A stretch of 60,926 nucleotides of DNA, the filler included. It is 4 parts of 4 records of this genome, joined end to end, with 100 filler letters (N's around TTAATTAATTAA, not from the genome) between each part and the next. Parts side by side here need not be neighbours in the genome. Positions count along the whole stretch, not along the records: positions 1 to 15,803 come from SRR20825019_783; positions 15,904 to 27,379 come from SRR20825019_784; positions 27,480 to 52,835 come from SRR20825019_785; positions 52,936 to 60,926 come from SRR20825019_786. One strand, 5' to 3'. Made by a program: the position numbers and the translations under genes. Shown piece by piece: positions 1 to 60,926 of the stretch (the first letter of the stretch is position 1; every line of letters starts with the position of its first letter). Below the pieces are notes generated by a model. It did not search any database and had not been told where the DNA came from. It saw only the letters and a list, made by a program, of their open reading frames with translations.

Positions 1-546
1 ACACTGCCCAGCTCCGCTCCTCGCCGGGGATGCGGGCAACGACCGGTCCGCAAGCCGCGCCGGTTCGTCGGCGCCGTCACGGCAGTGCGGCCCGGCGGGC
101 CCGCGGCCCTCGCCCGGCGCCCTCAACTGATCCAACCGGGTTCGGGTGACTTGAGTCAGCCACGACCACCGGCACCTCGGAACGAGTCGGAATCCGCGTA
201 TCCGGTTCGGCGCTTGCGCGGAAACCTTCGACCGGCGCTGTTGCGAGCCTGGGCGCGGCCGCCGCCCCGGGGGGGCCGCGGCCGGGTCGGGCGCCCGCGG
301 CGCCTGGGCTCCCGGGCCGGGCCCGGCCGCCCACTGGCCCGGTTGTCCGCGGCGAGCAGCCCGGCCGGCGGGCCCGGGCCTGGTCCGTGGGTGGCTGTGT
401 TGTTCCATCAAGAGACTCCAAGGAATAGGAAGGGTTGATGGTGATATCAATACGACACGTGTCTGCCGTGGTCAGTAGGCGTTGAGGTCGTTGTATTTGT
501 GTTACGTGGCTCGGGGGGTGCGGATCCTTCCAGGAAGTGAGTCGGC

Positions 547-2629
547 ATGGGCGTGTGGTGCAGTCGTCTGAACCCCATTCCGGTGGAGCGTATGCCAGCG
601 CGCTTTCAGATCCGCCGTAAGCCTCACACATTTGAGGAGACGTTTGATACGGCGTTCCATAAGGAGGAGCTGGAACGAGCAAGGCGCGCGTCCCAGTCGT
701 CTCTGGTGGACGCACGCAGGGAGGAGGAGCACAGTGAAGATGACGTCTCAGACGCTGTTGAGGCGGTGCTGTCTGACCGCCAGAGGAACCTGGTGAAGCT
801 TTTGTCACTACCGGATGCCTCGACGACTGCCAAGACGGCGGACGTGGTACGTGCGCTACAACACAACATCTGTTGGTATGGACTGACGGGATTGTTAACT
901 GTGAACAGGAGGGCAACACACTCCTCCACTATGCCGCGGACTGTGGTGCATCTAACTGTGCGACCGTCCTGGTGCTGCAGGGCGCTGACGTCAATGCGCG
1001 CAACTCTGCGATGCTGACGCCGCTCCATATGGCCATCATGAGCAAACACCGGGACCTCGTCAGAAGGCAAGTGGTTGCACGTGCGTGCCCTGCCTGGTGT
1101 GTGACTGTGGTGAACCAGATTCGTGTCGGAGTTTCGAGCCGACCTGAACGCAGCGGAGCAGGAAGGATGGACGGCGCTGCACCTCTGTGCACACAATGGC
1201 GACGTCGACAACATTGAACTGATGCTCAAGCACGGTGCAGACGCTAATGTTGTGAACAAGGTGGCCTAGATTTCATCCATGCAGCCCCCCGCCCCAGCGA
1301 GCTAATGCCTTGTGCAGAACGATGACACTCCTTATGATATTGCCATGGCAGTGTGTGCATACCTCAAGAAAGCCAGGCACCGCAACCACTTCATGAAGGA
1401 GTACGAGGAGAGACACGGCGAGCGCCACCGTGCGGCCCAGGACCTGCTGTGGGAGGTGAAGCGAGCCTCTATGGAGAATGAGACATCGCAACACAAGGTC
1501 AGAAAGGTGGATTCGATTCGGAATTTATTCAAAGGAAGCAAGGACAAGGATGCCTCGCCGTCACGATCGTACGACCTCGCCGCTTGACGGACGCCGCTAT
1601 TCTAACGCTAGTATGCAGAGGCTGGAGGCACAGGCGTGCGATATCCGTCACGATCCCTGAGCATCCGAATCTCCGCCGTGGATCATGGCGCTCCCGAGGG
1701 ATGACAACCGGGGCGCGGTCGGACACGATAGTCGAGGAGAGCTTTCTTTCCTTGGGCGACGGGAAGGACAAGCAGGAGGACGGAGCCCCCGCCAGAGGAG
1801 ATGGGGAAGGTATGGACGAAGCAGATACCGATGAATGCGGTGATGAGGACGGGCCCGCAAATGGGAACGGAGGCAGTGATGACTCTGATGACTGTGAAAG
1901 CGTGAAGCCGTATATGTCTCGTCAGAGCACCGTCGATGGTAGGCCCGGCCCATTGCATAATTGAGGCATGCTCTTATTTCCCCTGGAACCAGAACCGATA
2001 GTGCCGAGGAAAGAGAGTCAAGTGGACCTTGAATTGGAAGAAATAGGACTGGATTTAGAAAGGTCTGTTGTCACGGCCTGACAGGAACGAAGTTTATATA
2101 ATCTCGTCTGCCTAGGGGAGCTCACCTCTTCGAGCCGCTCACGCCTGGGTCACCGCGAGAAGCGATGGACATGCTGAGGGCAACGCCTGATCTTAAGTAT
2201 CACCTCCCAAAGCCTCCGTCACCAGAGCCGTCCCCCCAGGAGAAACACGATGCCTCCCTCGCTATATTCGAAGATACCCAGTAAGAGTGAAGATGTTAGT
2301 ATGTGATCTCGACTCATCTGTCGTATAGTGTTCGATTCACACCCGTCAAGGCGCCGAGAGCCAAGGCCATTCGGAGTGTTCGCGATGCCAGCGAGACACC
2401 AGAGCTCTTCCGCGCTGTTGTGAAGATTGGAGAGCACGACCGCTCGGAACAGAATATCGGCGGGGATGGATCCCCTCACCGCAAGGGAGTCAGTCCGCCA
2501 GTGCTAAGAAATAAGCCACAGGAGCTAGGCAAGGTGCCGCACCCCGAGGGGGATCCCCACCGAGGTCCCAAGGTGCGCCTTGTATACCCTCAGGACGGGG
2601 AAGAGGAGAACGTGGAGTCGCAGGTGTGA
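547..2629 (+). CDS. Ankyrin-repeat protein with low-complexity C-terminus (multi-exon)
   Basis: Spliced ankyrin motifs GNTLLHYAA, LTPLHMAI, GWTALHLCA, DTPYDIA; introns 847-909, 1067-1118 (GC-AG), 1261-1317, 1569-1618; 3' exons approximate. Confidence 0.8.
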
Positions 2630-2795
2630 ATTTACTCGTTCGAGCCAAGGTTGGACACGGATTTTGCATCAATCAGCAGTGTCGATGGTTAACACCATCA
2701 CACGTACTGCCGCCGCGCCAGAGTGCCAGTGCCGCGCTTATTCTGAGCGGGCCGGTCCACTAGATAAGACCAATTGCCGGTGACTGTGGTACCTG

Positions 2796-4452
2796 TTATT
2801 GCTTCCACATTGCCCATATAATGAACAGCGAGCCGAGACTGGTGGCTGCGAATGTAGCCAAATACACGAACCTATGGTGGCCCAGCTGCCCCACCGGCAT
2901 CTGAAACGCGTCAGATTATGCCCTCTTCCCTCTGTGTAACATTCACCTTGGTGACGATGGGTACAGTCCCAGGACTCAAGTCTAGCACATGCATCGGACT
3001 GGTCAATGCTGATGCCCAATCGAGCCTGGCGTAGATTTTCTTCCTGGTCAATGCGATGTCGCTGTCGCCGCACTCGATGAATGTCCTGGGACGTGGGATG
3101 GACACAGGGCTGCAATGGTCGTTAGATGATTTGATTGAAGCTTTTGTTAGCGTTACCTGTACATGTCTGTGGAGCTGGGTGACTGGTATCGAAGATGGAT
3201 GGGGATGGTGATCTTGTATTCATCACGACCTTGCTCCAATGGCACGCGTGCTACCGCAATGTATGATAGTGATTTGTATGACGGCCGTTCCAGTTCGATA
3301 GGAGCAAAGCTCTCTATGGCGGGGCCTTGACCAAAACGGAAGTTCTCATCCACTTGGTACATGTCTATATAGAGCTCGGGTGGTACGTATTCCACAAGGA
3401 CCAGTTGGCATCCCTGGATCTATTGAGAAGATTCAGAACACCCCGATAAAATAACCTTGCCATGCGTACATTGACCGCATCAACGCCGCTAAGCGAAATT
3501 GAACTCGTGAGCTCCCGGTGCTGCCCGGACGAATCCAGCGTGCGATGAATCCTCGTCGTCACCAGAGCGGGAGGACTGCCGTTCCCAACACTTGTGGACT
3601 CAACCGAAGGCTCTGAGATTCCCAAGCACTCGGCCACGTGGGTTACGTTTTCAACTCTGAAGAGCACTTCGACACCGCACTGGTGCAGCCTCACATCAGC
3701 AACCTTCCCAAACAGAAATCCAGTGGGTCACTCACACTGCCCATCCTGCACTCGACGTTCAGGATGAATGGCGCCCTTGCCGTGGTTCCTGCACACGACT
3801 GCACATTGGAGCGAGCTGCATCGACCCAGCCATCTTGCAGAAGATGTGGGGGCGACGTGGAGCAACGAAACGACTGTGCTCTATCAGGGCCGACGCCCAG
3901 AACTGAAGCGCCGCGCCCCAGCCCGTCCATGCATTCGCGAGTGCATTCCATCCCAACGGCTGACTGGAGGGATGCGCTCATTCCCCAGCCCGCTGCACCG
4001 CTAGTTGACTCTGTTAGAGTAGATCGTCACGCATCCATCGCCCCACTTACCTCGAAGTACAAAGCTGCCATTCCTGCGGTGTGAACAAAAGACTTTGCAC
4101 ATATGCCTCCGCGTGACTCCGCCCAGATGCACTCCATACGGCCTGAGCACATGGTGAGGGAAAGTTTTATGGTCAAGGCTGTCTACGCACCTCATCATTG
4201 CCGTCACCTCGATGCACTAGAGAGATAAAGATGAAGTCATCTTCCCCAGCAGGAACCTGTTCAAGATTAGTACTAACAAGTAATACTGTGCAACGAAACT
4301 ACCTCTTCCCATCGGTGTTTGAAAACCACGGCACCGCGCTGAGACTCCTCGGTTGAACTCGTCCAAACCTGCACGTTTGCACCACCGTCCTCACTACCAC
4401 TGGCGACGGCGGCCAATACGAATATGAACCATATCAACTGAAGGTTATTCAT
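2796..4452 (-). CDS. PIGX: PIG-X/PBN1 family GPI mannosyltransferase I subunit (multi-exon)
   Basis: N-terminal signal peptide MNNLQLIWFIFVLAAVA; exon VPPELYIDMYQV..IELERP..IPIHLRYQSP; C-terminal MPVG plus TM helix FVYLATFAATSLGSLFIIWAMW. Confidence 0.72.
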
Positions 4453-4559
4453 GGCGCTTGCACAAACTCTTAATTGTTGTGAAACGTCGCCAGATAAATG
4501 AGCTTGCCCGCGGGCAAAGGCGGAATGATGGTGAGGAGACAGTGCACGGCCGCAGTTGC

Positions 4560-4985
4560 TGAGGGACGGGCGGCGGCGATGGGGGTCACAGATGAGGGCT
4601 GTCTCGCCGGGCGGCCGGGCCCGATCCGACAGACGCGGGAACCAACCGCCTCCGCCGCCCACGGTCCGGCCGGTGGCCCCGGCGCGGCGCTCCCAAGAGT
4701 GGGGACTTGCGCGGGCGGGGCCTCGGCCCCCGCAGCCGGCCGGCGGCCCTCGCCGTGCCGTCACCCAAGCGAACTTGACCCAGTCTCTCCATGGCGCCGC
4801 GGGCCGCATGCCTGGCGAGCGCCGGAGCACGAAGCCACCGGGCCGCCGGCGGCGGGCGTGGCCGGGGGGGCGGCGCCGCGGGCCGGGCGCGCGGCCGGTC
4901 ACGGTGGGGGCGGCGGGCGCGCGGGCCGGGCGGCCGGCCGGGGCGCCCGGCGGGGCCCGGACGGCCGCCGCCCCGGGTCCAGACC
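4560..4985. promoter_or_regulatory. GC-rich island between divergent PIG-X and MYB
   Basis: Near-pure G/C core ~4840-4980; lies between two 5' ends. Confidence 0.6.
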
Positions 4986-5615
4986 AGCGCACTAGATCGA
5001 TCCGAAACAATCGAAGCAGGAGGGTCAAAAAAGCTCGTTATAATGGACTCTATTCGTTATATCTAAGATGACATCCTGAATATCTCGATATAATCACGAG
5101 GGTGGGCCAACGAACAGCCGCGTCAAATTTGCAGCAACTGCAGAACTATCAATAGAACCACTCGAAATGGTGAGTGACTTCTCAGTTTGGTAAAACCCTC
5201 CTTCAGTGTAAGTTGTACACTCCGCGTCATGGTTGGGGCTGCGTTGCTTCCCGTCTTCAAAACCGATGGCAGCACCGTGACTCAGCCCTCAGTGTGGGCT
5301 GGCCCATTAGGGCTCGTAACAATGATCCCCTCGTGGCCTGTCTATGGTGTGCCCACGATGGCCTGCACTCACAGTATGATGACACCCGGCCTGCCCACCT
5401 AACATACGCCTGATGACAGCTGGCCGTGCGTGGGTGAGCCACTTTCAAACCATAGCTCCGTTCAGCCCCAACCCCCCCGCACCACCGCACCACCGCCCTC
5501 TAATTCCCATTCGGCCACTTCTTGAGTAAATAAACGTTGTGGATGCCCTCATGGTTAGCATTGTCTTTGACCAATTGTTTTGTCGGTGCGAGCTTATTCC
5601 TTATATTTTTTGGAA

Positions 5616-6989
5616 ATGACTTCAGTAGCTAAGGGAAAGAAGAGAAACCCGAGCCAGCGTTGGACTCCTGAGGAGGACGAAAAGTTGCGCAACGCCGTTC
5701 TTATGCATGACTCGAAGAACTGGAAACAGATTGCACAGCACTTCACCAACCGCACTGATATCCAGTGCCTTCAAAGGTGGTATGAGGTGCTTCGCCCTGA
5801 CCTTGTCAAGGGCCCATGGACCGAGGATGAAGACCGTCTTCTCATTGAACTAGTCCAGGAGCACGGTTGCAAGAAGTGGAGCTTGGTTGGCAGCAAGATC
5901 ACTGGTCGCAGTGGAAAGCAGTGCCGTGAGCGTTGGTGCAACCAGCTCGACCCCAATATTAAGCGCACACCTTGGACTGATGACGAAGAGCACTTCCTCA
6001 TTGAGTGCCACTTGCGCTTTGGAAGCCAGTGGTCTCAAATCGCAAAGTACCTGCCGGGTCGCCCGGATAACAGCATCAAAAATCACTGGAACTCAGTGGT
6101 GAAGAAGAAAATGCAGGCTATGGAAGCTGAGGGGAGGATGCCACCCCGTATCGAGGGCGAGCTGGAGCCCTTTGAGGACACCACCCTGGTAAAGAATGCC
6201 CCCGCTCCCCCCTCACCCCTCGCACTTGGTTCGGTTGGAAGCAAGCGCGAAAGGGACTTTGGGGGCGCCGTGAACTTGCTGGAGACGCCCAAAAAGACAG
6301 GGCGGGTCAGCATTGACCATTCCTCGCCGAACTCTCTGGCCAACCGCGTGCCCAAGAAGTTCCAGTTGACTATTGACACTGCAATGTGCACCGGTGACAG
6401 CCATGATGCTAACTTTGAGGCATTCTTGAAGGAGCTGGAGATGGGTGGTATCTACTATGACGAGGTGTCGCGCCCCGAGGCCGTGTCTCCCTTCCCGGTT
6501 GCATACAGGAATTTGTTTGGCACCAATGGGCAGGAGCAGCGCAAGAACCACAGTCCATTCTTGACTTTGGACCTCACCGCTGAGGAGGTGAACGCGGGTC
6601 TTGGCGCGGAGGTACAGCCTGAGCATATCCAGTGCTCGGAAGGCAAGCAATCCAACAGCGTGCCAAGCTTCCCTGATTTGCACTTTGAAGGATCGCCCAT
6701 GCCCGGGAGCTACATGTATGACGGTGACAAGAAAGCGGATAAGAGCCAGCTGCCCTCGCTCCCTGAACTGTCTCGCCAGCTCTCATCGGTTGCGTTGCCG
6801 ACAGGCCGTTACCCGCCGCCGCGCCATGCCCTCTACTATGGCGGAGGCGCCCTCTCCCTCATGTCCCCCCTTCCGGGAACTGCGAGCCCTGGCATATTCT
6901 ATTTCAACAGCAGTGCCCCCTTGTCTGCGTCACCTAGATTCCAGTGGCCAGTCATGACCGATTCTCCTCGTATGGTCAGGTGTTTGTAG
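5616..6989 (+). CDS. R1R2R3 (3R) c-Myb-like transcription factor
   Basis: Three Myb repeats (RWTPEEDEKL; KGPWTEDEDRLL..GKQCRERW; PWTDDEE..PGRPDNSIKNHWNS); start taken at ATG 5616; extra terminal exons possible. Confidence 0.92.
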   Translation: MTSVAKGKKRNPSQRWTPEEDEKLRNAVLMHDSKNWKQIAQHFTNRTDIQCLQRWYEVLRPDLVKGPWTEDEDRLLIELVQEHGCKKWSLVGSKITGRSGKQCRERWCNQLDPNIKRTPWTDDEEHFLIECHLRFGSQWSQIAKYLPGRPDNSIKNHWNSVVKKKMQAMEAEGRMPPRIEGELEPFEDTTLVKNAPAPPSPLALGSVGSKRERDFGGAVNLLETPKKTGRVSIDHSSPNSLANRVPKKFQLTIDTAMCTGDSHDANFEAFLKELEMGGIYYDEVSRPEAVSPFPVAYRNLFGTNGQEQRKNHSPFLTLDLTAEEVNAGLGAEVQPEHIQCSEGKQSNSVPSFPDLHFEGSPMPGSYMYDGDKKADKSQLPSLPELSRQLSSVALPTGRYPPPRHALYYGGGALSLMSPLPGTASPGIFYFNSSAPLSASPRFQWPVMTDSPRMVRCL

Positions 6990-7172
6990 AATTTAATGGC
7001 GCGCTGTTGTTACCATGCTGATCGGAGAGAGGTGGCAGTCCTTGGTGTTAAGACCAAACATGCCGCGAAGTTGACTTCTACGGTCGACGTCTTCTGATAC
7101 ATAAAATGTACAATCTATCCTACCTAAGCCCCTCTCGCTTATCAGTAGCCGAATGATTCGCGGTACTTGTTA

Positions 7173-8928
7173 TTATCTCTCAGCATGTGCTGTGCCATGC
7201 TGTTCAGTCAGTTGAAAGTAAGCACACACACCCCGGATACGTACAGGATAGTCATTCAGCCTCCTCCGATTCTCATTCTCGAAGGAAGTGTTCCAGTCAT
7301 CTTCGTCAATGGGCTGTGCATCACCGTATCTCAACCGAGAATTATTGATTTCCCGTGTGGACTCGTCAGTGAAATCCTCGTTGTAGGGAGATGTATCCGC
7401 CATTCCGTCTACATATTGTGACTTCCAGCTGCCTCCTACCAATCGGAACTTGTCCTCAGCGCGGTACCGTCCGCTGCTATGGCCGCTCCGATAATCGCGG
7501 GTGCTGTCGCGATGACGGGGCAACGAGTACTTCTGATCATCGGCGGCAGAGTTCCGCGGGAGCTGGGATGCCCTAGGGTTGTACGGGGGAGTGTACATCC
7601 TTGAGCCCTTGCTCCGCTTCTCTGCAAGGCGTTCCTTGCGGCTCTCTTCTTCAACAAAGTCCTGGAAGAATTCGAGGGGCTTCCGATCGCCCTCCTGAAG
7701 AAACGGTTTTGGCTCAGGAGTGCCATCGATCCCAGATCTACAAACATCGAGTCAGGACACGGGACAACTAGAGGATATCAGAAGTGACGTACTGCGATTC
7801 CCATTTCTCTAGGTTCGTGTCCACCCCAGTATCTGTGATCTTGCCATCGCCGACACCGGCGGCCTGCGCTTTGGTTTCGGCGGCTTCGTCATTTTGGGGG
7901 GGAGGGCGGAATTCCTGGAAAGCCTTGGCGAATGTCCGCGACACAAACGGGCACCCGCTGACAGGGAAGTGCTTGACAGTTTTAGAAAGGTGTCGGGACT
8001 TCTTCATGCCTGAAGTAGAGAATATAAGCAAGGTCGCCGCAACCACCTACATCTGCCGCTCACCAATCGGATATTCACGATCCGGTCCCAACACCTTTCT
8101 GTTGGAAAAGGACAGCTCGAGAGGATGGCACTCCGGGTACCGATTGATCTCGTACTTGCCAGGCCCAGGGTACGGTGGAGGCGGCGAGGGTGTTGGCAGA
8201 GCTACACCAGAACATTATCACTCGGCCTCCGCCCCGGTCAACAAGAATACATACGTGCTCGTGGCTTCTGTACTGGGGCATTGATGACAGGATTGGGCGC
8301 CGTCACCATGTACTTGCCACCACCAGATATAACCCTGTCGAGGCCGTCGCCAAACGGCGGCTGGTCCGTCGTCCTCCCCCACTGCGTATGGTGGTACTTC
8401 CCAGGCGCTGGATTGTCCGGGTTTGGGTTATAATGCCAACAGTTCGGGGAGTCCTCTGCACAGGCCGTCAGTCTTCATCCATTTCATCCCGCCCTGAACA
8501 TGCAGGTAACGTACCGGAGCCTCGCGGGGCTAGGTTGGCACTGCATGGGGCCGAGTGGCGCACTGGGACGTCGTAGTCTCCAGGCGCGGGGTTGCTCTCC
8601 TTCTCAGTATCTACACGGAGCGATGAGAGCACTTCCAACCACCGGCCGGATTCTTACGTGCGACAGTGTAGCCCGGGCGGATGATGGGGGCTGAGCTGCC
8701 GAGGTCGTGGGTCTGAGGACGGGTGGGGTCAGAATAGATAACAAGACAAAGAGGAAGCCAGGATACCTTGTACCGACTGGGGTCGTAGGTAGCGGGGCCC
8801 GGGGACTCGACGTTGGTAACCTGCAGGCACAGCCAGTGAGCACGGGGGGGACAGTTCAGCAGCACCAACCCACCCAACCCGAACGGCCCAGCCCTCCACG
8901 GGGAATGGACACCATCGTGGTACTGCAT
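7173..8928 (-). CDS. Sperm-tail PG-rich (STPG/SHIPPO/ODF3-like) repeat protein (multi-exon)
   Basis: Repeats SPGPATYDP, NPAPGDYDV, NPAPGKYHH, YPGPGKYEI recovered across short GT-AG introns; ends approximate. Confidence 0.65.
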
Positions 8929-9039
8929 GGTCAACACGTCGACCGTACCCACACTTGTATCTACCTGCCGCGGCCCCACGCTGGTCTTAGTCAGTGCCAC
9001 TGACCGGTGGCATCAACGTTCCTGTTGTTGGGCTGCGGC

Positions 9040-10070
9040 TATCACTGCTTGTGCCGGGCCGGCCCACCATCACCCCAGCCACGGCACGGTGCCGCAGTTG
9101 CGGGGGAGGCCGCCGCCTGGCGACCCGCGGCCCCGAACACCGCGGTAGCCCCCGTAGGCGGGCGCCCCCGGGCCGCGTGGCCCGTCCCCGGCCCGGCCCG
9201 CGGTGCCCGCTGTCGCGTCCGGCGCTCCCGACGCCATGCGCCCGGCTGCCCGGCCACGACGGGGGCCGGCGGGCCGGGGGGCCGGGGGTGGACGGGCCTG
9301 CCACACCAGGCCAGCTCGTCCCCAAGGAGTGCTGAGCCGAAGCGCCGGCGCGTGGCGGCCACTGGTGCCCACCCGACCAGACCGGAGCACTCGCGCCGCC
9401 GGCTGGGCAGCGACACACGGTTCCAGTTCCCGGCTCGGGCCCCCGAGGACCCGGCCCGGCACGTCAGCGCCTGTGTGCGACCCCGAGGCACGGCCTGGCG
9501 TGCACTGACTCTTGCAACTGCTAGTTTGATTCGGGTGTTGAGTGTGGTGGTGACGACGGCGGCGCTCTGATCCCGGGCAGGCGTGCCGTCACACGCCCGG
9601 TGACTCGTGAATGAACCGGGCGCGCCACTCGCCGGTCCGGTGGTGATCAAGACGGATGGCCGTCCATCGGGCTGACCGACTGGCCATCACTGATCACCGT
9701 CACAGTGACGAGTGCCCGTGGCAGGGGCCCGGCCGGGTGACGGTGCACGGTGACGGACGGGGCCCGCCCCCCCAGGTCGTCGTGTGGCCGGGCCCTGTCC
9801 GGTCAGTCGCCCCCGCCGACAGGTTGAGTGAAGTGTCCCGGCAGGCGGCCACCGGAACTGAACGGTCCGTCGCCGGCCACGGCCGGGCGGCTCACTCATG
9901 GTCGTGCGCACGCCATGCAGTTCCCGTCGTGGTAGTGACCGCGTGTGCAGCGAACCCCGGCGCCTGGCCGCGGCAGCTCGCGGCGGCCAGTCCCCGCAAC
10001 GGCGCCGCAGCCAATGGTCAGCCGGCGGGTGGCCAGTGCCGCAGCAAGATCCGGCGCGCGCGACTACGGC
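9040..10070. promoter_or_regulatory. GC-rich island between divergent STPG and MORN genes
   Basis: Two GC-rich lobes between two 5' ends. Confidence 0.6.
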
Positions 10071-10245
10071 CATGAGATTGGCTTGGAGGACAGGAGGGCG
10101 ACGTGTAGACTATGGCAGGCCGGGAGCCGGGGTCCACTTGGGGAGGCCTGCGCACGCAGACTGCACATTTCAAATACATCCTCCGTCCAGTCTCTTGTTG
10201 CGTGTACGATTGAAACGCTGCTGTTGGCGGTGCTACAGTCTCGTC

Positions 10246-11460
10246 ATGCCAAAGGGCGGAAGATATGTGGGAGAGGTCGTCGAGGGGAAGTGCTCTGGCC
10301 GCGGTATCTACACCTACAAGAATGGAGACCGCTATGAAGGCGAGTTTCGGCAGGGCTTGTACAATGGCCGTGGAGTATATGCATTTGCGGACGGCAGAAA
10401 ATATGAGGTTGGCATTCGTGAATATAACGCGACTCTTAAGCTGAAACTGCGATGCAGGGCACGTTCAAGGATGACTACTTCCATGGGAGGGGGGTCCTCC
10501 TATTTCAGAATGGGGATAGATATGAAGGCATATTTAGAGAGGGGAAGTGCAGTGGGCGGGGTGTGATTCAGTATGCCGACGGCGATCGGTATGAGGGAGA
10601 GTTCCTCGACAACAAGGTAAGAACCCGTTCTCGCGGTTGACTGCGCGGCACTGATATCACACAGTGGCACGGTAGGGGAGTGTACACCTCAGCCGCCGGC
10701 AGCAAATATGAAGGTGAATTCAAAGACGGAGAGCGGCACGGGCTGGGCACCTTCCGATGGGCAAGCGGGAATCGATATGAAGGCCAGTGGGTGGAGGGGG
10801 AGCGAGATGGGAGGGGAGTTTATGTGATGTCATCCGGAGGTCGCTACCATGGCGAGTATAAGAAGGGCAAGGTGAGTCCCGGCGCCAGCTGCACGTACAT
10901 TGCTGACTGCAGTCATGCAGAAACACGGGCGGGGAGTGGAGACATTTCCCGAGGGAGATAGATACGAAGGGGAGTTTGAGGAGGACAAAGCGAATGGCCG
11001 CGGCATGCACGTACGAGCCGACCTTGGCTGGTACGAAGGCGAGTTCAAGGATGGCAGATATAACGTACGAGGTGATGGTGCGGTCTGCACGTGGAGACTG
11101 ACATCGATACCAGGGGAAGGGCGTGTACACCTGGCCTGATGGCGACCGCTATGAAGGATACTTCAAGAATGGCAAGGTATGGCATTAATGAACCCCCGCT
11201 TACCTCGACTTACGCACCTCAGGAACACGGGCGTGGAACATTGGAGTCTACGGATGGTGATCTGTATGAAGGGGAGTGGAGAGACGGAGCCTTCCATGGC
11301 CGTGGTGTCCTTGTGGTGTCGACAGGAGAGCGATATGAGGTGGGCATTCCACCACGGTGTTGTTAGTGAGGTTCTCATGATCACTCCAGGGAACATTCAG
11401 AGAAGGCGTCTTTGTATCTGGCAAAGTCAAACAGAAGACGGGAGAAGAACTCGTTTATAG
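10246..11460 (+). CDS. MORN-repeat protein (multi-exon)
   Basis: Tandem G-x-x-Y-x-G-E-F/W..G-x-G repeats (NGDRYEGEFRQGLYNGRG etc.) over several exons; an upstream exon is possible. Confidence 0.9.
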
Positions 11461-11565
11461 TGCAGCATAAGAGTGGTAAAGACCTATCACACTTTTGGCG
11501 GTTTGAGGAACTTTAGGGGCCAACCGAGGCCACTTGCAGATGTGTCTGCACAGACACTTTACAAC

Positions 11566-12147
11566 TCATAGGTCCACTTTTTCTTGAGCTTTTTCGCATG
11601 CGCCCGTTATCTCCACGCAAAAATTCGCATAGATACTATCGTTGCGTTTGTAGTCGAATATGAGGTCCATCAGGTTCTCGTCATAGTCTTCAAGGAAGTG
11701 TTCACATGAGTTCGTTAGGTGTTTCATAGACACATCCGTGACTTGAGCTTTGTTCAGTGCATCTAATCGTTGGGCCAAATCTTCACCGGGTACCGGCTTG
11801 ATTCTTGCAAACCTATCCTGCGAACCCACCCACACTTAGCACCACAGGCTTCAACTTTACGTCAGCCGTACCTCGTCGCTGATGAATCCGTATGTTTCGC
11901 CAATATTCCTACATACAAACTCAAGCAAGGTGTTCACCGCCCCTTCGGCACTATGTCGAGTTAGCTGCGACGAGCGCACTTCCGTCATATTCACTTCAAG
12001 CTGCAGTTCGTTGACAAAAGCCTGGCAGGCACTGCAATAGTATGCTTTCCCCATGGATTTGGCGAAGGAGTTGTCCTTGGCCTGGACAAGTTGCAGCCCC
12101 GCCACTAGCGCAAGTAGCACTGTAACCTCCTTTCGCCCACAGTACAT
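11566..12147 (-). CDS. Canopy (CNPY)/saposin-B-like ER protein
   Basis: Signal peptide, YCSACQAFVNEL, LLEFVC, SCEHFLEDYDENL, FCVEITGAC cysteine pattern; C-terminal KVDL ER-retrieval-like motif. Confidence 0.78.
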
Positions 12148-13736
12148 TTTCCCGAGAAGGGTATGCGCCAACTGTAAATCACTAGTCCTGACCGTTGCCA
12201 AATACTTATTCGGTGGTCAGTGCCGCTTCACCACTGGCGCGGGCCAAAATGTTGAGGCCGGTGAGCAGTGAGGCCCGGGATTTCAATGGCCGCGCCGACA
12301 CCGGGATGCCTCTACGGTTTACGTTGCCGGCAGGCCGGTGGTCCGGCGCAGTGACGGGCGCACGGGCCTGGCCTGAGCGGCGCCCCGCCTCAGCGCGGGG
12401 CACCGCCGCCGCCGCCGTCTGACCGCGCCGGCCGCGGCGCGGGCGGGGAGGCGCGCGGGCGGCCGGCGGGCCACACCACAACGCACCGACGGCCGAAGCA
12501 CCCAGTATTGGTCATCCGGTCGAGCCGGGTTAATTAAAATCTCGTAAACTCTTAAACCCATTTATTGCCAATCATAGATATGTGCGATGTCATCAACAGC
12601 TAGCGCCAGAGATCGTTCACAGGTAGACTGACGTACTCGGAGTTGTTCAATGGAATGCGAATAATTCAGAGGCACGGGGAGAAGTGCAACCCAATCATCT
12701 CCGTAGACGCAGTACATCCACATGGATCCGTCTATCGCTTCCAGTGGGCCAAGCCAATGGCCACACCATCATTCCTCCAGGTCGATTATTGCCATGTGAT
12801 CAATTGCTTCTGGAAGAACATTTTCTGCATTTTCCCTCGTCTTGAAGCCCTTGTACATACCCCCCATGCGCCTTAAGATTTGAGTAACACGTATTCGGCA
12901 CCGAGCTGTTGCTGCCATCTTCAAACAACCGCCGTCGCTTCTCAATGTGTTTAGCTATTTCGTTTACTTCCACATCCGGAGGGCCATCTGTAGCTGTTAA
13001 CATAGCGCTTTTCGTCCGTTGGCCATTCGTTGATAGCATTGCTTGCTCTGCCGGATTGATCGGAGCCAGAGGGCTGGTAGGTTCTCACATGAGTCATCTG
13101 ACCATGATCTATCGACCACATGCTCAATCTCTATGCCCTGTGCGCCACGCTCATGACACAACAAATACGCTAATCTTCAAACTCTCAAGGCCACGAACTC
13201 TACGATTCCTCTGATCCCAGAATGCCGCGGGAGGTTATTTTTTATTCAAAACTCGGATCGATGTTAACACGAACGAACACGCAAAATCACGAAGTACAGT
13301 CATGCCCCGCGCTACAATCGAGCGCGGTGGACTTGGGCAAGGACCCTGTAACCACGTGTTGCAGCCTCATCTAGTGGAATGTGCTCATATTCCCAACGAG
13401 AAGATCACGACTGTGCCACCTTCAAGTCCATGAAGCGTGCAGTCTTGCAAATACGTGTATAGTGCACCAAAATTAATGAAAATGCCGAGGCATACAAAGG
13501 AGGAGCTTTTAATCAATAATTCTATGATCGATTGAAGCCATCTGACATGATCCATGCTGTGGATATTCGGATATCCTTGCACTCTGCAGGGGGATCATCA
13601 TCATAGCCAAAACGTGGTGGCACACAACAATACGTGTCGTTTCGTGATTGCAAGGCCACAACAGTGAGCAGATGTGTTTAGGGGAACTGAGTGCATGAGA
13701 GCCCGGTCCATGAATTTGGTTGAGCGCAACGAGGCT

Positions 13737-14876
13737 TTAGGGGCTACTGTTACGGCTAAGACTACTCTCCTCACACGCCAACTCGACCAATGCCTTGCTC
13801 AGTCTGGCCACGCACTCTCGAGAGGGTGTGTGTTCCGCAGCACTGAAGTTGATGCTGCCGAGCCCGGTTACCCAGGGGTGCCGCATGACCTCTGTGATGT
13901 CGGGACGGCGGGATGGCTCGATCGAGATCATCCTGGAGACCAAGTCCTTGAACGCATCTGTACATAATGCATCGTCCACGTAGTATTCTATCGCTTCCCA
14001 GAACTCTTCAACGTGACCCGCATTCCACAGTGAAGCATAGTGGTCTTCAATGCTCAGGTTGGAATCCCAGCAAGGGAAGCCGCACACCATCACGAACAAA
14101 CACACACCCAAGCTATATATATCCGCTTGTCCCGGATGGTACCCCTTCCCCTTGCGCACATTTTTCATCAACGCCTCCGGCGCCCCATAGACAAGACTCC
14201 CGCAAGCGTCGTGCCTCGAATCGATGTTCCTTCCATCAGAAGTGGGGCACCACAGCCCAAAGTCCGCGAGTTTGATACACACACCGCCAACGCATGCGCC
14301 TGTCTTTGCCGTCTCTATGGTAACGCCATTTCTAAAGGACACGAGCAAGTTCTCCAACTTAATATCGCGGTGAGCCACACCACGAGAATGACATGCTTGA
14401 ACACCCATGGAAGCTTGAATGAAGAGGGCGCGTGCTGCCGCAGGGCCTAACGAGCCGTCTAGTTTGACCATGAGTGCGTTCATGTCAGTATCGCACAGAT
14501 CTGTGACAAGGTATGCCTTCGAGTCCTCGCAAAATGCATCGTGAGCTTCAAGCACGTGTTTATGACGTACAAGGTTCATTCCTTGATACTCCCACAAAAT
14601 CTTACGTGTAGCATCCTCATTACCCGGTTCAGTGCGAATATACTTCACTGCGACCAATAAGTTTTTGTCTCCATCGCCTTTTTGCCTTGCCTGCATCACG
14701 CCACCACTTTTTCTCACAGCAATGGGCCGAAGAGCACGATACTCTGACTTAAATCTTTTCTTTTCGAGGATGGTCTTTGACTTTTGTGTGATGGCATTAG
14801 TACGTGCACAGCCGATAGGGTCGGATGGACAGATAGACAGCGATAGCAGTTGACTCGGCAGTGACTCTGAATTCAT
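13737..14876 (-). CDS. Ser/Thr protein kinase, CAMK-like, intronless
   Basis: VAVK, HRDIKLEN, DFG, CGSLVYGAPE, ADIYSLGV, RRP motifs; the ORF extension to 15425 runs through the GC island and is probably non-coding. Confidence 0.88.
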   Translation of the reverse strand: MNSESLPSQLLSLSICPSDPIGCARTNAITQKSKTILEKKRFKSEYRALRPIAVRKSGGVMQARQKGDGDKNLLVAVKYIRTEPGNEDATRKILWEYQGMNLVRHKHVLEAHDAFCEDSKAYLVTDLCDTDMNALMVKLDGSLGPAAARALFIQASMGVQACHSRGVAHRDIKLENLLVSFRNGVTIETAKTGACVGGVCIKLADFGLWCPTSDGRNIDSRHDACGSLVYGAPEALMKNVRKGKGYHPGQADIYSLGVCLFVMVCGFPCWDSNLSIEDHYASLWNAGHVEEFWEAIEYYVDDALCTDAFKDLVSRMISIEPSRRPDITEVMRHPWVTGLGSINFSAAEHTPSRECVARLSKALVELACEESSLSRNSSP

Positions 14877-15476
14877 AGTCTGGCCAGGCCTGGGGACACA
14901 GTGCCGTTTGAATCGGCAATGACCCGGGATAGAAGTACTGGCATAGTCAGGCGGGTCTATTAATGAATATAATACGGCCGCGTCAACTGGGCTCCCACGG
15001 TTGGGCCCGCTGGGATCGGGACCGGGCAGCCCGCCCGAGCCCCCCGGTCCGGCACCGGCCGCGCAGAGCCAGTGGAGTCTCAGTGGCACGGCCATCCGCC
15101 CCGGCGCGGCGGCCGCCCCGGGCGGCCGCCCGACCGGCTCAGTGCGAACTGACCAGGGCCGGCACCCGGTCCTGCAGCCTCGGGCACGGGCTGGCCGGTT
15201 CATGAAGGCAGCTGGCCGCCGCGGCTCGCCAAACCGCGGGCCAACAATGAGGCTCATCCCACGGCAACCAAGCCCGCCCGACTGTTGCTGCGAGCCTCCG
15301 GGTGAAGGCTGGCGGCTCGCTAGCACGCCGCGGCATCCCGGCTTTTCATGCTGGACTGGGTCGCAATAATTAGCCGGCACCCATGCAGTCACTCGTAACC
15401 CAATCAGTGGAAGCGGAAGATCCAAGTTGAAAGGGTAGATTATTGGCCCATCGCCTTCCCAATAACAGCCGTCCGC

Positions 15477-15713
15477 TCAGCCAAGCGTGCAGAATGACGT
15501 CAGAATGACAATCTTCGAACCCCTCCGCCCTCGGCGAGTTGGACTGACTGGTGTGAGCACCTTACTCGGATTGACGCTGAGAGTGTGAGAGGGCCTCACG
15601 GACGAAAGGGAATCAGCCCGACTCCGCTGAACGGGTAACAAAGAATTCCACCTCCTGTTCACTGAGGAATCGTCCTCGAAACGATCGGGCCCTTCATTCC
15701 CGCCAGATTTCAT
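15477..15713 (-). CDS. Possible 3' fragment of a gene truncated at the contig end
   Basis: Short Ser/Arg-rich ORF beside the contig end; no recognisable domain. Confidence 0.25.
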   Translation of the reverse strand: MKSGGNEGPDRFEDDSSVNRRWNSLLPVQRSRADSLSSVRPSHTLSVNPSKVLTPVSPTRRGRRGSKIVILTSFCTLG

Positions 15714-15803
15714 TTCGAGTCACGCCTGGACGGCCTGGTCACGATCTGCATGATGGGACGGTAGCCCGGAAATCCGTACCCCCCCCCCCCCCCCCCCCCC
15801 CCC

Positions 15804-15903
15804 NNNNNNNNNNNNNNNNNNNNNNNNNNNNNNNNNNNNNNNNNNNNTTAATTAATTAANNNNNNNNNNNNNNNNNNNNNNNNNNNNNNNNNNNNNNNNN
15901 NNN
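15804..15903. other. Artificial contig spacer
   Basis: N44-TTAATTAATTAA-N44 (stops in all six frames). Confidence 0.99.
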
Positions 15904-17143
15904 GCTGAAGATCAAGCACAACAACGTGCTGGGTTATTTCATCGAAACAACGGCCACCCACGCCGAAAAGATGCTGTCGCCACCGCTGTCCGAAACCTTT
16001 ATCCACCGTCAGACCACGGCCAATCAGGTGCGGTTCACCACCGTTGAGTTGTCCGAGATGGAGACCAAGATCCTGAATGCGGGCAACCGTGCGATCGAGA
16101 CGGAAAAGCGGCTCTATCAAATGCTTTCCGACACTGTTCTGGCAAAGGCGGCCGAGATTTTTCAGACCGCCACCGCGCTGGCCGAACTTGATGTGTCCTG
16201 TGCCCTTGCCCGTCTGGCGCGCGCCGAAGACTGGTGCCGCCCGCAAGTGGACGACAGCCGCGCGTTTGACATCGTCGGTGGGCGGCATCCTGTCGTGGAA
16301 AAATCCCTGCGCGATGGATCAGGTGCGCCGTTCATCGCCAACGACTGCAACCTGACCGCCGAAGACGGATCGAACATCTGGCTGCTGACCGGTCCGAACA
16401 TGGCCGGTAAGTCGACCTTCCTGCGGCAGAACGCCCTGATCGCCCTGCTGGCGCAAATGGGCAGCTACGTGCCTGCCACCACTGCCCGTATCGGCGTGAT
16501 CAGCCAGTTGTTCAGCCGCGTCGGCGCCGCTGACGATCTGGCACGCGGACGGTCCACGTTCATGGTGGAAATGGTCGAAACCGCGGCGATCCTGAATCAG
16601 GCGGACGACAGGGCGCTGGTGATCCTGGACGAAATCGGTCGCGGCACGGCTACCTATGACGGTCTGTCCATCGCTTGGGCGACACTGGAACACCTGCACG
16701 ACGGCAACAAAAGCCGCGCGCTGTTCGCCACGCACTATCACGAACTGACCGCGCTGGCCGGCAAGCTGGACCATGTCGACAACGCGACCGTCGCCGTCAA
16801 GGAATTCGACGGCGAGGTCGTGTTCCTACATGAGGTCCAAAAAGGCGCGGCAGACCGGTCCTATGGCGTGCAGGTCGCACAGCTTGCCGGGTTGCCACCC
16901 TCGGTCATCGCCCGCGCCCGCACGGTGCTGGAGGCGCTGGAAAAGGGCGAGCGCGAAGGCGGTGCCACGCAAAAGGCAATTATCGACGACCTGCCATTGT
17001 TCAGCATGCAGGCCACCGCAGCCGCACCAAAAGCCGCGAAAAGCCCTGTGTTGGATTTGATAGGCGATCTGCACCCTGACGAGATGACGCCGAAACAGGC
17101 GCTTGAGGCGCTCTACAAACTGAAAGAGGCGGCCAAAACCTGA
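15904..17143 (+). CDS. mutS: DNA mismatch repair protein MutS, 5'-truncated
   Basis: [58 protein letters not shown]. Confidence 0.98.
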
Positions 17144-17174
17144 CCGCCTCTTCAGAAATTCAATTTCAGACGTC

Positions 17175-17738
17175 TTAGGACGCGGGCATCGATGACACGC
17201 CCACTTGCGCCGGGCGCAGCAAACGGTCGTGCAGCATGAACCCTTCGGCGGCAACCTGGATGATCTCGCCCGCCTTGGTGCCGGGGACGGGTGCCTCGAA
17301 CATTGCCTGATGGTGTTGCGGATCGAACTTGTCGCCCACTTCGGGCGCGATCATGTCGATGCCGTGCTTTTTGAACACGCTCAACAGCTCGCGCATGGTC
17401 AGCTCGATGCCTTCCAGCAACGGACCCGCAACGCTGCGCTGATCCTCGGTCACGGCGTCCAGCGCGCGTTTCATGTTGTCGTATACCGGCAGCATGTCGC
17501 GGGCCAGCTTGGACCCGCCATAGTTCTCGGCCTCGCGCCGGTCCTTGTCGGACCGCTTGCGCGCGTTTTCCGCGTCGGCCAGCGCCCGCATGAACCGGTC
17601 CTTCAATTGATCCCGTTCAGCGCGCAACTGGTCCAGCTCCAGCGCCTCGTCATCAATCTCGGCCATTTCATCCGCATATGCGTCTGCTTCTGCCGCGTCG
17701 ATGTCGTCCAGGAAATCGTTGTCTTTCGGCTCCGCCAT
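17175..17738 (-). CDS. grpE: Nucleotide exchange factor GrpE
   Basis: RALADAENARKR, FDPQHHQAM, GFMLHDRLLRPAQVGV; downstream of hrcA. Confidence 0.98.
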   Translation of the reverse strand: MAEPKDNDFLDDIDAAEADAYADEMAEIDDEALELDQLRAERDQLKDRFMRALADAENARKRSDKDRREAENYGGSKLARDMLPVYDNMKRALDAVTEDQRSVAGPLLEGIELTMRELLSVFKKHGIDMIAPEVGDKFDPQHHQAMFEAPVPGTKAGEIIQVAAEGFMLHDRLLRPAQVGVSSMPAS

Positions 17739-17747
17739 TCTTCACCT

Positions 17748-18812
17748 CTAACTTTTATCGGTCAGCAATTTGCCCACCAATTGCGCCGTATAATCCACAA
17801 TCGGAACGATGCGCCCATAGTTCAGCCGCGTGGGCCCGATGACCCCGACCGCTCCGATGATCTTTCGATCCGCGTTCATATATGGGGAAACCACCAGAGA
17901 GGAACCCGAAAGTGAAAAAAGTTTGTTTTCCGAGCCGATAAAAATGCGCACACCGTGACCTTCGTCAGTCAGTTCAAGGAATTCGGCGATGTCACGTTTG
18001 CGTTCCAGGTCGTCGAACAGCGTACGGATGCGGTCCAGATCCTCGCCGTCGCCCGCGGCACCCAACAGATTCGACCGTCCCCGCACGATCAACCGTTGAT
18101 TTCGGTCGTCATCGCCATCCCAGACGGCCAACCCCTGTTCCACCAGTTCGGCCGCCAGACTGTCGATTTCGCGGCGGCGCTTTTTGATCTCGACCTGGAT
18201 CACCGACTGCACTTCGCCCAGCGTCTTGCCTTCGATCAGTGCGTTCAGGAAATTCGCAGCCTCGCGCATCGAACTGGGCGTTTGTCCGGGCGGCGGCGTG
18301 AACAGACGGTTTTCCACATGACCGTCGGCCAGCACAAGAACGCCCAATGCGCGGTCGTGCCCCAATGAGACAAATTCGATATGTTTGATCGGTGCCTCGT
18401 GCTTGGGTGCCAGCACCAGCGACGCACCCTGTGTCACGCCGGACAGCGCCGAACCGACGCGGTCCAACAATCCGGCCACGTCCCGTTCGCCCGCGCCGCG
18501 TGTCGCGTCGATCTTTTCGCGGTCGGCGGAATCCGGCAGGCCCACTTCCATCAGCCCGTCCACGAACATCCGCAACCCGCGCTGGGTCGGGATACGCCCG
18601 GCGGACACGTGCGGGCTGTCCAGCAACCCCATGAACTCCAGATCCTGCATCACGTTGCGAATTGTTGCTGCGCTGACCTTTTCGCTGAAATCACGGGTCA
18701 GCGTGCGCGACCCCACCGGATCGCCGTTAGCAAGATAGCCTTCGACCACGCGACGAAACACTTCGCGCGACCGGTCGTTCAACTCTTCCATGATATTCGG
18801 TGTGTCTGTCAT
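17748..18812 (-). CDS. hrcA: Heat-inducible transcription repressor HrcA
   Basis: PVGSRTL, SAATIRNVMQDLE, PHVSAGRIPT, GVIGPTRLNY. Confidence 0.98.
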   Translation of the reverse strand: MTDTPNIMEELNDRSREVFRRVVEGYLANGDPVGSRTLTRDFSEKVSAATIRNVMQDLEFMGLLDSPHVSAGRIPTQRGLRMFVDGLMEVGLPDSADREKIDATRGAGERDVAGLLDRVGSALSGVTQGASLVLAPKHEAPIKHIEFVSLGHDRALGVLVLADGHVENRLFTPPPGQTPSSMREAANFLNALIEGKTLGEVQSVIQVEIKKRRREIDSLAAELVEQGLAVWDGDDDRNQRLIVRGRSNLLGAAGDGEDLDRIRTLFDDLERKRDIAEFLELTDEGHGVRIFIGSENKLFSLSGSSLVVSPYMNADRKIIGAVGVIGPTRLNYGRIVPIVDYTAQLVGKLLTDKS

Positions 18813-18921
18813 ATTTGCCTCGGCGTCGCCACTAGACGGGCTGGGTTACAAAAGGTCAATCGTACTTGCGTCACAGGCCCGTGGGGCGTTATCCCCGCCC
18901 CAACAGTGAAAAGGATTTATC

Positions 18922-19635
18922 ATGCGACCTTCGGGAAGAAAACTGGACGAAATGCGTGCCGTGTCGATCGAAACCGGCTTTACCAAACATGCCGAAGGGT
19001 CCGCGCTGATCAAGATCGGGCACACCCATGTCCTGTGCACCGCGACCATCGAGGACCGCGTGCCGCCCTTTATCAAGGGGTCCGGGTTGGGCTGGGTCAC
19101 TGCAGAATACGGGATGCTGCCGCGTGCCACAAACACCCGGATGCGCCGCGAGGCTGCTATGGGCAAACAAGGTGGCCGTACCGTTGAAATCCAACGCCTG
19201 ATCGGCCGCTCGCTGCGGGCGGGCGTGGACCGCTCTGCCTTGGGCGAACGCCAGATCACCATCGACTGTGACGTGCTGCAAGCCGATGGCGGTACCCGCT
19301 GTGCGTCGATCACCGGCGGTTGGGTCGCGCTGAAACTGGCGGTGAACAAGCTGATGAAAGCGGGCGATATCGTCTCTGACCCCTTGGTAGACCCTGTTGC
19401 GGCCGTCAGCTGCGGGATTTACGCGGGCCAGCCGGTTCTGGATCTGGACTACCCTGAAGACAGCGAAGCCGGTGTCGACGGCAACTTTATCCTGACCGGC
19501 ACGGGCCGGTTGATCGAGGTGCAGATGAGCGCCGAAGGCCAGACATTCTCGCGCGATCAGATGAACCAGCTGATGGATCTGGCGGAAAAAGGCGTGGCCG
19601 AACTGGTCGCCGCACAAAAGGCAGCCACGGCATGA
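18922..19635 (+). CDS. rph: Ribonuclease PH
   Basis: [38 protein letters not shown]. Confidence 0.99.
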
Positions 19636-20243
19636 CACGCAAATTCACCGGTGACCGGCTGTTGGTGGCCACTCACAACGCGGGCAAGCTGGAAGAGATG
19701 TTTGCCCTGTTCCAGCCGCTTGGCGTACAGGTCATCGGTGCCGCCGAGATGAAACTGGCGGAGCCGGAAGAAACCGAAAGCACCTTTGTCGGAAACGCCC
19801 GGATCAAGGCGCACGCCGCGGCACAGGCCACCGGCCTGCCCGCCCTGTCGGACGATTCCGGTATTCAGGTCGACGCATTGGACGGCGCCCCCGGCGTTTA
19901 CACCGCGGACTGGGCGGAAACGCCCAATGGCCGCGATTTCCTGATGGCGATGACGAAAACCCGCAATCTTCTGGAAGAACGCAACGCGCCCGAACCCCGC
20001 ACCGCGCGGTTTTGCTCGACGCTGGTGATGGCCTGGCCGGACGGCCATGACGAGGTCTTCGAGGGCACAGTTGAGGGCACATTGGTATGGCCCATTCGCG
20101 GTGAACAAGGCCACGGATATGACCCGATGTTCCAACCGGTTGGTCACGACGTCACCTTTGCAGAAATGACCGCCGACGCAAAGAACAAGATCAGCCATCG
20201 CGCCAATGCGTTCAAAAAACTGATCGACGGCTGCTTTGACTGA
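19632..20243 (+). CDS. rdgB: RdgB/HAM1 non-canonical purine NTP pyrophosphatase
   Basis: [31 protein letters not shown] overlap with rph. Confidence 0.97.
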
Positions 20244-21381
20244 AGATTGGCAAAACGGCGGCTTCGGGATTTACATCCACTGGCCGTTTTGTGCCGCCAA
20301 ATGCCCCTATTGCGACTTTAACAGTCACGTTGCACGCACCATTGACCATGCGGCGTGGCGCAATGCCTATCTGGAAGAGATCCGCAAAGCCGCCGAACAG
20401 ACGCCTGGGCGTATCGTGCACACCGTGTTTTTTGGCGGCGGCACCCCCAGCCTGATGGAGCCCTGGGTCGTCGCCGATATCATCGACGCGATCCGTAAAC
20501 ACTGGCCCACCGCCAACGACATGGAAATCACGCTGGAAGCCAACCCCGGCTCGGTTGAGGCGCAGCGCTTTGCCGATTTCCGCGCGGGGGGCGTGAACCG
20601 CATTTCGATGGGCATTCAGGCGCTGAACGATGAGGATCTGCGCCGGCTGGGCCGTATTCATTCGGCTGACGAGGCGCGCGCCGCATTCGACATTGCGCGC
20701 AAAACCTTTGATCGGGTCAGCTTTGACCTGATTTATGGTCGGCAAAAACAAACTTTGGCTGATTGGGAATCCGAGCTGAAACAGGCTCTGACCATGGCGA
20801 TAGACCACCTTTCGCTGTATCAGCTGACCATCGAGCAAGGCACGGCTTTCGGCGACCGCTACAACGCGGGCAAGCTGGCCGGCCTGCCCGACGAAGACCG
20901 CGCCGCCGATATGTTCACCCTGACCCGCGACATCTGCGCCGATTTCGGCATGCCCGCATATGAGGTCAGCAATCACGCCCGCGATGGCGCGCAATCTCGG
21001 CACAACCTGATTTACTGGCGTTACGGAGATTACGTCGGTATCGGCCCCGGCGCGCATGGTCGGCTGACCCTGAACGGCCAACGGTTTGCCACCGAAGCGC
21101 CCACCAACCCCAAACGCTGGCTGGAAGAGCTGCGACAACTGCCAAACGTCGCCCTGACCGGTGAAGATCAGGCCAACGAATTTCTTTTGATGGGCCTTCG
21201 TCTGACCGATGGCGTGGATTTGGCGCGTTTTGAAGCGCTTTCGGGGCGCTCTGTGGCCCCTGATACGCTGAAAAACCTCTCAGAGCTTGGTTTGCTCGAT
21301 CAGAGAGGCCGAAAAATTTCCGTTACAGAACAAGGTGTTAGCGTTTTGAACGGCGTTTTGCGCGAATTGCTTGCGGATTAG
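20236..21381 (+). CDS. hemW: Radical SAM heme chaperone HemW
   Basis: [35 protein letters not shown]; follows rdgB. Confidence 0.96.
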
Positions 21382-22268
21382 CTTCCGCTGAGGATCCGGC
21401 ACAATTCGTCCAGTTCTTCCAACGTCTTGTACGAAATCGACATCTGACCCGCCTCGGCCCCCGGCTTGTGCGACAGTTGAACGGTCATGCCCAAAGCCGC
21501 CGAAAGATCACCTTCGAGCGCCTTGGTGTCCGCGTCCTTTGTTTCGCCTGCCCGTTTGGAACTTTTGGGCGCTGTTTCTTCGCCCCGACCTTGCATGGAT
21601 TTCACCAAAGCTTCGGTCGCGCGCACGCTCAACCCTTCGGCCACAACCTTTCGTGCGAGCGCCGACGGATCATCCGCCGTGATCAACGCGCGTGCGTGAC
21701 CCGAGGACAGATCGCCCTTGCGCACCATCTCGACGACATCGTCGGGCAATTGCAACAACCGCAACAGGTTCGCGATATGGCTCCGGCTTTTGCCCAAAGC
21801 CTCGGCCATCTTTTCCTGGGTATGGCCAAACTTGTCCATCAACTGACGATAGCCGGCCGCCTCTTCGATCGCGTTCAGATCCGCCCGTTGAATGTTTTCG
21901 ATAATCGCGACTTCCAACACTTCCATGTCGTCAAAGTCGCGCAGGATCACTGGCAGCTCATGCAGTTTTGCCATCTGTGCCGCACGCCAACGGCGCTCGC
22001 CGGCGACGATTTCGAATCCGCCATCTTTCTCGCGCACGATCAGCGGCTGAATCACACCCTTTTCGGCAATCGAGGCCGCCAGATCATCCAGATCGTCCTG
22101 CGTAAACCGTTTGCGCGGCTGATCCGGGTTCGGTTTGACCTGCTCAATCGGAACCATCCGCACACCCGAGGCAGCACTTTCCACGGTCACCTTCTCGGCC
22201 TCGTTAACATCCGCCATCAGCGCTGAAAGCCCACGGCCGAGTCCGCGTTTTTTATCCTTGGGTACCAT
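21378..22268 (-). CDS. parB: Chromosome partitioning protein ParB
   Basis: GLGRGLSAL, IVAGERRWRA, IIENIQRADLN, HTH region. Confidence 0.98.
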   Translation of the reverse strand: MVPKDKKRGLGRGLSALMADVNEAEKVTVESAASGVRMVPIEQVKPNPDQPRKRFTQDDLDDLAASIAEKGVIQPLIVREKDGGFEIVAGERRWRAAQMAKLHELPVILRDFDDMEVLEVAIIENIQRADLNAIEEAAGYRQLMDKFGHTQEKMAEALGKSRSHIANLLRLLQLPDDVVEMVRKGDLSSGHARALITADDPSALARKVVAEGLSVRATEALVKSMQGRGEETAPKSSKRAGETKDADTKALEGDLSAALGMTVQLSHKPGAEAGQMSISYKTLEELDELCRILSGS

Positions 22269-22269
22269 C

Positions 22270-23085
22270 TCAGGCCTCTACTTTCTGTCGTGCATTGTTC
22301 CGAATAAATTCAACCGCCAGGTCGCGATAGGCTTTGGCCCCCCGCGAAGTTGGGTCATAGCTCAGCACCGGCATCGCAAAAGACGGCGCTTCCGACACGC
22401 GCACGTTGCGCGGGATCACAGTCTTGAACACCAGTTCGCCCAGGTTGTCGCGCGCGTCCTGTTCGACCTGCAAACTCAAGTTGTTGCGTTGGTCGTACAT
22501 GGTCAACACAATACCTTCGATCCGAAGGTCCTTGTTCCCCGATTGCCGGACCTCTCGAACGGTCAACATCAATTGCGACAAACCTTCGAGCGCAAAGAAT
22601 TCGGATTGCAGCGGCACCAGGACGGAATGCGCGGCAATCATCGCGTTCACCGTCAACAGGTTCAACGATGGCGGGCAATCAATCAGCACATAATCAAAGC
22701 CAAAAGGGTCCATCTGGATCTGGCGCAGCGCATCATGCAGCAGAAAGCTGCGTTTTTCGTTGGACATCAATTCAAGGTCCGCAGAGCTCAGGTCCACCGT
22801 CGCCGGTATGATAAACAGATTTGCCTCGGACGTGGGCAGGATCGCCTCGACCAGGTCGACGTCTTCCAATAACAACTCGTAGGTCGTCAGAACCCGGTCA
22901 TCTACCTCGATCCCAAGCCCGGTCGACGCATTCCCTTGCGGATCAAGATCCACCAACAGAACCTTGCGCCCCTGCTCGGCCAGCGCCGCAGCAAGGTTGA
23001 TCGACGTCGTCGTTTTGCCGACGCCGCCTTTCTGGTTTGCAATTGCCACGATCTTGGGTCCGATGGGGCGTGTTGGGTCAGACAC
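22270..23085 (-). CDS. parA: Chromosome partitioning ATPase ParA/Soj
   Basis: NQKGGVGKTTT, DLDPQGN, DCPPSL, IPRNVRVSEAPS. Confidence 0.98.
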   Translation of the reverse strand: MSDPTRPIGPKIVAIANQKGGVGKTTTSINLAAALAEQGRKVLLVDLDPQGNASTGLGIEVDDRVLTTYELLLEDVDLVEAILPTSEANLFIIPATVDLSSADLELMSNEKRSFLLHDALRQIQMDPFGFDYVLIDCPPSLNLLTVNAMIAAHSVLVPLQSEFFALEGLSQLMLTVREVRQSGNKDLRIEGIVLTMYDQRNNLSLQVEQDARDNLGELVFKTVIPRNVRVSEAPSFAMPVLSYDPTSRGAKAYRDLAVEFIRNNARQKVEA

Positions 23086-23695
23086 GTTTCAACTCCTTGA
23101 TCTGCAAAACGGCTGCCTGCGCGTCCGTATGGCTGGTGTGAGCAATACAATCAAATGTCCATGCTTTTTGGGCTGTATCAAGCTCTGACTGCCAGATTTC
23201 CCCTTTTGGGAACAACGCTTGCCCTTCGGAAGACATATGTTGTGCGACAAATTCAAGCAATTCGGAAAGCTGCGACAACGCCCGTGCCGAAATGACATCG
23301 GCATTCAGCGGGTCGATCTCTTCAATCCGCCGGGCCACAACAGTCGCGTTCAGGCCAATTTCGCGTATCGCGGTGCGCAGAAAGGTCGATTTTCGCTGAT
23401 CGCTTTCCACCAGAGTAAATCTGGTGTCAGGGGCCTCATGTTTGGCGAAGATCGCACAAATGATGGCTGGAAACCCGCCTCCGCTGCCAAAATCGGCCCA
23501 ATGCGCAACTTTTGGTGCCAGCTTCCAAACCTGTGCCGAATCCCAGATGTGCCGGTTCCACAACTCGGGCGCGCTGGAACGCGAAACAAGGTTGATCTTG
23601 GCATTCCATTTCAGGAAGAGGTCATGAAAGCCTTGAAGGTCATGCAATGTTTCACGTGAAACATCATCGGCAAGCCAGTCCGGTACAATCGTCAT
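23078..23695 (-). CDS. rsmG: 16S rRNA m7G527 methyltransferase RsmG (GidB)
   Basis: [35 protein letters not shown]. Confidence 0.97.
23648..23663. promoter_or_regulatory. parS site inside rsmG
   Basis: Perfect palindrome TGTTTCACGTGAAACA, just upstream of parAB. Confidence 0.95.
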
Positions 23696-25551
23696 GCGGA
23701 TTTCTTCTTGTGTTGCCGCAGCTTAGCCAAAAGCAACGCCAATGCCGCTGGCGTCATCCCTTCAACCCGCGCAGCCTGGGCAAGGTTGCTCGGCCGGATG
23801 CGCTCAAGCTTTGAGGTCAGCTCGTTCGAAAGACCGCTGATGCCCGCGTAAACGAATCCGTCTGGAATCACATGCGCTTCGTCCTTTTGCAGGCGGTCGA
23901 TATCCTTTTGCTGACGGTCGATGTAGTTTGCATAAAGCGCGTCGCGGGCAAGTTGGACCTGAATAGGCGGATCAATGGTGTCCAGATCGGGCTGAACCCG
24001 AACTACATCGAAAAACTGAACTTCCGGAAAAGCAAGAAGTTGATAGGGCGTCCGCCGTGTCCCGTCCTCTTTGACCGCAATTCCAGCGGCGGTGATTTGC
24101 TTTGGCGAGTATTTCTCGCGCGTCATCGCCTGGTAACCCGCCTCAAGCGCGTCGCGCTTGGCCTCAAACAGACGGCGGCGGCCTTCGGAAACCACACCCA
24201 GTTCGATCGCCTGTGGAGTCAGCCGTTGGTCAGCGTTATCGGCGCGCAGGGACAACCGGAACTCGGCCCGTGACGTGAACATCCGATACGGCTCGGTCAC
24301 CCCGCGTGTTGTCAGATCGTCGATCATCACGCCAATATAGCTGGTTGCGCGTCCAAAATGCACAGGATCTCGCCCCTGCGCCAGACATGCGGCATTCAGA
24401 CCGGCAACCATTCCTTGGGCTGCGGCCTCTTCATAGCCCGTTGTCCCGTTGATCTGCCCCGCAAGGAACAAGTGCGATGTCGCACGCAGTTGCAGCGAGG
24501 CGTCCAGCGCGCGCGGATCGACATAGTCGTATTCAATCGCATATCCGGGTTGCAGGATCACCGCCTCTTCCAGCCCGACGATGGAATGGATGTAATCCTG
24601 CTGCACATCGACAGGCAGAGATGTTGAAATCCCGTTGGGGTAAACGGTGTTGCCCGTCAGGCTTTCTGGTTCCAGAAACACCTGGTGCGAGGATTTGTCG
24701 GCAAAACGCACGACTTTATCCTCGATCGATGGGCAATAGCGCGGGCCTGTGCCATCGATATGGCCGCCATACATCGCGGACAGTGAAAGGTTTTTCGAAA
24801 TAATCTCGTGGGTGCGTTCATTCGTGTGCGTGATGCCGCAAGACACCTGACGGGCGGACAATTGCGTTGTTTCAAACGAGAAAAACGCGGGATCATCGTC
24901 GCCCTGCTGTTCTTCGAGGATCGACCAGTTGATAGTGCGCGTGTCCAGACGCGGCGGAGTGCCCGTCTTGAGCCGTCCCAATGGCAGACCAAAACTGTCG
25001 ATCCGCTCTGCCAGACGAACCGAAGCTTTGTCGCCCATGCGCCCGCCCGAGCGTTTCTCTTCGCCAATATGGATAATGCCGCGCAAGAATGTGCCCGTCG
25101 TCAGAACGACGGTCGAGCAGTCGATCAAAGTGCCGTCCGCGAGTTCGACGCCCGTCACCTGCGTGCCAGTCATTTTCAGGTCGACCACTTCGCCCTCGAC
25201 CACAGTCAGGTTCGGCTGCGCCAACGTCGCCGCCAGCATTTCGCGCTGGTAGATTGCGCGGTCGGCCTGCGCGCGCGGTCCCTGGACCGCGGGGCCTTTG
25301 CGGCGATTCAGCAGGCGGAACTGGATACCGGCCTTGTCTGCGACTTTGCCCATGACGCCGTCCATGGCGTCAATCTCGCGCACCAGGTGGCCTTTGCCCA
25401 AGCCACCAATCGCTGGGTTGCACGACATAACGCCAATGCCGGACAACGTCATCGTAACCAGCGCCGTATTCGCCCCCATCCGCGCAGCCGCATGGGCGGC
25501 CTCTGCTCCTGCATGGCCGCCACCGATTACCAGAACGTCAAAATGTTTCAC
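23692..25551 (-). CDS. mnmG: tRNA U34 modification enzyme MnmG (GidA)
   Basis: [40 protein letters not shown]; start probably GTG at 25551 (GGAG upstream), alternatively ATG 25569. Confidence 0.98.
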
Positions 25552-25559
25552 GTGAAACA
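25544..25559. promoter_or_regulatory. parS site at the mnmG start
   Basis: Perfect palindrome TGTTTCACGTGAAACA. Confidence 0.95.
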
Positions 25560-25565
25560 CTCCTG

Positions 25566-26846
25566 TCATTTACCCAGGCAGAAGCTGGAAAAGATTTCAT
25601 CCAGCAGGTTTTCTACATCGATGCGACCCACAAGGAATTCAAGGCTGCGAATCGCGATCCGCAACTCCTCTGCCGCCAAGTCATAAACCTCTGGCCCCTG
25701 TTTGACGAGGTCTTGCGCGGTCTCCAAAGCTGCAACGGCGGATTGCAGCGAGGTCCGGTGCCGTTCACGCGAGGTCAGGCCGGCGTGCGCAACTTTGTCG
25801 GAAAACACAGCTTTCACCGCTTGAACCAGATCCGTCACACCAGCGCCGGTCACACCGGACACCCCTGTCCCGTCGGACCGCAGATCAGCCTTGGGGGCGA
25901 CGACGATGTCCTGTGGCAAGGGTGTCAGCGGCAGCGCAGACATATCATCTGTCAGGAACACCCGCAGGTCCGCCGTTCTGGCGCGGGCGATGGCGCGTTC
26001 GATCCCGATCGCTTCCACATGATCATCGCTGTCGCGCAGGCCAGCGGTGTCCAGGAATGTCACCGGCAAACCATCCAGATCCATGCGCACTTCGATCACA
26101 TCGCGGGTGGTGCCTGCGAATTCCGAGGTGATGGCCGCATCACGACCAGCTAACGCATTGAGAAGAGTAGACTTTCCGGCGTTTGGCAGACCAACGATGG
26201 CCACTTCGAACCCGGACCGCACCCGTTCGGCCACATAGGACCGCGAAACCTCGTCCGACGCCTGCAAAATGACCTCGGCAAGCAGATCGACGACCTCTGG
26301 CGCCACATCAACCGGCACGTCTTCATCGGCAAAATCAATGGTGACTTCCAGCAACGACGCCGCATGGATCAGCCGTGCGCGCCAGTCCTCGACAACCTTG
26401 CTCAGCGCGCCTTCGACGGTCTGCATCGCCTGGGCACGTTGGAATTCCGTTTCGGCGTCGATCAGATCAGCCAGCCCCTCGACCTGCGCCAGGTCCATCT
26501 TGCCGTTTTCCAAGGCACGGCGGGTGAATTCACCGGGTTCCGCCAGACGCAGCCCTTCGATCTCACCCAGAACGGACAGGACCCGTTGCAGGATGGCGAT
26601 GCTGCCGTGCAGGTGCAGCTCGATCACGTCCTCGCCGGTGAAACTGTGCGGCGCGGCGAATGTCAGGACCAGCGCACGGTCCAACAGTTCGTCACCCGCA
26701 CGCACGGCACGGACAGCAAAGCACCCCGCGTCAGGCAGCGCACCGCACAGCATCTGACCCGCGTGATGGGCGGACGGACCGGACACGCGCACAACGGCCA
26801 CGCCCGCGCGGCCCTGCGCCGTGGCAAGGGCGAAAATCGTATCCAT
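25566..26846 (-). CDS. mnmE: tRNA modification GTPase MnmE (TrmE)
   Basis: [32 protein letters not shown]-terminal FCLGK. Confidence 0.98.
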
Positions 26847-26864
26847 CGGTCACGCCCCCAAGGG

Positions 26865-27379
26865 TCAGGTGTTCATGGAATCGAAGAAATCCGAATTTGT
26901 CTTGGTTTGCTTCAATTTGGAAATCAGGAACTCGATCGCGTCGGTGGTGCCCATCGGGTTCAGGATGCGACGCAGGACAAAGGTTTTGGCCAGATCGTTT
27001 TTGTCGACCAGCAGTTCCTCTTTCCGGGTGCCGGATTTCAGGATGTCGATGGCCGGGAACACGCGCTTGTCCGCGATCTTGCGGTCCAGAACGATTTCCG
27101 AGTTACCGGTGCCTTTGAATTCTTCAAAGATCACCTCGTCCATCCGGCTGCCGGTGTCGATCAGCGCGGTTGCGATGATGGTCAGGCTGCCGCCCTCTTC
27201 AATGTTCCGCGCGGCACCAAAGAACCGTTTGGGGCGTTGCAGGGCGTTGGCGTCCACACCACCGGTCAGAACCTTGCCCGACGACGGCACAACGGTGTTG
27301 AACGCGCGGCCCAGACGGGTGATCGAATCCAGCAGGATCACAACGTCGCGCTTGTGTTCGACCAGACGCTTTGCCTTTT
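26865..27379 (-). CDS. rho: Transcription termination factor Rho, 5'-truncated
   Basis: [35 protein letters not shown]. Confidence 0.98.
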
Positions 27380-27479
27380 NNNNNNNNNNNNNNNNNNNNN
27401 NNNNNNNNNNNNNNNNNNNNNNNTTAATTAATTAANNNNNNNNNNNNNNNNNNNNNNNNNNNNNNNNNNNNNNNNNNNN
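27380..27479. other. Artificial contig spacer
   Basis: N44-TTAATTAATTAA-N44. Confidence 0.99.
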
Positions 27480-27932
27480 CCCCCCCCCCCCCCCCCCCCC
27501 CCGCCGTAGTACGGGACGCTGCCTCAGTGGTTGGCGAGGACAGCCTCCAGGGGCGCCGCGGGACCGTGCTGCCGCGGGAGGCCGCCGGGCCACCCGCCGC
27601 CTGGCCGGATCAGTCTCGATCGACCACGACTGAAAAGGATCATGTCTGGGAACTGACGTCATAACCAAGTATTCCCACGTATTTTCACCGAAGAAACCAC
27701 CACCACGGCACTTGGCGGGAAGCAACCCAGACCGATGATTCCGCACCCATACACGACCGTGACCGAACCGCTGTAAGAATGAATCATCATGCAATACCTT
27801 GGCTGCGGACTGATCCCGTGACTTAGGATGAGGCCGCGCGGCCCGGCCGACGGCCGGGCGGAGCCGCCGGACTCAATGAGGCCAACGGTATCGTGCAGTT
27901 ATCGTCCTGACGGCCAGCCAGGATGTTCCAAC

Positions 27933-29721
27933 ATGTCTGGGTTCGGCCGCCGGCAAAGTCTATCTCGGCCGAGGCATTCGATTGACTAGTGCTAGGCCGC
28001 CTGACCAGCTTTCAACGTACGTGAGTCTCTGTACACCTTATCGAGCAACGACAATTGGGCGCAATACACGAATAAGACCTTCCGACAGACATCGACGGAA
28101 TGTATGAGTAGTTGAATATGCTCTCTGGTATGAATAGTTGCCTTTTCCCTTTTCACTGCTCTGACTGCAACACATAGGTGCAACTGGAGACATTTTTGGC
28201 AATCCCACAACTGCAAACCCTGCCTGCATAGGCATATTCTCGTTCCTGTGCCTTCTCTTTGTCGTTCAGGTCCCAGTGCTTCTATTATATAGTTGAACAC
28301 CCTTGTGCTGAGACTTTGTACAGTTTTGCCGCGCCATATTTGCTAAGTGCTGGAAAGTCACAACGCAACAGTTGTTGTACTTGCTTTTGTCGCTCTCATG
28401 TGTGTCGCGGATACTGACGTTCTCTTCTTCATATTTTGGTATCAATAGTCACGTTCAGGCCATGGTATGAGGTTTCCTTGATGTATTGTTTTCAGTCTAA
28501 TAGCCTTCCAGAACGGGGAACTATTCTATGTTTTCCAAGCATCTGCTTTGAGTCTGCTCCTCTTTGCTTGGATTGATATGCACGTTACCGCGAAGCGGCG
28601 GTCATTCCCTCGTGTCGTAGGGCCTTATTGCGGGTTGTATTTTGGGGTTCTTTGCTTGTTCTTGGCTGTAAGAATTTTATGTGCATTCTATCAACCAAAT
28701 GCCTTGTTCTTGCCAATATGCACTGGTGCCCTTGCCGTGTGGTTAGGCGCTTTGTTAACTCTCTTTCAAACAATGGCGATTGACATGTTCATCCAACTTC
28801 GGTATTCCACGATCAGTAACCTTAGCGCATTACAAAAGTTGTATGCTCGCGGAGTGGTTGTCTCGTATACTACACTTGGGTGGTTTACCGTCTTGTACCT
28901 TTGGATCGCAACTTTTGCAAAGTCTGCCACGTTGGAGACATATTTCGTACCCTACAGCACGGGGCTTGACGTCGTTAGTTTGCTGTGGTGGTTGTGTGTT
29001 CTACGGCATCCAGGCCGTCAAAAAGGGGAGATTCTGCTGAACCCTGTGACCTTTGGGTTTTCACCCTCGCTGGTAGGCGAAGGGGGGATTTCTAGTCCTC
29101 TTGTTACAACATCCTCGGTGATTTCATCGTCGGACCAAGGCGAGGCTGTGTACATTCGTAGTGGATCGGAGCAGGAAGACAACTCCCCATCACCTCGGGA
29201 ATGCTGGATCTGTTACGATGACAGAAGATTTGGGCGTATGGTGCAGCCTTGTAGTTGTCGAGGATCCGTCGCTTCGGTGCATGTAAATTGTCTGAAGCAA
29301 TGGATTAGGGCTCAGCGAGATACTGGAACACCCCCAGCTTGTAAGGTGTGCAGGGTTCCTTATACAGACGTGAGTACGAATCGGGGCACCGTTATCTCTG
29401 AAGTACTAATCTGAGACTGTACAGTTCGAGAACACTCTATCGTGGAGGAGGGTTACAGGGTTGGGATTGGCGGGGTGCTTGTACTCTGTCGTATTTATTG
29501 GGACGATGCTGGCCGCAGGGGCTTTCTTCGTAGTGTATTTTTACAGAGTTCAAAAGGAATTGGATGGGATGTACAAAGGGCTCGCGGTGGCCTGCTTTGC
29601 GTTTCTCGAAGCTTTTGTGTTCTCCACTTACTGCAAGTTAGTTGCGGACAGACTACGCATCCGGCGGCGGGCTCAGCGCAATCGCGTTGATGACGATGAC
29701 AACGTTCCCGCCTCGCCTTAA
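27933..29721 (+). CDS. Multi-pass membrane protein with RING-CH (MARCH-type) E3 ligase domain (multi-exon)
   Basis: Several hydrophobic helices, then CWICY..QPCSCRGSVASVHVNCLKQWI..CKVC (C4HC3), then two further TM helices; start approximate. Confidence 0.8.
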
Positions 29722-31381
29722 GAGTTGACGACCATTTGCTTGCACAGAAGTTTGTGCTGACATTCGACGTCCTCTTCGATAAAAGAAAATGCATGCAACT
29801 CTTCAGGATATTCAATCCAATTCTGAAGGGTGTGCATGAGAGCCGATCGCCGTTTCATATATGTCTTGTCGGCAAGTTTGTACTTAGCGTCCGCGTACGT
29901 GGTTTGGGTTGTAAAGGACCCAATGCCCTTCCAGTGTGCTCTCTCCAGCATGCGACACACTGCCACATACTTCGCGAATATGACCGCTTTGCACAAGGAT
30001 GACCTGCTTTTGAGTGGGTAGTCGGGCAGGTATTCAGATCCATCCTCTCGTTTTCGCTTCTTCGGTTTTATAGTGCCCATTTTCCGGCCAGTTGCAGCAA
30101 TGGTTGCTTCCTGGACACCGCATCCTGGCCCGCTACCAGGAGTTGACCGTACCCAGCTGATAGCCGTTCCACATGCAGAAATCTTAGTGGTCTGTTTCAA
30201 TCCTTTCTTTTCCTCCATCGTTAGAGTCACAACTCGTACGCAATGCTTCATAGGGACATCGCTTGTGTACATTGAAGGTTCGCTTCTCGGAGAAAGCTTG
30301 CCGAACAGCTGCGGTTCTGAGGCGACACGATCCCACAAAGCCCGAGACATTGATGCCAATGTTTCCTTTTCTGCTTCCCCAACAACAATCGACTTCATGA
30401 AGATAGGTTCAACCAATGCAGACAAGAGTGTACCTTAAATGCTACAGGTCAAAAGAATTCATGACTGTTCACAGTGCTCAAGTTACCCTGCACTCCAAGC
30501 ATGTTCCACCTTAGAATCTTATCGCTGCATGACATCGACTGTGTCTGGGGGCCTCGTCCTGCTGTCATATTAGAATGCATCTGAAGCATATGGCAGTGAG
30601 CAATACCTGGCTTCGTACGAAGGGATCCAATCTTATGGTACTCAGCGCCGGGCAGTTTGGGATCTGCTTCTTCACCTGCTACCGGTTTAGCGCCTGTTCG
30701 GTGGATATCATCGGTATCATGATTCGTCGAGGATTCATATATCGAAGCATCTCCGCCTATATTATGGACGTCAGGAATCACACGTCTGAAATATCAATCA
30801 AAATACAGACATGGCGTCTGGCTAATGTAGAGATGGATTTTGTTCTCAACCTTCAACTTAAAAGGCACTAACTCGGCATCACTCTTGGATCTCGCGGGTT
30901 CAAGGATGCTTTCCTGTCCATGTGCCACCTTGGCTATCTCACTCAACAAGAAACTTGTATAGAATCAATGTATATACTCGCACGGGATGTGCACAATACT
31001 CACCTTTTGAAGCCACGACGGGCAACTATCTCCGCGTGCGAATCATTCAATATCTAGTTGAACGGGACGTTAGTGGCTTTCCTAACGGTGCCTAACTACC
31101 CACATCTCCTGCTGCAGACAGAGACTCCTTCCCAATGCACTTTGTTCCGCTCCCAAAGGACACGACACTAACTATGTTTGCAGTCTTGGTAAACAGCAGG
31201 CAGCAGACGATACAAACCGCTGTGTCATACCACTATCGTCCTTCTCATTCTCCACCAAAAAGGCAGCTATGACAGTCCACTCACTGGCATGTGGACTCAT
31301 AGTGGGCTTTCCGGTCTTTCCAAGTTTGTCAAACTCGGAGGTACAAAGCCGCGCCACGCGGTCAGCCCAAGTATCTCCCAT
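29718..31381 (-). CDS. ADAT1: tRNA-specific adenosine deaminase ADAT1/Tad1 (multi-exon)
   Basis: [56 protein letters not shown]; no dsRBD seen. Confidence 0.88.
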
Positions 31382-31429
31382 AGGTCTACTCTATTTCATA
31401 CTAAGAAACACACTTAAGAACACGTACTC

Positions 31430-32110
31430 ATAGCCCGCGAGGCCGGGGCACTGCAGGCGGAGGGGGTCCGGGCGATCCCGTGCCCGGCCGGCGCCCCGGC
31501 GCCGACCCGCCCGCCAGGTCACTCCACATGGCTCGAGCCGGTCCGCGCCGGGCCCGCCCGACTGCGGGGCCTGGCTTGGGCCCCCGGCCGGCCGCCGGCG
31601 CCGCCGGGCCGGACGCCGCGCGCCCCGCCCGCGGCGCCCGCTTTGCGCGGCCCCGCGCGCCGGCTGAGCATCCCGTCACCCCGACTGAGTCACCGGGCTG
31701 CCTGCATGATCCGTTTTCGAGACAGGACCCCGATTGGGGGGTCCGTAGTTTGGCGCCGCAAAAGGCGGCGTCCGGCGCGACCCGGCTGCCGGCCTGGCGC
31801 CCGGCCCGGCGGCCCTGCCGTGGGCGCCCGCGGTGTGGCCCGGCCCCCGAAGCGACACCGCCCGGCCGGACACGGATCCGCATGGGCGGACGATCGGCGG
31901 GACAGGCATTTCGAAACTATCATGAGCCCGGCATGGCCGTCAGTGGGCCAGCGGGCCCCGCCCGGGCCCGTCACCGGCGGGACTCACGATTCGCCGTCAG
32001 TCCCGGACCGGGGGCCAGTAAGCGCCAACCCGGTACGGTGGCCCTTTCAGTTAGCATGTGGACGCTAGGCCAGAATGCGGAGGCCGGAGGTGACAGTCAC
32101 TGGCCGTCCC
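31430..32110. promoter_or_regulatory. GC-rich island between divergent ADAT1 and hypothetical gene
   Basis: GC-rich, CCGG/GGCC-dense, between two 5' ends. Confidence 0.6.
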
Positions 32111-32206
32111 CCAAGGATTAGCTCCCAACTGAGATGCTCCCGCAGGTCACTAAATCTTTGAAAATTATTGTGTTTTTAGTGTAGGAGCTGGTGGTGTGGG
32201 TGTCAT

Positions 32207-33702
32207 ATGGACCTACTAAAGAAGGACAGACCCGGTAGAGGAGTGGTTTTTTCTCCAATCAGGTCGCACAGCGCTAAGTGGTCTGACACCGGTGATAACT
32301 CTTGTGTGGGCTTGGCGCATGTGGGTAGGACATTGTTTCGTGAAGACCAAATATCGGCCTCGTCATCGCCGAATGACTCTCCTGATAGTACCACAGCCAC
32401 TTATCCTAAAGCCCTAAAGGATGAGATTGACTCTGTGAAAGTACCCTCACACTTGCCGGCGAACTATTTGGCCGACCATGTGGATGAAAGCCATCTGAGT
32501 CGGCCGAAAAGACGGGCTGTCAGGGAGCTGGAACCCAGTCTACCATCGGGGTTTGGGAAACTTCTCCTCTGCAGTCCGTGCAGAGCGGTAGTTTGGTCTG
32601 GTTTTGACTTGTGCTGGAGGGTACTTCTTGCTGGATTGAGTTTAACCTGGTTTATTGCGACATATCCTTTTCGACTGATTCTTTGGGTCATGTTGTGGCC
32701 GTTCCAATATACGTATGGTGTTGCCTGGAGACTGCTCTTAAAGATATGGAACCATCCTATTGTGAAGTTGAGAGTTGTGGTTCCTCCATCATCTCCAGGT
32801 GTGGTACAGCGCTCTCTGCACTATGGTAAGTCAAAAAACGATTTTGCAACCGAAAGTCTTACAGAATGCTATCTATAGGTGATATGGTAGCTCGGATTTC
32901 CCGGTTAGAAGACGAGATCAGGGCGCTAACACGCGCGCATGGTGGAGAGGTTGCTGAGTCCTCGGGGCTAGTGAGCCGTCCATCCTCTCGGACAGAGGGT
33001 GAAGGTTTGGCACCACGATCGAGCAGCATGTCCCCTGTCCAAGAGGCCAACGACGGCGTGATAACTCCGCCGCAGAGACGTCCTGAGCAGCTGAATAAGG
33101 ATATCAGAGACTCCATCAAGAAGATAAGGAGAGCTGTGGCTCCCATGTCACCACACTCGCCAGACACATCACAAGACAGCCAGGATACCGGGACACCCGA
33201 GAAGTTTGGAACACCCTGTGGCCAATTTACGCCGTACTCTGTTTCCAAAAAGCCCATGGAGAGCATGATTAAGGAAGAAACCTCACATCCGACACTTAAT
33301 ACGTCATTCGGTAGCGCATTTCCGAGCGAAGGTATTACTACGCCGGATGATGAAGTACTGCACGAGTGGTCACAGTCCACTGCTCAGACAGCCGAGCCAT
33401 CCATTCAGAGCCAAAGCACCGCCCAGTCAAACAGCAGGGATGGGTTTGCTACTCCTGCATCGGCAATCGTTACGAGGTCGATGATCCCCCGGCCTGAGAC
33501 TGCCCCTAATCCGCAGAGGGGCATCAATGGGGCCATTCGGAGTAGATGGAGGGGGGCCATGCGCGCTGTCAATAGATGGGGTTCTTCGTTTCAAGCACAA
33601 ACCCCTCCCGCCGCCTTGAATCGTTCCCAGACTGCTCCAACTAGTAGTTTGATGCAGGCCCAAAAGGAAATGGATGGTAACCCTTACACCTTGGCGCTGT
33701 AG
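32207..33702 (+). CDS. Hypothetical protein with hydrophobic segment, short coiled coil and disordered tail
   Basis: Two ORFs joined by intron 32826-32878 (GTAAGT..ATAG). Confidence 0.65.
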
Positions 33703-33826
33703 TCATTTGATCGCGGTTTCGCCATGGATCGGCTTGATTTACCATAGGCTTTGGATGACCAGTTCCCATTGCCGATTATAGGTCTGCGTGGCACATACGC
33801 TGACAGAATCCTTTATAAATGATGTA

Positions 33827-36575
33827 CTAACATCGTTCAAATATCTTGTACAGATTCTCTAAGGCAGCTACCTGGACAACAGCTCCATTCGTCGCACATT
33901 CCCTAGGAGGTGCAAAATTGACTCCCATAGCCGGCAGAACCAGGTGCCTTATGACCCATCTTAGCTCTGTTTCATTCTTGTCTCCACAGGGTGTTCCCTC
34001 TCCTCCTGGTTCGTCGCCACCGGCTTCCTGCACCATTCCTCCGCTGAAATTTGTCAACGCTGGTGATGGTTGTACATATGCATTCACTCACTGTGCACGA
34101 ACGCCGACTTGCGTTCCATAAAATACAGCTATTTCTCGAGCAATTCCTCTGAAACACACCTTTTCTCCTGTCCAGTCAACCTCCGTGGCCATCCTCAACA
34201 TGAAAAGGGGCAATGAGCTGAATGCAGGAATATAGTTGTCGACCAGCTTAATCACAACGTCAACAAGAAGCAACGGATTATTGGATGCCTCACTCACCTG
34301 TGGCAATGTCATTAGTTTGCCATCTTTGCTAATCGCCATTCCAAAGTACTCCTCTAGCATCTCGGCTTTAGCTACAAATAGTGCAGATACATACTGTCTT
34401 CTCGTTAAAACACAAGATCCCATTACACTGATAATCCCTTACGCGACAAATCTCCGGTTTAGATGCATCTCCTTCAGTCCAGCCACTAGCCGGATTGTCC
34501 AAGGCCACTGCGACAACCTCCTCGATAGATGGCGCCGGATTCATTTTTATAGTTGCAAACTGACCGAATCGCCGAATCACCTGCTGGTACATAAACTCGC
34601 GCGACAAGAGTGGCATATTTGCAATGTACAGCTTGGTACGATGCTGCACCAATGTATATACGCCATCGACGGTTCCAACGAATGTATGGTCTCGAAACAC
34701 TTCTGTTAATCCAGCATGGCCACTTGATTCGACATCATCCCATAGTTCCTGTACACTGCTCAACTCACAGAGATTTACTTCCGTACGCAGCTTCTTCCTG
34801 CAACACTTTCAGTACCGGGCACAAGATTCGATGATGTGCATACCTTGCCGCAAGCAGCGAAGTAGTTTGTTCGAGCGATCGCTTTCCGTCATCCTTTCGA
34901 GTCACATATGCCTACAGGGTGCTTAGTGGCGAACTTTGTGCTCCCGTCAGCAATGTCACCTCGAGTTGTCCAACCGGGTTGGCCTTGTCAGTTCGGACCA
35001 ACTTCTGAGGCACATAAGGCTGCTTCCCTAAATCTTCGTTAATGCAAATTGAGTGAGCTATCACAACATGTGCAATCTCACCCTTGCTGGTAGCAGGCTT
35101 CTCATTTTCGTCCACGTCCTTCTCGTTGGGTGCAGATGCACCCGGTAATACGGGTTGAGTGTAGAAAACACGTGAATTATTTGCTGAGGACAGCAATTCA
35201 TCGATGCCATCCTCGATCGCACTCACAATTTCATCCTCATTTAGAAACTTCACCTATCAAAATATTGTGGTTGGTTTTGTTACGCATTCACACCAATCAA
35301 GCTGTACCTCTCTCTTTGTGGGGTGAACATTAACATCAATATTTTGTGGTGGCATCGTGATGCTCATGTAAACCCATGGGTGAGCGCCCTTTGGTAGACA
35401 TCTAGCATATATTCCCTCTATGCATCTCTTTATGTTGGAGCTTTCTACTAGTCGATCTGGAATCCACTTAGCACCCAAACAACGGTTTCGACACAGCATT
35501 CTCTCACTATTAATAAACAAGATAAATACAAATTTTTTTGCCGAGTAATTTGCGTTCGTGGCCAATCCAGTGCACTGGAATTCCTGCCCTCTTTTGTCGC
35601 AATCGAACTTGATTGGCAAGAGTTCTTTGGCAATGGTTCCACCGAAAAGTGTGCGCACATTGTCAGTGGCTGTATTTGACGCCACCGTCCGTATGTCTGT
35701 GTTGGCATCACCGAACTGTTGCCTACGTCAGAGCCACACTCATTCTTATGGAGCAGTATCCAACCTTCTTACAAGAAAATGCAACTCCTGTATTGTGTAG
35801 AGCGTATCGAGTCACAACCTCCAAGATTCTGTTGTACTCCTCGGAGTGACTCTTGATTGCTTTTCGCCTAGTTTGCACATTATAGAATAAGTCCTCCACC
35901 TATGATTTCGTGAGCATATATCCGGCCCAATTGTCTGTGACATACAAGAATCTGCGTGCCCTTTACGCCCGCGCATGGGCGTGGCTCGGCCTTTTCTCCA
36001 GGTTTTGGGGCTACCATTTTTCCGTCAGCAAAATGGCATCTGCGAGGAGTCAGACCTCGGCCACCAACTCAATTAGTGCCCAACATACTTGTAGGCCACG
36101 GGACTGCCCTTGGTCATTGTTGTCACTGTCACATGAGCAACATGACTAATTGAGGCAAGGGCTTCTCCTCTGAAACCAAACTACGAGAAACCAATAAATA
36201 AGTTGCTTCATCATGGCACGAGTACTTACGGTGGCAATAGACTTTAAGTCGTCAAAAGTGGCCAGCTTGCTGGTCGTAAACCTTTCACAAAGAATAGGTA
36301 AGCTGGCTTTCTGCGAGTGATCGTAAGTGTGGGCGAACACTAGTGAACCATCTGCCTACCTCAATACCGTGGCCGTTGTCTGTGATTTGCAAGACCTTCA
36401 AACCTCCCTCCTTGGCAACTACTTGGATGCTGCTTGAACCAGCATCAAGTGAGTTTTCCAACATTTCCTTCAGTGCTGATGCTGGTCTAACAATGACCTC
36501 TCCTGCAGCAATTCTGTTGATGACAGCCTCTTCTAACTTTTGAATGGGTTTCGGTTTCAGTGAACCTTCAGCCAT
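33827..36575 (-). CDS. MLH1: DNA mismatch repair protein MLH1 (multi-exon)
   Basis: [52 protein letters not shown]-terminal LYKIFERC. Confidence 0.97.
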
Positions 36576-36769
36576 ATTGCTAGTTTCAAAATAGAGATGT
36601 TTATGTTTGTAGCGACAAACTCGACTAACGACCTATATACATATACAGCGCCTTTCGAACACAAGCAAAGCAAGTTGGGGTTAAGCTGACTGTTGTGATG
36701 AGAGTCGTCAGTCCGCGGCAGTGATGATGAGGCCAGACTGGCCTGAGTTGGGTTCGCAACGACTCTCAT

Positions 36770-37330
36770 CACTGAGAGGGCCGGCCCCCCCCCGGCCCCC
36801 CGGGCCGCCGCTTCATCAGTCCCCTGATCCGACGGCCGTGGCGCGGCGGCCAAGGCAGGGAGTGCGCTTTCGCAACTGAGTGGGCCCACAAATTTGGCGG
36901 GAGGTAATTTAATCCAGAAAATGCGGTTTAACCCATGTGCGAAACGGCTGCACGCGGTGGTGATCCGCCCGGTCTCACTGAGTCGGAGGGTCCGGAGTCC
37001 AGCTCCGTTCTGACTGGACCCCGACTGCACCAGACGCAGCGGCGGGCGGGACCGGACTGAAGTTGGATGAGGAGCCGTGCGCCGGACGGGAGGAGGCCGG
37101 CGGCGCCGGCAGCCGGGCGGTCAGCCGGTCAGGGTCCGGTCGCGGCCCGGCTGCCCGGTCCGCGTCCAATCTCCGGCACTGCATGCAGACCAGCACCAAC
37201 CTGAGTGGCTGGGCCTTTGCTCCCCGCCGCTCGTCCGGGGCGCTGCCCGGTCGGCTGTCGGCCGTAAGTGCGGACATTCGTGCCCCGTGCATGCCGACTC
37301 CATTCGCCTTCGTTCGCGGGCCGGCCCATC
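36770..37330. promoter_or_regulatory. GC-rich island between divergent MLH1 and NTF2-like gene
   Basis: GC-rich intergenic DNA between two 5' ends. Confidence 0.55.
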
Positions 37331-37497
37331 TGGCGCATCTTCGGTCTTTTGATGCCAAGGTTTTCTGCACCATGGCAGTCTTGTTGACTGCCAAAACCTC
37401 GGTTTGTGGGGCTAAGTTCATTGGCCAGGGTAAAGGGGCATTATCATCGTTACAGGGTCATTTATGTGAGCAGACTCTCCAGAGAATGATCGATAAA

Positions 37498-38159
37498 ATG
37501 TCTGCCTACAATATTGAAGGGGAGGAGACCCTTGAAGAGCGCAAGATTCGGACAGAGGTCGAGCGGCTTCACACGTTCTTCGTCAGATGGGCAACGGCGC
37601 AGATGGAGAACTCGGACAAGACCTTCGAGTCTAATTGTGCCCTCGCTTTCGCGGATAATTTTGTCATGATAACACCACAAGGAAAAAAGATTCTCCGAGG
37701 TATTGTCGCTTGGGATCATGTGCTCTGTAGCTCTGTACTCACGTAGCTCATCTAGAGGACATGTTGGTGTCATTACGAAATGACTTCGGCCGCTCTTCCA
37801 GGGCATTTAGAATCAAGATATCAGACGTCAGGGTATGCACCACTAGACTGTGCGCTGCTTGTTGGTACTGAGGCTCGCATAGGTTACAGGGAAGTTTGGG
37901 GACCTCTTTGTGTGCACATACGAAGAGTGGCAGATAGGCAGCAGGATGGTTGAAGTGGGAGCCCGTATCACAGGTAGATTGGTAACAGCAGTTTTCAGAG
38001 TTAGCGATGGTAAGATCCCTTTCTTCTTCATGTAAGCGGGTGGGTGAAGTAATACTCCATGCAGACTCTCCTGGAGGATACGAGTGGCACCATGTTCATG
38101 AAACATGGCTGCCTGACGAGCAAGTAGCGAGAGAGGGGCCCTCTCACTTTGCATCTTGA
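37498..38159 (+). CDS. Small NTF2/SnoaL-like fold protein (DUF4440-like), multi-exon
   Basis: EVERLHTFFVRW..FADNFVMITPQG, CTYEEWQ, C-terminal WHHVHETWL; family assigned from recalled motif similarity. Confidence 0.6.
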
Positions 38160-38192
38160 ATACAATGACTCATTTTCATCCTCACGTTGTTC

Positions 38193-41100
38193 TCATTGTC
38201 TGGCCAGCTCACTCTTCGGATACGAAGTGCCGCCATTTCTAACATACTTGCTTTCCTCGTCCTTGAATAGGTAATACTGACGACGAGAAACAGAATCTGT
38301 GCTAAAGCAGAACGAATCCTTCCGCACTTCGAGAGGAGGAGGCCACCTCTCCACTGTCTCATCCAAAACCTCTGCAAAATATGCAATATACGACTTTCTA
38401 CAGTCACGAGAGTCAGAGACAGGAGCATGCACGGACGAAGAGCCTACCCTTGGCCTCGGCGCTCGAGCGCCTTCCTATACAGCCTTGATGGGCGCCAAAG
38501 TTTCAATATCCCGTCGTCTTCTCCCGAAAAGAAACTGCGGCGAGAAACGATGCTGTGTGTACATTCTCCATCAAGATGATCAACGATTCTGGTTGAGCAG
38601 CATTAGTCAACAATATAGCAGATCGGGATGCAACTTCACCCTCTTACCTGGCTCCTTTAATCTTCAAGATCTTCATCATAATTGCATTTCGTTCATTGGG
38701 GGATATGTATCGTCGTTCAATATGGAACACAGGTTGTGAAATGTGATCATCCACACGAACATAATTGGCGATAAGATCGATTTCGGCCTGGTGCGACTGA
38801 TGAATGCAGTTTGTATATTTGGCTTTTTTGGCAACTCGTGGACTCGAACGATATGGCGAAGATGCCTCTAGTTCATACTTGAGACGTGCATGTGTTCGAG
38901 ACCGTGTGTTGCCCGCTGGAGAAGATGGTGTCGCTTTTCTGCTTGAAGATATATTGGGTGAACACGAGGTTGTCTGCTTGGGGGACGGCTTCGTCTGGCT
39001 GGGAGTCATATTTCCCTTCAAGTCAAGGTGCCCACCCACCGCAAGCCCCATCTTCATCTCGGATTCATCTACTCCCAGATACGCCGCATGAACTTGGAGT
39101 TCTTGAGATCCTGCGGGCTTATTCATTGCTTCTCCTATCAGCAAATACTCTTGCACAGTAAGTCCGGCCATGTAGGCCCGGGTTCCTGTGTATTTGTGGC
39201 ATCCTCCAAACTGGGGAAACCGCATGAGATATCTGAGTGGGGTTGGTTCTCCGCCCATGTTGATGAGAAATTCTGTGTACTTCACATCAATGACGAATAT
39301 ATGAGAGGGAACACGAATCACGCAGTCGGTCATTGGCCCCCCGGGGAATGTTTCCAGCCATGGATACTTCTGCCACTGCAACGTAGGGCCGAGTTTCTTG
39401 TCAATTTCTCCCCATTGACGCATATATTGATGGAACTCCTTCGCCTGTTCATGTGCTTGCACCGGTACAGTAAGCAGGACCAAGAAGCGAGGTTCGTCGT
39501 CCTCGCCGCGTTCCATTCGGTGCTTGTTTACCAGCAGGCCCACCACTAGCGTGCACAAGTATGCCCCTAAGGAATTCTCCTGACTGTACTGTGCTCCTAT
39601 CACCGCCATTGTAACTGTCTCTCTCAACCTTTCATCATAGTATCTTAGCAGAGCAATTAGGCATGATTCAATATTCGCATGGCCACTATACCTCTTCATC
39701 TTATACCATTGGCGGTTGTTCGGAATATATTTGGAATGGATGTGCTTCACCACAATGCCCTCCTGGCGCTGGGCGAGTGATCGACCAAAATTCAACTTGA
39801 TAGTCTCCATTCCCGCGGTCCTCTGCGACCCCCTAAGGTCAACTCGCTTTGCATCACTAATATGAACGTGGTTCGGTCGCGGCTTAATTATTTTCTTCAG
39901 ACGCTCTCGCCGTTCCTCCAGTGGCTTTGGCATGTAGTTTAAGCCATTATACCACAATATGTCAAACAAAACAACCAAAAGATGCCGGCCCTTCTTGATA
40001 TCCTCTCCAAACCTTGTTCCCATTTGCTGCACGGTGCCGAAGGGGAGTATTTCACCCCTACTCGTGGCATTTGTCAGAATAGACGTCTTGTATCAGCTAT
40101 CGCACCCTTACCTCGTCTCATCGTAGGCAAGCAACTCGCCATCTAGGATGCATTCTTGGACCGTATCACCAGCATCTATCCCCGTTGAGGTTCCAAGGCA
40201 GGCAAGAATATGTTCTTTCACATCAATACGGTCTGCAGTGCTGTCACGCCCACCTCGACTGAATATCCGAACCTTTTCGTCGAGATCCTTGCTGTAATGA
40301 ATCTGTATGCGCTCTCCGTCATATTTCTGTTCGCAGTAGTACACCGGATATGGTGCATTTGCGAGGGATGCTACCATCTTGTTTGTGTCGGGACTCATTC
40401 TACGACAGAGGGCTACCGAAACATAGACTCCAATGGATGGGCAGAGCTGGTCTTGAATGAACTTGGAATCTACGCCCCCCTGGTTCTGCGCCTGAATAAC
40501 TGCTTTGATTCTTCGGCAAGCAACCACAAAATTGGAGTTTCTGATCCAGATCCGATTCATCAACTCATGAAAGCCATTGAAGAAGTGACTTGGCCTGATA
40601 TTCTTGAAACGCATATCCTTTAAAATGATGCGGACAGCCCATTTTGCCTCGACAGCAGTCAAATGAACGAACAAGTCACTCAGTACACCACTTCCATTCC
40701 TCTTTACAGTGCGTTCGTGAACACAACCAGACTGTTTCTGCCGATAGACTGAAGCCAGGTACTCCAATGCGTTGTGCATGGCATTAATGGTAATAGTGGG
40801 AGTTGTGGGACTCCCCCGGTTGACCACAAATGCCTTCACGCGTAGGGATAAGTCTCCGATAGATTCATCATGCCCCTTCCACGCCTCCGTGCGGTAGTCC
40901 TCCAGCCACTTCGTTCTTCTGTGGCCCTTTTGAAGCCCATAGGCTGACAACAACTCCTTCAGAAGAGTATACTCTTTCATATCATAGACTCGTTCACGAT
41001 CAAGCTCGGGCACCATCAAACGCAATGTTTGTTGCAGGTCTCCAAGACCTCCTTTCTCAAGGCTTGTGAAGAAATCATGAACGATATTCTCTACCGCATC

Positions 41101-41226
41101 ACCTTTTCGAATACCAGTCGCTCTCTTGCTCTGATCCAACTTTTCAACATCCTCTAAGAGTTGACATAATAGAGCAAAAACCTGATTTTCGGAGGAGACC
41201 TCTGCTTTAGCAGACGCCCTTCTCAT
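38193..41226 (-). CDS. ATP-dependent DNA ligase, LIG4-like (DBD, adenylation, OB, probable BRCT), multi-exon
   Basis: RVYDMKE, EQKYDGERIQIH (motif I), ILDGELLAYD (III), FDILWYNG (IIIa), EGIVVK (IV), WYKMK (V), MRFP; 3' end approximate. Confidence 0.88.
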
Positions 41227-41324
41227 CGCGAAACTATGGTCAGTGCATGCCTAGCTTGAACTCGCATCAGGGCTTATACAGGTTTCCACATAGAAGTAGT
41301 TAGATAAACTGAAATGTCCGTGAC

Positions 41325-41720
41325 TTTGGGCGGCGGGCTTCGAACACGACGGGCCTTGGGCTCGCTTGGCACGCCCCCCGCGGGATCCGAATGGGTGGCG
41401 CGGGGAGCCGGGGTGCCGAGCCGGCGGGGCGCGGCCGGTGGCGCCGCGGCCGGGCCGGCCGGGCGGCCCGCGGGTCGGTGCGGGGCCGCGGACGAGCCGG
41501 AGGTAAGACCGGGGGACCGGGGCCATCCTCCCCGGGCAGGCCCCGAGCCTCCGGCCGGCCAGAATTCTGGGGGCCCGGGGGCCGCACCTCATGGCTCCGT
41601 CTCTCGGCTGAGGAGACTGAGATCCCTGGCGGCTGGGGCGGGCCGGGCCGGCGCCGCCGCGGAATGAGCCCCACTGCCCACCCGACCGGCAGCCGGCTCG
41701 CACCCTGGCACGCGCGGCCT
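41325..41720. promoter_or_regulatory. GC-rich island between divergent ligase and LCMT1
   Basis: Near-pure G/C core between two 5' ends. Confidence 0.6.
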
Positions 41721-41851
41721 CAACGGACGACCACTCCCCGACGCCGACAAACCGACGCCAACTTGAATGACCCACCCGATCCCTCACTAGCGTGCGTGAT
41801 ATTAGTATTCCTACATAAAGTGTTCAAAACCATATATTGTCAGTTATAGTT

Positions 41852-43487
41852 ATGAGTGACCAAGGATCACCACCGCCAAAAGAAACTCCGACGCCGGGAG
41901 GTTTTGCCATGTATGCAGCGCAGGCATGTATTCATTATTTCCTGCTTATCGTCCTTGCAGCCCTAACCTGAAGTCCCTTGGTACAAAATCGGGTCCTTCA
42001 AGGAGGAGGAGACCAGGCCCAGACGCTGCAGTTCAAGAAACTAATGACGATGCATGCGTTAGCAAAATGTACGTCTACTCTTGTTTTTCCTCGCAAAGAT
42101 TCACATTCGGTTATTAGGTCTGCAATTCGACTGGGATATTATAAGGATCCCTTTGTCCAGTACTTCTGTAAACGGGGAGATAGGCGGTCTCCCTTGATCA
42201 ATCGGGGTAGGTGAACAGGCCAGTTTATAAAGCTTGGCTAACAAATTGTGTGTTTATTGGTGCTACTTAGGGTACTTTGCAAGGTTTACCATAATCGACA
42301 ACGTGATCAAGAAATTTCTGTCTCTGACGGAAGGCCGGCGTCGCAATTTCGTTAGTATTGGGGCCGGTTTCGACACAATCTATCTTCGACTGAAAGTTAG
42401 TTGGGCGTTTCCTTGTCTGCCCAATATCTCCTTAACCATTTTGTACTAGAAAGACAACATTGACATAAACCGGTTTTTGGAGCTCGATTTCCAGGAGGTG
42501 GGCAGGCAGAACGTTCTTAGGGTGCTGGGCTGACATCGTGTCTGAAGGTCACGGCACGAAAAGTGGAGACCATCAACGGGAATAATGAACTTCTGAGCCT
42601 CATAGATCCAAAGGACGGTTCACTGAAGATAGCAGCAGGTATGCAGGCGTTATGGAATGTCGGCGTGTATTTTCAAGAACTAAGAAACATAAGACCAAGG
42701 GTCCATATCCAGCTCATGCTACTGCTTGTCGCCGTGTGATTTGCGTAAAATAGACACCTTTCAAAGTGCTCTGTCAAAAGCAGGTTTGGAGCGCGAGTAT
42801 GTGTTTGATCTCACAGCGTGGTGTATGCTCAATCGCTGAGATGTGACCAGGGACCCTGTTCTCTTCATTTCGGAATGTGTGTTGATATACGTAGATTCGG
42901 CGGATTCATCATTGGTGCTAAAGCACATTGCGGATTCATTCTCTGATGCTGCATTCCTCTCCTATGAGCAAATACGGCCCGACGATGCTTTCGGCAAGCA
43001 AATGTTGAAGAACCTGGAGGTAGGCGTGTATTGATTCAGGATGGGTTACATGGATTCAACGATGATGCGCAGCAACGAGGGTGCCCGTTACGTGGAATTC
43101 ACGATCATCCGGACACGAAGTCTCAGGAAGATCGCTTGAAGAAGCTGGGATGGTATGGTGCCGTACTCCTTGTTAGTGTCATGACTAATGCCGTGGTTAG
43201 GGGACGGGCGGAATCACTTGATATGAAGGCAGTGTACGAGCAGTGTCTTCAACCCTCCGAGATTGCTAGGTATCATGTTGATACGATAGAGCAAGTAATC
43301 GTATTTATTGTGTCATTGCAGGATCTCACGCTTGGAGGTGTTTGACGAGTTTGAGGAGTGGGGACTGATCATGTCGCACTATGCCCTTACTGTTGGAACA
43401 GTTTCAACGGATGGTCCAATATCTTCACTTGCAACCCTGGACAAGCATGGTGCCACCATTCCATCTTTCAATAAGTTCATATCATGA
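41852..43487 (+). CDS. LCMT1: Leucine carboxyl methyltransferase 1 (PPM1/LCMT1), multi-exon
   Basis: AVQETNDDA..SK, RSPLINRGYFAR, SIGAGFDT, ELDF, SECVLIY, YEQIRPDDAFGKQM, FDEFEEW..HY. Confidence 0.93.
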
Positions 43488-43646
43488 GAGCATATCCCTT
43501 CTCTAATGAATACGATGCAATCTGATGGGCGCACTGCGAATCCCACAGCGATCACAAGTACACTACCCTGACACTACATGGGCCAGACAATAAACTCCAA
43601 AGGATCCATCTTACCGCTGGTAGGGATCTGCGGATATCTCCAGATT

Positions 43647-45072
43647 CTATAATCGAAACATCCTTGCAAACGTGTTCACGCTCTGAGGACTCGAACTTTC
43701 TGCCTTGTGTAAGACTGTCGCCTTTGGGGTTCTCTTTCCAGTGGTCAGATACGCTACTGCCATGGAAGGCGTCGTATGTGACGCAACAAACTCAAGCACA
43801 TGAGGACTATCGTCATTATGTTTTGGTTCGACTTTCAACAAAATAAAGCCAGCATCCCTATCCCTTCGCCATTCTATCTTAGACAATGGGCCCTGCTGCA
43901 GGATGGCTTGAGCATCATCTGGCGTAGTGTCTGACCCCTGGAAGTGTTCACAGCACGATGAAGCGAGACGGGCCTTCATGATTAGTTCTCCCATACCTGT
44001 GACACACAGTTAGATCGAAATCACACCCCAAGTCCACGTTATCTCAGCCGCACCTGTCGTGCTACATGCCACGCGGGGAAGGGTCTCATGAGAACTATCG
44101 GCCCAGCAACCGCAGAATAGGGCTGCCGCCTCTCCTACTCGTCCAGGATGCTTAAGCGAGATGCCCCCACTCGACACCCCCGCCGCCACATTCCCACTAG
44201 CGTCGTAGCATATAGCACCGACGGTGTCATGCAACCTGTCATCATCGTCATCATGGCGGGATGCTCCGTGCTCACGCTTCGCGCGCTTTCCGGGAGGCAT
44301 TCCCTCCTGATGCTCATTTCGTGCCGCATCCTTCGAAGCATTTTCTTGCACTTTAACATCGTTTGCCGTGCCGAGGCCACATAACTCCCTGTGTTTTGCC
44401 CATGTTCGTTTCGACCGGTCTGTGACATGATACTCACTATCATGGCTTACCGCCAAACCTGCCGTCTCCGCCCATTCGCGGGCCCCGCTACCCACTAGTA
44501 AGCTGGCGAAATACTGGTCAGGAACATATGGCTTCCTGAGAGAGGGAGCCCTTACACTGGAGGTATCCGCCCCCCCGATAAAAGCCCTTTATCTGATTCC
44601 TTAAGCATTGCATGTGCAACTTCTATGGGGTGGCGCAGTCCTATCAAGGCACCGGTGAGCTTTAACCCACTTCCTCAAGGAGGGGGCTAGAAGCGTGACA
44701 TACCTGGAGCTGCACCGACTGCAGCGGACCCGTTGTCTCGGCCCCTCACAATACTGGCATCTGCTTCCACCTTGCCATGAAGGTTCAGGGTAGACCCTTC
44801 CCCAGCATTGGTGATGGGGTCGCCCTGCAGACATCGTTGGTCACGTTTGAGCTTGACTGAGAGGCACTGCTACTCGGAGCACTCACCTCCAGCACCTTGA
44901 TGGCGGCAACCACGCCTTCCACACAGCTGCCGTTTAGCCGCATAGCATCTCGTGCGGATAAGCAAGCCCTTGCCATAACATCTTCATAGTCCTTGCGTCG
45001 CTTGGCACTATGAAAGCCCGCACCTGCATGCACAGCAACAAAAAAAACCGGATCTTCCTCACTCGTGGCCAT
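43647..45072 (-). CDS. TASP1: Threonine aspartase (taspase-1), asparaginase-2 family, multi-exon
   Basis: FVAVHAGAG, TNAG, autoproteolysis site HD/TVGA, SSGGISLKHPGRVGEAA, HTTPSMAVAY. Confidence 0.9.
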
Positions 45073-45149
45073 ACCACACCGGTGTCTCCGGGAAAAACTC
45101 GTGCGGTACTTCAACTCATCACTGACTGACCCGACCAGACGGAACGAAC

Positions 45150-45770
45150 GGCCGGCTGCCCCCGGCCCCCCGCTCGGCTTGCGAGGGCGCCAGCCGGCGT
45201 GACCGCGACCCGGGGCGGCGGGCCGAGCCCGGCGGCCCGCCGGGCGCCCGGCGGGGGCCCCGGCCGGGGGCCGGGCGGCTGAGCCGGCCGGGCCCGACCG
45301 CCGGTCCGGGTCACTCGCCCTCCGGTCCGGCCGCCCCGGCCCCCCGGCCCTGGCCGCGGGCGCCGCGCCGCACTCTGGAGTGGCCGGCATCACAGTGCCG
45401 GTGTGGCCGCATCGTGCCGGGCGTGCCGCCGCGCGGGCCCGTGGCTGAAGCGCCCCCCCGGCCCGGGCGGGCCCGGGGCCGCCCCGGCGGCGCCGCCAGT
45501 CACACTGACCAGCCGCCCTGGCCCGGCTCCGGCCGCCGCGCCGGTCCGGTCGTCCGGCCAGCTCGCGGCCTGTGACTCAGCGGCACGCGGACCGGCTGGA
45601 ACCGGCTGCTTGAACCGACCCGACCCCAAAGCGCCCCCCGGGATGCTGGGTGCACGGCAGCCGGTGCCCCGCGCAACGACATCGTGATGAACCGACCGGA
45701 CGGGCGAGATGATCCCCCGTCCAGTGCCGTCGATGGCCGGGCGCCGAATGAGCCGTGCGTCCCGTCCGAG
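45150..45770. promoter_or_regulatory. GC-rich island between divergent TASP1 and cyclophilin
   Basis: Near-pure G/C core ~45200-45370. Confidence 0.6.
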
Positions 45771-45844
45771 TTAAAATTAAAGGCATAGCTGGTATTCTGA
45801 TAAGCTTAATTCTGTACTTGTGGACTCTTCAGATTTGGGTGACA

Positions 45845-46840
45845 ATGCCCGTTAGAGTTTTCTTGGTCTGAGAATGTTCATGACCTAGTTGTATTGTCTC
45901 TGCTAAACTGTGTTGGCCAGGACATAGATATTGGCGATAAGGCTGCATATGACAAATCCTGCGGTGAATGGGAAAAAACGAAGCAGTTCATTTCCAAGTG
46001 CGGGGATAATTATGGGTTTGGCACTGATGCAGAGGTTCGTTGAAAGTTTGAGTTTGCGAGTTCTAAATGTCCGCTAAAAGCTCGGTGCTACTATAGACAC
46101 TAGACAAAGACACTCTCGAGAATGGTAGATCATGTTTGAAGTAGGGTATTGCAAACTAGACTAACTATGAATAGCAAAAGAAATATTCGACTCAGACCCC
46201 ACATGGAATGAAACGGGCCCCATGCGGGTGTCAGCGCCGGAACCGATACGAGCCGGTACCGTGGGGTTGATTCCTCAGTCGCCTGCCGGCAACTAAAGTC
46301 GTATAGGTCGCTTGGTGATAGAACTCTGGAATGAGAAGGTTCCGAAAACCTGCGAGAACTTTAGGGCACTCTGCACCGGAGAGAAGGGTAAAGGGAAAGA
46401 CTCGGGGAAGATGCTCCACTTTTTGGGTAATGTGTTTCACCGCATTATTCCGGGATTCATGGCGCAGGGAGGCGATGTTACAAGGGGTGACGGTAGTGGC
46501 GGTGAAAGCATATATGGAAAAACATTCAACGATGAGAAAAGTGGACTGGGAATCCCTCATGACTCAGCTGGGTTGCTTTCTATGGCCAACTCTGGAAAGA
46601 ACTCCAATTCGTCCCAGTTCTTCTTGACATTTGCACCAGCAAAACATCTTGACAAAAAGCATGTTGTATTTGGCAAAGTCGTTGAGGGGCTGGAGGTACT
46701 GGAGGTGAGTAGAGATCTTTTTCGTAGTCTGTGCTGGTCATGACTTGACGTATCTCATCACTTAGAAAATGGAGAAGGTCGGAACTAAGGAAGGAAAGCC
46801 TACGGTCACCGTTACGATATCAGATTGCGGCGTTTTGTGA
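45845..46840 (+). CDS. Cyclophilin-type peptidyl-prolyl isomerase with N-terminal insertion (multi-exon)
   Basis: [55 protein letters not shown]. Confidence 0.95.
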
Positions 46841-47742
46841 CAGAACACGCGGCAATTTCAGTATATTAAACATGTTCGTAGTTTCATTGATGATAGGAGT
46901 CATAGGAGTATCTGCCCAGCTGCAGCCTGGTCCGGCCTACAGCATGGCAATTCAAGGCTTCTGGAATGTATAACTGGAACATCTCGTCAGTGGGGAGGAA
47001 GAAAGTCATTTCATGATATTGCTAGACAACACAAGAGAGTGAGAGACATAGAGAGAGAAAAGAGGAACAAGTGCTGCGGTCAGTTGAAGGATTGGGATCA
47101 TATACGTGCTGCACAATCTATCTTGTAACCATCCAGGTCAGGACACTTCACCAACTTGCCCGCGCATCACTTATGGCCTCCAGCCATGCCAGCGTCTCAG
47201 GAGATCCTCCCGGCCACCCACAAGCGACAACTACCCCTGGAGTCCATCCGTATTGCGTCGTTCAAAGCCATCCAAGATGATAGTTGGACCATCATTAAGA
47301 TGGGAGCATCTCATGGCGCCTTACGCGCATAAAGAATTTTACGTTGTATGGGACTTCGCCGGACTATCAACCTGTATTGGGTATTGGCCAAGCTTCACGC
47401 AAGAGCCGCGCAGTGTCGCGATCTTATCGTTCTTCATGTTGGAATAGACAACAAGAAGAGGACACCTGTCGCAGGACGCCTTTAAAACGTGGGAACAAAC
47501 CTCTCCCGCATTTTCATTTCGCCCTTTCATTATGTATGCCTCAGCTTACACGAGCCACCATAAACTCTTGGTGACCCGCTGCGAACTGTGCAATTGAATA
47601 TGAATGCAAGGGTCGCCGGCGAAGGCAATACTCATGGTGGTAGACAGTTGCCACAGCACGCTCAGCCCTTTTACAAACACATCATTCCGCAAAGTATACT
47701 GTGAAAGGGAAGAAACAAAAGAGGGGAACTAGCTACTCACAA

Positions 47743-48110
47743 CTAAATACTCAGGACGAAGAAGCACTCTGGTTCGTGTCGGCAGCTCTTTCGGCTAACA
47801 ATGGAAGTAAGGAATAATTGTTCAATCGATAGAGCACACTGACCTGATTTTCTGTCAACAAAGTCCGCAATAGCGACGCAACTGCCATACGTCACTCCTG
47901 CTGCAGCAAAAAGAAAAGCGAATCTGCCAAACAAGTTGTTGAACTACAACATATGTCGAATGATTCCTCTTTTACATACCTTGTCCCAAGGCCTTGCCTG
48001 GCAAGAAAATAGTGCTCGCCCGTCCGCAGCATCTGCACAATCGTGAGTGGACAACTACAAAAGACGGCACATTCGATACCCTTGGGAGCTCCTCTTGTCT
48101 CGTCATTTCG
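47743..48110 (-). CDS. Possible small single-TM protein (several micro-exons)
   Basis: Three GT..AG intron-like segments; spliced frame gives FNNLFGRFAFLFAAAGVTYG; start not resolved. Confidence 0.35.
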
Positions 48111-48229
48111 CGTATCTACTGCCTAAACTACCAACCTGCTTGTTGAGACTCAAATACTTGTTACCCAGCTGGCAACGGTTATGGTTCAGTAGGCCCGCCA
48201 GCCAGTACCCGCATGCCACCTGAACGGGA

Positions 48230-48620
48230 CCGGACACGATGACCGCGGACCGGACGGGGGACCGGACTCGGACCGACTACTCCTGCACAATCACCGGACA
48301 AGCCGCGAGGCCGCGCCGCCAGGCCCGTACCGGGCCGCCGGGGCCGGCAGCCCGGCGGCGCCGCGGGCGGCCCCGGCCCGGCCGCGCCCGGGACCGTCCT
48401 CGACCCCGCGCCACCGGCACGCCGGGCCGCCCGGCGGCCGGCCCCGGCCCTGGCCGGCGCCGGCGCCGGCGCGCCCGGACCCCTCCGGCGGCCGGGTGCG
48501 GCATCGGCTTCCCCCGCGGCGGCAGTCCGGCCCCCGGTCCGGTCGGGTCGGTCGCCGGCGGCGCCCCCGGCCCGGCCTCGGCTTCCGGGCGGCGGCCCGC
48601 GGAGAGACTGCGGCGTCCAT
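48230..48620. promoter_or_regulatory. GC-rich island between divergent small gene and hypothetical gene
   Basis: Near-pure G/C core ~48300-48600. Confidence 0.55.
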
Positions 48621-49136
48621 AATTGGCATGTGTCAATGATACAATAGCCGTTATCCGAGCCGGCACTGTCACACGACGAGTACACTCTCATAGCGTCAAT
48701 CAGCTACTCTACTTCTAGTAGAGCTAGGGAGCTGCATGGGCCGATGAGAGTGTGAGTTAGAGCCAAGCGGCCCTCCTTTGCGCACGCCCACGGTATGCAT
48801 TGCCGACAGTGACTCACCGTGCGAGAGGACGTAGGATACACGCCGACAATCCCTGACGCCCAGTCGGCGCCACCCTCCGCCGGCCATGACCGGCCAACCC
48901 ACACATCCGACCCGCGTCAATGACCAGCGGCCGGTTCGCATCCGCCGTGCAAACAACCGCCGGTTCAATCACAAAGAGTTTGACCCTGATTAGCGGTGAT
49001 AGCCCCCGCCCCTCCCTCGCTGAGTCCTATTGAACTCTTTTATAGCTATGAGTGAAATCCATAGTCAAGTATCCTGAACTCCTTGTAGATATTATATACG
49101 ACCCCCTAATCAAGTTCAGGCCTGAAAAAGCGTAGC

Positions 49137-50358
49137 ATGGAGAATACAGATCTTACCGTGGACGTTTCTGCTCCAGAGGATAACGTTGACGAAGAAGAGC
49201 CCGCCAACGTTATCGTAGTATCAGATGACTCAGAATCAGAAGCATCTGATGATGGCACAGAGAACATGCTGGAGAATATTCCCCCTTCCCCTGTTGTCAA
49301 CCTTACAAACGATTTAAGTGCAAAGTCACTACATCAGCACAGTCCCATTACTCAGGATATTGACTTCGACATAGACGAAATTATTGCTGAGGCAACTCGG
49401 GAGACATCATCATTTCATGGAAGCAGGAGTAAACGAGACATAAAGGAGGTTAAGAGTGAGAAGAAGATAGAAGAAGATATAAGCCCAGCCACCTGCCGCA
49501 TAGCGATAAAATGGTTGCGCTTAATTATGCCCGGGTTTAAGTTGCCACTTGATGAGGAAATATTGGAAGAAAAACTTAGGCGATTAGAACTGAAGAGAAA
49601 GAGTAAGTCTGATCATTTCAAGATTTTTCCAGCTTTCCCCCTGACTAATGACTACTTATTAGAGAGATCAGCAAAACCGAAAAAGACTACCCCAATCCTG
49701 GCAGACCTGAACCAGATCGACGAACAGGTAAAGAAGTTTGACGTGCTGCTGAAGAAGCATAAGAAGAGAATAGGTGGTACCAGCAACCACAAGAATATGA
49801 GCGGTTTGTTCTTTTATCCCTTCTAACTATTTGACTGCGGATTCTAACACTCCTCCAGAGCTTCTTCTTCAGGTGGATTTGCTGCGGTCTCGGGTAGATC
49901 AGCACACAGCCCAATACAATGTTTCCGATCGAATATCAAGGCTGATACGGGAGATGAAGTCCTTACTTGTTTTACTGGAGCAACTTTATACGGTTCAGCT
50001 AAGAATGGACAAGGAAAACAACATCTATGTAAACAAGGGGCCCTGGACAGCACCTGGTAGGTCCTTCCGTGAGTGCGAAGCATAGCAATTCCACCAACAT
50101 GTTTCGTCAGGTATTCAAAACAAATTGGTGCCGGTGGTGGGGTACTTGAGCCCTTCATCACCTGTCGTTGCCCAATCAAAGCGATACAGGAAATCACCAA
50201 TGTTCTACGAAAAACTGAAGCCGGCGAAGCAGGTCACTACTCACATATACTACGAACCCAACGAAAAGAAGAAGGCCAAGAAAAGACGGGAGCGGACCTT
50301 CAATACAAGCAACGTCTCCACAATTGCAATGGCCAAATCACCGGATATGTTAACATAA
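49137..50358 (+). CDS. Hypothetical protein, acidic N-terminus and basic C-terminus (multi-exon)
   Basis: Three same-strand ORFs joinable by short introns (~49804-49858, ~50056-50110). Confidence 0.6.
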
Positions 50359-50369
50359 TATATGTTCAA

Positions 50370-51968
50370 TCAATCTGCTAGATCCACTTCGGCAACATGC
50401 GTTGTTTCAGCCATGTAATACTCATGGAAACTGACATTGCCTTCAAGCAAACCGAGTGTACCGATATTGACCATCGTAGCAATTGTGCGCCGCTTGGGTT
50501 CTAACACACCAGACCGGCGCAGCTCAGCTTGAACAGCCATGCGGGCCTCCATCTCAAACGGGCTCCCAGAACCAACTTCTCTATACCGGAAATCCCCATA
50601 CAGAGTCGTCTGACAGCAGTGTCCTGATGAGAAAGAATGAAAGAAGTCTGCAAGAGTTGAAAAGAAATCAATGACTGCTGGGACTCCCTCGATATTGTAT
50701 GGCGCTCCTGTTTCATCATCCCCTCCAGCAACCTCAAACATAGGCTCTATGTACAACACACGCGCCCGATGGCCAGTTGTTGGCAGCTGCCAAGACGCTG
50801 AGCTAACATCTCTGTTTGGTCGGTCCAAATCACATCCCAGATGATTTCCGCCAACTAGAGGAATGAGATCTACGGTTCGCTTAGAAAGGAGGCCGCCTTT
50901 TCTTATCACGATAATCGGAAAAGGTGGATCCTGATAAGACCCCTTCATGATGTCGCTTTGAAAGACACGTAGCGTTTCGTCTCCGCACCCAACGGATGCC
51001 ACTGTTACAAGGCTCTCAACAGCCTCTGGCCCCATGAGTCCACAAATAAGTACACTTAAGTGTTGCGCGTAGCCACCGCCGAGCGATTTTCCCACTATTC
51101 GCGCTGCCTTCACGTTGTTTTCAGCAAGAAATTTGCGAAGAATGGGCCACGTCGCATAGACACAGCTCATGCCAATAGTCATATTGAGATCACTCACGAA
51201 GCTTCTGAGTCCATGAGTGGCCTTGAGCTTCATAGCGGTTCCCCTACATACTATAATTGGGTTTTGCAACCCCTGAACATCAAACAAGAGGACAATGTAG
51301 GCGCCCCCACCATATATAACTTTTTTTACGAACCACATCCCGGAATAGAGACGCACAACAAGACCTATGGCAGGTTCTCTCTCCACAAATCTTGAGGAAA
51401 GGAACTCCGAGTCACATATCAATTGTGCAGTGTCGTCTAGAGGGGATAATCGAGAGGTTCCCACAACTCTCTCCCTATGAGTAAGGATCACGTGCACCCG
51501 CTCGCATAGCCCTCTGAAACCTTTTCCACAACTCCGTGCACGATCATAGTTTGGAATTCGTTGGAGACGCTCTGCAGTGTCTAGAGCTATTAGACTTCCA
51601 TGGAGGCTGTCCAAGCCTCTCAGGTCAACTTGTTCAAGGGGAGTCTGCCCGCTCGCTTTCAAAAGATCATCGACAAACACTTCCGACATGAAAACATGCA
51701 ACCGCCGAATGGTGGCGATACTCAGAGATGAGCTGACGTAAGGTTCGCTTCCAGCTCCTTTAAACAAACTCACGTAATTGATACCAAGACTGGCACAAGC
51801 CCTCTCCATACGTCCTGGCGAGAGAGAGTCCAGTTTGCGCAGGAACGATACGTACGACATATGCTGTCGCGCGGCATGCCGATCGCTGTCATCTTGCTCA
51901 AAACACTTGTTCGCTGCCTCTTTTTCCCCTATGGTGATACCCAGTGACTCTGAAGAGCCTTCTGACAT
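50370..51968 (-). CDS. Alpha/beta hydrolase, lipase class 3-like, intronless
   Basis: IIVCRGT, nucleophile elbow GKSLGG, candidate Asp VDLIPLVGG, candidate His SSGHC. Confidence 0.75.
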   Translation of the reverse strand: MSEGSSESLGITIGEKEAANKCFEQDDSDRHAARQHMSYVSFLRKLDSLSPGRMERACASLGINYVSLFKGAGSEPYVSSSLSIATIRRLHVFMSEVFVDDLLKASGQTPLEQVDLRGLDSLHGSLIALDTAERLQRIPNYDRARSCGKGFRGLCERVHVILTHRERVVGTSRLSPLDDTAQLICDSEFLSSRFVEREPAIGLVVRLYSGMWFVKKVIYGGGAYIVLLFDVQGLQNPIIVCRGTAMKLKATHGLRSFVSDLNMTIGMSCVYATWPILRKFLAENNVKAARIVGKSLGGGYAQHLSVLICGLMGPEAVESLVTVASVGCGDETLRVFQSDIMKGSYQDPPFPIIVIRKGGLLSKRTVDLIPLVGGNHLGCDLDRPNRDVSSASWQLPTTGHRARVLYIEPMFEVAGGDDETGAPYNIEGVPAVIDFFSTLADFFHSFSSGHCCQTTLYGDFRYREVGSGSPFEMEARMAVQAELRRSGVLEPKRRTIATMVNIGTLGLLEGNVSFHEYYMAETTHVAEVDLAD

Positions 51969-52089
51969 CACGTCAGTGTTTAGGCCCGCCGCGGGACCGG
52001 GAGAATGGCTTCAGGAACGAGCGGCGGCGATCGCAGACTGACATGACTGCAAAGTTGAAGTGTTATCTTATACTAGTCAACAGCGCAGG

Positions 52090-52835
52090 GGCTGACTCGC
52101 CCAGGCCGCTGAGTCGGCATGGCCGGCGGGCCTGTCATCGCCGAGTCGGGCGGCGGCGGGGGCGGCGGGGGCCGCGCCGGGGGGGGCGCCGGCCCGGCCC
52201 CGGCGGCCCCGCGTCATCCGACCGTGTGGCCGGCCGCCGTCCGGTCCGGTCAGTTCAGTTTGCGCGAGCTCCCGGGGCCGTGATCGGTTCCCGTAAAGTT
52301 GAAGGTTACGGGACGACCGAGCACTCATCGGGCTACGACGCGGATTCACAGTCTCCGTACTGACGGTAAATTGGGAGGTCCTCTGAACGGCCCAGTGCCG
52401 GCGTCGCGTCTTCGAATCGGCCCCGGCGGGTCGGCGTGCTCATAGGGGGCGCGGCTCGCCGGGCTCAGGGTGGGCGCCGGCCCGGGCCGGCGGGGCGGCG
52501 GGCCCTGCTGGGTCTCAACTTGGCGATTCCGGTGGAATTGTCGGACGACCACCCACCACCCCCCGCGGGTGGCATCCGGCCAAGCCTGCCCGTCCGCGTC
52601 CCGTGTCATGGCCGGCCCGGCGGGCGCGGCCGGCCGACCCGGCTAGCCGGGCTGGAGTGGCCCGCTGTTGCTTGGCCCCGGCTGGCCGCCACCGCTGCCC
52701 AGTGCCGCCCGGGCAGGATGCAGTGACCCGACCGGAACCGAATTGAGAGTCCGGTGGCCCACCCGTCGTGTGGGTGCCGTCTGGCCCGGCGAGCGGAACT
52801 GATAAGCCTGCGCTGCCCGGTGCACCGCCACCCGA
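52090..52835. promoter_or_regulatory. GC-rich island upstream of lipase, running to the contig end
   Basis: GC-rich DNA 5' of the lipase gene. Confidence 0.55.
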
Positions 52836-52935
52836 NNNNNNNNNNNNNNNNNNNNNNNNNNNNNNNNNNNNNNNNNNNNTTAATTAATTAANNNNNNNNN
52901 NNNNNNNNNNNNNNNNNNNNNNNNNNNNNNNNNNN
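52836..52935. other. Artificial contig spacer
   Basis: N44-TTAATTAATTAA-N44. Confidence 0.99.
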
Positions 52936-53034
52936 GGGGAGATGATAGTCAATAATTGGCGCCATCCTAGAGCCGATGATCAGTGCAAGGGCCACTCACT
53001 CGTGCAACCCTTCCCACCCCGCACGCACTCAGTC

Positions 53035-54134
53035 ATGCAAACGCTCTGTCTGATACCTTACGCGCAGTCACCCACAAGCGCAGACGTCGCGCGACTTGTG
53101 CCGAACGCTACGGCCGCGAGACGGAGTGATAAGTACGGAAGGGTAAGTTGGCTTGAATGTGCGGCACGGGTAGAAATCTGGAGGTCCGCGGTGTATCACC
53201 GAGAGTGGGGGTGGTGCCGTGCATGGGAAGGCCGGGTCTCGGCACCGTCGATGGATTGGTCAGTCTCAGACGGGTCCGACTGCCGGGGGGCGCGCCGGGG
53301 ATAGTTTGAGGTTTCGACCGGCCCGGCGGGCGGGCGCAGCGGCGGTTGCTGGAGAAGGCATTGACACGTGTCGCCGCAGACACCACTGCACCTTGCCTCG
53401 GAGCTGACAGAAGATGGGGACAGTGTGCGGTACATGGTGGGCATTACCGGGGTGGACCCCGGCGTGAGGGATAACTATGGCACGACGCCGTTGCACAACG
53501 CAGCGCTGAACGCCAATGGCGGCGGCTGCCGAGCGATCGCGCTGCTGGCTGGCGCAGGGGCGGATGTGAATGTCGAGGCGGACACTGGGAACACCCCGCT
53601 GTTCATCGCAATACAGTGTACGTTGTTGGGCTAAGCCGCTTGCGGGCAGGGCGTGATGCTGATCGGGGACAACACCAGATGGCCAGGCTCCGGCAGTCGC
53701 GGCATTACTGGACGCCGGTGCGCTCAGAACGCGTCGCCATGCCCGGCGCGGCGTCACCCCGGCGCAGTTTGCCACCGAGCGGGGACGGGATGACATCGCC
53801 GAAGTACTAAGACGTAAGTGCAATAGATGCTCAGGGCGCGAGGAACTTTGGGGGGTTGGGTTAGTGTTAGGGTTAGGTTAGATGTGATCTCGGGAGGTGT
53901 GGCTGTGTGGCTGTCTGAACGGACAATGCAGGTCACATCCCTGCCCCGTGCATCACGGCACTGGTGCTGGCCCGGAGATTGGAGGTGCGGTCTCAGTCCG
54001 AGGAGAGGGAGCTGGATGATCGAGCCGGAACACTGGTGATCCTTCCAGCAGATATTCTCGAGACCGTGGCTGCCGTGTTTGCCCGCGAGGCCGGCGGGAG
54101 GCTTGTTAAGAAGGGTGGAACGAACACCTTGTAA
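53035..54134 (+). CDS. Ankyrin-repeat protein (multi-exon)
   Basis: DKYGR|TPLHLA across intron 53142-53379, GTTPLHNAA, GADVN..GNTPLFIA, GVTPAQFA; ends approximate. Confidence 0.8.
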
Positions 54135-54296
54135 CCTCGGTGAGGCTACGATCTACGGAGCTTACATCCATACATGTGAAAGCAGACATCGTTGCTCCCT
54201 GACTTCAGCCATCTGAATGGCTAGTGCATGACCAAAAAATCCGCAAAAACAAGAAACAAATCCCTTGATGATATTTACAAAGGGACTCGCGGTATA

Positions 54297-57113
54297 CTAA
54301 TAAGGAACATCCTTGCCCAAGATGGCGGCGGCATACTGAAGCGTTATAATGTCGCGTTTCTTGGACGATTCGTCGGTGACCGGAGCAATATTGGCAATCA
54401 TGGCGGATGGAGAGCTAGTGGACAAGGCCGGGTACAGAATGCGGGCGAGCTGGCTCTCTCTGATCTCCTGGGTAGGAACAGCCTTGGGGTTGCGACCGAT
54501 CTTGACAATCATGTTCTTGAGAGCGAAGAGCCCCTGGCGAATGATGGTGCCCTGGCCGTCAATCTTGGCATTGCCAGATGACGTGTCGCTCATAAGCTCC
54601 AGTCCCGCCAGATCTACCAGTGTGATCTGTTTTCTGGGGTTCTCCTGCTTGGCGCTGCTGAACAATCCAATCCTGAACACACGGTGAGAGCGAGAGCTGC
54701 CCTGGGGGTTGCCCTCTGTGATAGCCACCTCGCGCATCCTGCCTCCACGGCGATATAGCCGGAGGGTCTCTGCCGGGTCGGTGACAGTTACCCATGGGTC
54801 ATGACGGACGCCCCTCTTGTTCACAATCTTCTTGGATCCAACGATCTTGAGCACCTTATTGACCTCAAATACATCGAGTGTCTTGAGAATCGTGTTGCCT
54901 GCCTTGGTCACCCTGTTACGCCCACGGCTGTCCTGCTCGGGGTGGAGCAAATCGCGGAGGACAGTGTTCTGTGAGGTGCTGGTGGGTGTGTCGCCATATA
55001 TCTCAAAGTCCATCACCTTGATGACCCAGCCGGACTGGGTGGACTTGAATTGGAACAACGTATCCATGATTCGTGGGATCAACCCGGGGTCGGTGGTGTC
55101 GCCCTCCATGGTGTAGGTCTTCCCCGTTCCAGTATAGCCGAAACAGAAGATCGTTCCCCAGCTGACCTCTCTCGGTTTCTGGAGCATCACATCCAAAACC
55201 TTGCCATCATTAGTCACGACCTCCTCAAACACTTCCTCGTTCGAAGGTCCGCGGTCTAGCGAATCCGTGAAATCCGACGGCGAAAACACTCCGGTGTAGC
55301 TCATCGACTCATCGGGGAACACCTCCTGCTTGGTCGACACAGCAAGATCCACCGATGTCTCAGGATACGTCACCGTGCACTGGTTCTCCTCGTCATCACA
55401 GCTGAGGTTGTACTCGTCGCTCGGTGACTCGTGCGCAGGCAGGATGGGCCGCACGCGGACGTACGTGTCCAGCCTCTCATTCTTGCCGCGCTTTTCCATC
55501 CTCACCTCATCCTTAGCCTCCGCCCGCAGGTGGACCACTCGGGGTGCCTTCTTCTTCACGGGCTTCTCATCAGCGGGGCGAATGTTCAATGCCTCCTGGG
55601 CATACTTCAGTGTGTCCGTGGTGAACTTCAGATGCTCCTCATCCGGTGAGACCGTTGCAATCATGACGGTCTGCATTTCAGAGGGATGGCCGCGGAACGA
55701 GCTGTCCAGGGCACGCGTCAGGGTGCTATCCCGAAGATTCGGCTTGTTACCCGCGGCCAGCGCGCTGATAACACGGGCCAGCGCCTCCAGGCTGGAGTTG
55801 ATCGCCAGGCCTTGGTTCTTGGCAACGCTATTCTTGCCAGATGTGGACAGCTCCTTCCCTGCAAGGTCAACCAGGGTCAACGTCCCCGTGCGGGTGGCGC
55901 CGGAGTTCGAGGTGATCGCGTACTTGACCTCGATAATCATATGGGAGCGCGAGCTCTGCTTGTTCATCGCAGTGGCTTCAGTCACCCGGTTGGCCGACCA
56001 AGTCTTGATCAAGTCCCCGACTTTCTGCTGTGCATACCTCAGTCGCTCACCTGCGGACTTAGAATCCAGGTCAGGCAAAATCCTTGCCAGATCAAGGGGG
56101 ATGAAGGGGTCCTGCAAGCCGGGCAGCTTGTTTCCGTTACCGTCGTACGACACAAGCTTAGGGGTGGTGACATCGTCACTGGTGAAGAACTTAATGTCCG
56201 CATTCTGCGTCTCAGCCTTCTTGTTCAGCCTGAACCCGTCCATATTCACATTCGCCGAGCTCTTGCCGTTGTTGTACAACTGATACGGCAGAACCTGGAT
56301 ATCTGTCGAAGCCGCCTCCTTACTCTTCTCATATAGATCAACAAAGAGATCCCCGAGTGCCATCTGCAGAACGCCGAACTCATTGCCTGACTCGGCATCA
56401 CGCGACCTGCCCGTGCCCTCCATAGTGAACGTCTTTCCGGAGCCGGACTGCCCATACACAAACACGGTTCCTTTGAAGCCGTCCTCGGTCGCGACCCGGT
56501 TTACAATGTGACGAACGCCGCTCTCAGCGTAGGCTTGCTTGTTGTTGGCGGATGTGCCGAGAACGTTGCTAAAGCCATCATAGGCAGTGGGCGCCCCAGA
56601 CTTGTTATACACAATAGCCGCGAAGCCTGCTCCGTGAGACTTTCCCCTGACGCACTCGGTCTCGCCGCTCTTAGGCGGGCCCCGCACTCGGACCACGGAG
56701 AGTACAGGCTGGTTCTCAGAGAACACATCGCGGTCCTCAAGGGCGGGCTGCTCCTCCCCAAGCGTCTCGTCATCATCGATGTCGGACGGAAGCACTTTGT
56801 CGTCGACAGCAACACCGCCCAGTTGGCCGGCCTCCTCCTTGACGGCAGGCGCTGGAACTTCATGGTCCCCGGTCACGTCAGCGTCGTGTTGCGGTGGAGG
56901 CGGGTCGTCCTCAACTCCATCCTCCAGCCTTCTCAGCTCCTCTCGGCGCTTCTTCAGATTTTCGAGCTCGAGCTCCTTGGCCTGGATGGCCTGAGCCAGT
57001 TTTTGGTTCTTTCTCGCCAGGTCACTGCGGCCTCCTGCCACCAGCCTGTCGGCTGCTAAGGCGGTCCCTACGACTGCCAGCAGGAACAGGACCAGTGCCA
57101 CCCTCGATCCCAT
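54297..57113 (-). CDS. Kinesin-like protein with two tandem motor domains and an apparent signal peptide, intronless
   Basis: Motor 1 (aa ~135-511): VRVR, GQSGSGKT, NKQSSRSH, LVDLAGKE, INSSL, RDSTLTRAL. Motor 2 (aa ~546-933): VRVRP, GYTGTGKT, SSRSH, LVDLAGLE, RESQLARIL. Confidence 0.92.
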   Translation of the reverse strand: MGSRVALVLFLLAVVGTALAADRLVAGGRSDLARKNQKLAQAIQAKELELENLKKRREELRRLEDGVEDDPPPPQHDADVTGDHEVPAPAVKEEAGQLGGVAVDDKVLPSDIDDDETLGEEQPALEDRDVFSENQPVLSVVRVRGPPKSGETECVRGKSHGAGFAAIVYNKSGAPTAYDGFSNVLGTSANNKQAYAESGVRHIVNRVATEDGFKGTVFVYGQSGSGKTFTMEGTGRSRDAESGNEFGVLQMALGDLFVDLYEKSKEAASTDIQVLPYQLYNNGKSSANVNMDGFRLNKKAETQNADIKFFTSDDVTTPKLVSYDGNGNKLPGLQDPFIPLDLARILPDLDSKSAGERLRYAQQKVGDLIKTWSANRVTEATAMNKQSSRSHMIIEVKYAITSNSGATRTGTLTLVDLAGKELSTSGKNSVAKNQGLAINSSLEALARVISALAAGNKPNLRDSTLTRALDSSFRGHPSEMQTVMIATVSPDEEHLKFTTDTLKYAQEALNIRPADEKPVKKKAPRVVHLRAEAKDEVRMEKRGKNERLDTYVRVRPILPAHESPSDEYNLSCDDEENQCTVTYPETSVDLAVSTKQEVFPDESMSYTGVFSPSDFTDSLDRGPSNEEVFEEVVTNDGKVLDVMLQKPREVSWGTIFCFGYTGTGKTYTMEGDTTDPGLIPRIMDTLFQFKSTQSGWVIKVMDFEIYGDTPTSTSQNTVLRDLLHPEQDSRGRNRVTKAGNTILKTLDVFEVNKVLKIVGSKKIVNKRGVRHDPWVTVTDPAETLRLYRRGGRMREVAITEGNPQGSSRSHRVFRIGLFSSAKQENPRKQITLVDLAGLELMSDTSSGNAKIDGQGTIIRQGLFALKNMIVKIGRNPKAVPTQEIRESQLARILYPALSTSSPSAMIANIAPVTDESSKKRDIITLQYAAAILGKDVPY

Positions 57114-57154
57114 GGTGTTACCGATACAGTTCGGAAGACCTGCCTAGTCTGGTA

Positions 57155-57163
57155 CTTTATATA
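57155..57163 (-). promoter_or_regulatory. Candidate TATA box for the kinesin gene
   Basis: TATATAAAG on the minus strand ~45 bp upstream of ATG 57113, at the island edge. Confidence 0.5.
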
Positions 57164-57179
57164 CGAGTGAGCAGCCCTC

Positions 57180-57700
57180 GCTCCCCGCGTCCGAGCGGCC
57201 AGGCCGGGCACACCCGCCTCGGAGCCACCGCCGACACGGCCGGGCCGTGCCGGGGCCGGGCCAGGCGGGCCGGGGCGGGGGTGACGAGGGACCGGACCGC
57301 CGACGGGCCCCCGCCACAGTGCGCACGGCACTGATGAGGCCCTCGGACTCGTCGGAGATGACGGGGAACCGTAGCCGGTCACGGGGGTATGACCTACACC
57401 GGGATCGCCCAACCCAAATATATCGGTATATCGAGACCATGAGATGCCGCCAGTCCGCGGGGCTGTGCGGCCGGCGCGCCGGGCCGGGCGCCCGCCGGGG
57501 CGCCCCCCCCGGCGCCCCCCCGCCGCCGGCGGCCCGGCCGGCCCGCCGGCCGGGCGGCCGGGGGTCACCTCCGTCCACGCGCTCTCCCGGGACCGGACTG
57601 CAGGACTGCACTCGGTGGCGCCCGGGCCCGGCCACGGCGCCCGCGCGGGGGCGCCCGGTCGTGACGGTCCCCCGCCGTACCGGACCAGCGGCTCACGCCA
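57180..57700. promoter_or_regulatory. GC-rich island between divergent kinesin and Sec14 genes
   Basis: Pure G/C run ~57465-57565; TATA-like elements on both flanks. Confidence 0.62.
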
Positions 57701-57751
57701 CGGTGCACTTATATCAACTCAGTGGCTTCAGTAGCAGCGAGGTGGCACCCG

Positions 57752-58774
57752 ATGAACTGCTTCCGTAAAACGCACCGGCGCTCACCGTCATCCGACGACC
57801 TACCGGCCGTGGCGCCCACATATGATGGGGACCCCAGGTTCACCCTAAGTGCGGAGGAGACGAGGTGGTGCGTCGAGCTAAGAGAGGCGCTGCGAGCGGC
57901 GGGTGTTGCAGAGCCCCGACCGGACTTGATGTTGGCCCAGTTTGCCATCATTGGGAAGGGGAACGTGCGGAAGGCAGTCAAGCGTGTGAAGAACTACCGG
58001 AAAGTGATCTTGGGCGAATACGGTTATTCTTTGGAGAAGGCCCGAGCTAATGGACACTTCATGAATGCGAAGTGGCCTGGTATGGTCTTAGCGGCCGCGC
58101 CACTGTCCACTGGTGAGCCAGTGGTTGCTGTGGATGTTCTTCCGTACCGCCCGTCGCAGCTGGAGTGGGACACCGAGTGGCCAAGACTGATTGTTGAGTT
58201 TGTGATGATTATGGATGCGGTGAACTGTGACCTTGAGTGCATCCGGAAGGGTGGCTCCATGGTGATTCACATGGAGGGCATGGGATGGCACAACTTCAAC
58301 TTGAAGATGGAGGAGAAGGCCGCTCCGCTCTATCAGGAGGCTTACCCTTGCAGGTTCCATTCCTTCCCGCTGGTCGACGCAGGCCCAATCGCCACGATCA
58401 TAATGCGGCTCGTAAGAGCGTTTCTGAAAAAAAAGATTGCTGACCGTATGATAATCTGTAAGAAATCGGAGCTGTATTCATCCAAGTATGGCTACACGAG
58501 AGAAGGGCTCCCTCCGGTCCTTGGAGGGACATATGACCGGCCGCTTGACGAGTACATTTCAGACCTGCTCCAGCGACGGGCCGAGGCGGAAAGCAGGGTG
58601 AGGGTGTCTCCCCCGAGCGAAGATGGCTCCGCCGTAGCGCCACGTGATGCCACGCCTCCGGAAGCGAGGCAGTCTTTCTTTGGCCAGTTTTGTGGCTGCG
58701 GGAGCGGTACCGAGGTGGGACCTCTGAAGAGCGATTCCGATCCAATCCACGCCGATCATCCAAGCGCGGACTGA
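57752..58774 (+). CDS. CRAL-TRIO/Sec14 lipid-binding protein, intronless
   Basis: DLMLAQF..KAVKRVKNY (CRAL-TRIO N), EGMGWHNF, QEAYPCRF, FLKKKIADRM, LPPVLGGT. Confidence 0.85.
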   Translation: MNCFRKTHRRSPSSDDLPAVAPTYDGDPRFTLSAEETRWCVELREALRAAGVAEPRPDLMLAQFAIIGKGNVRKAVKRVKNYRKVILGEYGYSLEKARANGHFMNAKWPGMVLAAAPLSTGEPVVAVDVLPYRPSQLEWDTEWPRLIVEFVMIMDAVNCDLECIRKGGSMVIHMEGMGWHNFNLKMEEKAAPLYQEAYPCRFHSFPLVDAGPIATIIMRLVRAFLKKKIADRMIICKKSELYSSKYGYTREGLPPVLGGTYDRPLDEYISDLLQRRAEAESRVRVSPPSEDGSAVAPRDATPPEARQSFFGQFCGCGSGTEVGPLKSDSDPIHADHPSAD

Positions 58775-59596
58775 ATACTGTCACATCTTGCAGAATATGA
58801 CAAATTACTATGGTATATATATGACATTAGCATGTTGGCGACGCGGAGGGGAGACTGTCAGTGTCTGCGCAAGGTTTGATAAATCACTGATCACGAGTGG
58901 CGTGCCTCCTTCCACGGAGAGTCGATGGCGGATGGATGTGCGAGGACGGATCGGATCTTGTTTATATCTCGGTTGTCGTGACGAGCCTGTATGGAGCGTG
59001 CCACCGTCCACGTGGTCCGTCATAGGGCACGATGAAGTGGCGCGACTGCCACAGGACCGGGGGCCCGGCCGGCGGGAGAATGAGAGCGCGGCATCTGTGC
59101 TCCTAACTTGGTAGCATTAGTGGATATGTCGTGTACACCTTTGTCTAACAATGTAAATTCATTATGTTGAGATATCTGTTATATTAAGGGGTATTTACCG
59201 AAATTGAGACTTGAATCCACCTGAACAACTGACTGACAACTGGAAATTGAAACTGACCGGAGCGGACCGTCCGCGGGGTGCCGTGCACGCCGGCGCCCCT
59301 CGGCCTCCTGGGCCCGGCCCCCGGCCGCCTGACTCGGAAACCGCCCAGCAGTGCGTTGCTGAGGTCCCGGACGTCCTCACCATGGACAAGTGACGCCACT
59401 CACGGTCACCGCGCCGCACGCCACGTCGGCCAAGGAGGCGGGGTTATCCCGAGGCTGCGGCCATTGTGGCAGTACGGCTCCACGGGTGTGTGGCACGCCT
59501 GCCGTTGTCCGGCTTGAACCAGGGAACCTCTATAAGTGAACCGCTTGCTGGGTGACGGATTAGTCACCTCGACGAGGCCAGCCTTTCACGATGTTG

Positions 59597-60816
59597 ATGG
59601 GCCTTGCACTGAGTGTAAGTCGCGCACAGGATGGTGGCGGGTTCGACTGGTTCTAACTGTTATTTGCAGACAATTGGAGTAAGGGTGTAGCTGTGGCGGG
59701 CGTAGCGACGTCGTGGGTTAACTGTTGCTTGCAGATTGGTTGGATTGCCTTTACCAACAGCAAGAAGAGAGGCAGCAGGAAGAGCGAGGTGGGCTGCAGG
59801 GCTGTGGCTGGTGGTGTGATGTGGTGATTTGTTGGGGGGCGGATGGTCAAGTGTTCAGGAGCCCGGCATGTCGCTTCTAGTTTGTGACAGTGAGGCGTGG
59901 TATCGGTGTATGTGGTGAGGGCCCGGGCTATTGAGGGGTACCTATGTTATCCAGTCACTCCGACATTTGAGAAACGGGCGATTGTGGACTTGTCCGCACG
60001 CCCCCTGGCCCTCACAGTCCCGCCCACGTGCCTCTATATGGATGCACTCGGTGTTACACAAGTCGCCGTCACGCCGGTGGTGCGAACGCTCCTCCCGTTC
60101 TGAGCGGCCTAGGCGGCATGGCACTGGCAACTGGGCAGCGAAGGGGACTAGGGTTGAGGTTAGGTTAGGAGTACCTTGTGAGGTACCTAGTGGGTGGACG
60201 TCATGGCCTTGTAGCACCTTTGGTCGGGTCGTCTCTGGGCGTGAAGTGTTGACAGTGTGCGATCTGATGACTTACCGTTGGGGCAGGTCCGCGTCTTGAT
60301 CCTCGGGCTGGACAACGCCGGAAAGACCACCGTATTGAAGCGCCATGTGCGTGAGGATATTGCGCACATTACGCCAACCCAAGGTTGTACTTTCAGTCGT
60401 GCCGGCGCAACAGGGGTCTGACGGGGGGGTCTTTCGCAGGCTTCAATGTCAAGACGTTCCAGACCGAAGGACTGAAGCTGACGGCGTGGGACCTGGGTGG
60501 CCAGAAGAGCATCCGGCCATTCTGGAAGGGATACTTTGAAGGCTCCGACGCCATTGTGAGTTCGGGGCATCGGAACTACCGGTCGGGCGGAATAGCGGCT
60601 AATTTTACTGTAGATGTATATAATCGACAGTAGCGACAAGAAGCGTTTCGAAGAGGCCGGGAATGAGTTGAACTCGCTCCTGGATGAGGTGGGGTGGGCT
60701 GGGGGTGCTGTAGTTGTGGAGGCTGACAGTGGTGGTCTCAGGACATGCTTGCGTCTGTTCCGCTGTTGATCTTTGCCAACAAGCAGGACCTTATCAATGC
60801 TGCTACCCCGGCCGAG
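59597..60816 (+). CDS. Arf-like small GTPase, ARL3/ARL2 group (multi-exon, 3'-truncated)
   Basis: Exons from 60287: LGLDNAGKTT, ITPTQGFNVK, WDLGGQKSIRPFW, DSSDKKRFEE, FANKQDL; putative first exon MGLALS at 59597 is less certain. Confidence 0.88.
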
Positions 60817-60926
60817 GTGAGTGAAGCAATGATTCCGGGTGATGTCTCTGTTCCTCCGCCCTGTCTCTTTACATGTCTGCTTTTGTGCGTGTTGGGACGG
60901 GGGGGGCGGGGGGGGGGGGGGGGGGG

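Follow-up and report, generated by a model that had tools for sequence, protein, structure and literature searches.

The window analysed here, 60,926 nucleotides of DNA composed of four joined contigs, raises the question of why short blocks of extremely high GC content recur between its eukaryotic genes and how these blocks relate to gene orientation. Six N-runs flanking TTAATTAATTAA divide it into contigs 1 (1-15803), 2 (15904-27379), 3 (27480-52835), and 4 (52936-60926). Contig 2 is bacterial and encodes MutS, HrcA, Ham1, radical-SAM/HemN, ParB, ParA, MnmG, and MnmE. The eukaryotic sample consists of contigs 1, 3, and 4, i.e. 49 kb with about 24 genes, three to five of which have tentative or undecided strands (Table 1).

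Two-state segmentation of GC content with a hidden Markov model (HMM) identified 14 islands in the eukaryotic contigs: all 13 named in an initial sequence-only reading and one additional island at 59257-59513. The islands are 0.2-1.1 kb long, are spaced 2.8-5.3 kb from centre to centre, and have step-like edges. Taken as merged units, the nine complete islands between divergent genes display 70.5-84% GC vs 49-56% outside islands; individual HMM segments range from 73 to 87%, except for a 39-bp fragment at 95%. Averaged over 24 flanks, GC content amounts to 0.77-0.82 within the 200 bp on the island side of the edge; it is 0.43 in the 25 bp immediately beyond the edge and from there flat at about 0.51 out to +600 bp. 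Two weaker segments in 53207-53789 (68-72% GC), which overlap ankyrin coding sequence, and the 33-bp segment 60894-60926, a poly-G contig end, were left out of this count. The 23-base poly-C run that opens the island at 27480 is probably a sequencing artefact; similar runs occur at two other contig ends.

No Rfam or tRNA matches were obtained within the islands, and Pfam searches with island ORFs of at least 70 aa gave no match. Comparison of islands with each other in both orientations revealed low-complexity similarity only; they do not form a repeat family. Introns have 34-56% GC, with a mean of 44.8% for the 14 short ones that were verified, so the islands differ from the default non-coding composition of this genome. 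In a marine metagenome run from a different study, a 151-nt piece is identical to 45614-45764, which shows that this island sequence is real.

The location of the islands agrees well with the proposal that they are non-coding 5' intergenic regions between divergent genes. They occupy all 10 internal junctions that include a gene 5' end (nine divergent, one tandem) and none of the 11 convergent ones (Fisher p = 2.8e-6). The top 200-bp GC content is 0.765-0.915 at divergent and 0.525-0.645 at convergent junctions, and each of the four islands cut by contig ends faces a gene 5' end. Gene starts lie close by: ATGs on the minus side are 9-141 bp from the island edge, those on the plus side are farther away (up to 520-700 bp in some genes), and ATG-to-ATG distances across an island are 508-1164 bp (773 bp for TASP1/cyclophilin). 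Convergent intergenic or overlapping DNA has 45-55% GC, and the ligase (-) stop lies 34 bp from that of its plus-strand neighbour at 37372-38159.

Gene orientation alternates almost strictly, as had also been proposed. With all gene calls considered, 20 of 21 junctions are strand switches (binomial p = 1.0e-5); the count is 18 of 20 if 12496-13739 is not a gene, and 12 of 13 between adjacent genes that both have independent Pfam or splice evidence; in contig 3, all 11 junctions are switches (p = 4.9e-4). On the two points applicable within the window that could have told against the sequence-only reading, the outcome favours it. Among the exceptions it listed, the tandem plus-strand pair Sec14 and Arf-like gene (ARL3) indeed breaks the alternation, yet has an island in between. 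The 12500-15800 region, containing 12496-13739 and the kinase gene, may be no exception, because the kinase gene (-) has its own upstream island.

Most of the gene names initially suggested have a Pfam match, a weak one in the case of LCM. Not confirmed were STPG (7173-8928) and the NTF2-like gene (37372-38159), neither of which has a Pfam match, and the lipase, whose sole match is Lipase_3 at E = 0.13. Further searches with the 7173-8928 gene gave spurious matches only, and Pfam gave no match for 12496-13739. The strands of 7173-8928 (-), 32207-33702 (+), and 49137-49826 (+) are assigned tentatively from the length of the ORFs together with a weak codon score; numbers of intron candidates speak against the plus strand in the latter two (1 (+) vs 4 (-) and 2 (+) vs 4 (-), respectively). 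The 238 aa of cyclophilin agree with the 237-243 aa of its best matches.

Table 1. Features of the eukaryotic contigs, in order of position (o/e, observed/expected)
Position	Strand	Feature	Evidence and remarks
1-395		GC island	contig start cuts it; faces ANK (+) 5' end; 78.7% GC, CpG o/e 1.09
547-2626 (extent approximate)	+	ankyrin-repeat gene	Pfam Ank 777-1214; ATG 547; intron candidates 4 (+) vs 1 (-)
2741-4452 (extent approximate)	-	PIG-X/PBN1 gene	Pfam PIG-X E=1e-14 at 3156-3419; intron candidates 0 (+) vs 7 (-)
4544-4990		GC island	PIG-X (-) / MYB (+); 83.0% GC; top 200-bp GC 0.90
5616-6989	+	3-repeat MYB gene	Pfam Myb_DNA-binding E=1.3e-50
7173-8928	- tentative	unnamed gene	192-aa ORF 7176-7751 (-), codon score positive; intron candidates 0 (+) vs 3 (-)
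9053-10157		GC island, longest (1.1 kb)	right end may contain MORN start codon; 74.7% GC
10072-11516	+	MORN-repeat gene	Pfam MORN in four + ORFs; intron candidates 6 (+) vs 0 (-)
11566-12147	-	Canopy/DUF3456 (CNPY) gene	Pfam DUF3456, 25.7 bits vs 21.1 cut-off
12288-12495		GC island, shortest (208 bp)	82.2% GC
12496-13739	.	1.2-kb stretch, possibly + gene, possibly none	ORFs of at most 108 aa only; intron candidates 2 (+) vs 0 (-)
13737-14876	-	protein kinase gene	Pfam Pkinase E=1.1e-41; TATA-like TATTATATTC at 14965-14974
14975-15342		GC island	upstream of kinase gene; 76.4% GC
27480-27608 + 27832-27870		partial GC island, contig start	GC-rich parts; poly-C first, then from 27503
28398-29414	+	RING-CH (RINGv) gene	Pfam RINGv E=2.2e-12; 5' exons may begin nearer 27900
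29718-31381	-	ADAT1-like adenosine deaminase gene	Pfam A_deamin in two - ORFs; ATG 31381, 52 bp from island edge
31433-32044		GC island	78.8% GC
32207-33702	+ tentative	hypothetical gene	+ ORFs of 232 and 290 aa; unspliced cDNA-like contig over 32900-34043
33827-36608	-	MLH1 gene	Pfam Mlh1_C, DNA_mis_repair, HATPase_c_3; ATG 36575
36633-36645	-	TATA-like box, MLH1	cDNA 5' end 36608 with template-switch-oligo-like letters
36778-37336		GC island	AT-richer gap 36868-36944; 82.2% + 72.7% GC per HMM segment, merged 70.5%
37372-38159	+	unnamed gene, 208-235 aa	three GT..AG skips in cDNA-like contigs; CDS walk
38193-41226	-	ATP-dependent DNA ligase gene, 940 aa	Pfam DNA_ligase_A_N, A_M; three CT..AC skips; intron 40058-40111 predicted only
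41328-41746		GC island	80.2% GC
41926-43345	+	LCMT-like gene	Pfam LCM E=5.5e-4, 20.3 bits vs 22.3 cut-off (weak); intron candidates 5 (+) vs 1 (-)
43647-45072	-	Taspase/Asparaginase_2 (TASP1) gene	Pfam Asparaginase_2 E=4.8e-20; N-terminus read
45149-45768		GC island	82.1% GC
45771-45782	+	AT-rich TATA-like element, cyclophilin	at island edge; 26-37 nt upstream of cDNA contig end ~45808
45845-46840	+	cyclophilin gene, 238 aa, five short introns	Pfam Pro_isomerase E=2.3e-41; GT..AG skips; CDS walk
47751-48133	-	small gene, 67 aa	ATG 48106; three CT..AC skips; template-switch-oligo-like loose ends
48192-48618		GC island	84.1% GC
49137-49826	+ tentative	hypothetical gene	229-aa ORF, top per-codon score among ORFs of at least 100 aa
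50370-52036	-	lipase-like gene, 532 aa, G-x-S-x-G	546-aa ORF; ATG 51968
52067-52072	-	TATAAG, lipase-like gene	cDNA contig end 52036
52083-52834		GC island	contig end cuts it; two segments, 82.8% + 76.3% GC
53365-54133	+	ankyrin-repeat gene, 5' extent undefined	Pfam Ank; coding sequence itself 68-72% GC
54297-57113	-	kinesin, C-terminal motor domain, 938 aa, single exon	Pfam Kinesin E=1.5e-91; TATATAAAG at 57155-57164
57171-57706		GC island	two segments, 79.7% + 87.4% GC
57752-58774	+	Sec14/CRAL_TRIO gene	Pfam CRAL_TRIO; TTATAT at 57708-57715
59257-59513		GC island between tandem + genes Sec14 / Arf-like	73.5% GC
60245-60924	+	Arf-like GTPase gene, at least 3 exons	contig end cuts it; Pfam Arf in three + ORFs

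Transcript evidence came from contigs of two public runs, X1 and X2, whose records do not name them as RNA. Of the matches to them, 15 of the 42 joints and 24 of the 75 pieces were listed. Among these, the contigs display 47-62 nt skips bounded by GT..AG or CT..AC as well as loose ends, which we take to be letters of template-switch oligos and PCR primers, and we therefore read them as cDNA. The direction of splicing places the 37372 gene and cyclophilin on the plus strand and the ligase and the small gene on the minus strand. Convergent transcripts overlap at their 3' ends: an X1 contig over 37882-39643 holds both plus-strand and minus-strand spliced introns. The transcribed stretch 47014-47670, between the stops of cyclophilin and the small gene, could conceal an island-less gene.

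Ends on the 5' side were placed at 36608 (MLH1), 48124 and 48133 (small gene), 52036 (lipase-like gene), and ~45808 (cyclophilin), i.e. 170, 59-68, 47, and 40 bp beyond the island edge, respectively. Their nearness to the islands supports the sequence-only reading, with the qualification that these four ends come from contigs, which cannot prove an RNA start, and that two of the four are plain contig ends. Template-switch-like loose ends were also found inside genes (43642, 44761, 44433, and 47348), so not all of them mark start sites. Each of the four mapped 5' ends has a TATA-like element 23-37 nt upstream, and such elements also occur at most 20 bp from the island edge of the kinesin, Sec14, kinase, and Arf-like genes. 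None was obvious beside TASP1, the 7173-8928 gene, ANK1, and the 37372 gene. The 80-bp flanks contain 10 TATA motifs vs 5.0 expected (p = 0.03) and five TATAA[AG] motifs vs 0.9 expected, the latter motif being picked post hoc and the flank test being biased, because the island edge is defined where AT content rises.

Building on the observed island positions, sharp edges, gene strands, spliced transcripts, and 3' overlaps of convergent transcripts, we assign a probability of roughly 0.7 to the following reading as a whole: contigs 1, 3, and 4 represent the compact, intron-bearing nuclear genome of a marine flagellate, in which genes form convergent pairs with abutting or overlapping 3' ends and the GC-rich spacers are the 5' regions between divergent promoters. 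On either side of each spacer would lie an outward-facing core promoter of the ordinary TATA type, with an AT-rich or TATA-like element at the island edge or at most about 140 bp from it. Transcription would start some 25-35 nt beyond this element, with the start codon following after a 5' UTR of 20-70 nt; the mapped cDNA ends would then be true transcription start sites. The island itself may serve as a shared upstream or insulating region of the two promoters, absent from mature transcripts. The spacer would be untranscribed, while nearly all other DNA is transcribed, and its role would be regulatory or insulating rather than that of a compositional by-product.

Two explanations in which composition has no such role are possible but clearly less probable. 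GC-biased gene conversion at promoter-region recombination hotspots, a process proposed to act in yeast, birds, and plants, would make the islands by-products and their high GC content functionless in itself. Here, only promoter-side intergenic DNA is enriched in GC and convergent junctions are not, an asymmetry shared by known promoter-centred hotspots; a preprint on yeast reportedly links divergent intergenic regions and GC richness. The difference in GC3 between contig 3 (~0.35-0.55) and contig 4 (0.63-0.82) also fits a GC-biasing force that varies regionally. However, conversion tracts span hundreds of bp, so a gradient is expected, whereas GC content falls from ~0.80 to ~0.5 within 25 bp and then stays flat. 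Moreover, GC3 in the first 60-120 codons beside islands shows no increase (ligase, 0.38; kinase, 0.45; 49137 gene, 0.42), and in MYB and kinase it climbs toward the 3' ends. Sharp edges are predicted if composition tracks transcription, an idea we hold to be about equally tentative. The spacers would then be the sole untranscribed DNA, at a GC-rich mutational equilibrium, and exons, introns, UTRs, and overlapping 3' ends would be kept near 45-55% GC by transcription-associated mutation and repair or by selection on RNA. In its favour, introns and convergent DNA are non-coding yet unlike the islands, and island edges lie 40-170 bp from the four mapped 5' ends. However, AT skew on the coding strand is of either sign and lacks the consistency that transcription-coupled mutation leaves, and the untranscribed state of the islands is itself a presumption. 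We know of no precedent for composition set by transcription status, and literature listings likewise gave none.

Of the sequence-only interpretation, the spacers between divergent promoters stand, but the label 'CpG-island-like' does not. Vertebrate-type promoters, with dispersed TATA-less initiation in an unmethylated island of a methylated, CpG-poor genome, appear unlikely here. The islands do lie between head-to-head genes and have formal CpG-island dimensions (at least 200 bp, GC well above 50%, CpG o/e 0.92-1.17). In contrast to vertebrates, with CpG-poor bulk DNA and initiation inside islands, bulk CpG o/e is 0.82-0.89, and all four mapped 5' ends are outside the islands, downstream of TATA-like elements; because the bulk genome is not CpG-depleted, the islands do not stand out as CpG islands. 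Also, there is no GC-skew flip across the islands, and their 10 G-quadruplex motifs are no excess over the 8.4 expected from composition. A function as replication origins or chromatin/insulator boundaries, alone or in addition, seems similarly improbable. Regular spacing and the position between two promoters would suit it, and GC-rich promoter regions of animals often coincide with origins. However, one origin per 3-5 kb would be far denser than in any genome known to us, and besides the lack of G-quadruplex excess, inverted repeats in the islands are limited to self-complementary low complexity. We regard it as very improbable that the pattern arose artefactually from assembly, amplification chimeras, or binning. 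The assembly is fragmented, with homopolymer runs at contig ends and four of six eukaryotic contig ends within islands, and the bin includes a bacterial contig and contigs of unlike GC3. Against this, among the matches listed, cDNA-like contigs run colinear with genes on either side of islands and metagenome pieces of independent origin match island as well as flanking sequence, and the architecture is repeated 14 times with unrelated sequences.

In the three contigs examined, tail-to-tail gene pairs with spacers of ~80% G+C only at gene starts constitute an unusually regular plan for a compact genome.

GC-rich intergenic blocks (islands) were present at all ten internal junctions between neighbouring genes that include a gene 5' end (nine divergent, or head-to-head, and one tandem) and at none of the 11 convergent, or tail-to-tail, junctions (Fisher p = 2.8e-6). 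The highest GC content of a 200-bp segment was 0.765-0.915 at divergent junctions versus 0.525-0.645 at convergent ones. All four islands cut by contig ends also face a gene 5' end. The strand switched at 20 of the 21 junctions (p = 1.0e-5 against random orientation), including 11 of 11 in contig 3, where the six consecutive units described in the sequence-only reading were confirmed. These numbers change to 18 of 20 if 12496-13739 contains no gene, and to 12 of 13 if each gene of a neighbouring pair is required to be supported by Pfam or by splicing. All pattern counts rest on the 49 kb of eukaryotic sequence in contigs 1, 3, and 4. The same reading had named two exceptions to alternation. 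The tandem pair of the Sec14 and Arf-like genes was borne out and has its own island; the region 12500-15800 is not clearly an exception, since the kinase gene on the minus strand has an island upstream. Against the pattern, the count of intron candidates leans to the opposite strand for the two hypothetical plus-strand genes. Also, a transcribed stretch between two stop codons (47014-47670) might hide a gene without an island.

Each of the nine complete islands has a minus-strand gene on its left and a plus-strand gene on its right, with the strand of one partner being tentative in four cases. Bidirectional promoters are operationally defined by a head-to-head arrangement in which less than 1 kb separates the 5' ends of the two genes and no other gene intervenes. 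No pair has 5' ends placed on both sides, and the ATG-to-ATG distances that stand in for them were below 1000 bp in six of the nine pairs (508-877 bp) and 1031-1164 bp in the other three.

The strand of 17 genes was settled by Pfam. The plus-strand matches are Ank, Myb, MORN, RINGv, LCM (weak), cyclophilin, a second Ank, CRAL_TRIO, and Arf; those on the minus strand are PIG-X, DUF3456/CNPY, Pkinase, A_deamin, MLH1, DNA ligase, Asparaginase_2, and kinesin, the last with a C-terminal motor domain at residues 563-940 of a 948-aa ORF. Splice direction placed the cyclophilin gene on the plus strand and the ligase gene on the minus strand, and gave the strands of two further genes (see the table). 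A long minus-strand ORF opposite the Arf exons was rejected as spurious. The names STPG, NTF2-like, and lipase proposed earlier were not confirmed by Pfam; the lipase-like ORF contains a G-x-S-x-G motif and matches Lipase_3 at E = 0.13. A full HMMER search with a 192-aa ORF gave three matches, all to bacterial repeat proteins (PKD, MBG, and secretin), which were judged spurious, and the strand of this ORF is tentative. The region of one ankyrin gene holds 2.5 copies of a degenerate telomere-like repeat, which is probably intronic. A codon-usage model trained on Pfam-supported ORFs was a weak strand predictor because third-position GC (GC3) is near 50% in contig 3. Base skews did not predict strand reliably, and when spliced ORFs were searched under strict intron rules, multi-exon genes were recovered in part only.

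Coordinates of contigs, genes, islands, and transcript features in the window
Feature	Position	Strand	Sequence or remark
Contig 1	1-15803		eukaryotic
Contig 2	15904-27379		bacterial
Contig 3	27480-52835		eukaryotic
Contig 4	52936-60926		eukaryotic
Homopolymer run	15779-15803		poly-C or poly-G
Homopolymer run	27480-27502		poly-C
Homopolymer run	60899-60926		poly-C or poly-G
ORF of 192 aa	7176-7751	- (tentative)	
Kinase gene	13737-14876	-	
E2F-type site (presumed)	36893-36902		TTTGGCGGGA
Related 8-mers	31749; 41873		
MLH1 5' end	36608	-	170 bp outside island edge; template-switch-like letters
MLH1 TATA-like element	36633-36645	-	TATATGTATATAG
Gene earlier called NTF2-like	37372-38159	+	strand by splice direction
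Cyclophilin TATA-like element	45771-45782	+	TTAAAATTAAAG
Cyclophilin 5' end	~45808	+	40 bp outside island edge; derived from 57 letters beside first joint
Island part matched by a metagenome piece	45614-45764		151 nt
Small gene	47751-48106	-	strand by splice direction
Small gene 5' ends	48124; 48133	-	59-68 bp outside island edge; template-switch-like letters
Small gene TATA-like element	within 48149-48158	-	TATTTG
Enriched 8-mer sites (examples)	48228-48267; 45393-45400; 57326-57333		
Hypothetical gene	49137-49826	+ (tentative)	
Lipase-like gene	50370-52036	-	
Lipase-like gene 5' end	52036	-	47 bp outside island edge; plain contig end
Lipase-like gene TATA-like element	52067-52072	-	TATAAG
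Telomere-like repeat	53854-53881		GGTTAGGGTTA
Kinesin gene	54297-57113	-	
Sec14 gene	57752-58774	+	
Additional island	59257-59513		
Spurious ORF	60190-60924	-	opposite Arf exons
Arf-like gene	60245-60924	+	

The window is split into its four contigs by six N runs that enclose TTAATTAATTAA. Contig 2 carries uninterrupted long ORFs for MutS, HrcA, Ham1/RdgB, a radical-SAM/HemN-like protein, ParB, ParA, MnmG, and MnmE; an mnmE-mnmG-parA-parB cluster is of the kind usual near a chromosomal origin. GC segmentation revealed no true island in this contig, just a few short and weak GC segments. The genes of contigs 1, 3, and 4 are eukaryotic and interrupted by introns, and the source bin is therefore a mixture of a bacterium and a eukaryote. 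GC3 differed strongly between contigs, with values of ~0.35-0.55 (contig 3), 0.45-0.75 (contig 1), and 0.63-0.82 (contig 4; compare 38647-41226 with 54300-57113). Together with the common island architecture, this contrast could reflect regional heterogeneity of a single genome or a bin that combines related genomes. Poly-C or poly-G runs of 23-28 nt are present at three contig ends and are probably a sequencing artefact; the island at 27480 is thus partly an artefact as well. Islands hold four of the six eukaryotic contig ends and therefore seem to break the assembly.

A 500-bp GC profile and a two-state GC segmentation placed an island at each of the 13 positions listed in the sequence-only reading and revealed one more. 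The HMM segments have 73-87% GC, except for one 39-bp fragment with 95%. Merged into units, the nine complete divergent islands have 70.5-84% GC, compared with 49-56% in their eukaryotic surroundings. Island length is 208-1105 bp, with a total of 7.07 of 49.07 kb. The edges are abrupt: averaged over 24 flanks, GC content was 0.77-0.82 over the 200 bp just inside the edge, fell to 0.43 over the 25 bp just outside, and was flat near 0.51 from there up to +600 bp. The way edges were defined lowers the value of this outer 25-bp bin; the flatness beyond it is unbiased. A 151-nt piece from a marine metagenome run of another study matched the inside of one island with no differences, so the island sequence is not peculiar to the present assembly.

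The islands do not constitute a repeat or transposon family, because matches between them were short, of 68-92% identity, in both orientations, and of GGCC/CCGG-type low complexity. Long ORFs are expected in islands since stop codons are rare there; those of at least 70 aa had no Pfam match, transposon proteins included. Tandem-repeat calls covered ~9% of island bases, which speaks against a tandem-repeat origin. RNA genes were rejected as well, with no Rfam and no tRNA match anywhere in the window. GC skew did not flip across islands as in R-loop-type skew, G-quadruplex motifs were not enriched (10 versus 8.4 ± 2.8 expected from composition), and the inverted repeats were those of self-complementary low-complexity sequence, without a distinctive palindromic core. 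Two 8-mers were over-represented, their counts being reached in none of 100 shuffles. GACCGGAC occurred 15 times versus 2.6 expected, with 13 of these occurrences in islands. CAGTGCCG occurred 14 times versus 2.8 expected, always in the eukaryotic contigs, and about ten of these sites lie in islands or within 80 bp of one. Both are candidate factor sites, found in some islands only. The island upstream of MLH1 has an AT-richer gap, which contains TTTGGCGGGA, which we take to be an E2F-type site; two related 8-mers are too few for statistics.

Logan contigs of three coded runs were placed on 32900-52800; of the resulting 42 joints and 75 pieces, 15 and 24, respectively, were examined. Contigs of runs X1 and X2, whose kind is not on record, contained many skips of 47-62 nt bounded by GT..AG or CT..AC, and their loose ends presumably consist of template-switch-oligo and PCR-primer letters. 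We therefore read these contigs as cDNA. Among the joints listed, 14 short introns between 37700 and 48079 were 47-62 nt long, all of the form G|GT..AG, with a mean GC content of 44.8%; in most of them, a branch-like word of the CTNA type lies 8-30 nt upstream of the 3' end. Walking the frame across introns gave a 238-aa cyclophilin from the ATG at 45845 (best database matches, 237-243 aa) and a 940-aa ligase, one intron of which is predicted only.

The transcripts of convergent neighbours overlap, as indicated by one X1 contig (37882-39643) in which introns were spliced on both strands. The stop codons of the ligase gene (38193) and of its convergent neighbour (38159) are 34 bp apart; with one cDNA-like contig extending over both, the 3' UTRs must overlap. 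Downstream of the stop of the small minus-strand gene, a 767-nt CT..AC skip (46974-47740) leads to an exon at 46863-46973, which starts 23 bp past the cyclophilin stop (46840). In addition, an unspliced contig covers 47014-47670. These signals may represent an alternative 3' UTR of the small gene or a separate transcript without an island of its own. Depth bins holding islands had low or no cover by cDNA-like contigs and were left uncounted, since lack of cover is no evidence and GC-rich DNA is poorly recovered.

Minus-side start codons were located 9-141 bp from island edges; plus-side distances were more variable (77 bp for cyclophilin). A 5' end was placed for four genes, in each case from contigs, which cannot prove RNA ends. 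Each of these ends follows a TATA-like element at a distance of 23-37 nt, the classical TATA-to-start spacing. Clear TATA-like elements were also found within 20 bp of the island edges at the kinesin, Sec14, kinase, and Arf-like genes. The excess of TATA in the 80-bp flanks was modest (10 versus 5.0 expected, p = 0.03); TATAA[AG], a motif chosen post hoc, was found five times versus 0.9 expected. Template-switch-like ends occurred also inside the taspase gene (43642, 44761, and 44433) and at 47348, a site at which the genomic sequence is identical to the oligo end. They therefore indicate where a cDNA ends, which need not be a capped start.

Our conclusion is that the islands represent non-coding spacers located 5' of genes. 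Their earlier interpretation as bidirectional CpG-island-like promoters holds in the positional sense, since they lie between divergent genes, but not as regards CpG islands. Formal thresholds for the latter are a length of at least 200 bp, GC above 50%, and CpG o/e above 0.6. With CpG o/e of 0.92-1.17 the islands lie within them, but the remaining eukaryotic sequence nearly does so too (o/e 0.82-0.89, GC 0.49-0.56), and these values therefore do not discriminate. A CpG-depleted bulk that could serve as contrast is missing. Moreover, all four placed 5' ends, taken from contigs and not from cap-selected reads, are outside the islands and downstream of TATA-like elements. As a promoter arrangement, two outward-facing TATA-type core promoters would bracket each island, and almost everything outside the islands would be transcribed.

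GC-biased gene conversion, which produces GC peaks at promoter hotspots, shares with the islands the enrichment on the promoter side. It fits poorly as the source of island GC, because GC content steps from ~0.80 to ~0.5 within 25 bp and is flat thereafter, without a gradient, and because the 60-120 codons nearest to islands show no elevated GC3 (over the first 60 codons, 0.38 in the ligase gene, 0.45 in the kinase gene, and 0.42 in the hypothetical gene at 49137). Base composition may instead follow transcription status, the spacers being the sole untranscribed DNA. This explanation is unproven and we know of no precedent for it; it fits the sharp edges, the AT-richer introns, and the AT-richer 3' overlaps. 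A more far-reaching reading has, in our estimate, a probability of roughly 0.3. On this reading, in an undescribed marine flagellate lineage, nearly the whole nuclear genome would be built from one module, a ~80% GC untranscribed spacer followed by two convergent genes and the next spacer, with two outward TATA-type promoters per spacer, convergent mRNAs overlapping at their 3' ends, and composition set by transcription rather than by coding status.

The closest known arrangement is that of bidirectional promoters in mammals and other eukaryotes, often CpG islands, which likewise consist of GC-rich DNA of less than ~1 kb between genes on opposite strands. Roughly a tenth of human genes belong to such pairs, while here nearly every gene is paired (18-20 of 20-21 junctions switch). 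In contrast to mammalian promoters, the islands described here have 70.5-84% GC, step-like edges, and no CpG-depletion contrast, and the 5' ends lie outside them behind TATA-like elements. Promoter regions of yeast are AT-rich and nucleosome-depleted, and its gene orientation is near random; here, the shared region far exceeds the genes in GC content, and the alternation of strands is almost strict. Compact genomes such as those of budding yeast and the sponge Amphimedon (PMC4773876) resemble the present sequence in their tightly packed genes, their short 5' UTRs, and the short 5' intergenic regions that neighbours share. Divergent strand-switch regions of trypanosomatids (PMC1805754) also show two-way transcription out of a compositionally distinct intergenic region, but their units are long polycistronic clusters, whereas here single genes with their own starts and introns end converging on a neighbour. 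A strand-switch region of that type was rejected, given that strand changes after nearly every gene and that the genes have cis-spliced introns and 5' ends of their own. The genomes of Amoebophrya and other dinoflagellates, likewise marine protists, are also compact, and both their introns and their intergenic regions are short, but their gene order is the opposite, with 98% of genes reported to lie in long co-oriented blocks (PMC7789003). A full-text literature search, with subscription journals and supplements outside its scope, gave no account of near-strict alternation with GC-rich promoter spacers. The organisation is of a known kind, that of divergent or bidirectional promoters, and the near-strict alternation with GC-rich spacers is probably a new form of it; 49 kb cannot establish a genome-wide rule.

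The best matches of the kinesin among 5.8 billion clustered proteins had 28-33% identity, and none of the top 120 exceeded 33%, which points to a poorly sampled lineage; in the Atlas, it matched generic kinesin clusters only. The cyclophilin was most similar to a EukProt/MMETSP entry (73% identity) and to Salpingoeca rosetta, a choanoflagellate (71%), followed by green algae. To find relatives, metagenome contigs were searched with ligase exon 1 and prokaryote genome contigs with the kinesin; both searches yielded pattern matches, but none of these could be confirmed as a relative. The C-terminal ligase exon had no match at near lengths in a word-based protein search, a result uninformative on the gene. 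The gene set, including MORN and the Arf-like gene earlier called ARL3, does not contradict the assignment to a flagellate made in the sequence-only reading.

In practice, islands mark gene starts and strands, an aid to annotation in a lineage without a close reference, and they would explain assembly breaks. If the more far-reaching reading is true, it would represent a genome-wide compositional and orientation rule that has not been reported in eukaryotes, as well as a naturally occurring set of insulated divergent promoter cassettes. If the rule is genome-wide, a eukaryote would be able to group nearly its entire gene set into convergent pairs served by GC-rich spacers, the opposite of compact microbial genomes, in which promoters are usually AT-rich. 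The arrangement would then bear on insulation between neighbouring promoters, on the cause of the high GC content towards which divergent intergenic DNA drifts, and on the share of base composition that is set by transcription.

Follow-up and report, generated by a model that had tools for sequence, protein, structure and literature searches.

An orphan kinesin with two motor heads per chain and a signal-sequence-like N-terminus

The window analyzed here is a stretch of 60,926 nucleotides (filler included) made up of four joined genomic parts. On its minus strand it carries an intronless ORF (57113..54297; 938 codons plus a stop) encoding a kinesin of 938 aa. Contigs of one public sequencing run cover positions 53932–54909 and 54880–57125, with no joint within the ORF (54297..57113); from the eight GT..AG joints and the cDNA adaptors found in this run we infer that it is RNA. 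The stretch 54880–57125 is represented by a single unspliced RNA contig (record 2), which joins motor 1, the linker and the start of motor 2 (to codon 745). An earlier note made from the sequence alone had claimed that no intron lies ahead of the motors, and this contig bears it out.

The last genomic base of record 2 is 57125; it is followed by a 26-letter loose end, which we take to be the reverse complement of the end of the template-switching oligo and then of the transposase adaptor. This adaptor-marked position is the 5′ end of the mRNA and defines a 5′ UTR of 12 nt (57114..57125, minus strand). The three genomic bases upstream of 57125 are not GGG, which makes strand invasion unlikely. 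RNA depth was 0 across 57208–57474, a gap interpreted only jointly with the adaptor-marked end. A TATA box, TATATAAA, can be read at 57156..57163 (minus strand), 31–38 nt upstream of the mRNA 5′ end. The neighbouring Arf-family gene has the same spacing, with TATAAG at 59532–59537, 29–34 nt upstream of its own adaptor-marked 5′ end (59566). The kinesin ATG lies in the context ACCATGG, with an in-frame TAG 33 nt upstream. The first Met in frame after M1 is residue 231, in the first P-loop region of motor 1, and the eight ATGs between the two are all out of frame. Since the contig is unspliced, the 5′ end is adaptor-marked, a TATA box is in place and M1 is the sole early in-frame Met, the hydrophobic N-terminus is present in the transcript and has to be translated; the evidence comes from a single run whose contigs register presence only, and minor downstream starts may occur in addition. 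The earlier note had named the same start codon and a TATA-like element ahead of it. The former is now confirmed by the adaptor-marked end 12 nt upstream together with the TATA box, and the latter corresponds to TATATAAA (57163..57156), 43–50 nt from the ATG. No transcript starting downstream of codons 1–20, or splicing them out, was seen among the contigs of this one run.

Beyond its N-terminus the protein consists of a helix, a spacer and two motors. Residues 29–66 (56916..57029, minus strand, as are all features below) are predicted by AlphaFold2 to form a long, charged helix (block pLDDT up to 95), a candidate coiled coil. They are followed by an acidic, proline-rich, disordered spacer of 70 residues (67–136; 56706..56915) with no predicted secondary structure (pLDDT 39–65). 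Motor domain 1 (Pfam PF00225) comprises residues 137–508 (55590..56705) and contains the motifs GQSGSGKT (P-loop, at 221), SSRSH (387) and DLAGKE (416); AlphaFold2 gave most of this domain a pLDDT above 85 and low confidence to an insert around residues 285–335, and Foldseek yielded target-normalised TM-scores of 0.78–0.83 against the motors of kinesin-1, OSM-3 and Eg5. The inter-motor linker (residues 509–552; 55458..55589) includes a neck-linker-like stretch, a basic patch and a helix (525–543). Motor domain 2 (residues 553–938; 54300..55457) carries GYTGTGKT at 659, SSRSH at 806 and DLAGLE at 834, and ends eight residues before the stop, with no C-terminal neck or tail. Its AlphaFold2 model has a pTM of 0.87 and target-normalised Foldseek TM-scores of 0.74–0.84 against solved motors.

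The protein matched PF00225 in three stretches with 307.4 bits (cut-off 29.3), the top one (residues 553–930) spanning profile positions 1–323 of 327. The motifs of the kinesin superfamily, i.e. the P-loop GxxxxGK[TS], switch I SSRSH and switch II DLAGxE, are present in each motor, and the two motors share 27% identity. As modelled, both motors are structurally complete and retain their ATPase motifs. Comparison of the genomic allele with that of the RNA contigs gave a pN/pS of 0.21 for the motors (4 nonsynonymous and 6 synonymous differences) and 0.55 for residues 1–134 (5 and 3, respectively), both resting on small numbers. With these values, the intact motifs and the confidently predicted folds, the motors look constrained and functional. 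A luminal disulfide between C572 and C579 seems unlikely: these sites are occupied by V or I in most other kinesins, and the cysteines are probably core substitutions.

HMMER searches of 1.84 billion representatives revealed no ortholog of this two-headed kinesin; seven matches reached E ≤ 1e-30, and none of the nine inspected among the 150 listed matches is an ortholog. Five of them (P0095, P0097, P0098, P0107 and P0110) contain blocks that are, by eye, near-identical repeats, probably duplications of assembly or gene model, while in P0101 the second motor is only partial. The other three (P0096, P0100 and P0106) do have two diverged motors, yet are unrelated to the present kinesin. Word-based searches with residues 1–500 and 540–938 gave top identities of 30–36%, and the top matches were scattered over kinesin-5, -2, -1, -3, -8 and -14 at 23–36% identity, with no clear leaning towards any one family. 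Pattern scans turned up no relative in metagenome or viral contigs, and a viral origin was set aside in the absence of a viral relative in these scans. In the ESM Atlas the whole protein matched generic kinesin clusters only, and residues 1–136 gave no usable match. The gene product is thus an orphan among kinesins, each chain carrying two full motor heads. Phrase matching in the literature searched found no report of natural tandem-motor kinesins or of kinesins that start with a signal peptide or membrane anchor; in PMC1434745 the phrases “signal peptide” and “two motor” are absent and “transmembrane” is confined to table legends.

Codons 1–20, which correspond exactly to 57054–57113 (minus strand), resemble a signal sequence, and the signal-peptide-like start described in the earlier note proved to be a real part of the 938-aa ORF (MGSR, the V5–V15 core and GTALA/AD). 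The n-region MGSR has one Arg (R4); it is followed by a core of 11 hydrophobic residues (V5–V15), by the polar and helix-breaking pair G16-T17, and by A18-L19-A20 ahead of A21-D22, which places small residues at −3 and −1 of a putative signal-peptidase site after A20 (c-region GTALA). The hallmarks of a Sec-type signal peptide are all present: a positively charged n-region (R4), an h-region whose hydrophobic residues number between 7 and 15 (V5–V15), and a c-region that is polar (G16-T17) and has small side chains at −3 and −1 (A18 and A20). On the Kyte-Doolittle scale, the top 11-mer (3.49) starts at residue 5, 19-mers above 1.6 start only at residues 1–9 in the whole protein, and the region of residues 1–27 is the sole hydrophobic segment. 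A value of 3.49 within the first 35 residues occurred in 2 of 20,000 composition-matched shuffles. The N-terminal score ranks top among the 68 ATG-initiated ORFs of at least 100 aa (bacterial block left out), and an N-terminal 11-mer of at least 2.5 was found in one of the 362 other kinesins fetched; in agreement with the earlier note, an N-terminus of this kind is not the norm among kinesins, being absent from 361 of the 362 sampled.

The uncharged part of this segment extends over the 17 residues between R4 and D22 (V5–A21; 57051..57101, minus strand) and is a candidate membrane anchor, with a Hessa sum of −2.5 for the 17-mer and a Kyte-Doolittle value of 2.17 for the 19-mer (classical threshold 1.6); the usual criterion for a bilayer span is about 19 or more residues. 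The flanking charges are +1 on the N-terminal side and, over 15 residues, +2 on the C-terminal side, and AlphaFold2 predicted a single helix for residues 2–24 (pLDDT about 72). In the allele of the RNA run F10 is replaced by L, with A18-L19-A20 and the hydrophobic character unchanged. No hydrophobic 19-mer lies outside residues 1–27, i.e. there is no tail anchor of the Kif9 type, nor does the 938-aa protein end in a KDEL-like or GPI-like sequence. It contains four Cys residues and three N-x-S/T sequons (N170, N439 and N569).

Kinesins are normally soluble and cytosolic, and bind cargo via tails and adaptors. For the present protein we favour, tentatively and with less than even confidence, an ER-type signal anchor that escapes cleavage, or is cut only poorly, and ties the motors, facing the cytosol, to a membrane. 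The ER-type signal sequence would stay on the protein, or be removed inefficiently, and act as an N-terminal signal anchor. V5–A21 would be embedded in a membrane, most likely that of the ER or of an ER-derived endomembrane, and the helix (29–66), the acidic spacer and both heads would lie on the cytosolic side. An organelle could in this way be coupled straight to microtubules without an adaptor, with its positioning, tubule extension or sliding as possible outcomes. Membrane insertion, non-cleavage, the cytosol-facing orientation, the identity of the membrane and any motility are what we infer.

An uncleaved anchor is judged most likely because the motors keep their catalytic motifs, look constrained and, appearing functional, need cytosolic ATP and microtubules. 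Several further features argue for it: the 17-residue uncharged span is long for the core of a signal peptide, the succession of parts, from the anchor through the helix and the long flexible spacer to the motors, suits a tethered motor, and the F10L allele preserves both hydrophobicity and A18-L19-A20. Since motor 2 ends the protein, the N-terminus alone is free for an anchor. The C-terminal flank equals or exceeds the N-terminal one in positive charge, so an N-out/C-cytosol orientation is allowed, though weakly predicted given how little the two flanks differ. Kinesins anchored directly in a membrane also occur repeatedly in nature, Kif9 being one; among the 362 other kinesins sampled, five (P0201, P0215, P0111, P0122 and P0100) have transmembrane-like C-terminal tails. 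Against an anchor stand the anatomy of a textbook cleavable signal peptide (11-residue h-core, G-T at −5/−4 and A-x-A at −3/−1), the shortness of 17 residues as a membrane span with D22 immediately after it, and the lack of any N-terminally anchored kinesin in the literature searched. Of mitochondrial alternatives, a presequence was rejected, there being no amphipathic basic helix, and an outer-membrane anchor appears less likely in view of the very hydrophobic core and the D22 that directly follows it.

The same anatomy could mean that the segment is a signal peptide cut after A20, which would send the kinesin to the lumen, a secretory organelle or extrusome, the surface or the exterior; this is the main alternative, somewhat less likely than the anchor. 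Signal peptides obey the von Heijne −3/−1 rule and have h-regions of 7–15 residues; judging from such known rules, a predictor would very probably score this N-terminus as a signal peptide. Speaking for cleavage are the n/h/c organisation, canonical down to the A-x-A and the helix breaker at −5, an uncharged span below the roughly 19–20 residues usual in anchors, and the lack of a second hydrophobic segment, a KDEL-like end or a GPI-like tail; four Cys and three sequons in 938 residues are compatible with passage through the ER, and not diagnostic of it. However, the secretory lumen is without microtubules, the motors look constrained like working cytosolic motors, nothing points to a parasite or an extrusome-bearing predator, and no secreted kinesin appeared in the literature searched, as judged by titles and abstracts. 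Once translocated, the protein could act on prey or host microtubules or have a microtubule-independent function; that an exported two-headed kinesin acts on microtubules other than the cell's own (of prey, a host or an endosymbiont-derived compartment) is quite improbable. An even more specialised route, a bipartite leader directing the kinesin into the periplastidal (endosymbiont-cytosol) compartment of a complex-plastid alga, is highly improbable. It would fit the 26 residues past A20, which have a net charge of +4 (six K/R and two D, by eye) and are loosely transit-peptide-like, as well as the presence on the scaffold of sequence from a marine bacterium of the Sulfitobacter/Pseudosulfitobacter type, since bacteria of this kind often accompany cultured phytoplankton. 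In the bipartite leaders of complex plastids the signal peptide is followed by a basic transit peptide that is unstructured and hydroxylated, and stroma-directed leaders begin, at +1, with an aromatic residue or Leu. In the present case +1 is Ala, neither aromatic nor Leu, the supposed transit region is a confidently predicted helix continuing into the candidate coiled coil, and none of the 11 ORFs scanned is plastid-related.

It is also conceivable, though unlikely, that the segment has no targeting role, being an accidental hydrophobic start in a young, fast-evolving orphan, or that the product starts elsewhere, at a non-AUG codon or from a minor downstream transcription start, and is an ordinary soluble motor or has little function. 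This would agree with the lack of an ortholog (seven matches at E ≤ 1e-30 among 1.84 billion representatives), with residues 1–134 being the fastest-changing part between alleles (5 nonsynonymous versus 3 synonymous differences) and with contigs compatible with minor downstream starts. It is harder to reconcile with a hydrophobic run matched in only 2 of 20,000 shuffles, whose character is kept in the second allele, and with the lack of a usable AUG between M1 and the first P-loop; moreover, so hydrophobic an N-terminal core would normally be captured by SRP. The interpretation offered in the earlier note, which listed secretion, loading into an extrusome, an endosymbiont-derived compartment and an uncleaved anchor side by side, is partly supported: its start codon, promoter element, intron-free 5′ part and signal-peptide-like anatomy find backing, while the four destinations stand as proposals.

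Comparison with known systems places the protein between several of them. The N-terminus is like Sec-type cleavable signal peptides in its basic n-region, 11-residue h-core, G/T break and A-x-A at −3/−1; unlike Sec-type secretory proteins, its passenger is two cytoskeletal motor domains, for which we know of no substrate inside the secretory lumen. Cytosol-facing ER proteins such as cytochrome P450, NADH-cytochrome b5 reductase, kinectin and p180 have signal anchors at their N-termini. The kinesin shares with them a very short N-terminal stub and a single hydrophobic segment followed by a coiled coil or catalytic domain, whereas their anchors are usually longer and without A-x-A, and none of them, to our knowledge, has a motor domain. 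Its M-G start also fits the loose N-myristoylation pattern, as in b5 reductase. Among fungi, chitin synthases fused to a myosin motor domain are a case of a cytoskeletal motor inside an integral membrane protein; they differ in being multi-span enzyme fusions with myosin rather than kinesin, and are sequence-unrelated. Conventional dimeric kinesins (kinesin-1, -2 and -5), the top sequence and structure matches, have the motor fold and ATPase motifs in common with the present protein at only about 30–36% identity, and differ in having one motor per chain, heads paired by a coiled coil and cargo bound via tails or adaptors. The double-motor models P0096, P0100 and P0106 likewise have two diverged motors per predicted chain, but these unverified gene models are sequence-unrelated beyond the motor fold and lack a hydrophobic N-terminus, whereas in the present case an RNA contig joins motor 1, the linker and part of motor 2. 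A parallel to a membrane-anchored kinesin is the kinesin-13 Kif9 of Dictyostelium, itself an integral membrane protein that needs no adaptor, whose C-terminal transmembrane domain is termed “rather unique” (PMC11816917). The single motor of Kif9 is internal, and its C-terminal anchor, of roughly 23 residues, lies in the nuclear envelope (PMC11816917); the present kinesin differs from this description in its N-terminal, 17-residue, signal-peptide-like segment and its two motors, the second of which is terminal.

For a transcript-backed kinesin with an ER-type signal sequence and two diverged heads per chain, anchoring and entry into the secretory pathway would each be new. If the anchor is real, it would represent a new wiring of membrane to microtubule by an N-terminally anchored, built-in dimer of heads. 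Entry into the secretory pathway would make it the first kinesin there, and export followed by action on the microtubules of others would make it the first secreted kinesin effector. The tandem heads also bear on how heads are coordinated without a dimerising neck. The present value of these considerations is limited by the fact that this is a single orphan gene, with no orthologs found to show conservation.

The source of the kinesin gene is described as a marine protist. Rfam searches gave nothing at gathering thresholds, and the matches of a DNA ligase IV-like ORF reached at most 31% identity and were scattered over many groups. A contaminant block from a marine bacterium of the Sulfitobacter/Pseudosulfitobacter type occupies positions 15904–27379 of the scaffold.

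The kinesin ORF (57113..54297, minus strand; 938 aa) begins with M-G-S-R, followed by 11 hydrophobic residues (V5-V15), G-T, A-L-A and then A-D; its first 20 codons (57054-57113, minus strand) are the feature under study. The top-scoring 11-mer of the whole protein (3.49, Kyte-Doolittle) starts at residue 5, and since 19-mers exceeding 1.6 begin only at residues 1-9, the N-terminal stretch is the sole hydrophobic segment of the protein. R4 and D22 are separated by 17 uncharged residues, with a flank charge of +1 N-terminal to the run and of +2 in the 15 residues C-terminal to it. The observed 11-mer hydrophobicity was matched within the first 35 residues by 2 of 20,000 composition-matched shuffles, and this N-terminus ranked first by hydrophobicity among 68 ATG-initiated ORFs of at least 100 aa (bacterial block left out). 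Generic kinesins lack such a segment: among 362 others recovered by similarity searches, an N-terminal 11-mer of at least 2.5 occurred only in P0017, an insect KIF11 gene model. Judged by sequence alone, the N-terminus has the form of a canonical cleavable signal peptide because its core is 11 residues long, a break follows at -5/-4, an A-x-A motif is present and the uncharged span falls short of typical anchor length, and a predictor is expected to call it as such. The M-G start is presumably also compatible with a loose N-myristoylation pattern.

The public sequencing run X1, whose kind is absent from its record, contains 78% of the words sampled from this region. It was read as RNA because its contigs show eight GT..AG joints in adjoining genes and loose ends consisting of cDNA and library adaptors. 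X1 contigs are at least 99% alike to 52936-60926. One of 2272 nt spans 54880-57125 without a joint and a second spans 53932-54909; the entire kinesin ORF is therefore RNA-covered and unspliced, which bears out the earlier note's claim that no intron precedes the motors. The 2272-nt contig continues past 57125 as a loose end, which we take to be the reverse complement of the template-switching oligo end followed by a transposase adaptor, and X1 depth is zero across 57208-57474. This adaptor-marked end places the 5′ end of the kinesin mRNA at 57125, with the ATG proposed earlier 12 nt further downstream. The genomic triplet just upstream of 57125 is not GGG, which argues against a strand-invasion artefact. 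The TATA-like element noted previously is also in place, a TATA box (TATATAAA, 57163..57156, minus strand) lying at -38..-31 relative to the mRNA 5′ end.

The ATG lies in the context ACCATGG and is preceded by an in-frame TAG at a distance of 33 nt. No further Met occurs in frame until residue 231, within the P-loop region of motor 1, and eight out-of-frame ATGs intervene. Together with the mapped 5′ end, these features indicate that the hydrophobic segment must stand at the N-terminus of any product containing motor 1, minor downstream starts being possible (one run, whose contigs report presence only). The hydrophobic N-terminus described from the sequence is thus confirmed, and strengthened by the RNA contigs.

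AlphaFold2 modelling (99-row alignments made from kinesin matches; residues 1-545 and 540-938 modelled separately) predicted helices at residues 2-24 and, after a break at 25-28, at 29-66, the latter with confidence. Residues 67-136, acidic and Pro-rich, came out unstructured. In the models a complete motor domain (motor 1) occupies 137-508, its insert at about 285-335 being of low confidence; a helix between the motors follows at 525-543, and residues 540-938 gave a complete motor 2 (pTM 0.87). In Foldseek comparisons, both models matched solved kinesin motors at target-normalised TM-scores of 0.74-0.84. The protein scores 307 bits against Pfam PF00225, and GxxxxGKT, SSRSH and DLAGxE are retained in both motors, which share 27% identity. 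Each feature examined places it in the kinesin superfamily. The stop codon lies 8 residues past the end of motor 2, so the protein has no C-terminal tail.

The X1 allele differs from the genome by 18 bases in 17 kinesin codons. The pN/pS ratio is 0.31 for the whole gene. It falls to 0.21 in the motors, where four changes are nonsynonymous and six synonymous, and reaches 0.55 in residues 1-134 (five and three, respectively); small as these counts are, they agree with motors under constraint and a more relaxed N-terminal region. Changes in the leader are limited to a silent one at L7 and F10L; V25G and A26V fall directly past it, and A-L-A is unchanged.

No ortholog was found by word-based, HMMER, metagenome or viral searches. 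Word-based protein searches gave 30-36% identity at best, pattern scans of metagenome and viral contigs yielded no relative, and the similarity matches point to no single named kinesin family. HMMER against 1.84 billion representatives returned 23,193 matches at E <= 0.001 and seven at E <= 1e-30. Among the nine top matches inspected, five consist of near-identical repeated blocks and are probably artefacts, a sixth has a second motor that is incomplete, and the remaining three are unrelated double-motor models. The latter, gene models from other organisms (P0096, P0100 and P0106), carry two diverged motors per chain and may be either real double-motor proteins or fused tandem genes. Phrase matching in a limited literature collection found no kinesin with an N-terminal ER-type signal sequence, no transcript-verified chain with two diverged heads and no secreted kinesin; within the known kinesin superfamily, no precedent for the combination of such a signal with two diverged heads was found in the literature covered. 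A kinesin with a hydrophobic N-terminus is a clear oddity and cheap to test, its weight being limited by its status as a single orphan gene.

The evidence pulls in opposite ways, the sequence anatomy being that of a cleavable signal peptide whereas the two heads look like those of working cytosolic motors. The signal-peptide anatomy in the earlier note's interpretation is supported, but none of the destinations it offered is established. The core, break and A-x-A motif, with the short uncharged span, speak for true cleavage and a luminal or exported protein; however, both heads are intact and apparently constrained and need cytosolic ATP and microtubules, and export would lack any counterpart in the literature collection, which makes this outcome rather unlikely. 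For the same reason heads facing the cytosol are favoured, and a signal anchor that is cleaved poorly or not at all is our tentative choice. The retained signal sequence would anchor the kinesin in a membrane, and both heads would remain on the cytosolic side with access to ATP and microtubules. The layout would suit a tethered motor: the hydrophobic helix and a second, long one lead into a flexible acidic spacer of 70 residues, beyond which lie the heads. Since motor 2 closes the chain, an anchor could be placed only at the N-terminus. A bipartite leader directing the protein to a periplastidal compartment would fit the net charge of +4 across the 26 residues of the "transit" region, but the Ala at +1 and the confident helix formed by that region make it highly improbable. 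That the N-terminus has no dedicated targeting role, or that the main product is another one starting elsewhere, is improbable to a lesser degree.

Direct membrane anchoring of kinesins is precedented. According to the review PMC11816917, Kif9 of Dictyostelium carries a transmembrane domain at its C-terminus. Transmembrane-like C-terminal tails were present in 5 of the 362 sampled kinesins, an indication that tail anchoring among kinesins extends beyond the one Dictyostelium example in that review. The five (database proteins P0201, P0215, P0111, P0122 and P0100) are unrelated and come from public data. Unlike Kif9 as described there, the present kinesin has its hydrophobic segment at the N-terminus and none at the C-terminus, and a Kif9-type tail-anchored protein was ruled out by this difference.

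A convergent neighbour (52936-54200, plus strand; GT..AG introns 53141-53379, 53617-53679 and 53813-53932) appears by eye to code for ankyrin-like repeats. Its RNA contig extends across the kinesin 3′ end to 54909, so that the 3′ ends of the two genes overlap or abut. On the other side, a G+C-rich island (~70%; 57126-57740) without RNA cover separates the kinesin (minus strand) from a CRAL/TRIO-domain gene (57752-58774, plus strand; ATG 57752, RNA contig from 57741) and is their common divergent promoter region; comparable G+C peaks lie between further genes of the window. The downstream Arf-family gene (Pfam PF00025) is designed like the kinesin gene, with TATAAG at 59532-59537, an adaptor-marked end at 59566 and an ATG at 59591. 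Its 9-nt micro-exon (59670-59678) is present in the RNA contig between joints 59614 and 59735 and is flanked in the genome by AG before and GT after. Introns are absent from the 2.8-kb kinesin (54297-57113) and 1-kb CRAL/TRIO (57752-58774) genes, and at least five occur in the adjacent 1.3-kb Arf-family gene (59566-60926).

The source organism is eukaryotic; its introns are short and canonical (53-498 nt in X1 contig alignments), and its promoters are of the TATA type. At 38644-41226 (minus strand), a DNA ligase IV-like gene is split into two ORFs, carrying Pfam DNA_ligase_A_N and DNA_ligase_A_M, presumably by an intron; database searches gave it at best 26-31% identity, no match exceeding 31%, which marks the isolation of the lineage. 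Three identical gap patterns (44 N, 12 bases, 44 N; 15804-15903, 27380-27479 and 52836-52935) are scaffold joins or masked stretches and show the window to be pieced together from four or more parts. The kinesin sits in the N-free piece 52936-60926, validated by RNA contigs. ORF reading of block 15904-27379 identified alphaproteobacterial mutS, hrcA, rph, hemN-like, parB, mnmG and mnmE; it is colinear with a Sulfitobacter sp. contig (97.6% identity over 9,685 nt) and 93.2% identical to Pseudosulfitobacter pseudonitzschiae. Gene transfer was rejected as its origin; the block is a contig of contaminant origin that has been built into a eukaryotic scaffold, and its Sulfitobacter type suggests a marine culture or sample.

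Follow-up and report, generated by a model that had tools for sequence, protein, structure and literature searches.

The window analysed here is a stretch of 60,926 nucleotides, and one of its parts, SRR20825019_786 (positions 52,936 to 60,926), carries a gene on the minus strand that encodes two kinesin motor domains in a single open frame. The coding sequence (54297-57113) starts with an ATG, contains no intron, and comprises 938 codons followed by a stop codon. The whole protein matched the Pfam profile PF00225 with an E value of 1.4e-91. An initial interpretation of this DNA (hereafter, the sequence-only reading) had claimed that the frame contains two complete motor domains, and this was borne out when the two halves were scored separately against PF00225: residues 135-544 alone reached 169.3 bits (E 1.4e-49) and residues 545-938 alone reached 144.9 bits (E 3.7e-42), at a cut-off of 29.3. 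The neighbours of this intron-less gene are rich in introns. A foreign origin was considered and rejected, because the GC3 of the gene, 0.72, agrees with the values of 0.67-0.72 found for its neighbours. One of these neighbours, a CRAL-TRIO gene, had two protein matches in metagenomes, with identities of 45-50%. For a DNA ligase fragment on another contig of the window, zero matches were found among longer proteins.

An assembly chimera, a read-through of two genes, or a pseudogene could also produce a frame of this kind. The window is indeed pieced together from four short contigs, of which one is bacterial, and this points to a rough assembly, and an exact look-up in a collection of 15 billion proteins showed that the protein is absent from it. 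Nevertheless, an artefact or a decaying gene is largely refuted and retains only a very slight probability. First, an independent contig from a public run (X1 record 2, 2272 nt) is colinear with 57125-54880, gap-free and at 99.3% identity. This contig spans both P-loops and the inter-head linker and reproduces 2246 nt across both heads, with a difference of 0.7%, so that the heads do not belong to two separate genes. A second contig of the run (X1 record 1) is colinear with 53932-54909, likewise without gaps, and overlaps the former by 30 nt inside the second head; neither contig contains the complete coding sequence by itself. The run is taken to be RNA-derived because the introns of the flanking genes are absent from it, leaving eight GT..AG joints, and it was only from these splice joints and the adapter ends of its contigs that this origin was judged. 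A listing of RNA holders among sequencing runs returned none for this sequence.

Second, the 18 differences between X1 and the window include neither stop codons nor frameshifts, and the frame of 2817 nt is open in both versions. Third, the motor part of the protein (aa 135-938) is under purifying selection between the two strains: six synonymous and four non-synonymous differences resulted in a pN/pS of 0.21 (P = 0.015 in a binomial test against neutrality that comprises these 10 differences only). For the N-terminal 134 residues, the pN/pS between the two strains was 0.99, as under neutral evolution. Fourth, promoter, start site, and a favourable start context all occur at the expected positions. 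At 57125 (minus strand), 12 nt before the ATG, the cDNA contig has its 5' end, the probable transcription start; X1 record 2 runs on from there into an adapter, which was also found, in opposite orientation, where the ARL gene has its 5' end (59566). TATA boxes have an established promoter role at about -30, and the TATA-box-like sequence TATATAAAG (57155-57163, minus strand) is located 30-38 nt upstream of where the cDNA begins. The start codon is embedded in ACCATGG. Together, these results identify a genuine, transcribed, and native gene of a marine eukaryote, a protist, and we have high confidence in the reality of both gene and architecture.

The protein begins with a hydrophobic segment (aa 1-21; 57051-57113, minus strand) that may be a signal peptide or a signal anchor. 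The sequence-only reading had overlooked this segment, as well as the inequality of the two heads described below. Residues 5-21, with a Kyte-Doolittle mean of 2.74, are the sole strongly hydrophobic 17-mer of the protein; they form an uncharged run of 17 residues from V5 to A21, with the small residues A-L-A before A21, and AlphaFold2 predicted an N-terminal helix at aa 2-25. By eye, the succession of a basic residue, 17 uncharged residues, and A-x-A resembles a cleavable signal peptide. A comparable hydrophobic N-terminus was present in 2 of 259 proteins scanned, namely the query and P0017 (the 258 others included a few non-kinesins). In two kinesins, P0217 and P0231, a hydrophobic segment forms the very C-terminus, and direct membrane anchoring of kinesins is thus at least predicted elsewhere.

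The hydrophobic segment is followed by a charged amphipathic helix (aa 30-65; 56919-57026, minus strand), predicted by AlphaFold2 with pLDDT values of 79-92 for aa 31-60 and of 71 for the block aa 61-70. Apart from the helices of the motors and the linker, no other long helix was modelled; the earlier designation of this stretch as the only coiled coil has to be softened, in that the modelled helix could possibly form a short coiled coil. It might even dimerise the chain, resulting in four heads. Between this helix and the first head lies an acidic, proline-containing spacer (aa 67-134; 56712-56915, minus strand) with a net charge of -19, which is predicted to be disordered (pLDDT 31-53).

The presence of the hydrophobic segment changes the likely biology of the two-motor kinesin. 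Our preferred reading is that the segment would tether the protein to a membrane; if, however, it were cleaved and the protein translocated, the kinesin would be secreted or reside in the ER lumen, separated from its own cell's microtubules. An exported kinesin, which would be surprising in itself, might enter, for example, a host or prey cell and act on foreign microtubules. The signal-peptide-like appearance of the N-terminus, with n-, h-, and c-regions and A-L-A before residue 21, would fit such a secreted or luminal protein, as would the string RRLED (aa 60-64), which is of the RxLx[D/E] type and which we take to resemble parasite export motifs. It would also be in line with a fast-evolving gene for which no orthologs were found, with the neutral evolution of the N-terminal 134 residues, and with the lack of introns among intron-rich neighbours. 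However, nothing points to parasitism, RRLED lies within a helix rich in R, L, and E and is likely to have occurred by chance, and the length of the uncharged run, 17 residues, would suffice for a signal anchor as well. In addition, a search of literature that was accessible in part found no secreted kinesin effectors. We therefore regard export as improbable.

The first head (motor 1, aa 135-509; 55587-56711, minus strand) was delineated with Pfam, AlphaFold2, Foldseek, and motif columns, and it contains consensus ATPase motifs. Its P-loop GQSGSGKT (56430-56453), its switch I sequence NKQSSRSH (SSRSH at 55941-55955), its switch II sequence DLAGKE (55851-55868), and INSSL, all on the minus strand, meet the patterns GQxxxGK[ST], NxxSSRSH, DxxGxE, and INxSL. 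The Asn of alpha-4 is retained (INSSL...LARVISAL). Two residues depart from the consensus: a Lys replaces the switch II Ser (Ser in 225 of 232 reference motors, Lys in none), and a Thr replaces the Lys of L12. Motor 1 is the confidently folded part of the full-length AlphaFold2 model, with pLDDT values of about 85-96 outside aa 286-336, and Foldseek searches with this model retrieved kinesin motor domains on top, with target TM-scores of up to 0.80 (kinesin-1 chains 8rhb_K and 4hna_K). The region of beta-5/L8, a microtubule-contact element of kinesin heads, is expanded (aa 283-361; 56031-56267, minus strand) and comprises 79 residues versus 37 profile positions in the hmmsearch alignment. Residues 286-336 therein are predicted to be disordered, and the pLDDT is below 50 at aa 286-330 and 332-336.

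The two heads are connected by a linker (aa 510-549; 55467-55586, minus strand) that begins where alpha-6 of motor 1 ends and reaches as far as beta-1 of motor 2. The sequence-only reading had described it as charged and about 35 residues long; the charge was confirmed (net +5), and the length was corrected to 40 residues. It consists of a neck-linker-like start (NIRP...), a basic stretch, and a charged helix, which occupies residues 525-552 in the model with pLDDT values of 56-77. With HMMER, the start NIRPADEKP was aligned to the start of the OSM-3 neck linker, although its sequence is diverged.

The second head (motor 2, aa 550-932; 54318-55466, minus strand), delineated by the same four approaches, is complete but atypical. 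It contains GYTGTGKT (P-loop, 55116-55139), NPQGSSRSH (SSRSH of switch I at 54684-54698), DLAGLE (switch II, 54597-54614), and IIRQGL, all on the minus strand, and it thus retains Walker A (GxxxxGK[ST]), SSRSH, and DxxGxE. Translation yielded the P-loops of both heads exactly where the sequence-only reading had placed them, and it also located the SSRSH and DLAG motifs claimed for both. In motor 2, the Gln of the P-loop is replaced by Tyr (Gln in 206 and Tyr in 0 of 232 references), and one residue is inserted in switch I and three in L12. The most unusual position is Arg859 (codon 54537-54539, minus strand) in alpha-4, the switch II helix, where all 232 reference motors have an Asn. This Asn is required for coupling between microtubule and ATPase. 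The chain ends six residues after alpha-6, with GKDVPY and the stop codon (54297-54317, minus strand); motor 2 has neither a neck linker nor a tail, and the previous statements that the protein ends right after motor 2 and has no stalk or tail hold. In the full-length model, motor 2 had few alignment rows and pLDDT values of 25-87, and hence it was refolded alone. The isolated domain yielded a mean pLDDT of 83.8 and a pTM of 0.88, and Foldseek again retrieved kinesin motor domains on top, with target TM-scores of up to 0.85 (4lnu_K). Both heads were thus modelled as kinesin folds. The relative placement of the heads in the full-length model was left unused because motor 2 folded poorly there.

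The two heads are just 27% identical over 315 BLASTP columns, so that neither a recent duplication nor a collapsed repeat can account for them, in agreement with the earlier claim of highly diverged motors. Textbook kinesins obtain their two heads through stalk dimerisation and bind cargo via a tail. Unequal pairs of heads are known from the kinesin-14 heterodimers Kar3-Vik1 and Kar3-Cik1, which combine one catalytic and one non-catalytic motor-homology head. In these heterodimers, two chains are joined by a coiled coil, the heads are C-terminal, and Vik1 and Cik1 are not known to have a nucleotide site. In the reading proposed here, the 938-aa protein would likewise be an unequal two-headed microtubule binder with one head that mainly holds. 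Unlike Kar3-Vik1 and Kar3-Cik1, it is a single chain, Walker A, SSRSH, and DxxGxE are all retained in its head 2, and its head 1 is followed by what looks like a neck-linker start of the N-kinesin type.

By alignment to kinesin-1, a basic residue at the same Asn of the switch II helix as in head 2 also characterizes the variants Kar3 N650K and Ncd N600K, and KIF5A N256S is a further mutant at the site of Arg859 (PMC3000839). According to the available part of that article, Kar3 and Ncd with the Asn-to-Lys exchange still bound and hydrolysed ATP, but bound microtubules tightly, whether in the ATP or the ADP state, and showed zero translocation. The comparison has its bounds, as head 2 contains an Arg and not a Lys, and its exchange is natural and accompanied by several other departures from the consensus, whereas the variants in that part of the article are laboratory or disease mutations of dimeric motors that are normal in other respects.

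For the arrangement of the heads in one chain, the 938-aa protein can be regarded as nature's equivalent of a tandem kinesin engineered in 2025, in which two kinesin-1 heads are joined head-to-tail (bioRxiv 10.1101/2025.06.11.659012). The accessible portion of that preprint describes processive hand-over-hand walking with spacers of 7-11 prolines, and a variant, lacking the C-terminal head's neck linker, that was bound to microtubules but stationary. As far as this portion allows a comparison, both proteins are single polypeptides with the order N-head neck linker, spacer, and N-terminus of the C-head, and the path from alpha-6 to beta-1 comprises 40 residues here versus an estimated 32 or so in the best construct (a neck linker of 13 residues, 11 prolines, and a short cover strand). 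In contrast to the engineered protein, the natural one has heads that are 27% identical and not identical, a spacer of a basic segment and a charged helix instead of polyproline, a C-head that essentially lacks a neck linker and has an Arg at the alpha-4 Asn, and a hydrophobic N-terminal leader.

These comparisons bear on the possibility of a symmetric walker, in which both heads would be active and step hand-over-hand on one protofilament, resulting in a self-contained processive transporter. The conservation of Walker A, SSRSH, and DxxGxE in both heads is in favour of such a motor, and so is the similarity of the wiring and the 40-residue linker to the processive construct, as far as the latter is described in the accessible portion. 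However, just six residues follow alpha-6 in head 2, and the engineered tandem with a deleted C-head neck linker was stationary in the same source. Furthermore, the Asn that is invariant in the 232 references is an Arg in head 2, a site at which, in the available part of PMC3000839, a Lys abolished the motility of Ncd. Lastly, with 27% identity and very long branches, matched kinetics of the two heads are not expected. We consider the symmetric walker unlikely. Consequently, the notion of a single-chain pseudo-heterodimer put forward in the sequence-only reading stands with respect to one chain and two heads, but is not supported with respect to stepping, in view of the missing neck linker of head 2 and its Arg at the alpha-4 Asn.

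A phylogenetic tree of 55 motors (IQ-TREE, LG+G4) placed neither head inside a named kinesin family; it held no named kinesin-7, -10, -11, or -13 reference, and four labelled references without a full-length domain match were left out (both KIF20A, E. huxleyi, and Malassezia). The branches of the two heads were 1.97 and 1.82 substitutions per site long. Motor 2 grouped with three unnamed or uncharacterised matches at 80% bootstrap, and motor 1 was attached, without support, beside the branch leading to kinesin-13-like sequences. The heads were not sisters in the tree, at branch lengths that still allow sisterhood. The position of motor 1 could be taken to indicate a depolymeriser or a cross-linker, i.e. 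a protein whose heads bind two microtubules or a microtubule end and bundle, slide, or depolymerise. Two independent microtubule-binding heads are predicted per chain, and the charged, partly helical linker could hold them apart. However, 40 residues have a short reach of about one tubulin repeat, the tree placement is unsupported with both branches at about 1.8-2.0 substitutions per site, and the hydrophobic N-terminal segment would be left unexplained. The KEC motif in alpha-4 is typical of kinesin-13, and motor 1 has INSSL...LARVISAL instead. A function as cross-linker or regulator of microtubule dynamics thus appears quite improbable.

Database searches were performed at several levels. 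No ortholog was found among 1.84 billion representative proteins. A word-indexed search with the whole protein resulted in 99 matches, the best with 34% identity over 37% of the query, and an exhaustive HMMER search resulted in 23,193 matches at E<=1e-3 and seven at E<=1e-30, all of which were generic kinesins or two-motor predictions. The ESM Atlas contained generic kinesin clusters only. In JGI metagenomes and IMG/VR, 448 and 13 pattern matches were obtained, respectively, and none was confirmed as a related locus, so that a link to giant viruses is without support. In the literature searched, no natural two-motor kinesin was described, and the engineered tandem kinesin was the sole match; term searches in the available parts of two kinesin surveys (PMC2867816 and PMC1434745) did not find a natural two-motor kinesin either.

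Two full motors per predicted chain were found in Achlya hypogyna (OQR84285.1, P0112), in Paulinella micropora (EP00808_P011517, P0115), in the metagenome/EukProt clusters P0116 and P0122, and in MMETSP Transcript_60123 (P0271, cluster of P0225), which originates from a transcriptome. Five further two-motor matches had heads that were 95-100% identical; they look like artefacts of assembly or gene models and were set aside. Two-motor kinesins thus exist as database predictions, but as none was found in the literature searched, the present architecture does not fall into a dual-motor subfamily described there. As in the 938-aa protein, the heads of P0122 and P0225 are strongly diverged (33% and 30% identity). 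In other respects, none of the predicted proteins shares its layout. They are non-orthologous, with scores of generic kinesins and core identities that do not exceed about 40%, and their linkers comprise 101-703 residues versus 40. The alpha-4 Asn is kept in all of their checked heads, and all of these except those of P0116/P0261 match the P-loop pattern. The hydrophobic N-terminal segment is present in none of them, and most have coiled-coil or other tails.

Taken as a whole, including the gene itself, we tentatively explain these features by an asymmetric protein with two heads that is tethered to a membrane and holds on to microtubules or hauls along them, a reading that falls a little short of an even chance. 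The asymmetric tether mechanism as such is possible, at a slightly lower level of confidence. The chain consists, in this order, of a hydrophobic helix, a charged helix, an acidic disordered spacer, head 1, the basic linker of 40 residues, and head 2. Head 1 would be the working ATPase, in view of its consensus motifs and of a sequence that resembles the beginning of an N-kinesin neck linker. Head 2 would be a microtubule-holding head with an ATPase that is poorly coupled to the microtubule, as suggested by the Arg at the alpha-4 Asn, the Tyr in the P-loop, the altered L12, and the missing neck linker. The linker would be about long enough for the two heads to occupy neighbouring tubulin dimers. 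The N-terminal helix would insert the protein into a membrane and replace a cargo-binding tail, and the molecule could tether or slowly haul a membrane compartment along microtubules without a need for dimerisation. We infer this division of labour; against it stands that head 2, with its GxxxxGKT, SSRSH, and DxxGxE, may be a fully active motor and that an Arg is not a Lys, and that head 1 is itself imperfect, with the Lys in switch II, the Thr in L12, and a beta-5/L8 stretch of 79 residues that is mostly of low confidence. Likewise, the helix of aa 30-65 might dimerise the chain.

The gene thus offers a transcribed alternative to the textbook kinesin, with both heads in each chain, a linker of about one tubulin repeat, and a leader in place of the tail. 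For motor biophysics, it represents a natural test of ideas that are being studied with engineered tandems, among them the requirement of one head or the other for a neck linker and the role of an uncoupled head. Predicted two-motor kinesins are scattered among protists, with examples from Achlya, Paulinella, MMETSP, and metagenomes. That the protein is a natural, membrane-plugged tandem kinesin, with a canonical head that works and a remodelled head that grips the track, and the first recognised member of this wider set is conceivable, but we hold it to be rather doubtful. For cell biology and evolution, the finding draws attention to the two-motor kinesins of protists, a class that has been neglected and that domain surveys may have thrown out as errors of gene models.

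The kinesin was encoded by an ORF of 938 codons on the minus strand (54297-57113), with an ATG start and no interruption. The complete 938 aa chain matched the Pfam domain PF00225 with an E-value of 1.4e-91. When the halves were scanned singly, aa 135-544 scored 169.3 bits and aa 545-938 scored 144.9 bits, at a cut-off of 29.3 bits. The sequence-only reading had claimed two motor domains, and each half indeed passed PF00225 alone and was modelled as a kinesin head. It had also located both P-loops exactly, the SSRSH and DLAG motifs that it had named were present in each half, and the two motors were as strongly diverged as it had proposed (27% identity over 315 BLASTP columns). The two-motor observation stands. 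Among solved structures, the top sequence match was OSM-3 for motor 1 (7.4e-29) and kinesin-1 for motor 2 (2.8e-19). In the predicted full-length model, in which the placement of the heads relative to each other is unreliable, motor 1 had pLDDT values of about 85-96 except at aa 286-336. Motor 2 modelled alone had a mean pLDDT of 83.8 and a pTM of 0.88. Foldseek retrieved kinesin heads with maximal target TM-scores of 0.80 on the motor 1 side and 0.85 for motor 2.

The chain opened with a hydrophobic leader (aa 1-21), which contained an uncharged run from V5 to A21 and A-L-A ahead of residue 21. It was followed by a charged helix in the model (aa 30-65) and by a proline-containing, low-confidence acidic spacer with a net charge of -19 (aa 67-134). 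Motor 1 comprised aa 135-509; its beta-5/L8 region (aa 283-361) had 79 residues versus 37 profile positions and included a stretch predicted to be disordered (aa 286-336). The inter-head linker (aa 510-549; 40 residues, net charge +5) began with NIRPADEKP, which HMMER aligned to the neck linker of OSM-3, and in the model it led into a charged helix (aa 525-552, pLDDT 56-77). Motor 2 (aa 550-932) was followed by six residues and the stop codon. The hydrophobic N-terminus was absent from the sequence-only reading. Among 259 scanned proteins, the query included, it was found in only one other, the database protein P0017, and two other proteins had a hydrophobic segment at their very C-terminal end.

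A public sequencing run, X1, contained 83% of the words sampled from the stretch; its record carried no RNA label. The X1 contigs omitted eight GT..AG intervals in two genes flanking the kinesin, and two of them ended, at 57125 and 59566, in one adapter sequence that was oriented oppositely in the two cases, presumably a template-switching cDNA adapter. Because of the skipped intervals and the adapter at the contig ends, X1 was treated as RNA-derived, and because introns were missing and 0.7% of the positions differed, it was not the source of the window assembly. X1 record 2 (2,272 nt) aligned to 54880-57125 with 16 substitutions and zero gaps and spanned P-loop 1, the inter-head linker (55467-55586) and P-loop 2. 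Record 1 covered 53932-54909 and then entered the converging ankyrin gene. The two records shared 30 nt inside motor 2, and the whole CDS was contained in no single contig. The cDNA end at 57125 lay 12 nt upstream of the kinesin ATG, which had the context ACCATGG, and upstream of this end TATATAAAG was found at 57155-57163.

Within the ORF, X1 and the window differed at 18 positions, 8 synonymous and 10 non-synonymous, and no stop was created. For aa 135-938, six synonymous and four non-synonymous differences gave a pN/pS of 0.21 (P 0.015 against neutrality), and for aa 1-134, two and six gave 0.99, few differences underlying both values. The GC3 of the kinesin, 0.72, equalled that of the neighbouring genes. 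Near-identical pieces were also present in the short DNA contigs of two marine metagenomes, namely two of 151 nt with 2 and 0 differences in X2 and one of 245 nt with 4 differences in X3. The sequence-only reading would have been refuted by two separate genes, and this was not borne out: the RNA contigs, the start site, the open frame, the selection signal and the GC3 show a single gene across the linker. The gene and its architecture are very probably real. An artefact or a pseudogene is extremely improbable, being contradicted by the RNA contig, by a frame that is open in two versions and by the selection signal.

The window consisted of four contigs and not of a single locus. In each of the spacers (15804-15903, 27380-27479 and 52836-52935), TTAATTAATTAA was flanked by 44 N on either side. 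Long poly-C/poly-G runs at several contig ends (e.g. 15780-15803, 27480-27502 and 60905-60926) look like sequencing artefacts. The contig 15904-27379 was bacterial and encoded MutS (15926-17143) and, on the minus strand, MnmG (23695-25569) and MnmE (25569-26846), the latter two with a four nucleotide overlap. This MnmE clustered at 90% identity or more with proteins of Pseudosulfitobacter pseudonitzschiae; the contig is a contaminant or associate within the assembly. On a third contig, distinct from that of the kinesin, a DNA ligase I-like gene on the minus strand (38644-41226) was split into two ORFs (40108-41226 and 38644-40032), and the gap of about 75 nt is probably one short intron.

The kinesin contig (52936-60926; 7,991 bases) was eukaryotic and contained four genes. 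The ankyrin-repeat gene (52936-54134, plus strand), truncated at the contig start and with introns of 237, 61 and 118 nt, converges on the kinesin. The coding ends are about 160 nt apart, so that the 3' regions of both genes were merged in the unstranded RNA contigs. The other two genes, also on the plus strand, encode a CRAL-TRIO protein (57755-58774), intron-free across 1 kb, and an ARL2/3-like small GTPase (59566-60816). Over about 1.25 kb, the latter contained six GT..AG introns and an AG/GT-flanked micro-exon of 9 nt (59670-59678) that was present in the RNA contig. The kinesin had zero introns in 2.8 kb, the ankyrin and ARL genes one per 100-250 nt. The DNA that separates the kinesin from the CRAL-TRIO gene (57126-57740) had a G+C content of 75%.

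When 1.84 billion representative proteins were searched exhaustively, there were 23,193 matches at E<=1e-3 and 7 at E<=1e-30, and no ortholog of the two-headed kinesin was found among them; the top matches scored high only because they also contain two motors. Related loci were not found in JGI metagenome contigs or IMG/VR. From the homolog search and the exhaustive search, 99 and 150 kinesin matches, respectively, were fetched, and 10 of these 249 contained two full-length motor domains. In five, the heads were 95-100% identical to each other, and these look like artefacts. The heads were 65-72% identical in three (Achlya hypogyna, Paulinella micropora and a metagenome cluster) and 30-33% identical in two, P0122, whose cluster has seven members from EukProt and metagenomes, and P0225. 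A cluster mate of P0225, the MMETSP transcript P0271, had an N-terminal and a C-terminal motor with 703 aa between them. Two-motor kinesins with diverged heads were P0112, P0115, P0116, P0122 and P0225/P0271, from Achlya hypogyna, Paulinella micropora, an MMETSP transcriptome and several metagenome contigs. Together, these kinesins may represent an unrecognised class. None of the other two-motor kinesins is orthologous to the query. Their linkers have 101-703 aa versus 40 aa, they lack a leader, and all heads checked keep the alpha-4 Asn, which is Arg in head 2 of the query. In the full texts searched, which included few subscription journals, and in the text of two kinesin surveys, two motor domains in one chain were described for an engineered kinesin but for no natural one; an earlier mention in print is conceivable. 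A maximum-likelihood tree built from 55 motors placed both query heads on long branches (1.8-2.0 substitutions per site); they did not group as sisters and joined no named family. This tree omitted four labelled references without a full-length domain match and held no named kinesin-6, -7, -10, -11 or -13 representative.

Both heads were compared with 232 reference motors, one from each fetched kinesin with a domain of more than 250 of 342 profile positions. The alpha-4 Asn was present in all 232 and in head 1, whereas head 2 had Arg (Arg859). The P-loop Gln (206 of 232 references, Tyr in none) was kept in head 1 and was Tyr in head 2 (Tyr660). The switch II Ser (225 of 232) was replaced by Lys in head 1 and Leu in head 2, and the L12 Lys (189 of 232) by Thr and Gln, respectively. 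Apart from these departures, the P-loop, switch I, alpha-4 and RDSxLTR of head 1 agreed with the consensus. Head 2 had one additional residue in switch I and three in L12, read LSTSS versus the consensus LGGN, and terminated where the neck linker starts in other kinesins.

Two complete kinesin folds are thus present on one transcribed chain with a hydrophobic leader, wired from the neck-linker start of head 1 through the 40-residue linker to the N-terminus of head 2. A 2025 preprint on two joined kinesin-1 heads (10.1101/2025.06.11.659012) used exactly this wiring; with spacers of 7-11 prolines the protein walked processively hand-over-hand, and after deletion of the C-head neck linker it was microtubule-bound but stationary. 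A symmetric walker would agree with this wiring and with the catalytic motifs kept in both heads, but is unlikely, as it clashes with the missing neck linker and Arg859. According to PMC3000839, the alpha-4 Asn-to-Lys exchange in Kar3/Ncd leaves ATP binding and hydrolysis intact and abolishes microtubule stimulation; the mutant stays tightly bound to microtubules with either ATP or ADP and no longer supports gliding. Head 2 pairs a basic residue at this mutant site with the missing neck linker of the stationary tandem.

The leader bears on two further explanations. Export of the protein would fit the resemblance of the leader to a signal peptide, the rapid evolution of the N-terminus and the absence of orthologs, but is quite improbable; the leader may equally be a membrane anchor. 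Cross-linking of microtubules or control of their dynamics is a possible but improbable role and would leave the leader without explanation.

Because head 2 combines the loss of the neck linker with the change of the alpha-4 Asn, we tentatively favour, by analogy with the engineered tandem and the Kar3/Ncd mutants, an asymmetric machine. Head 1 would be the engine, head 2 would serve as a holding or tethering head, and the leader would anchor the protein in a membrane, standing in for a cargo-binding tail. The kinesin would then act as a monomeric tether or slow hauler that links membrane and microtubules.
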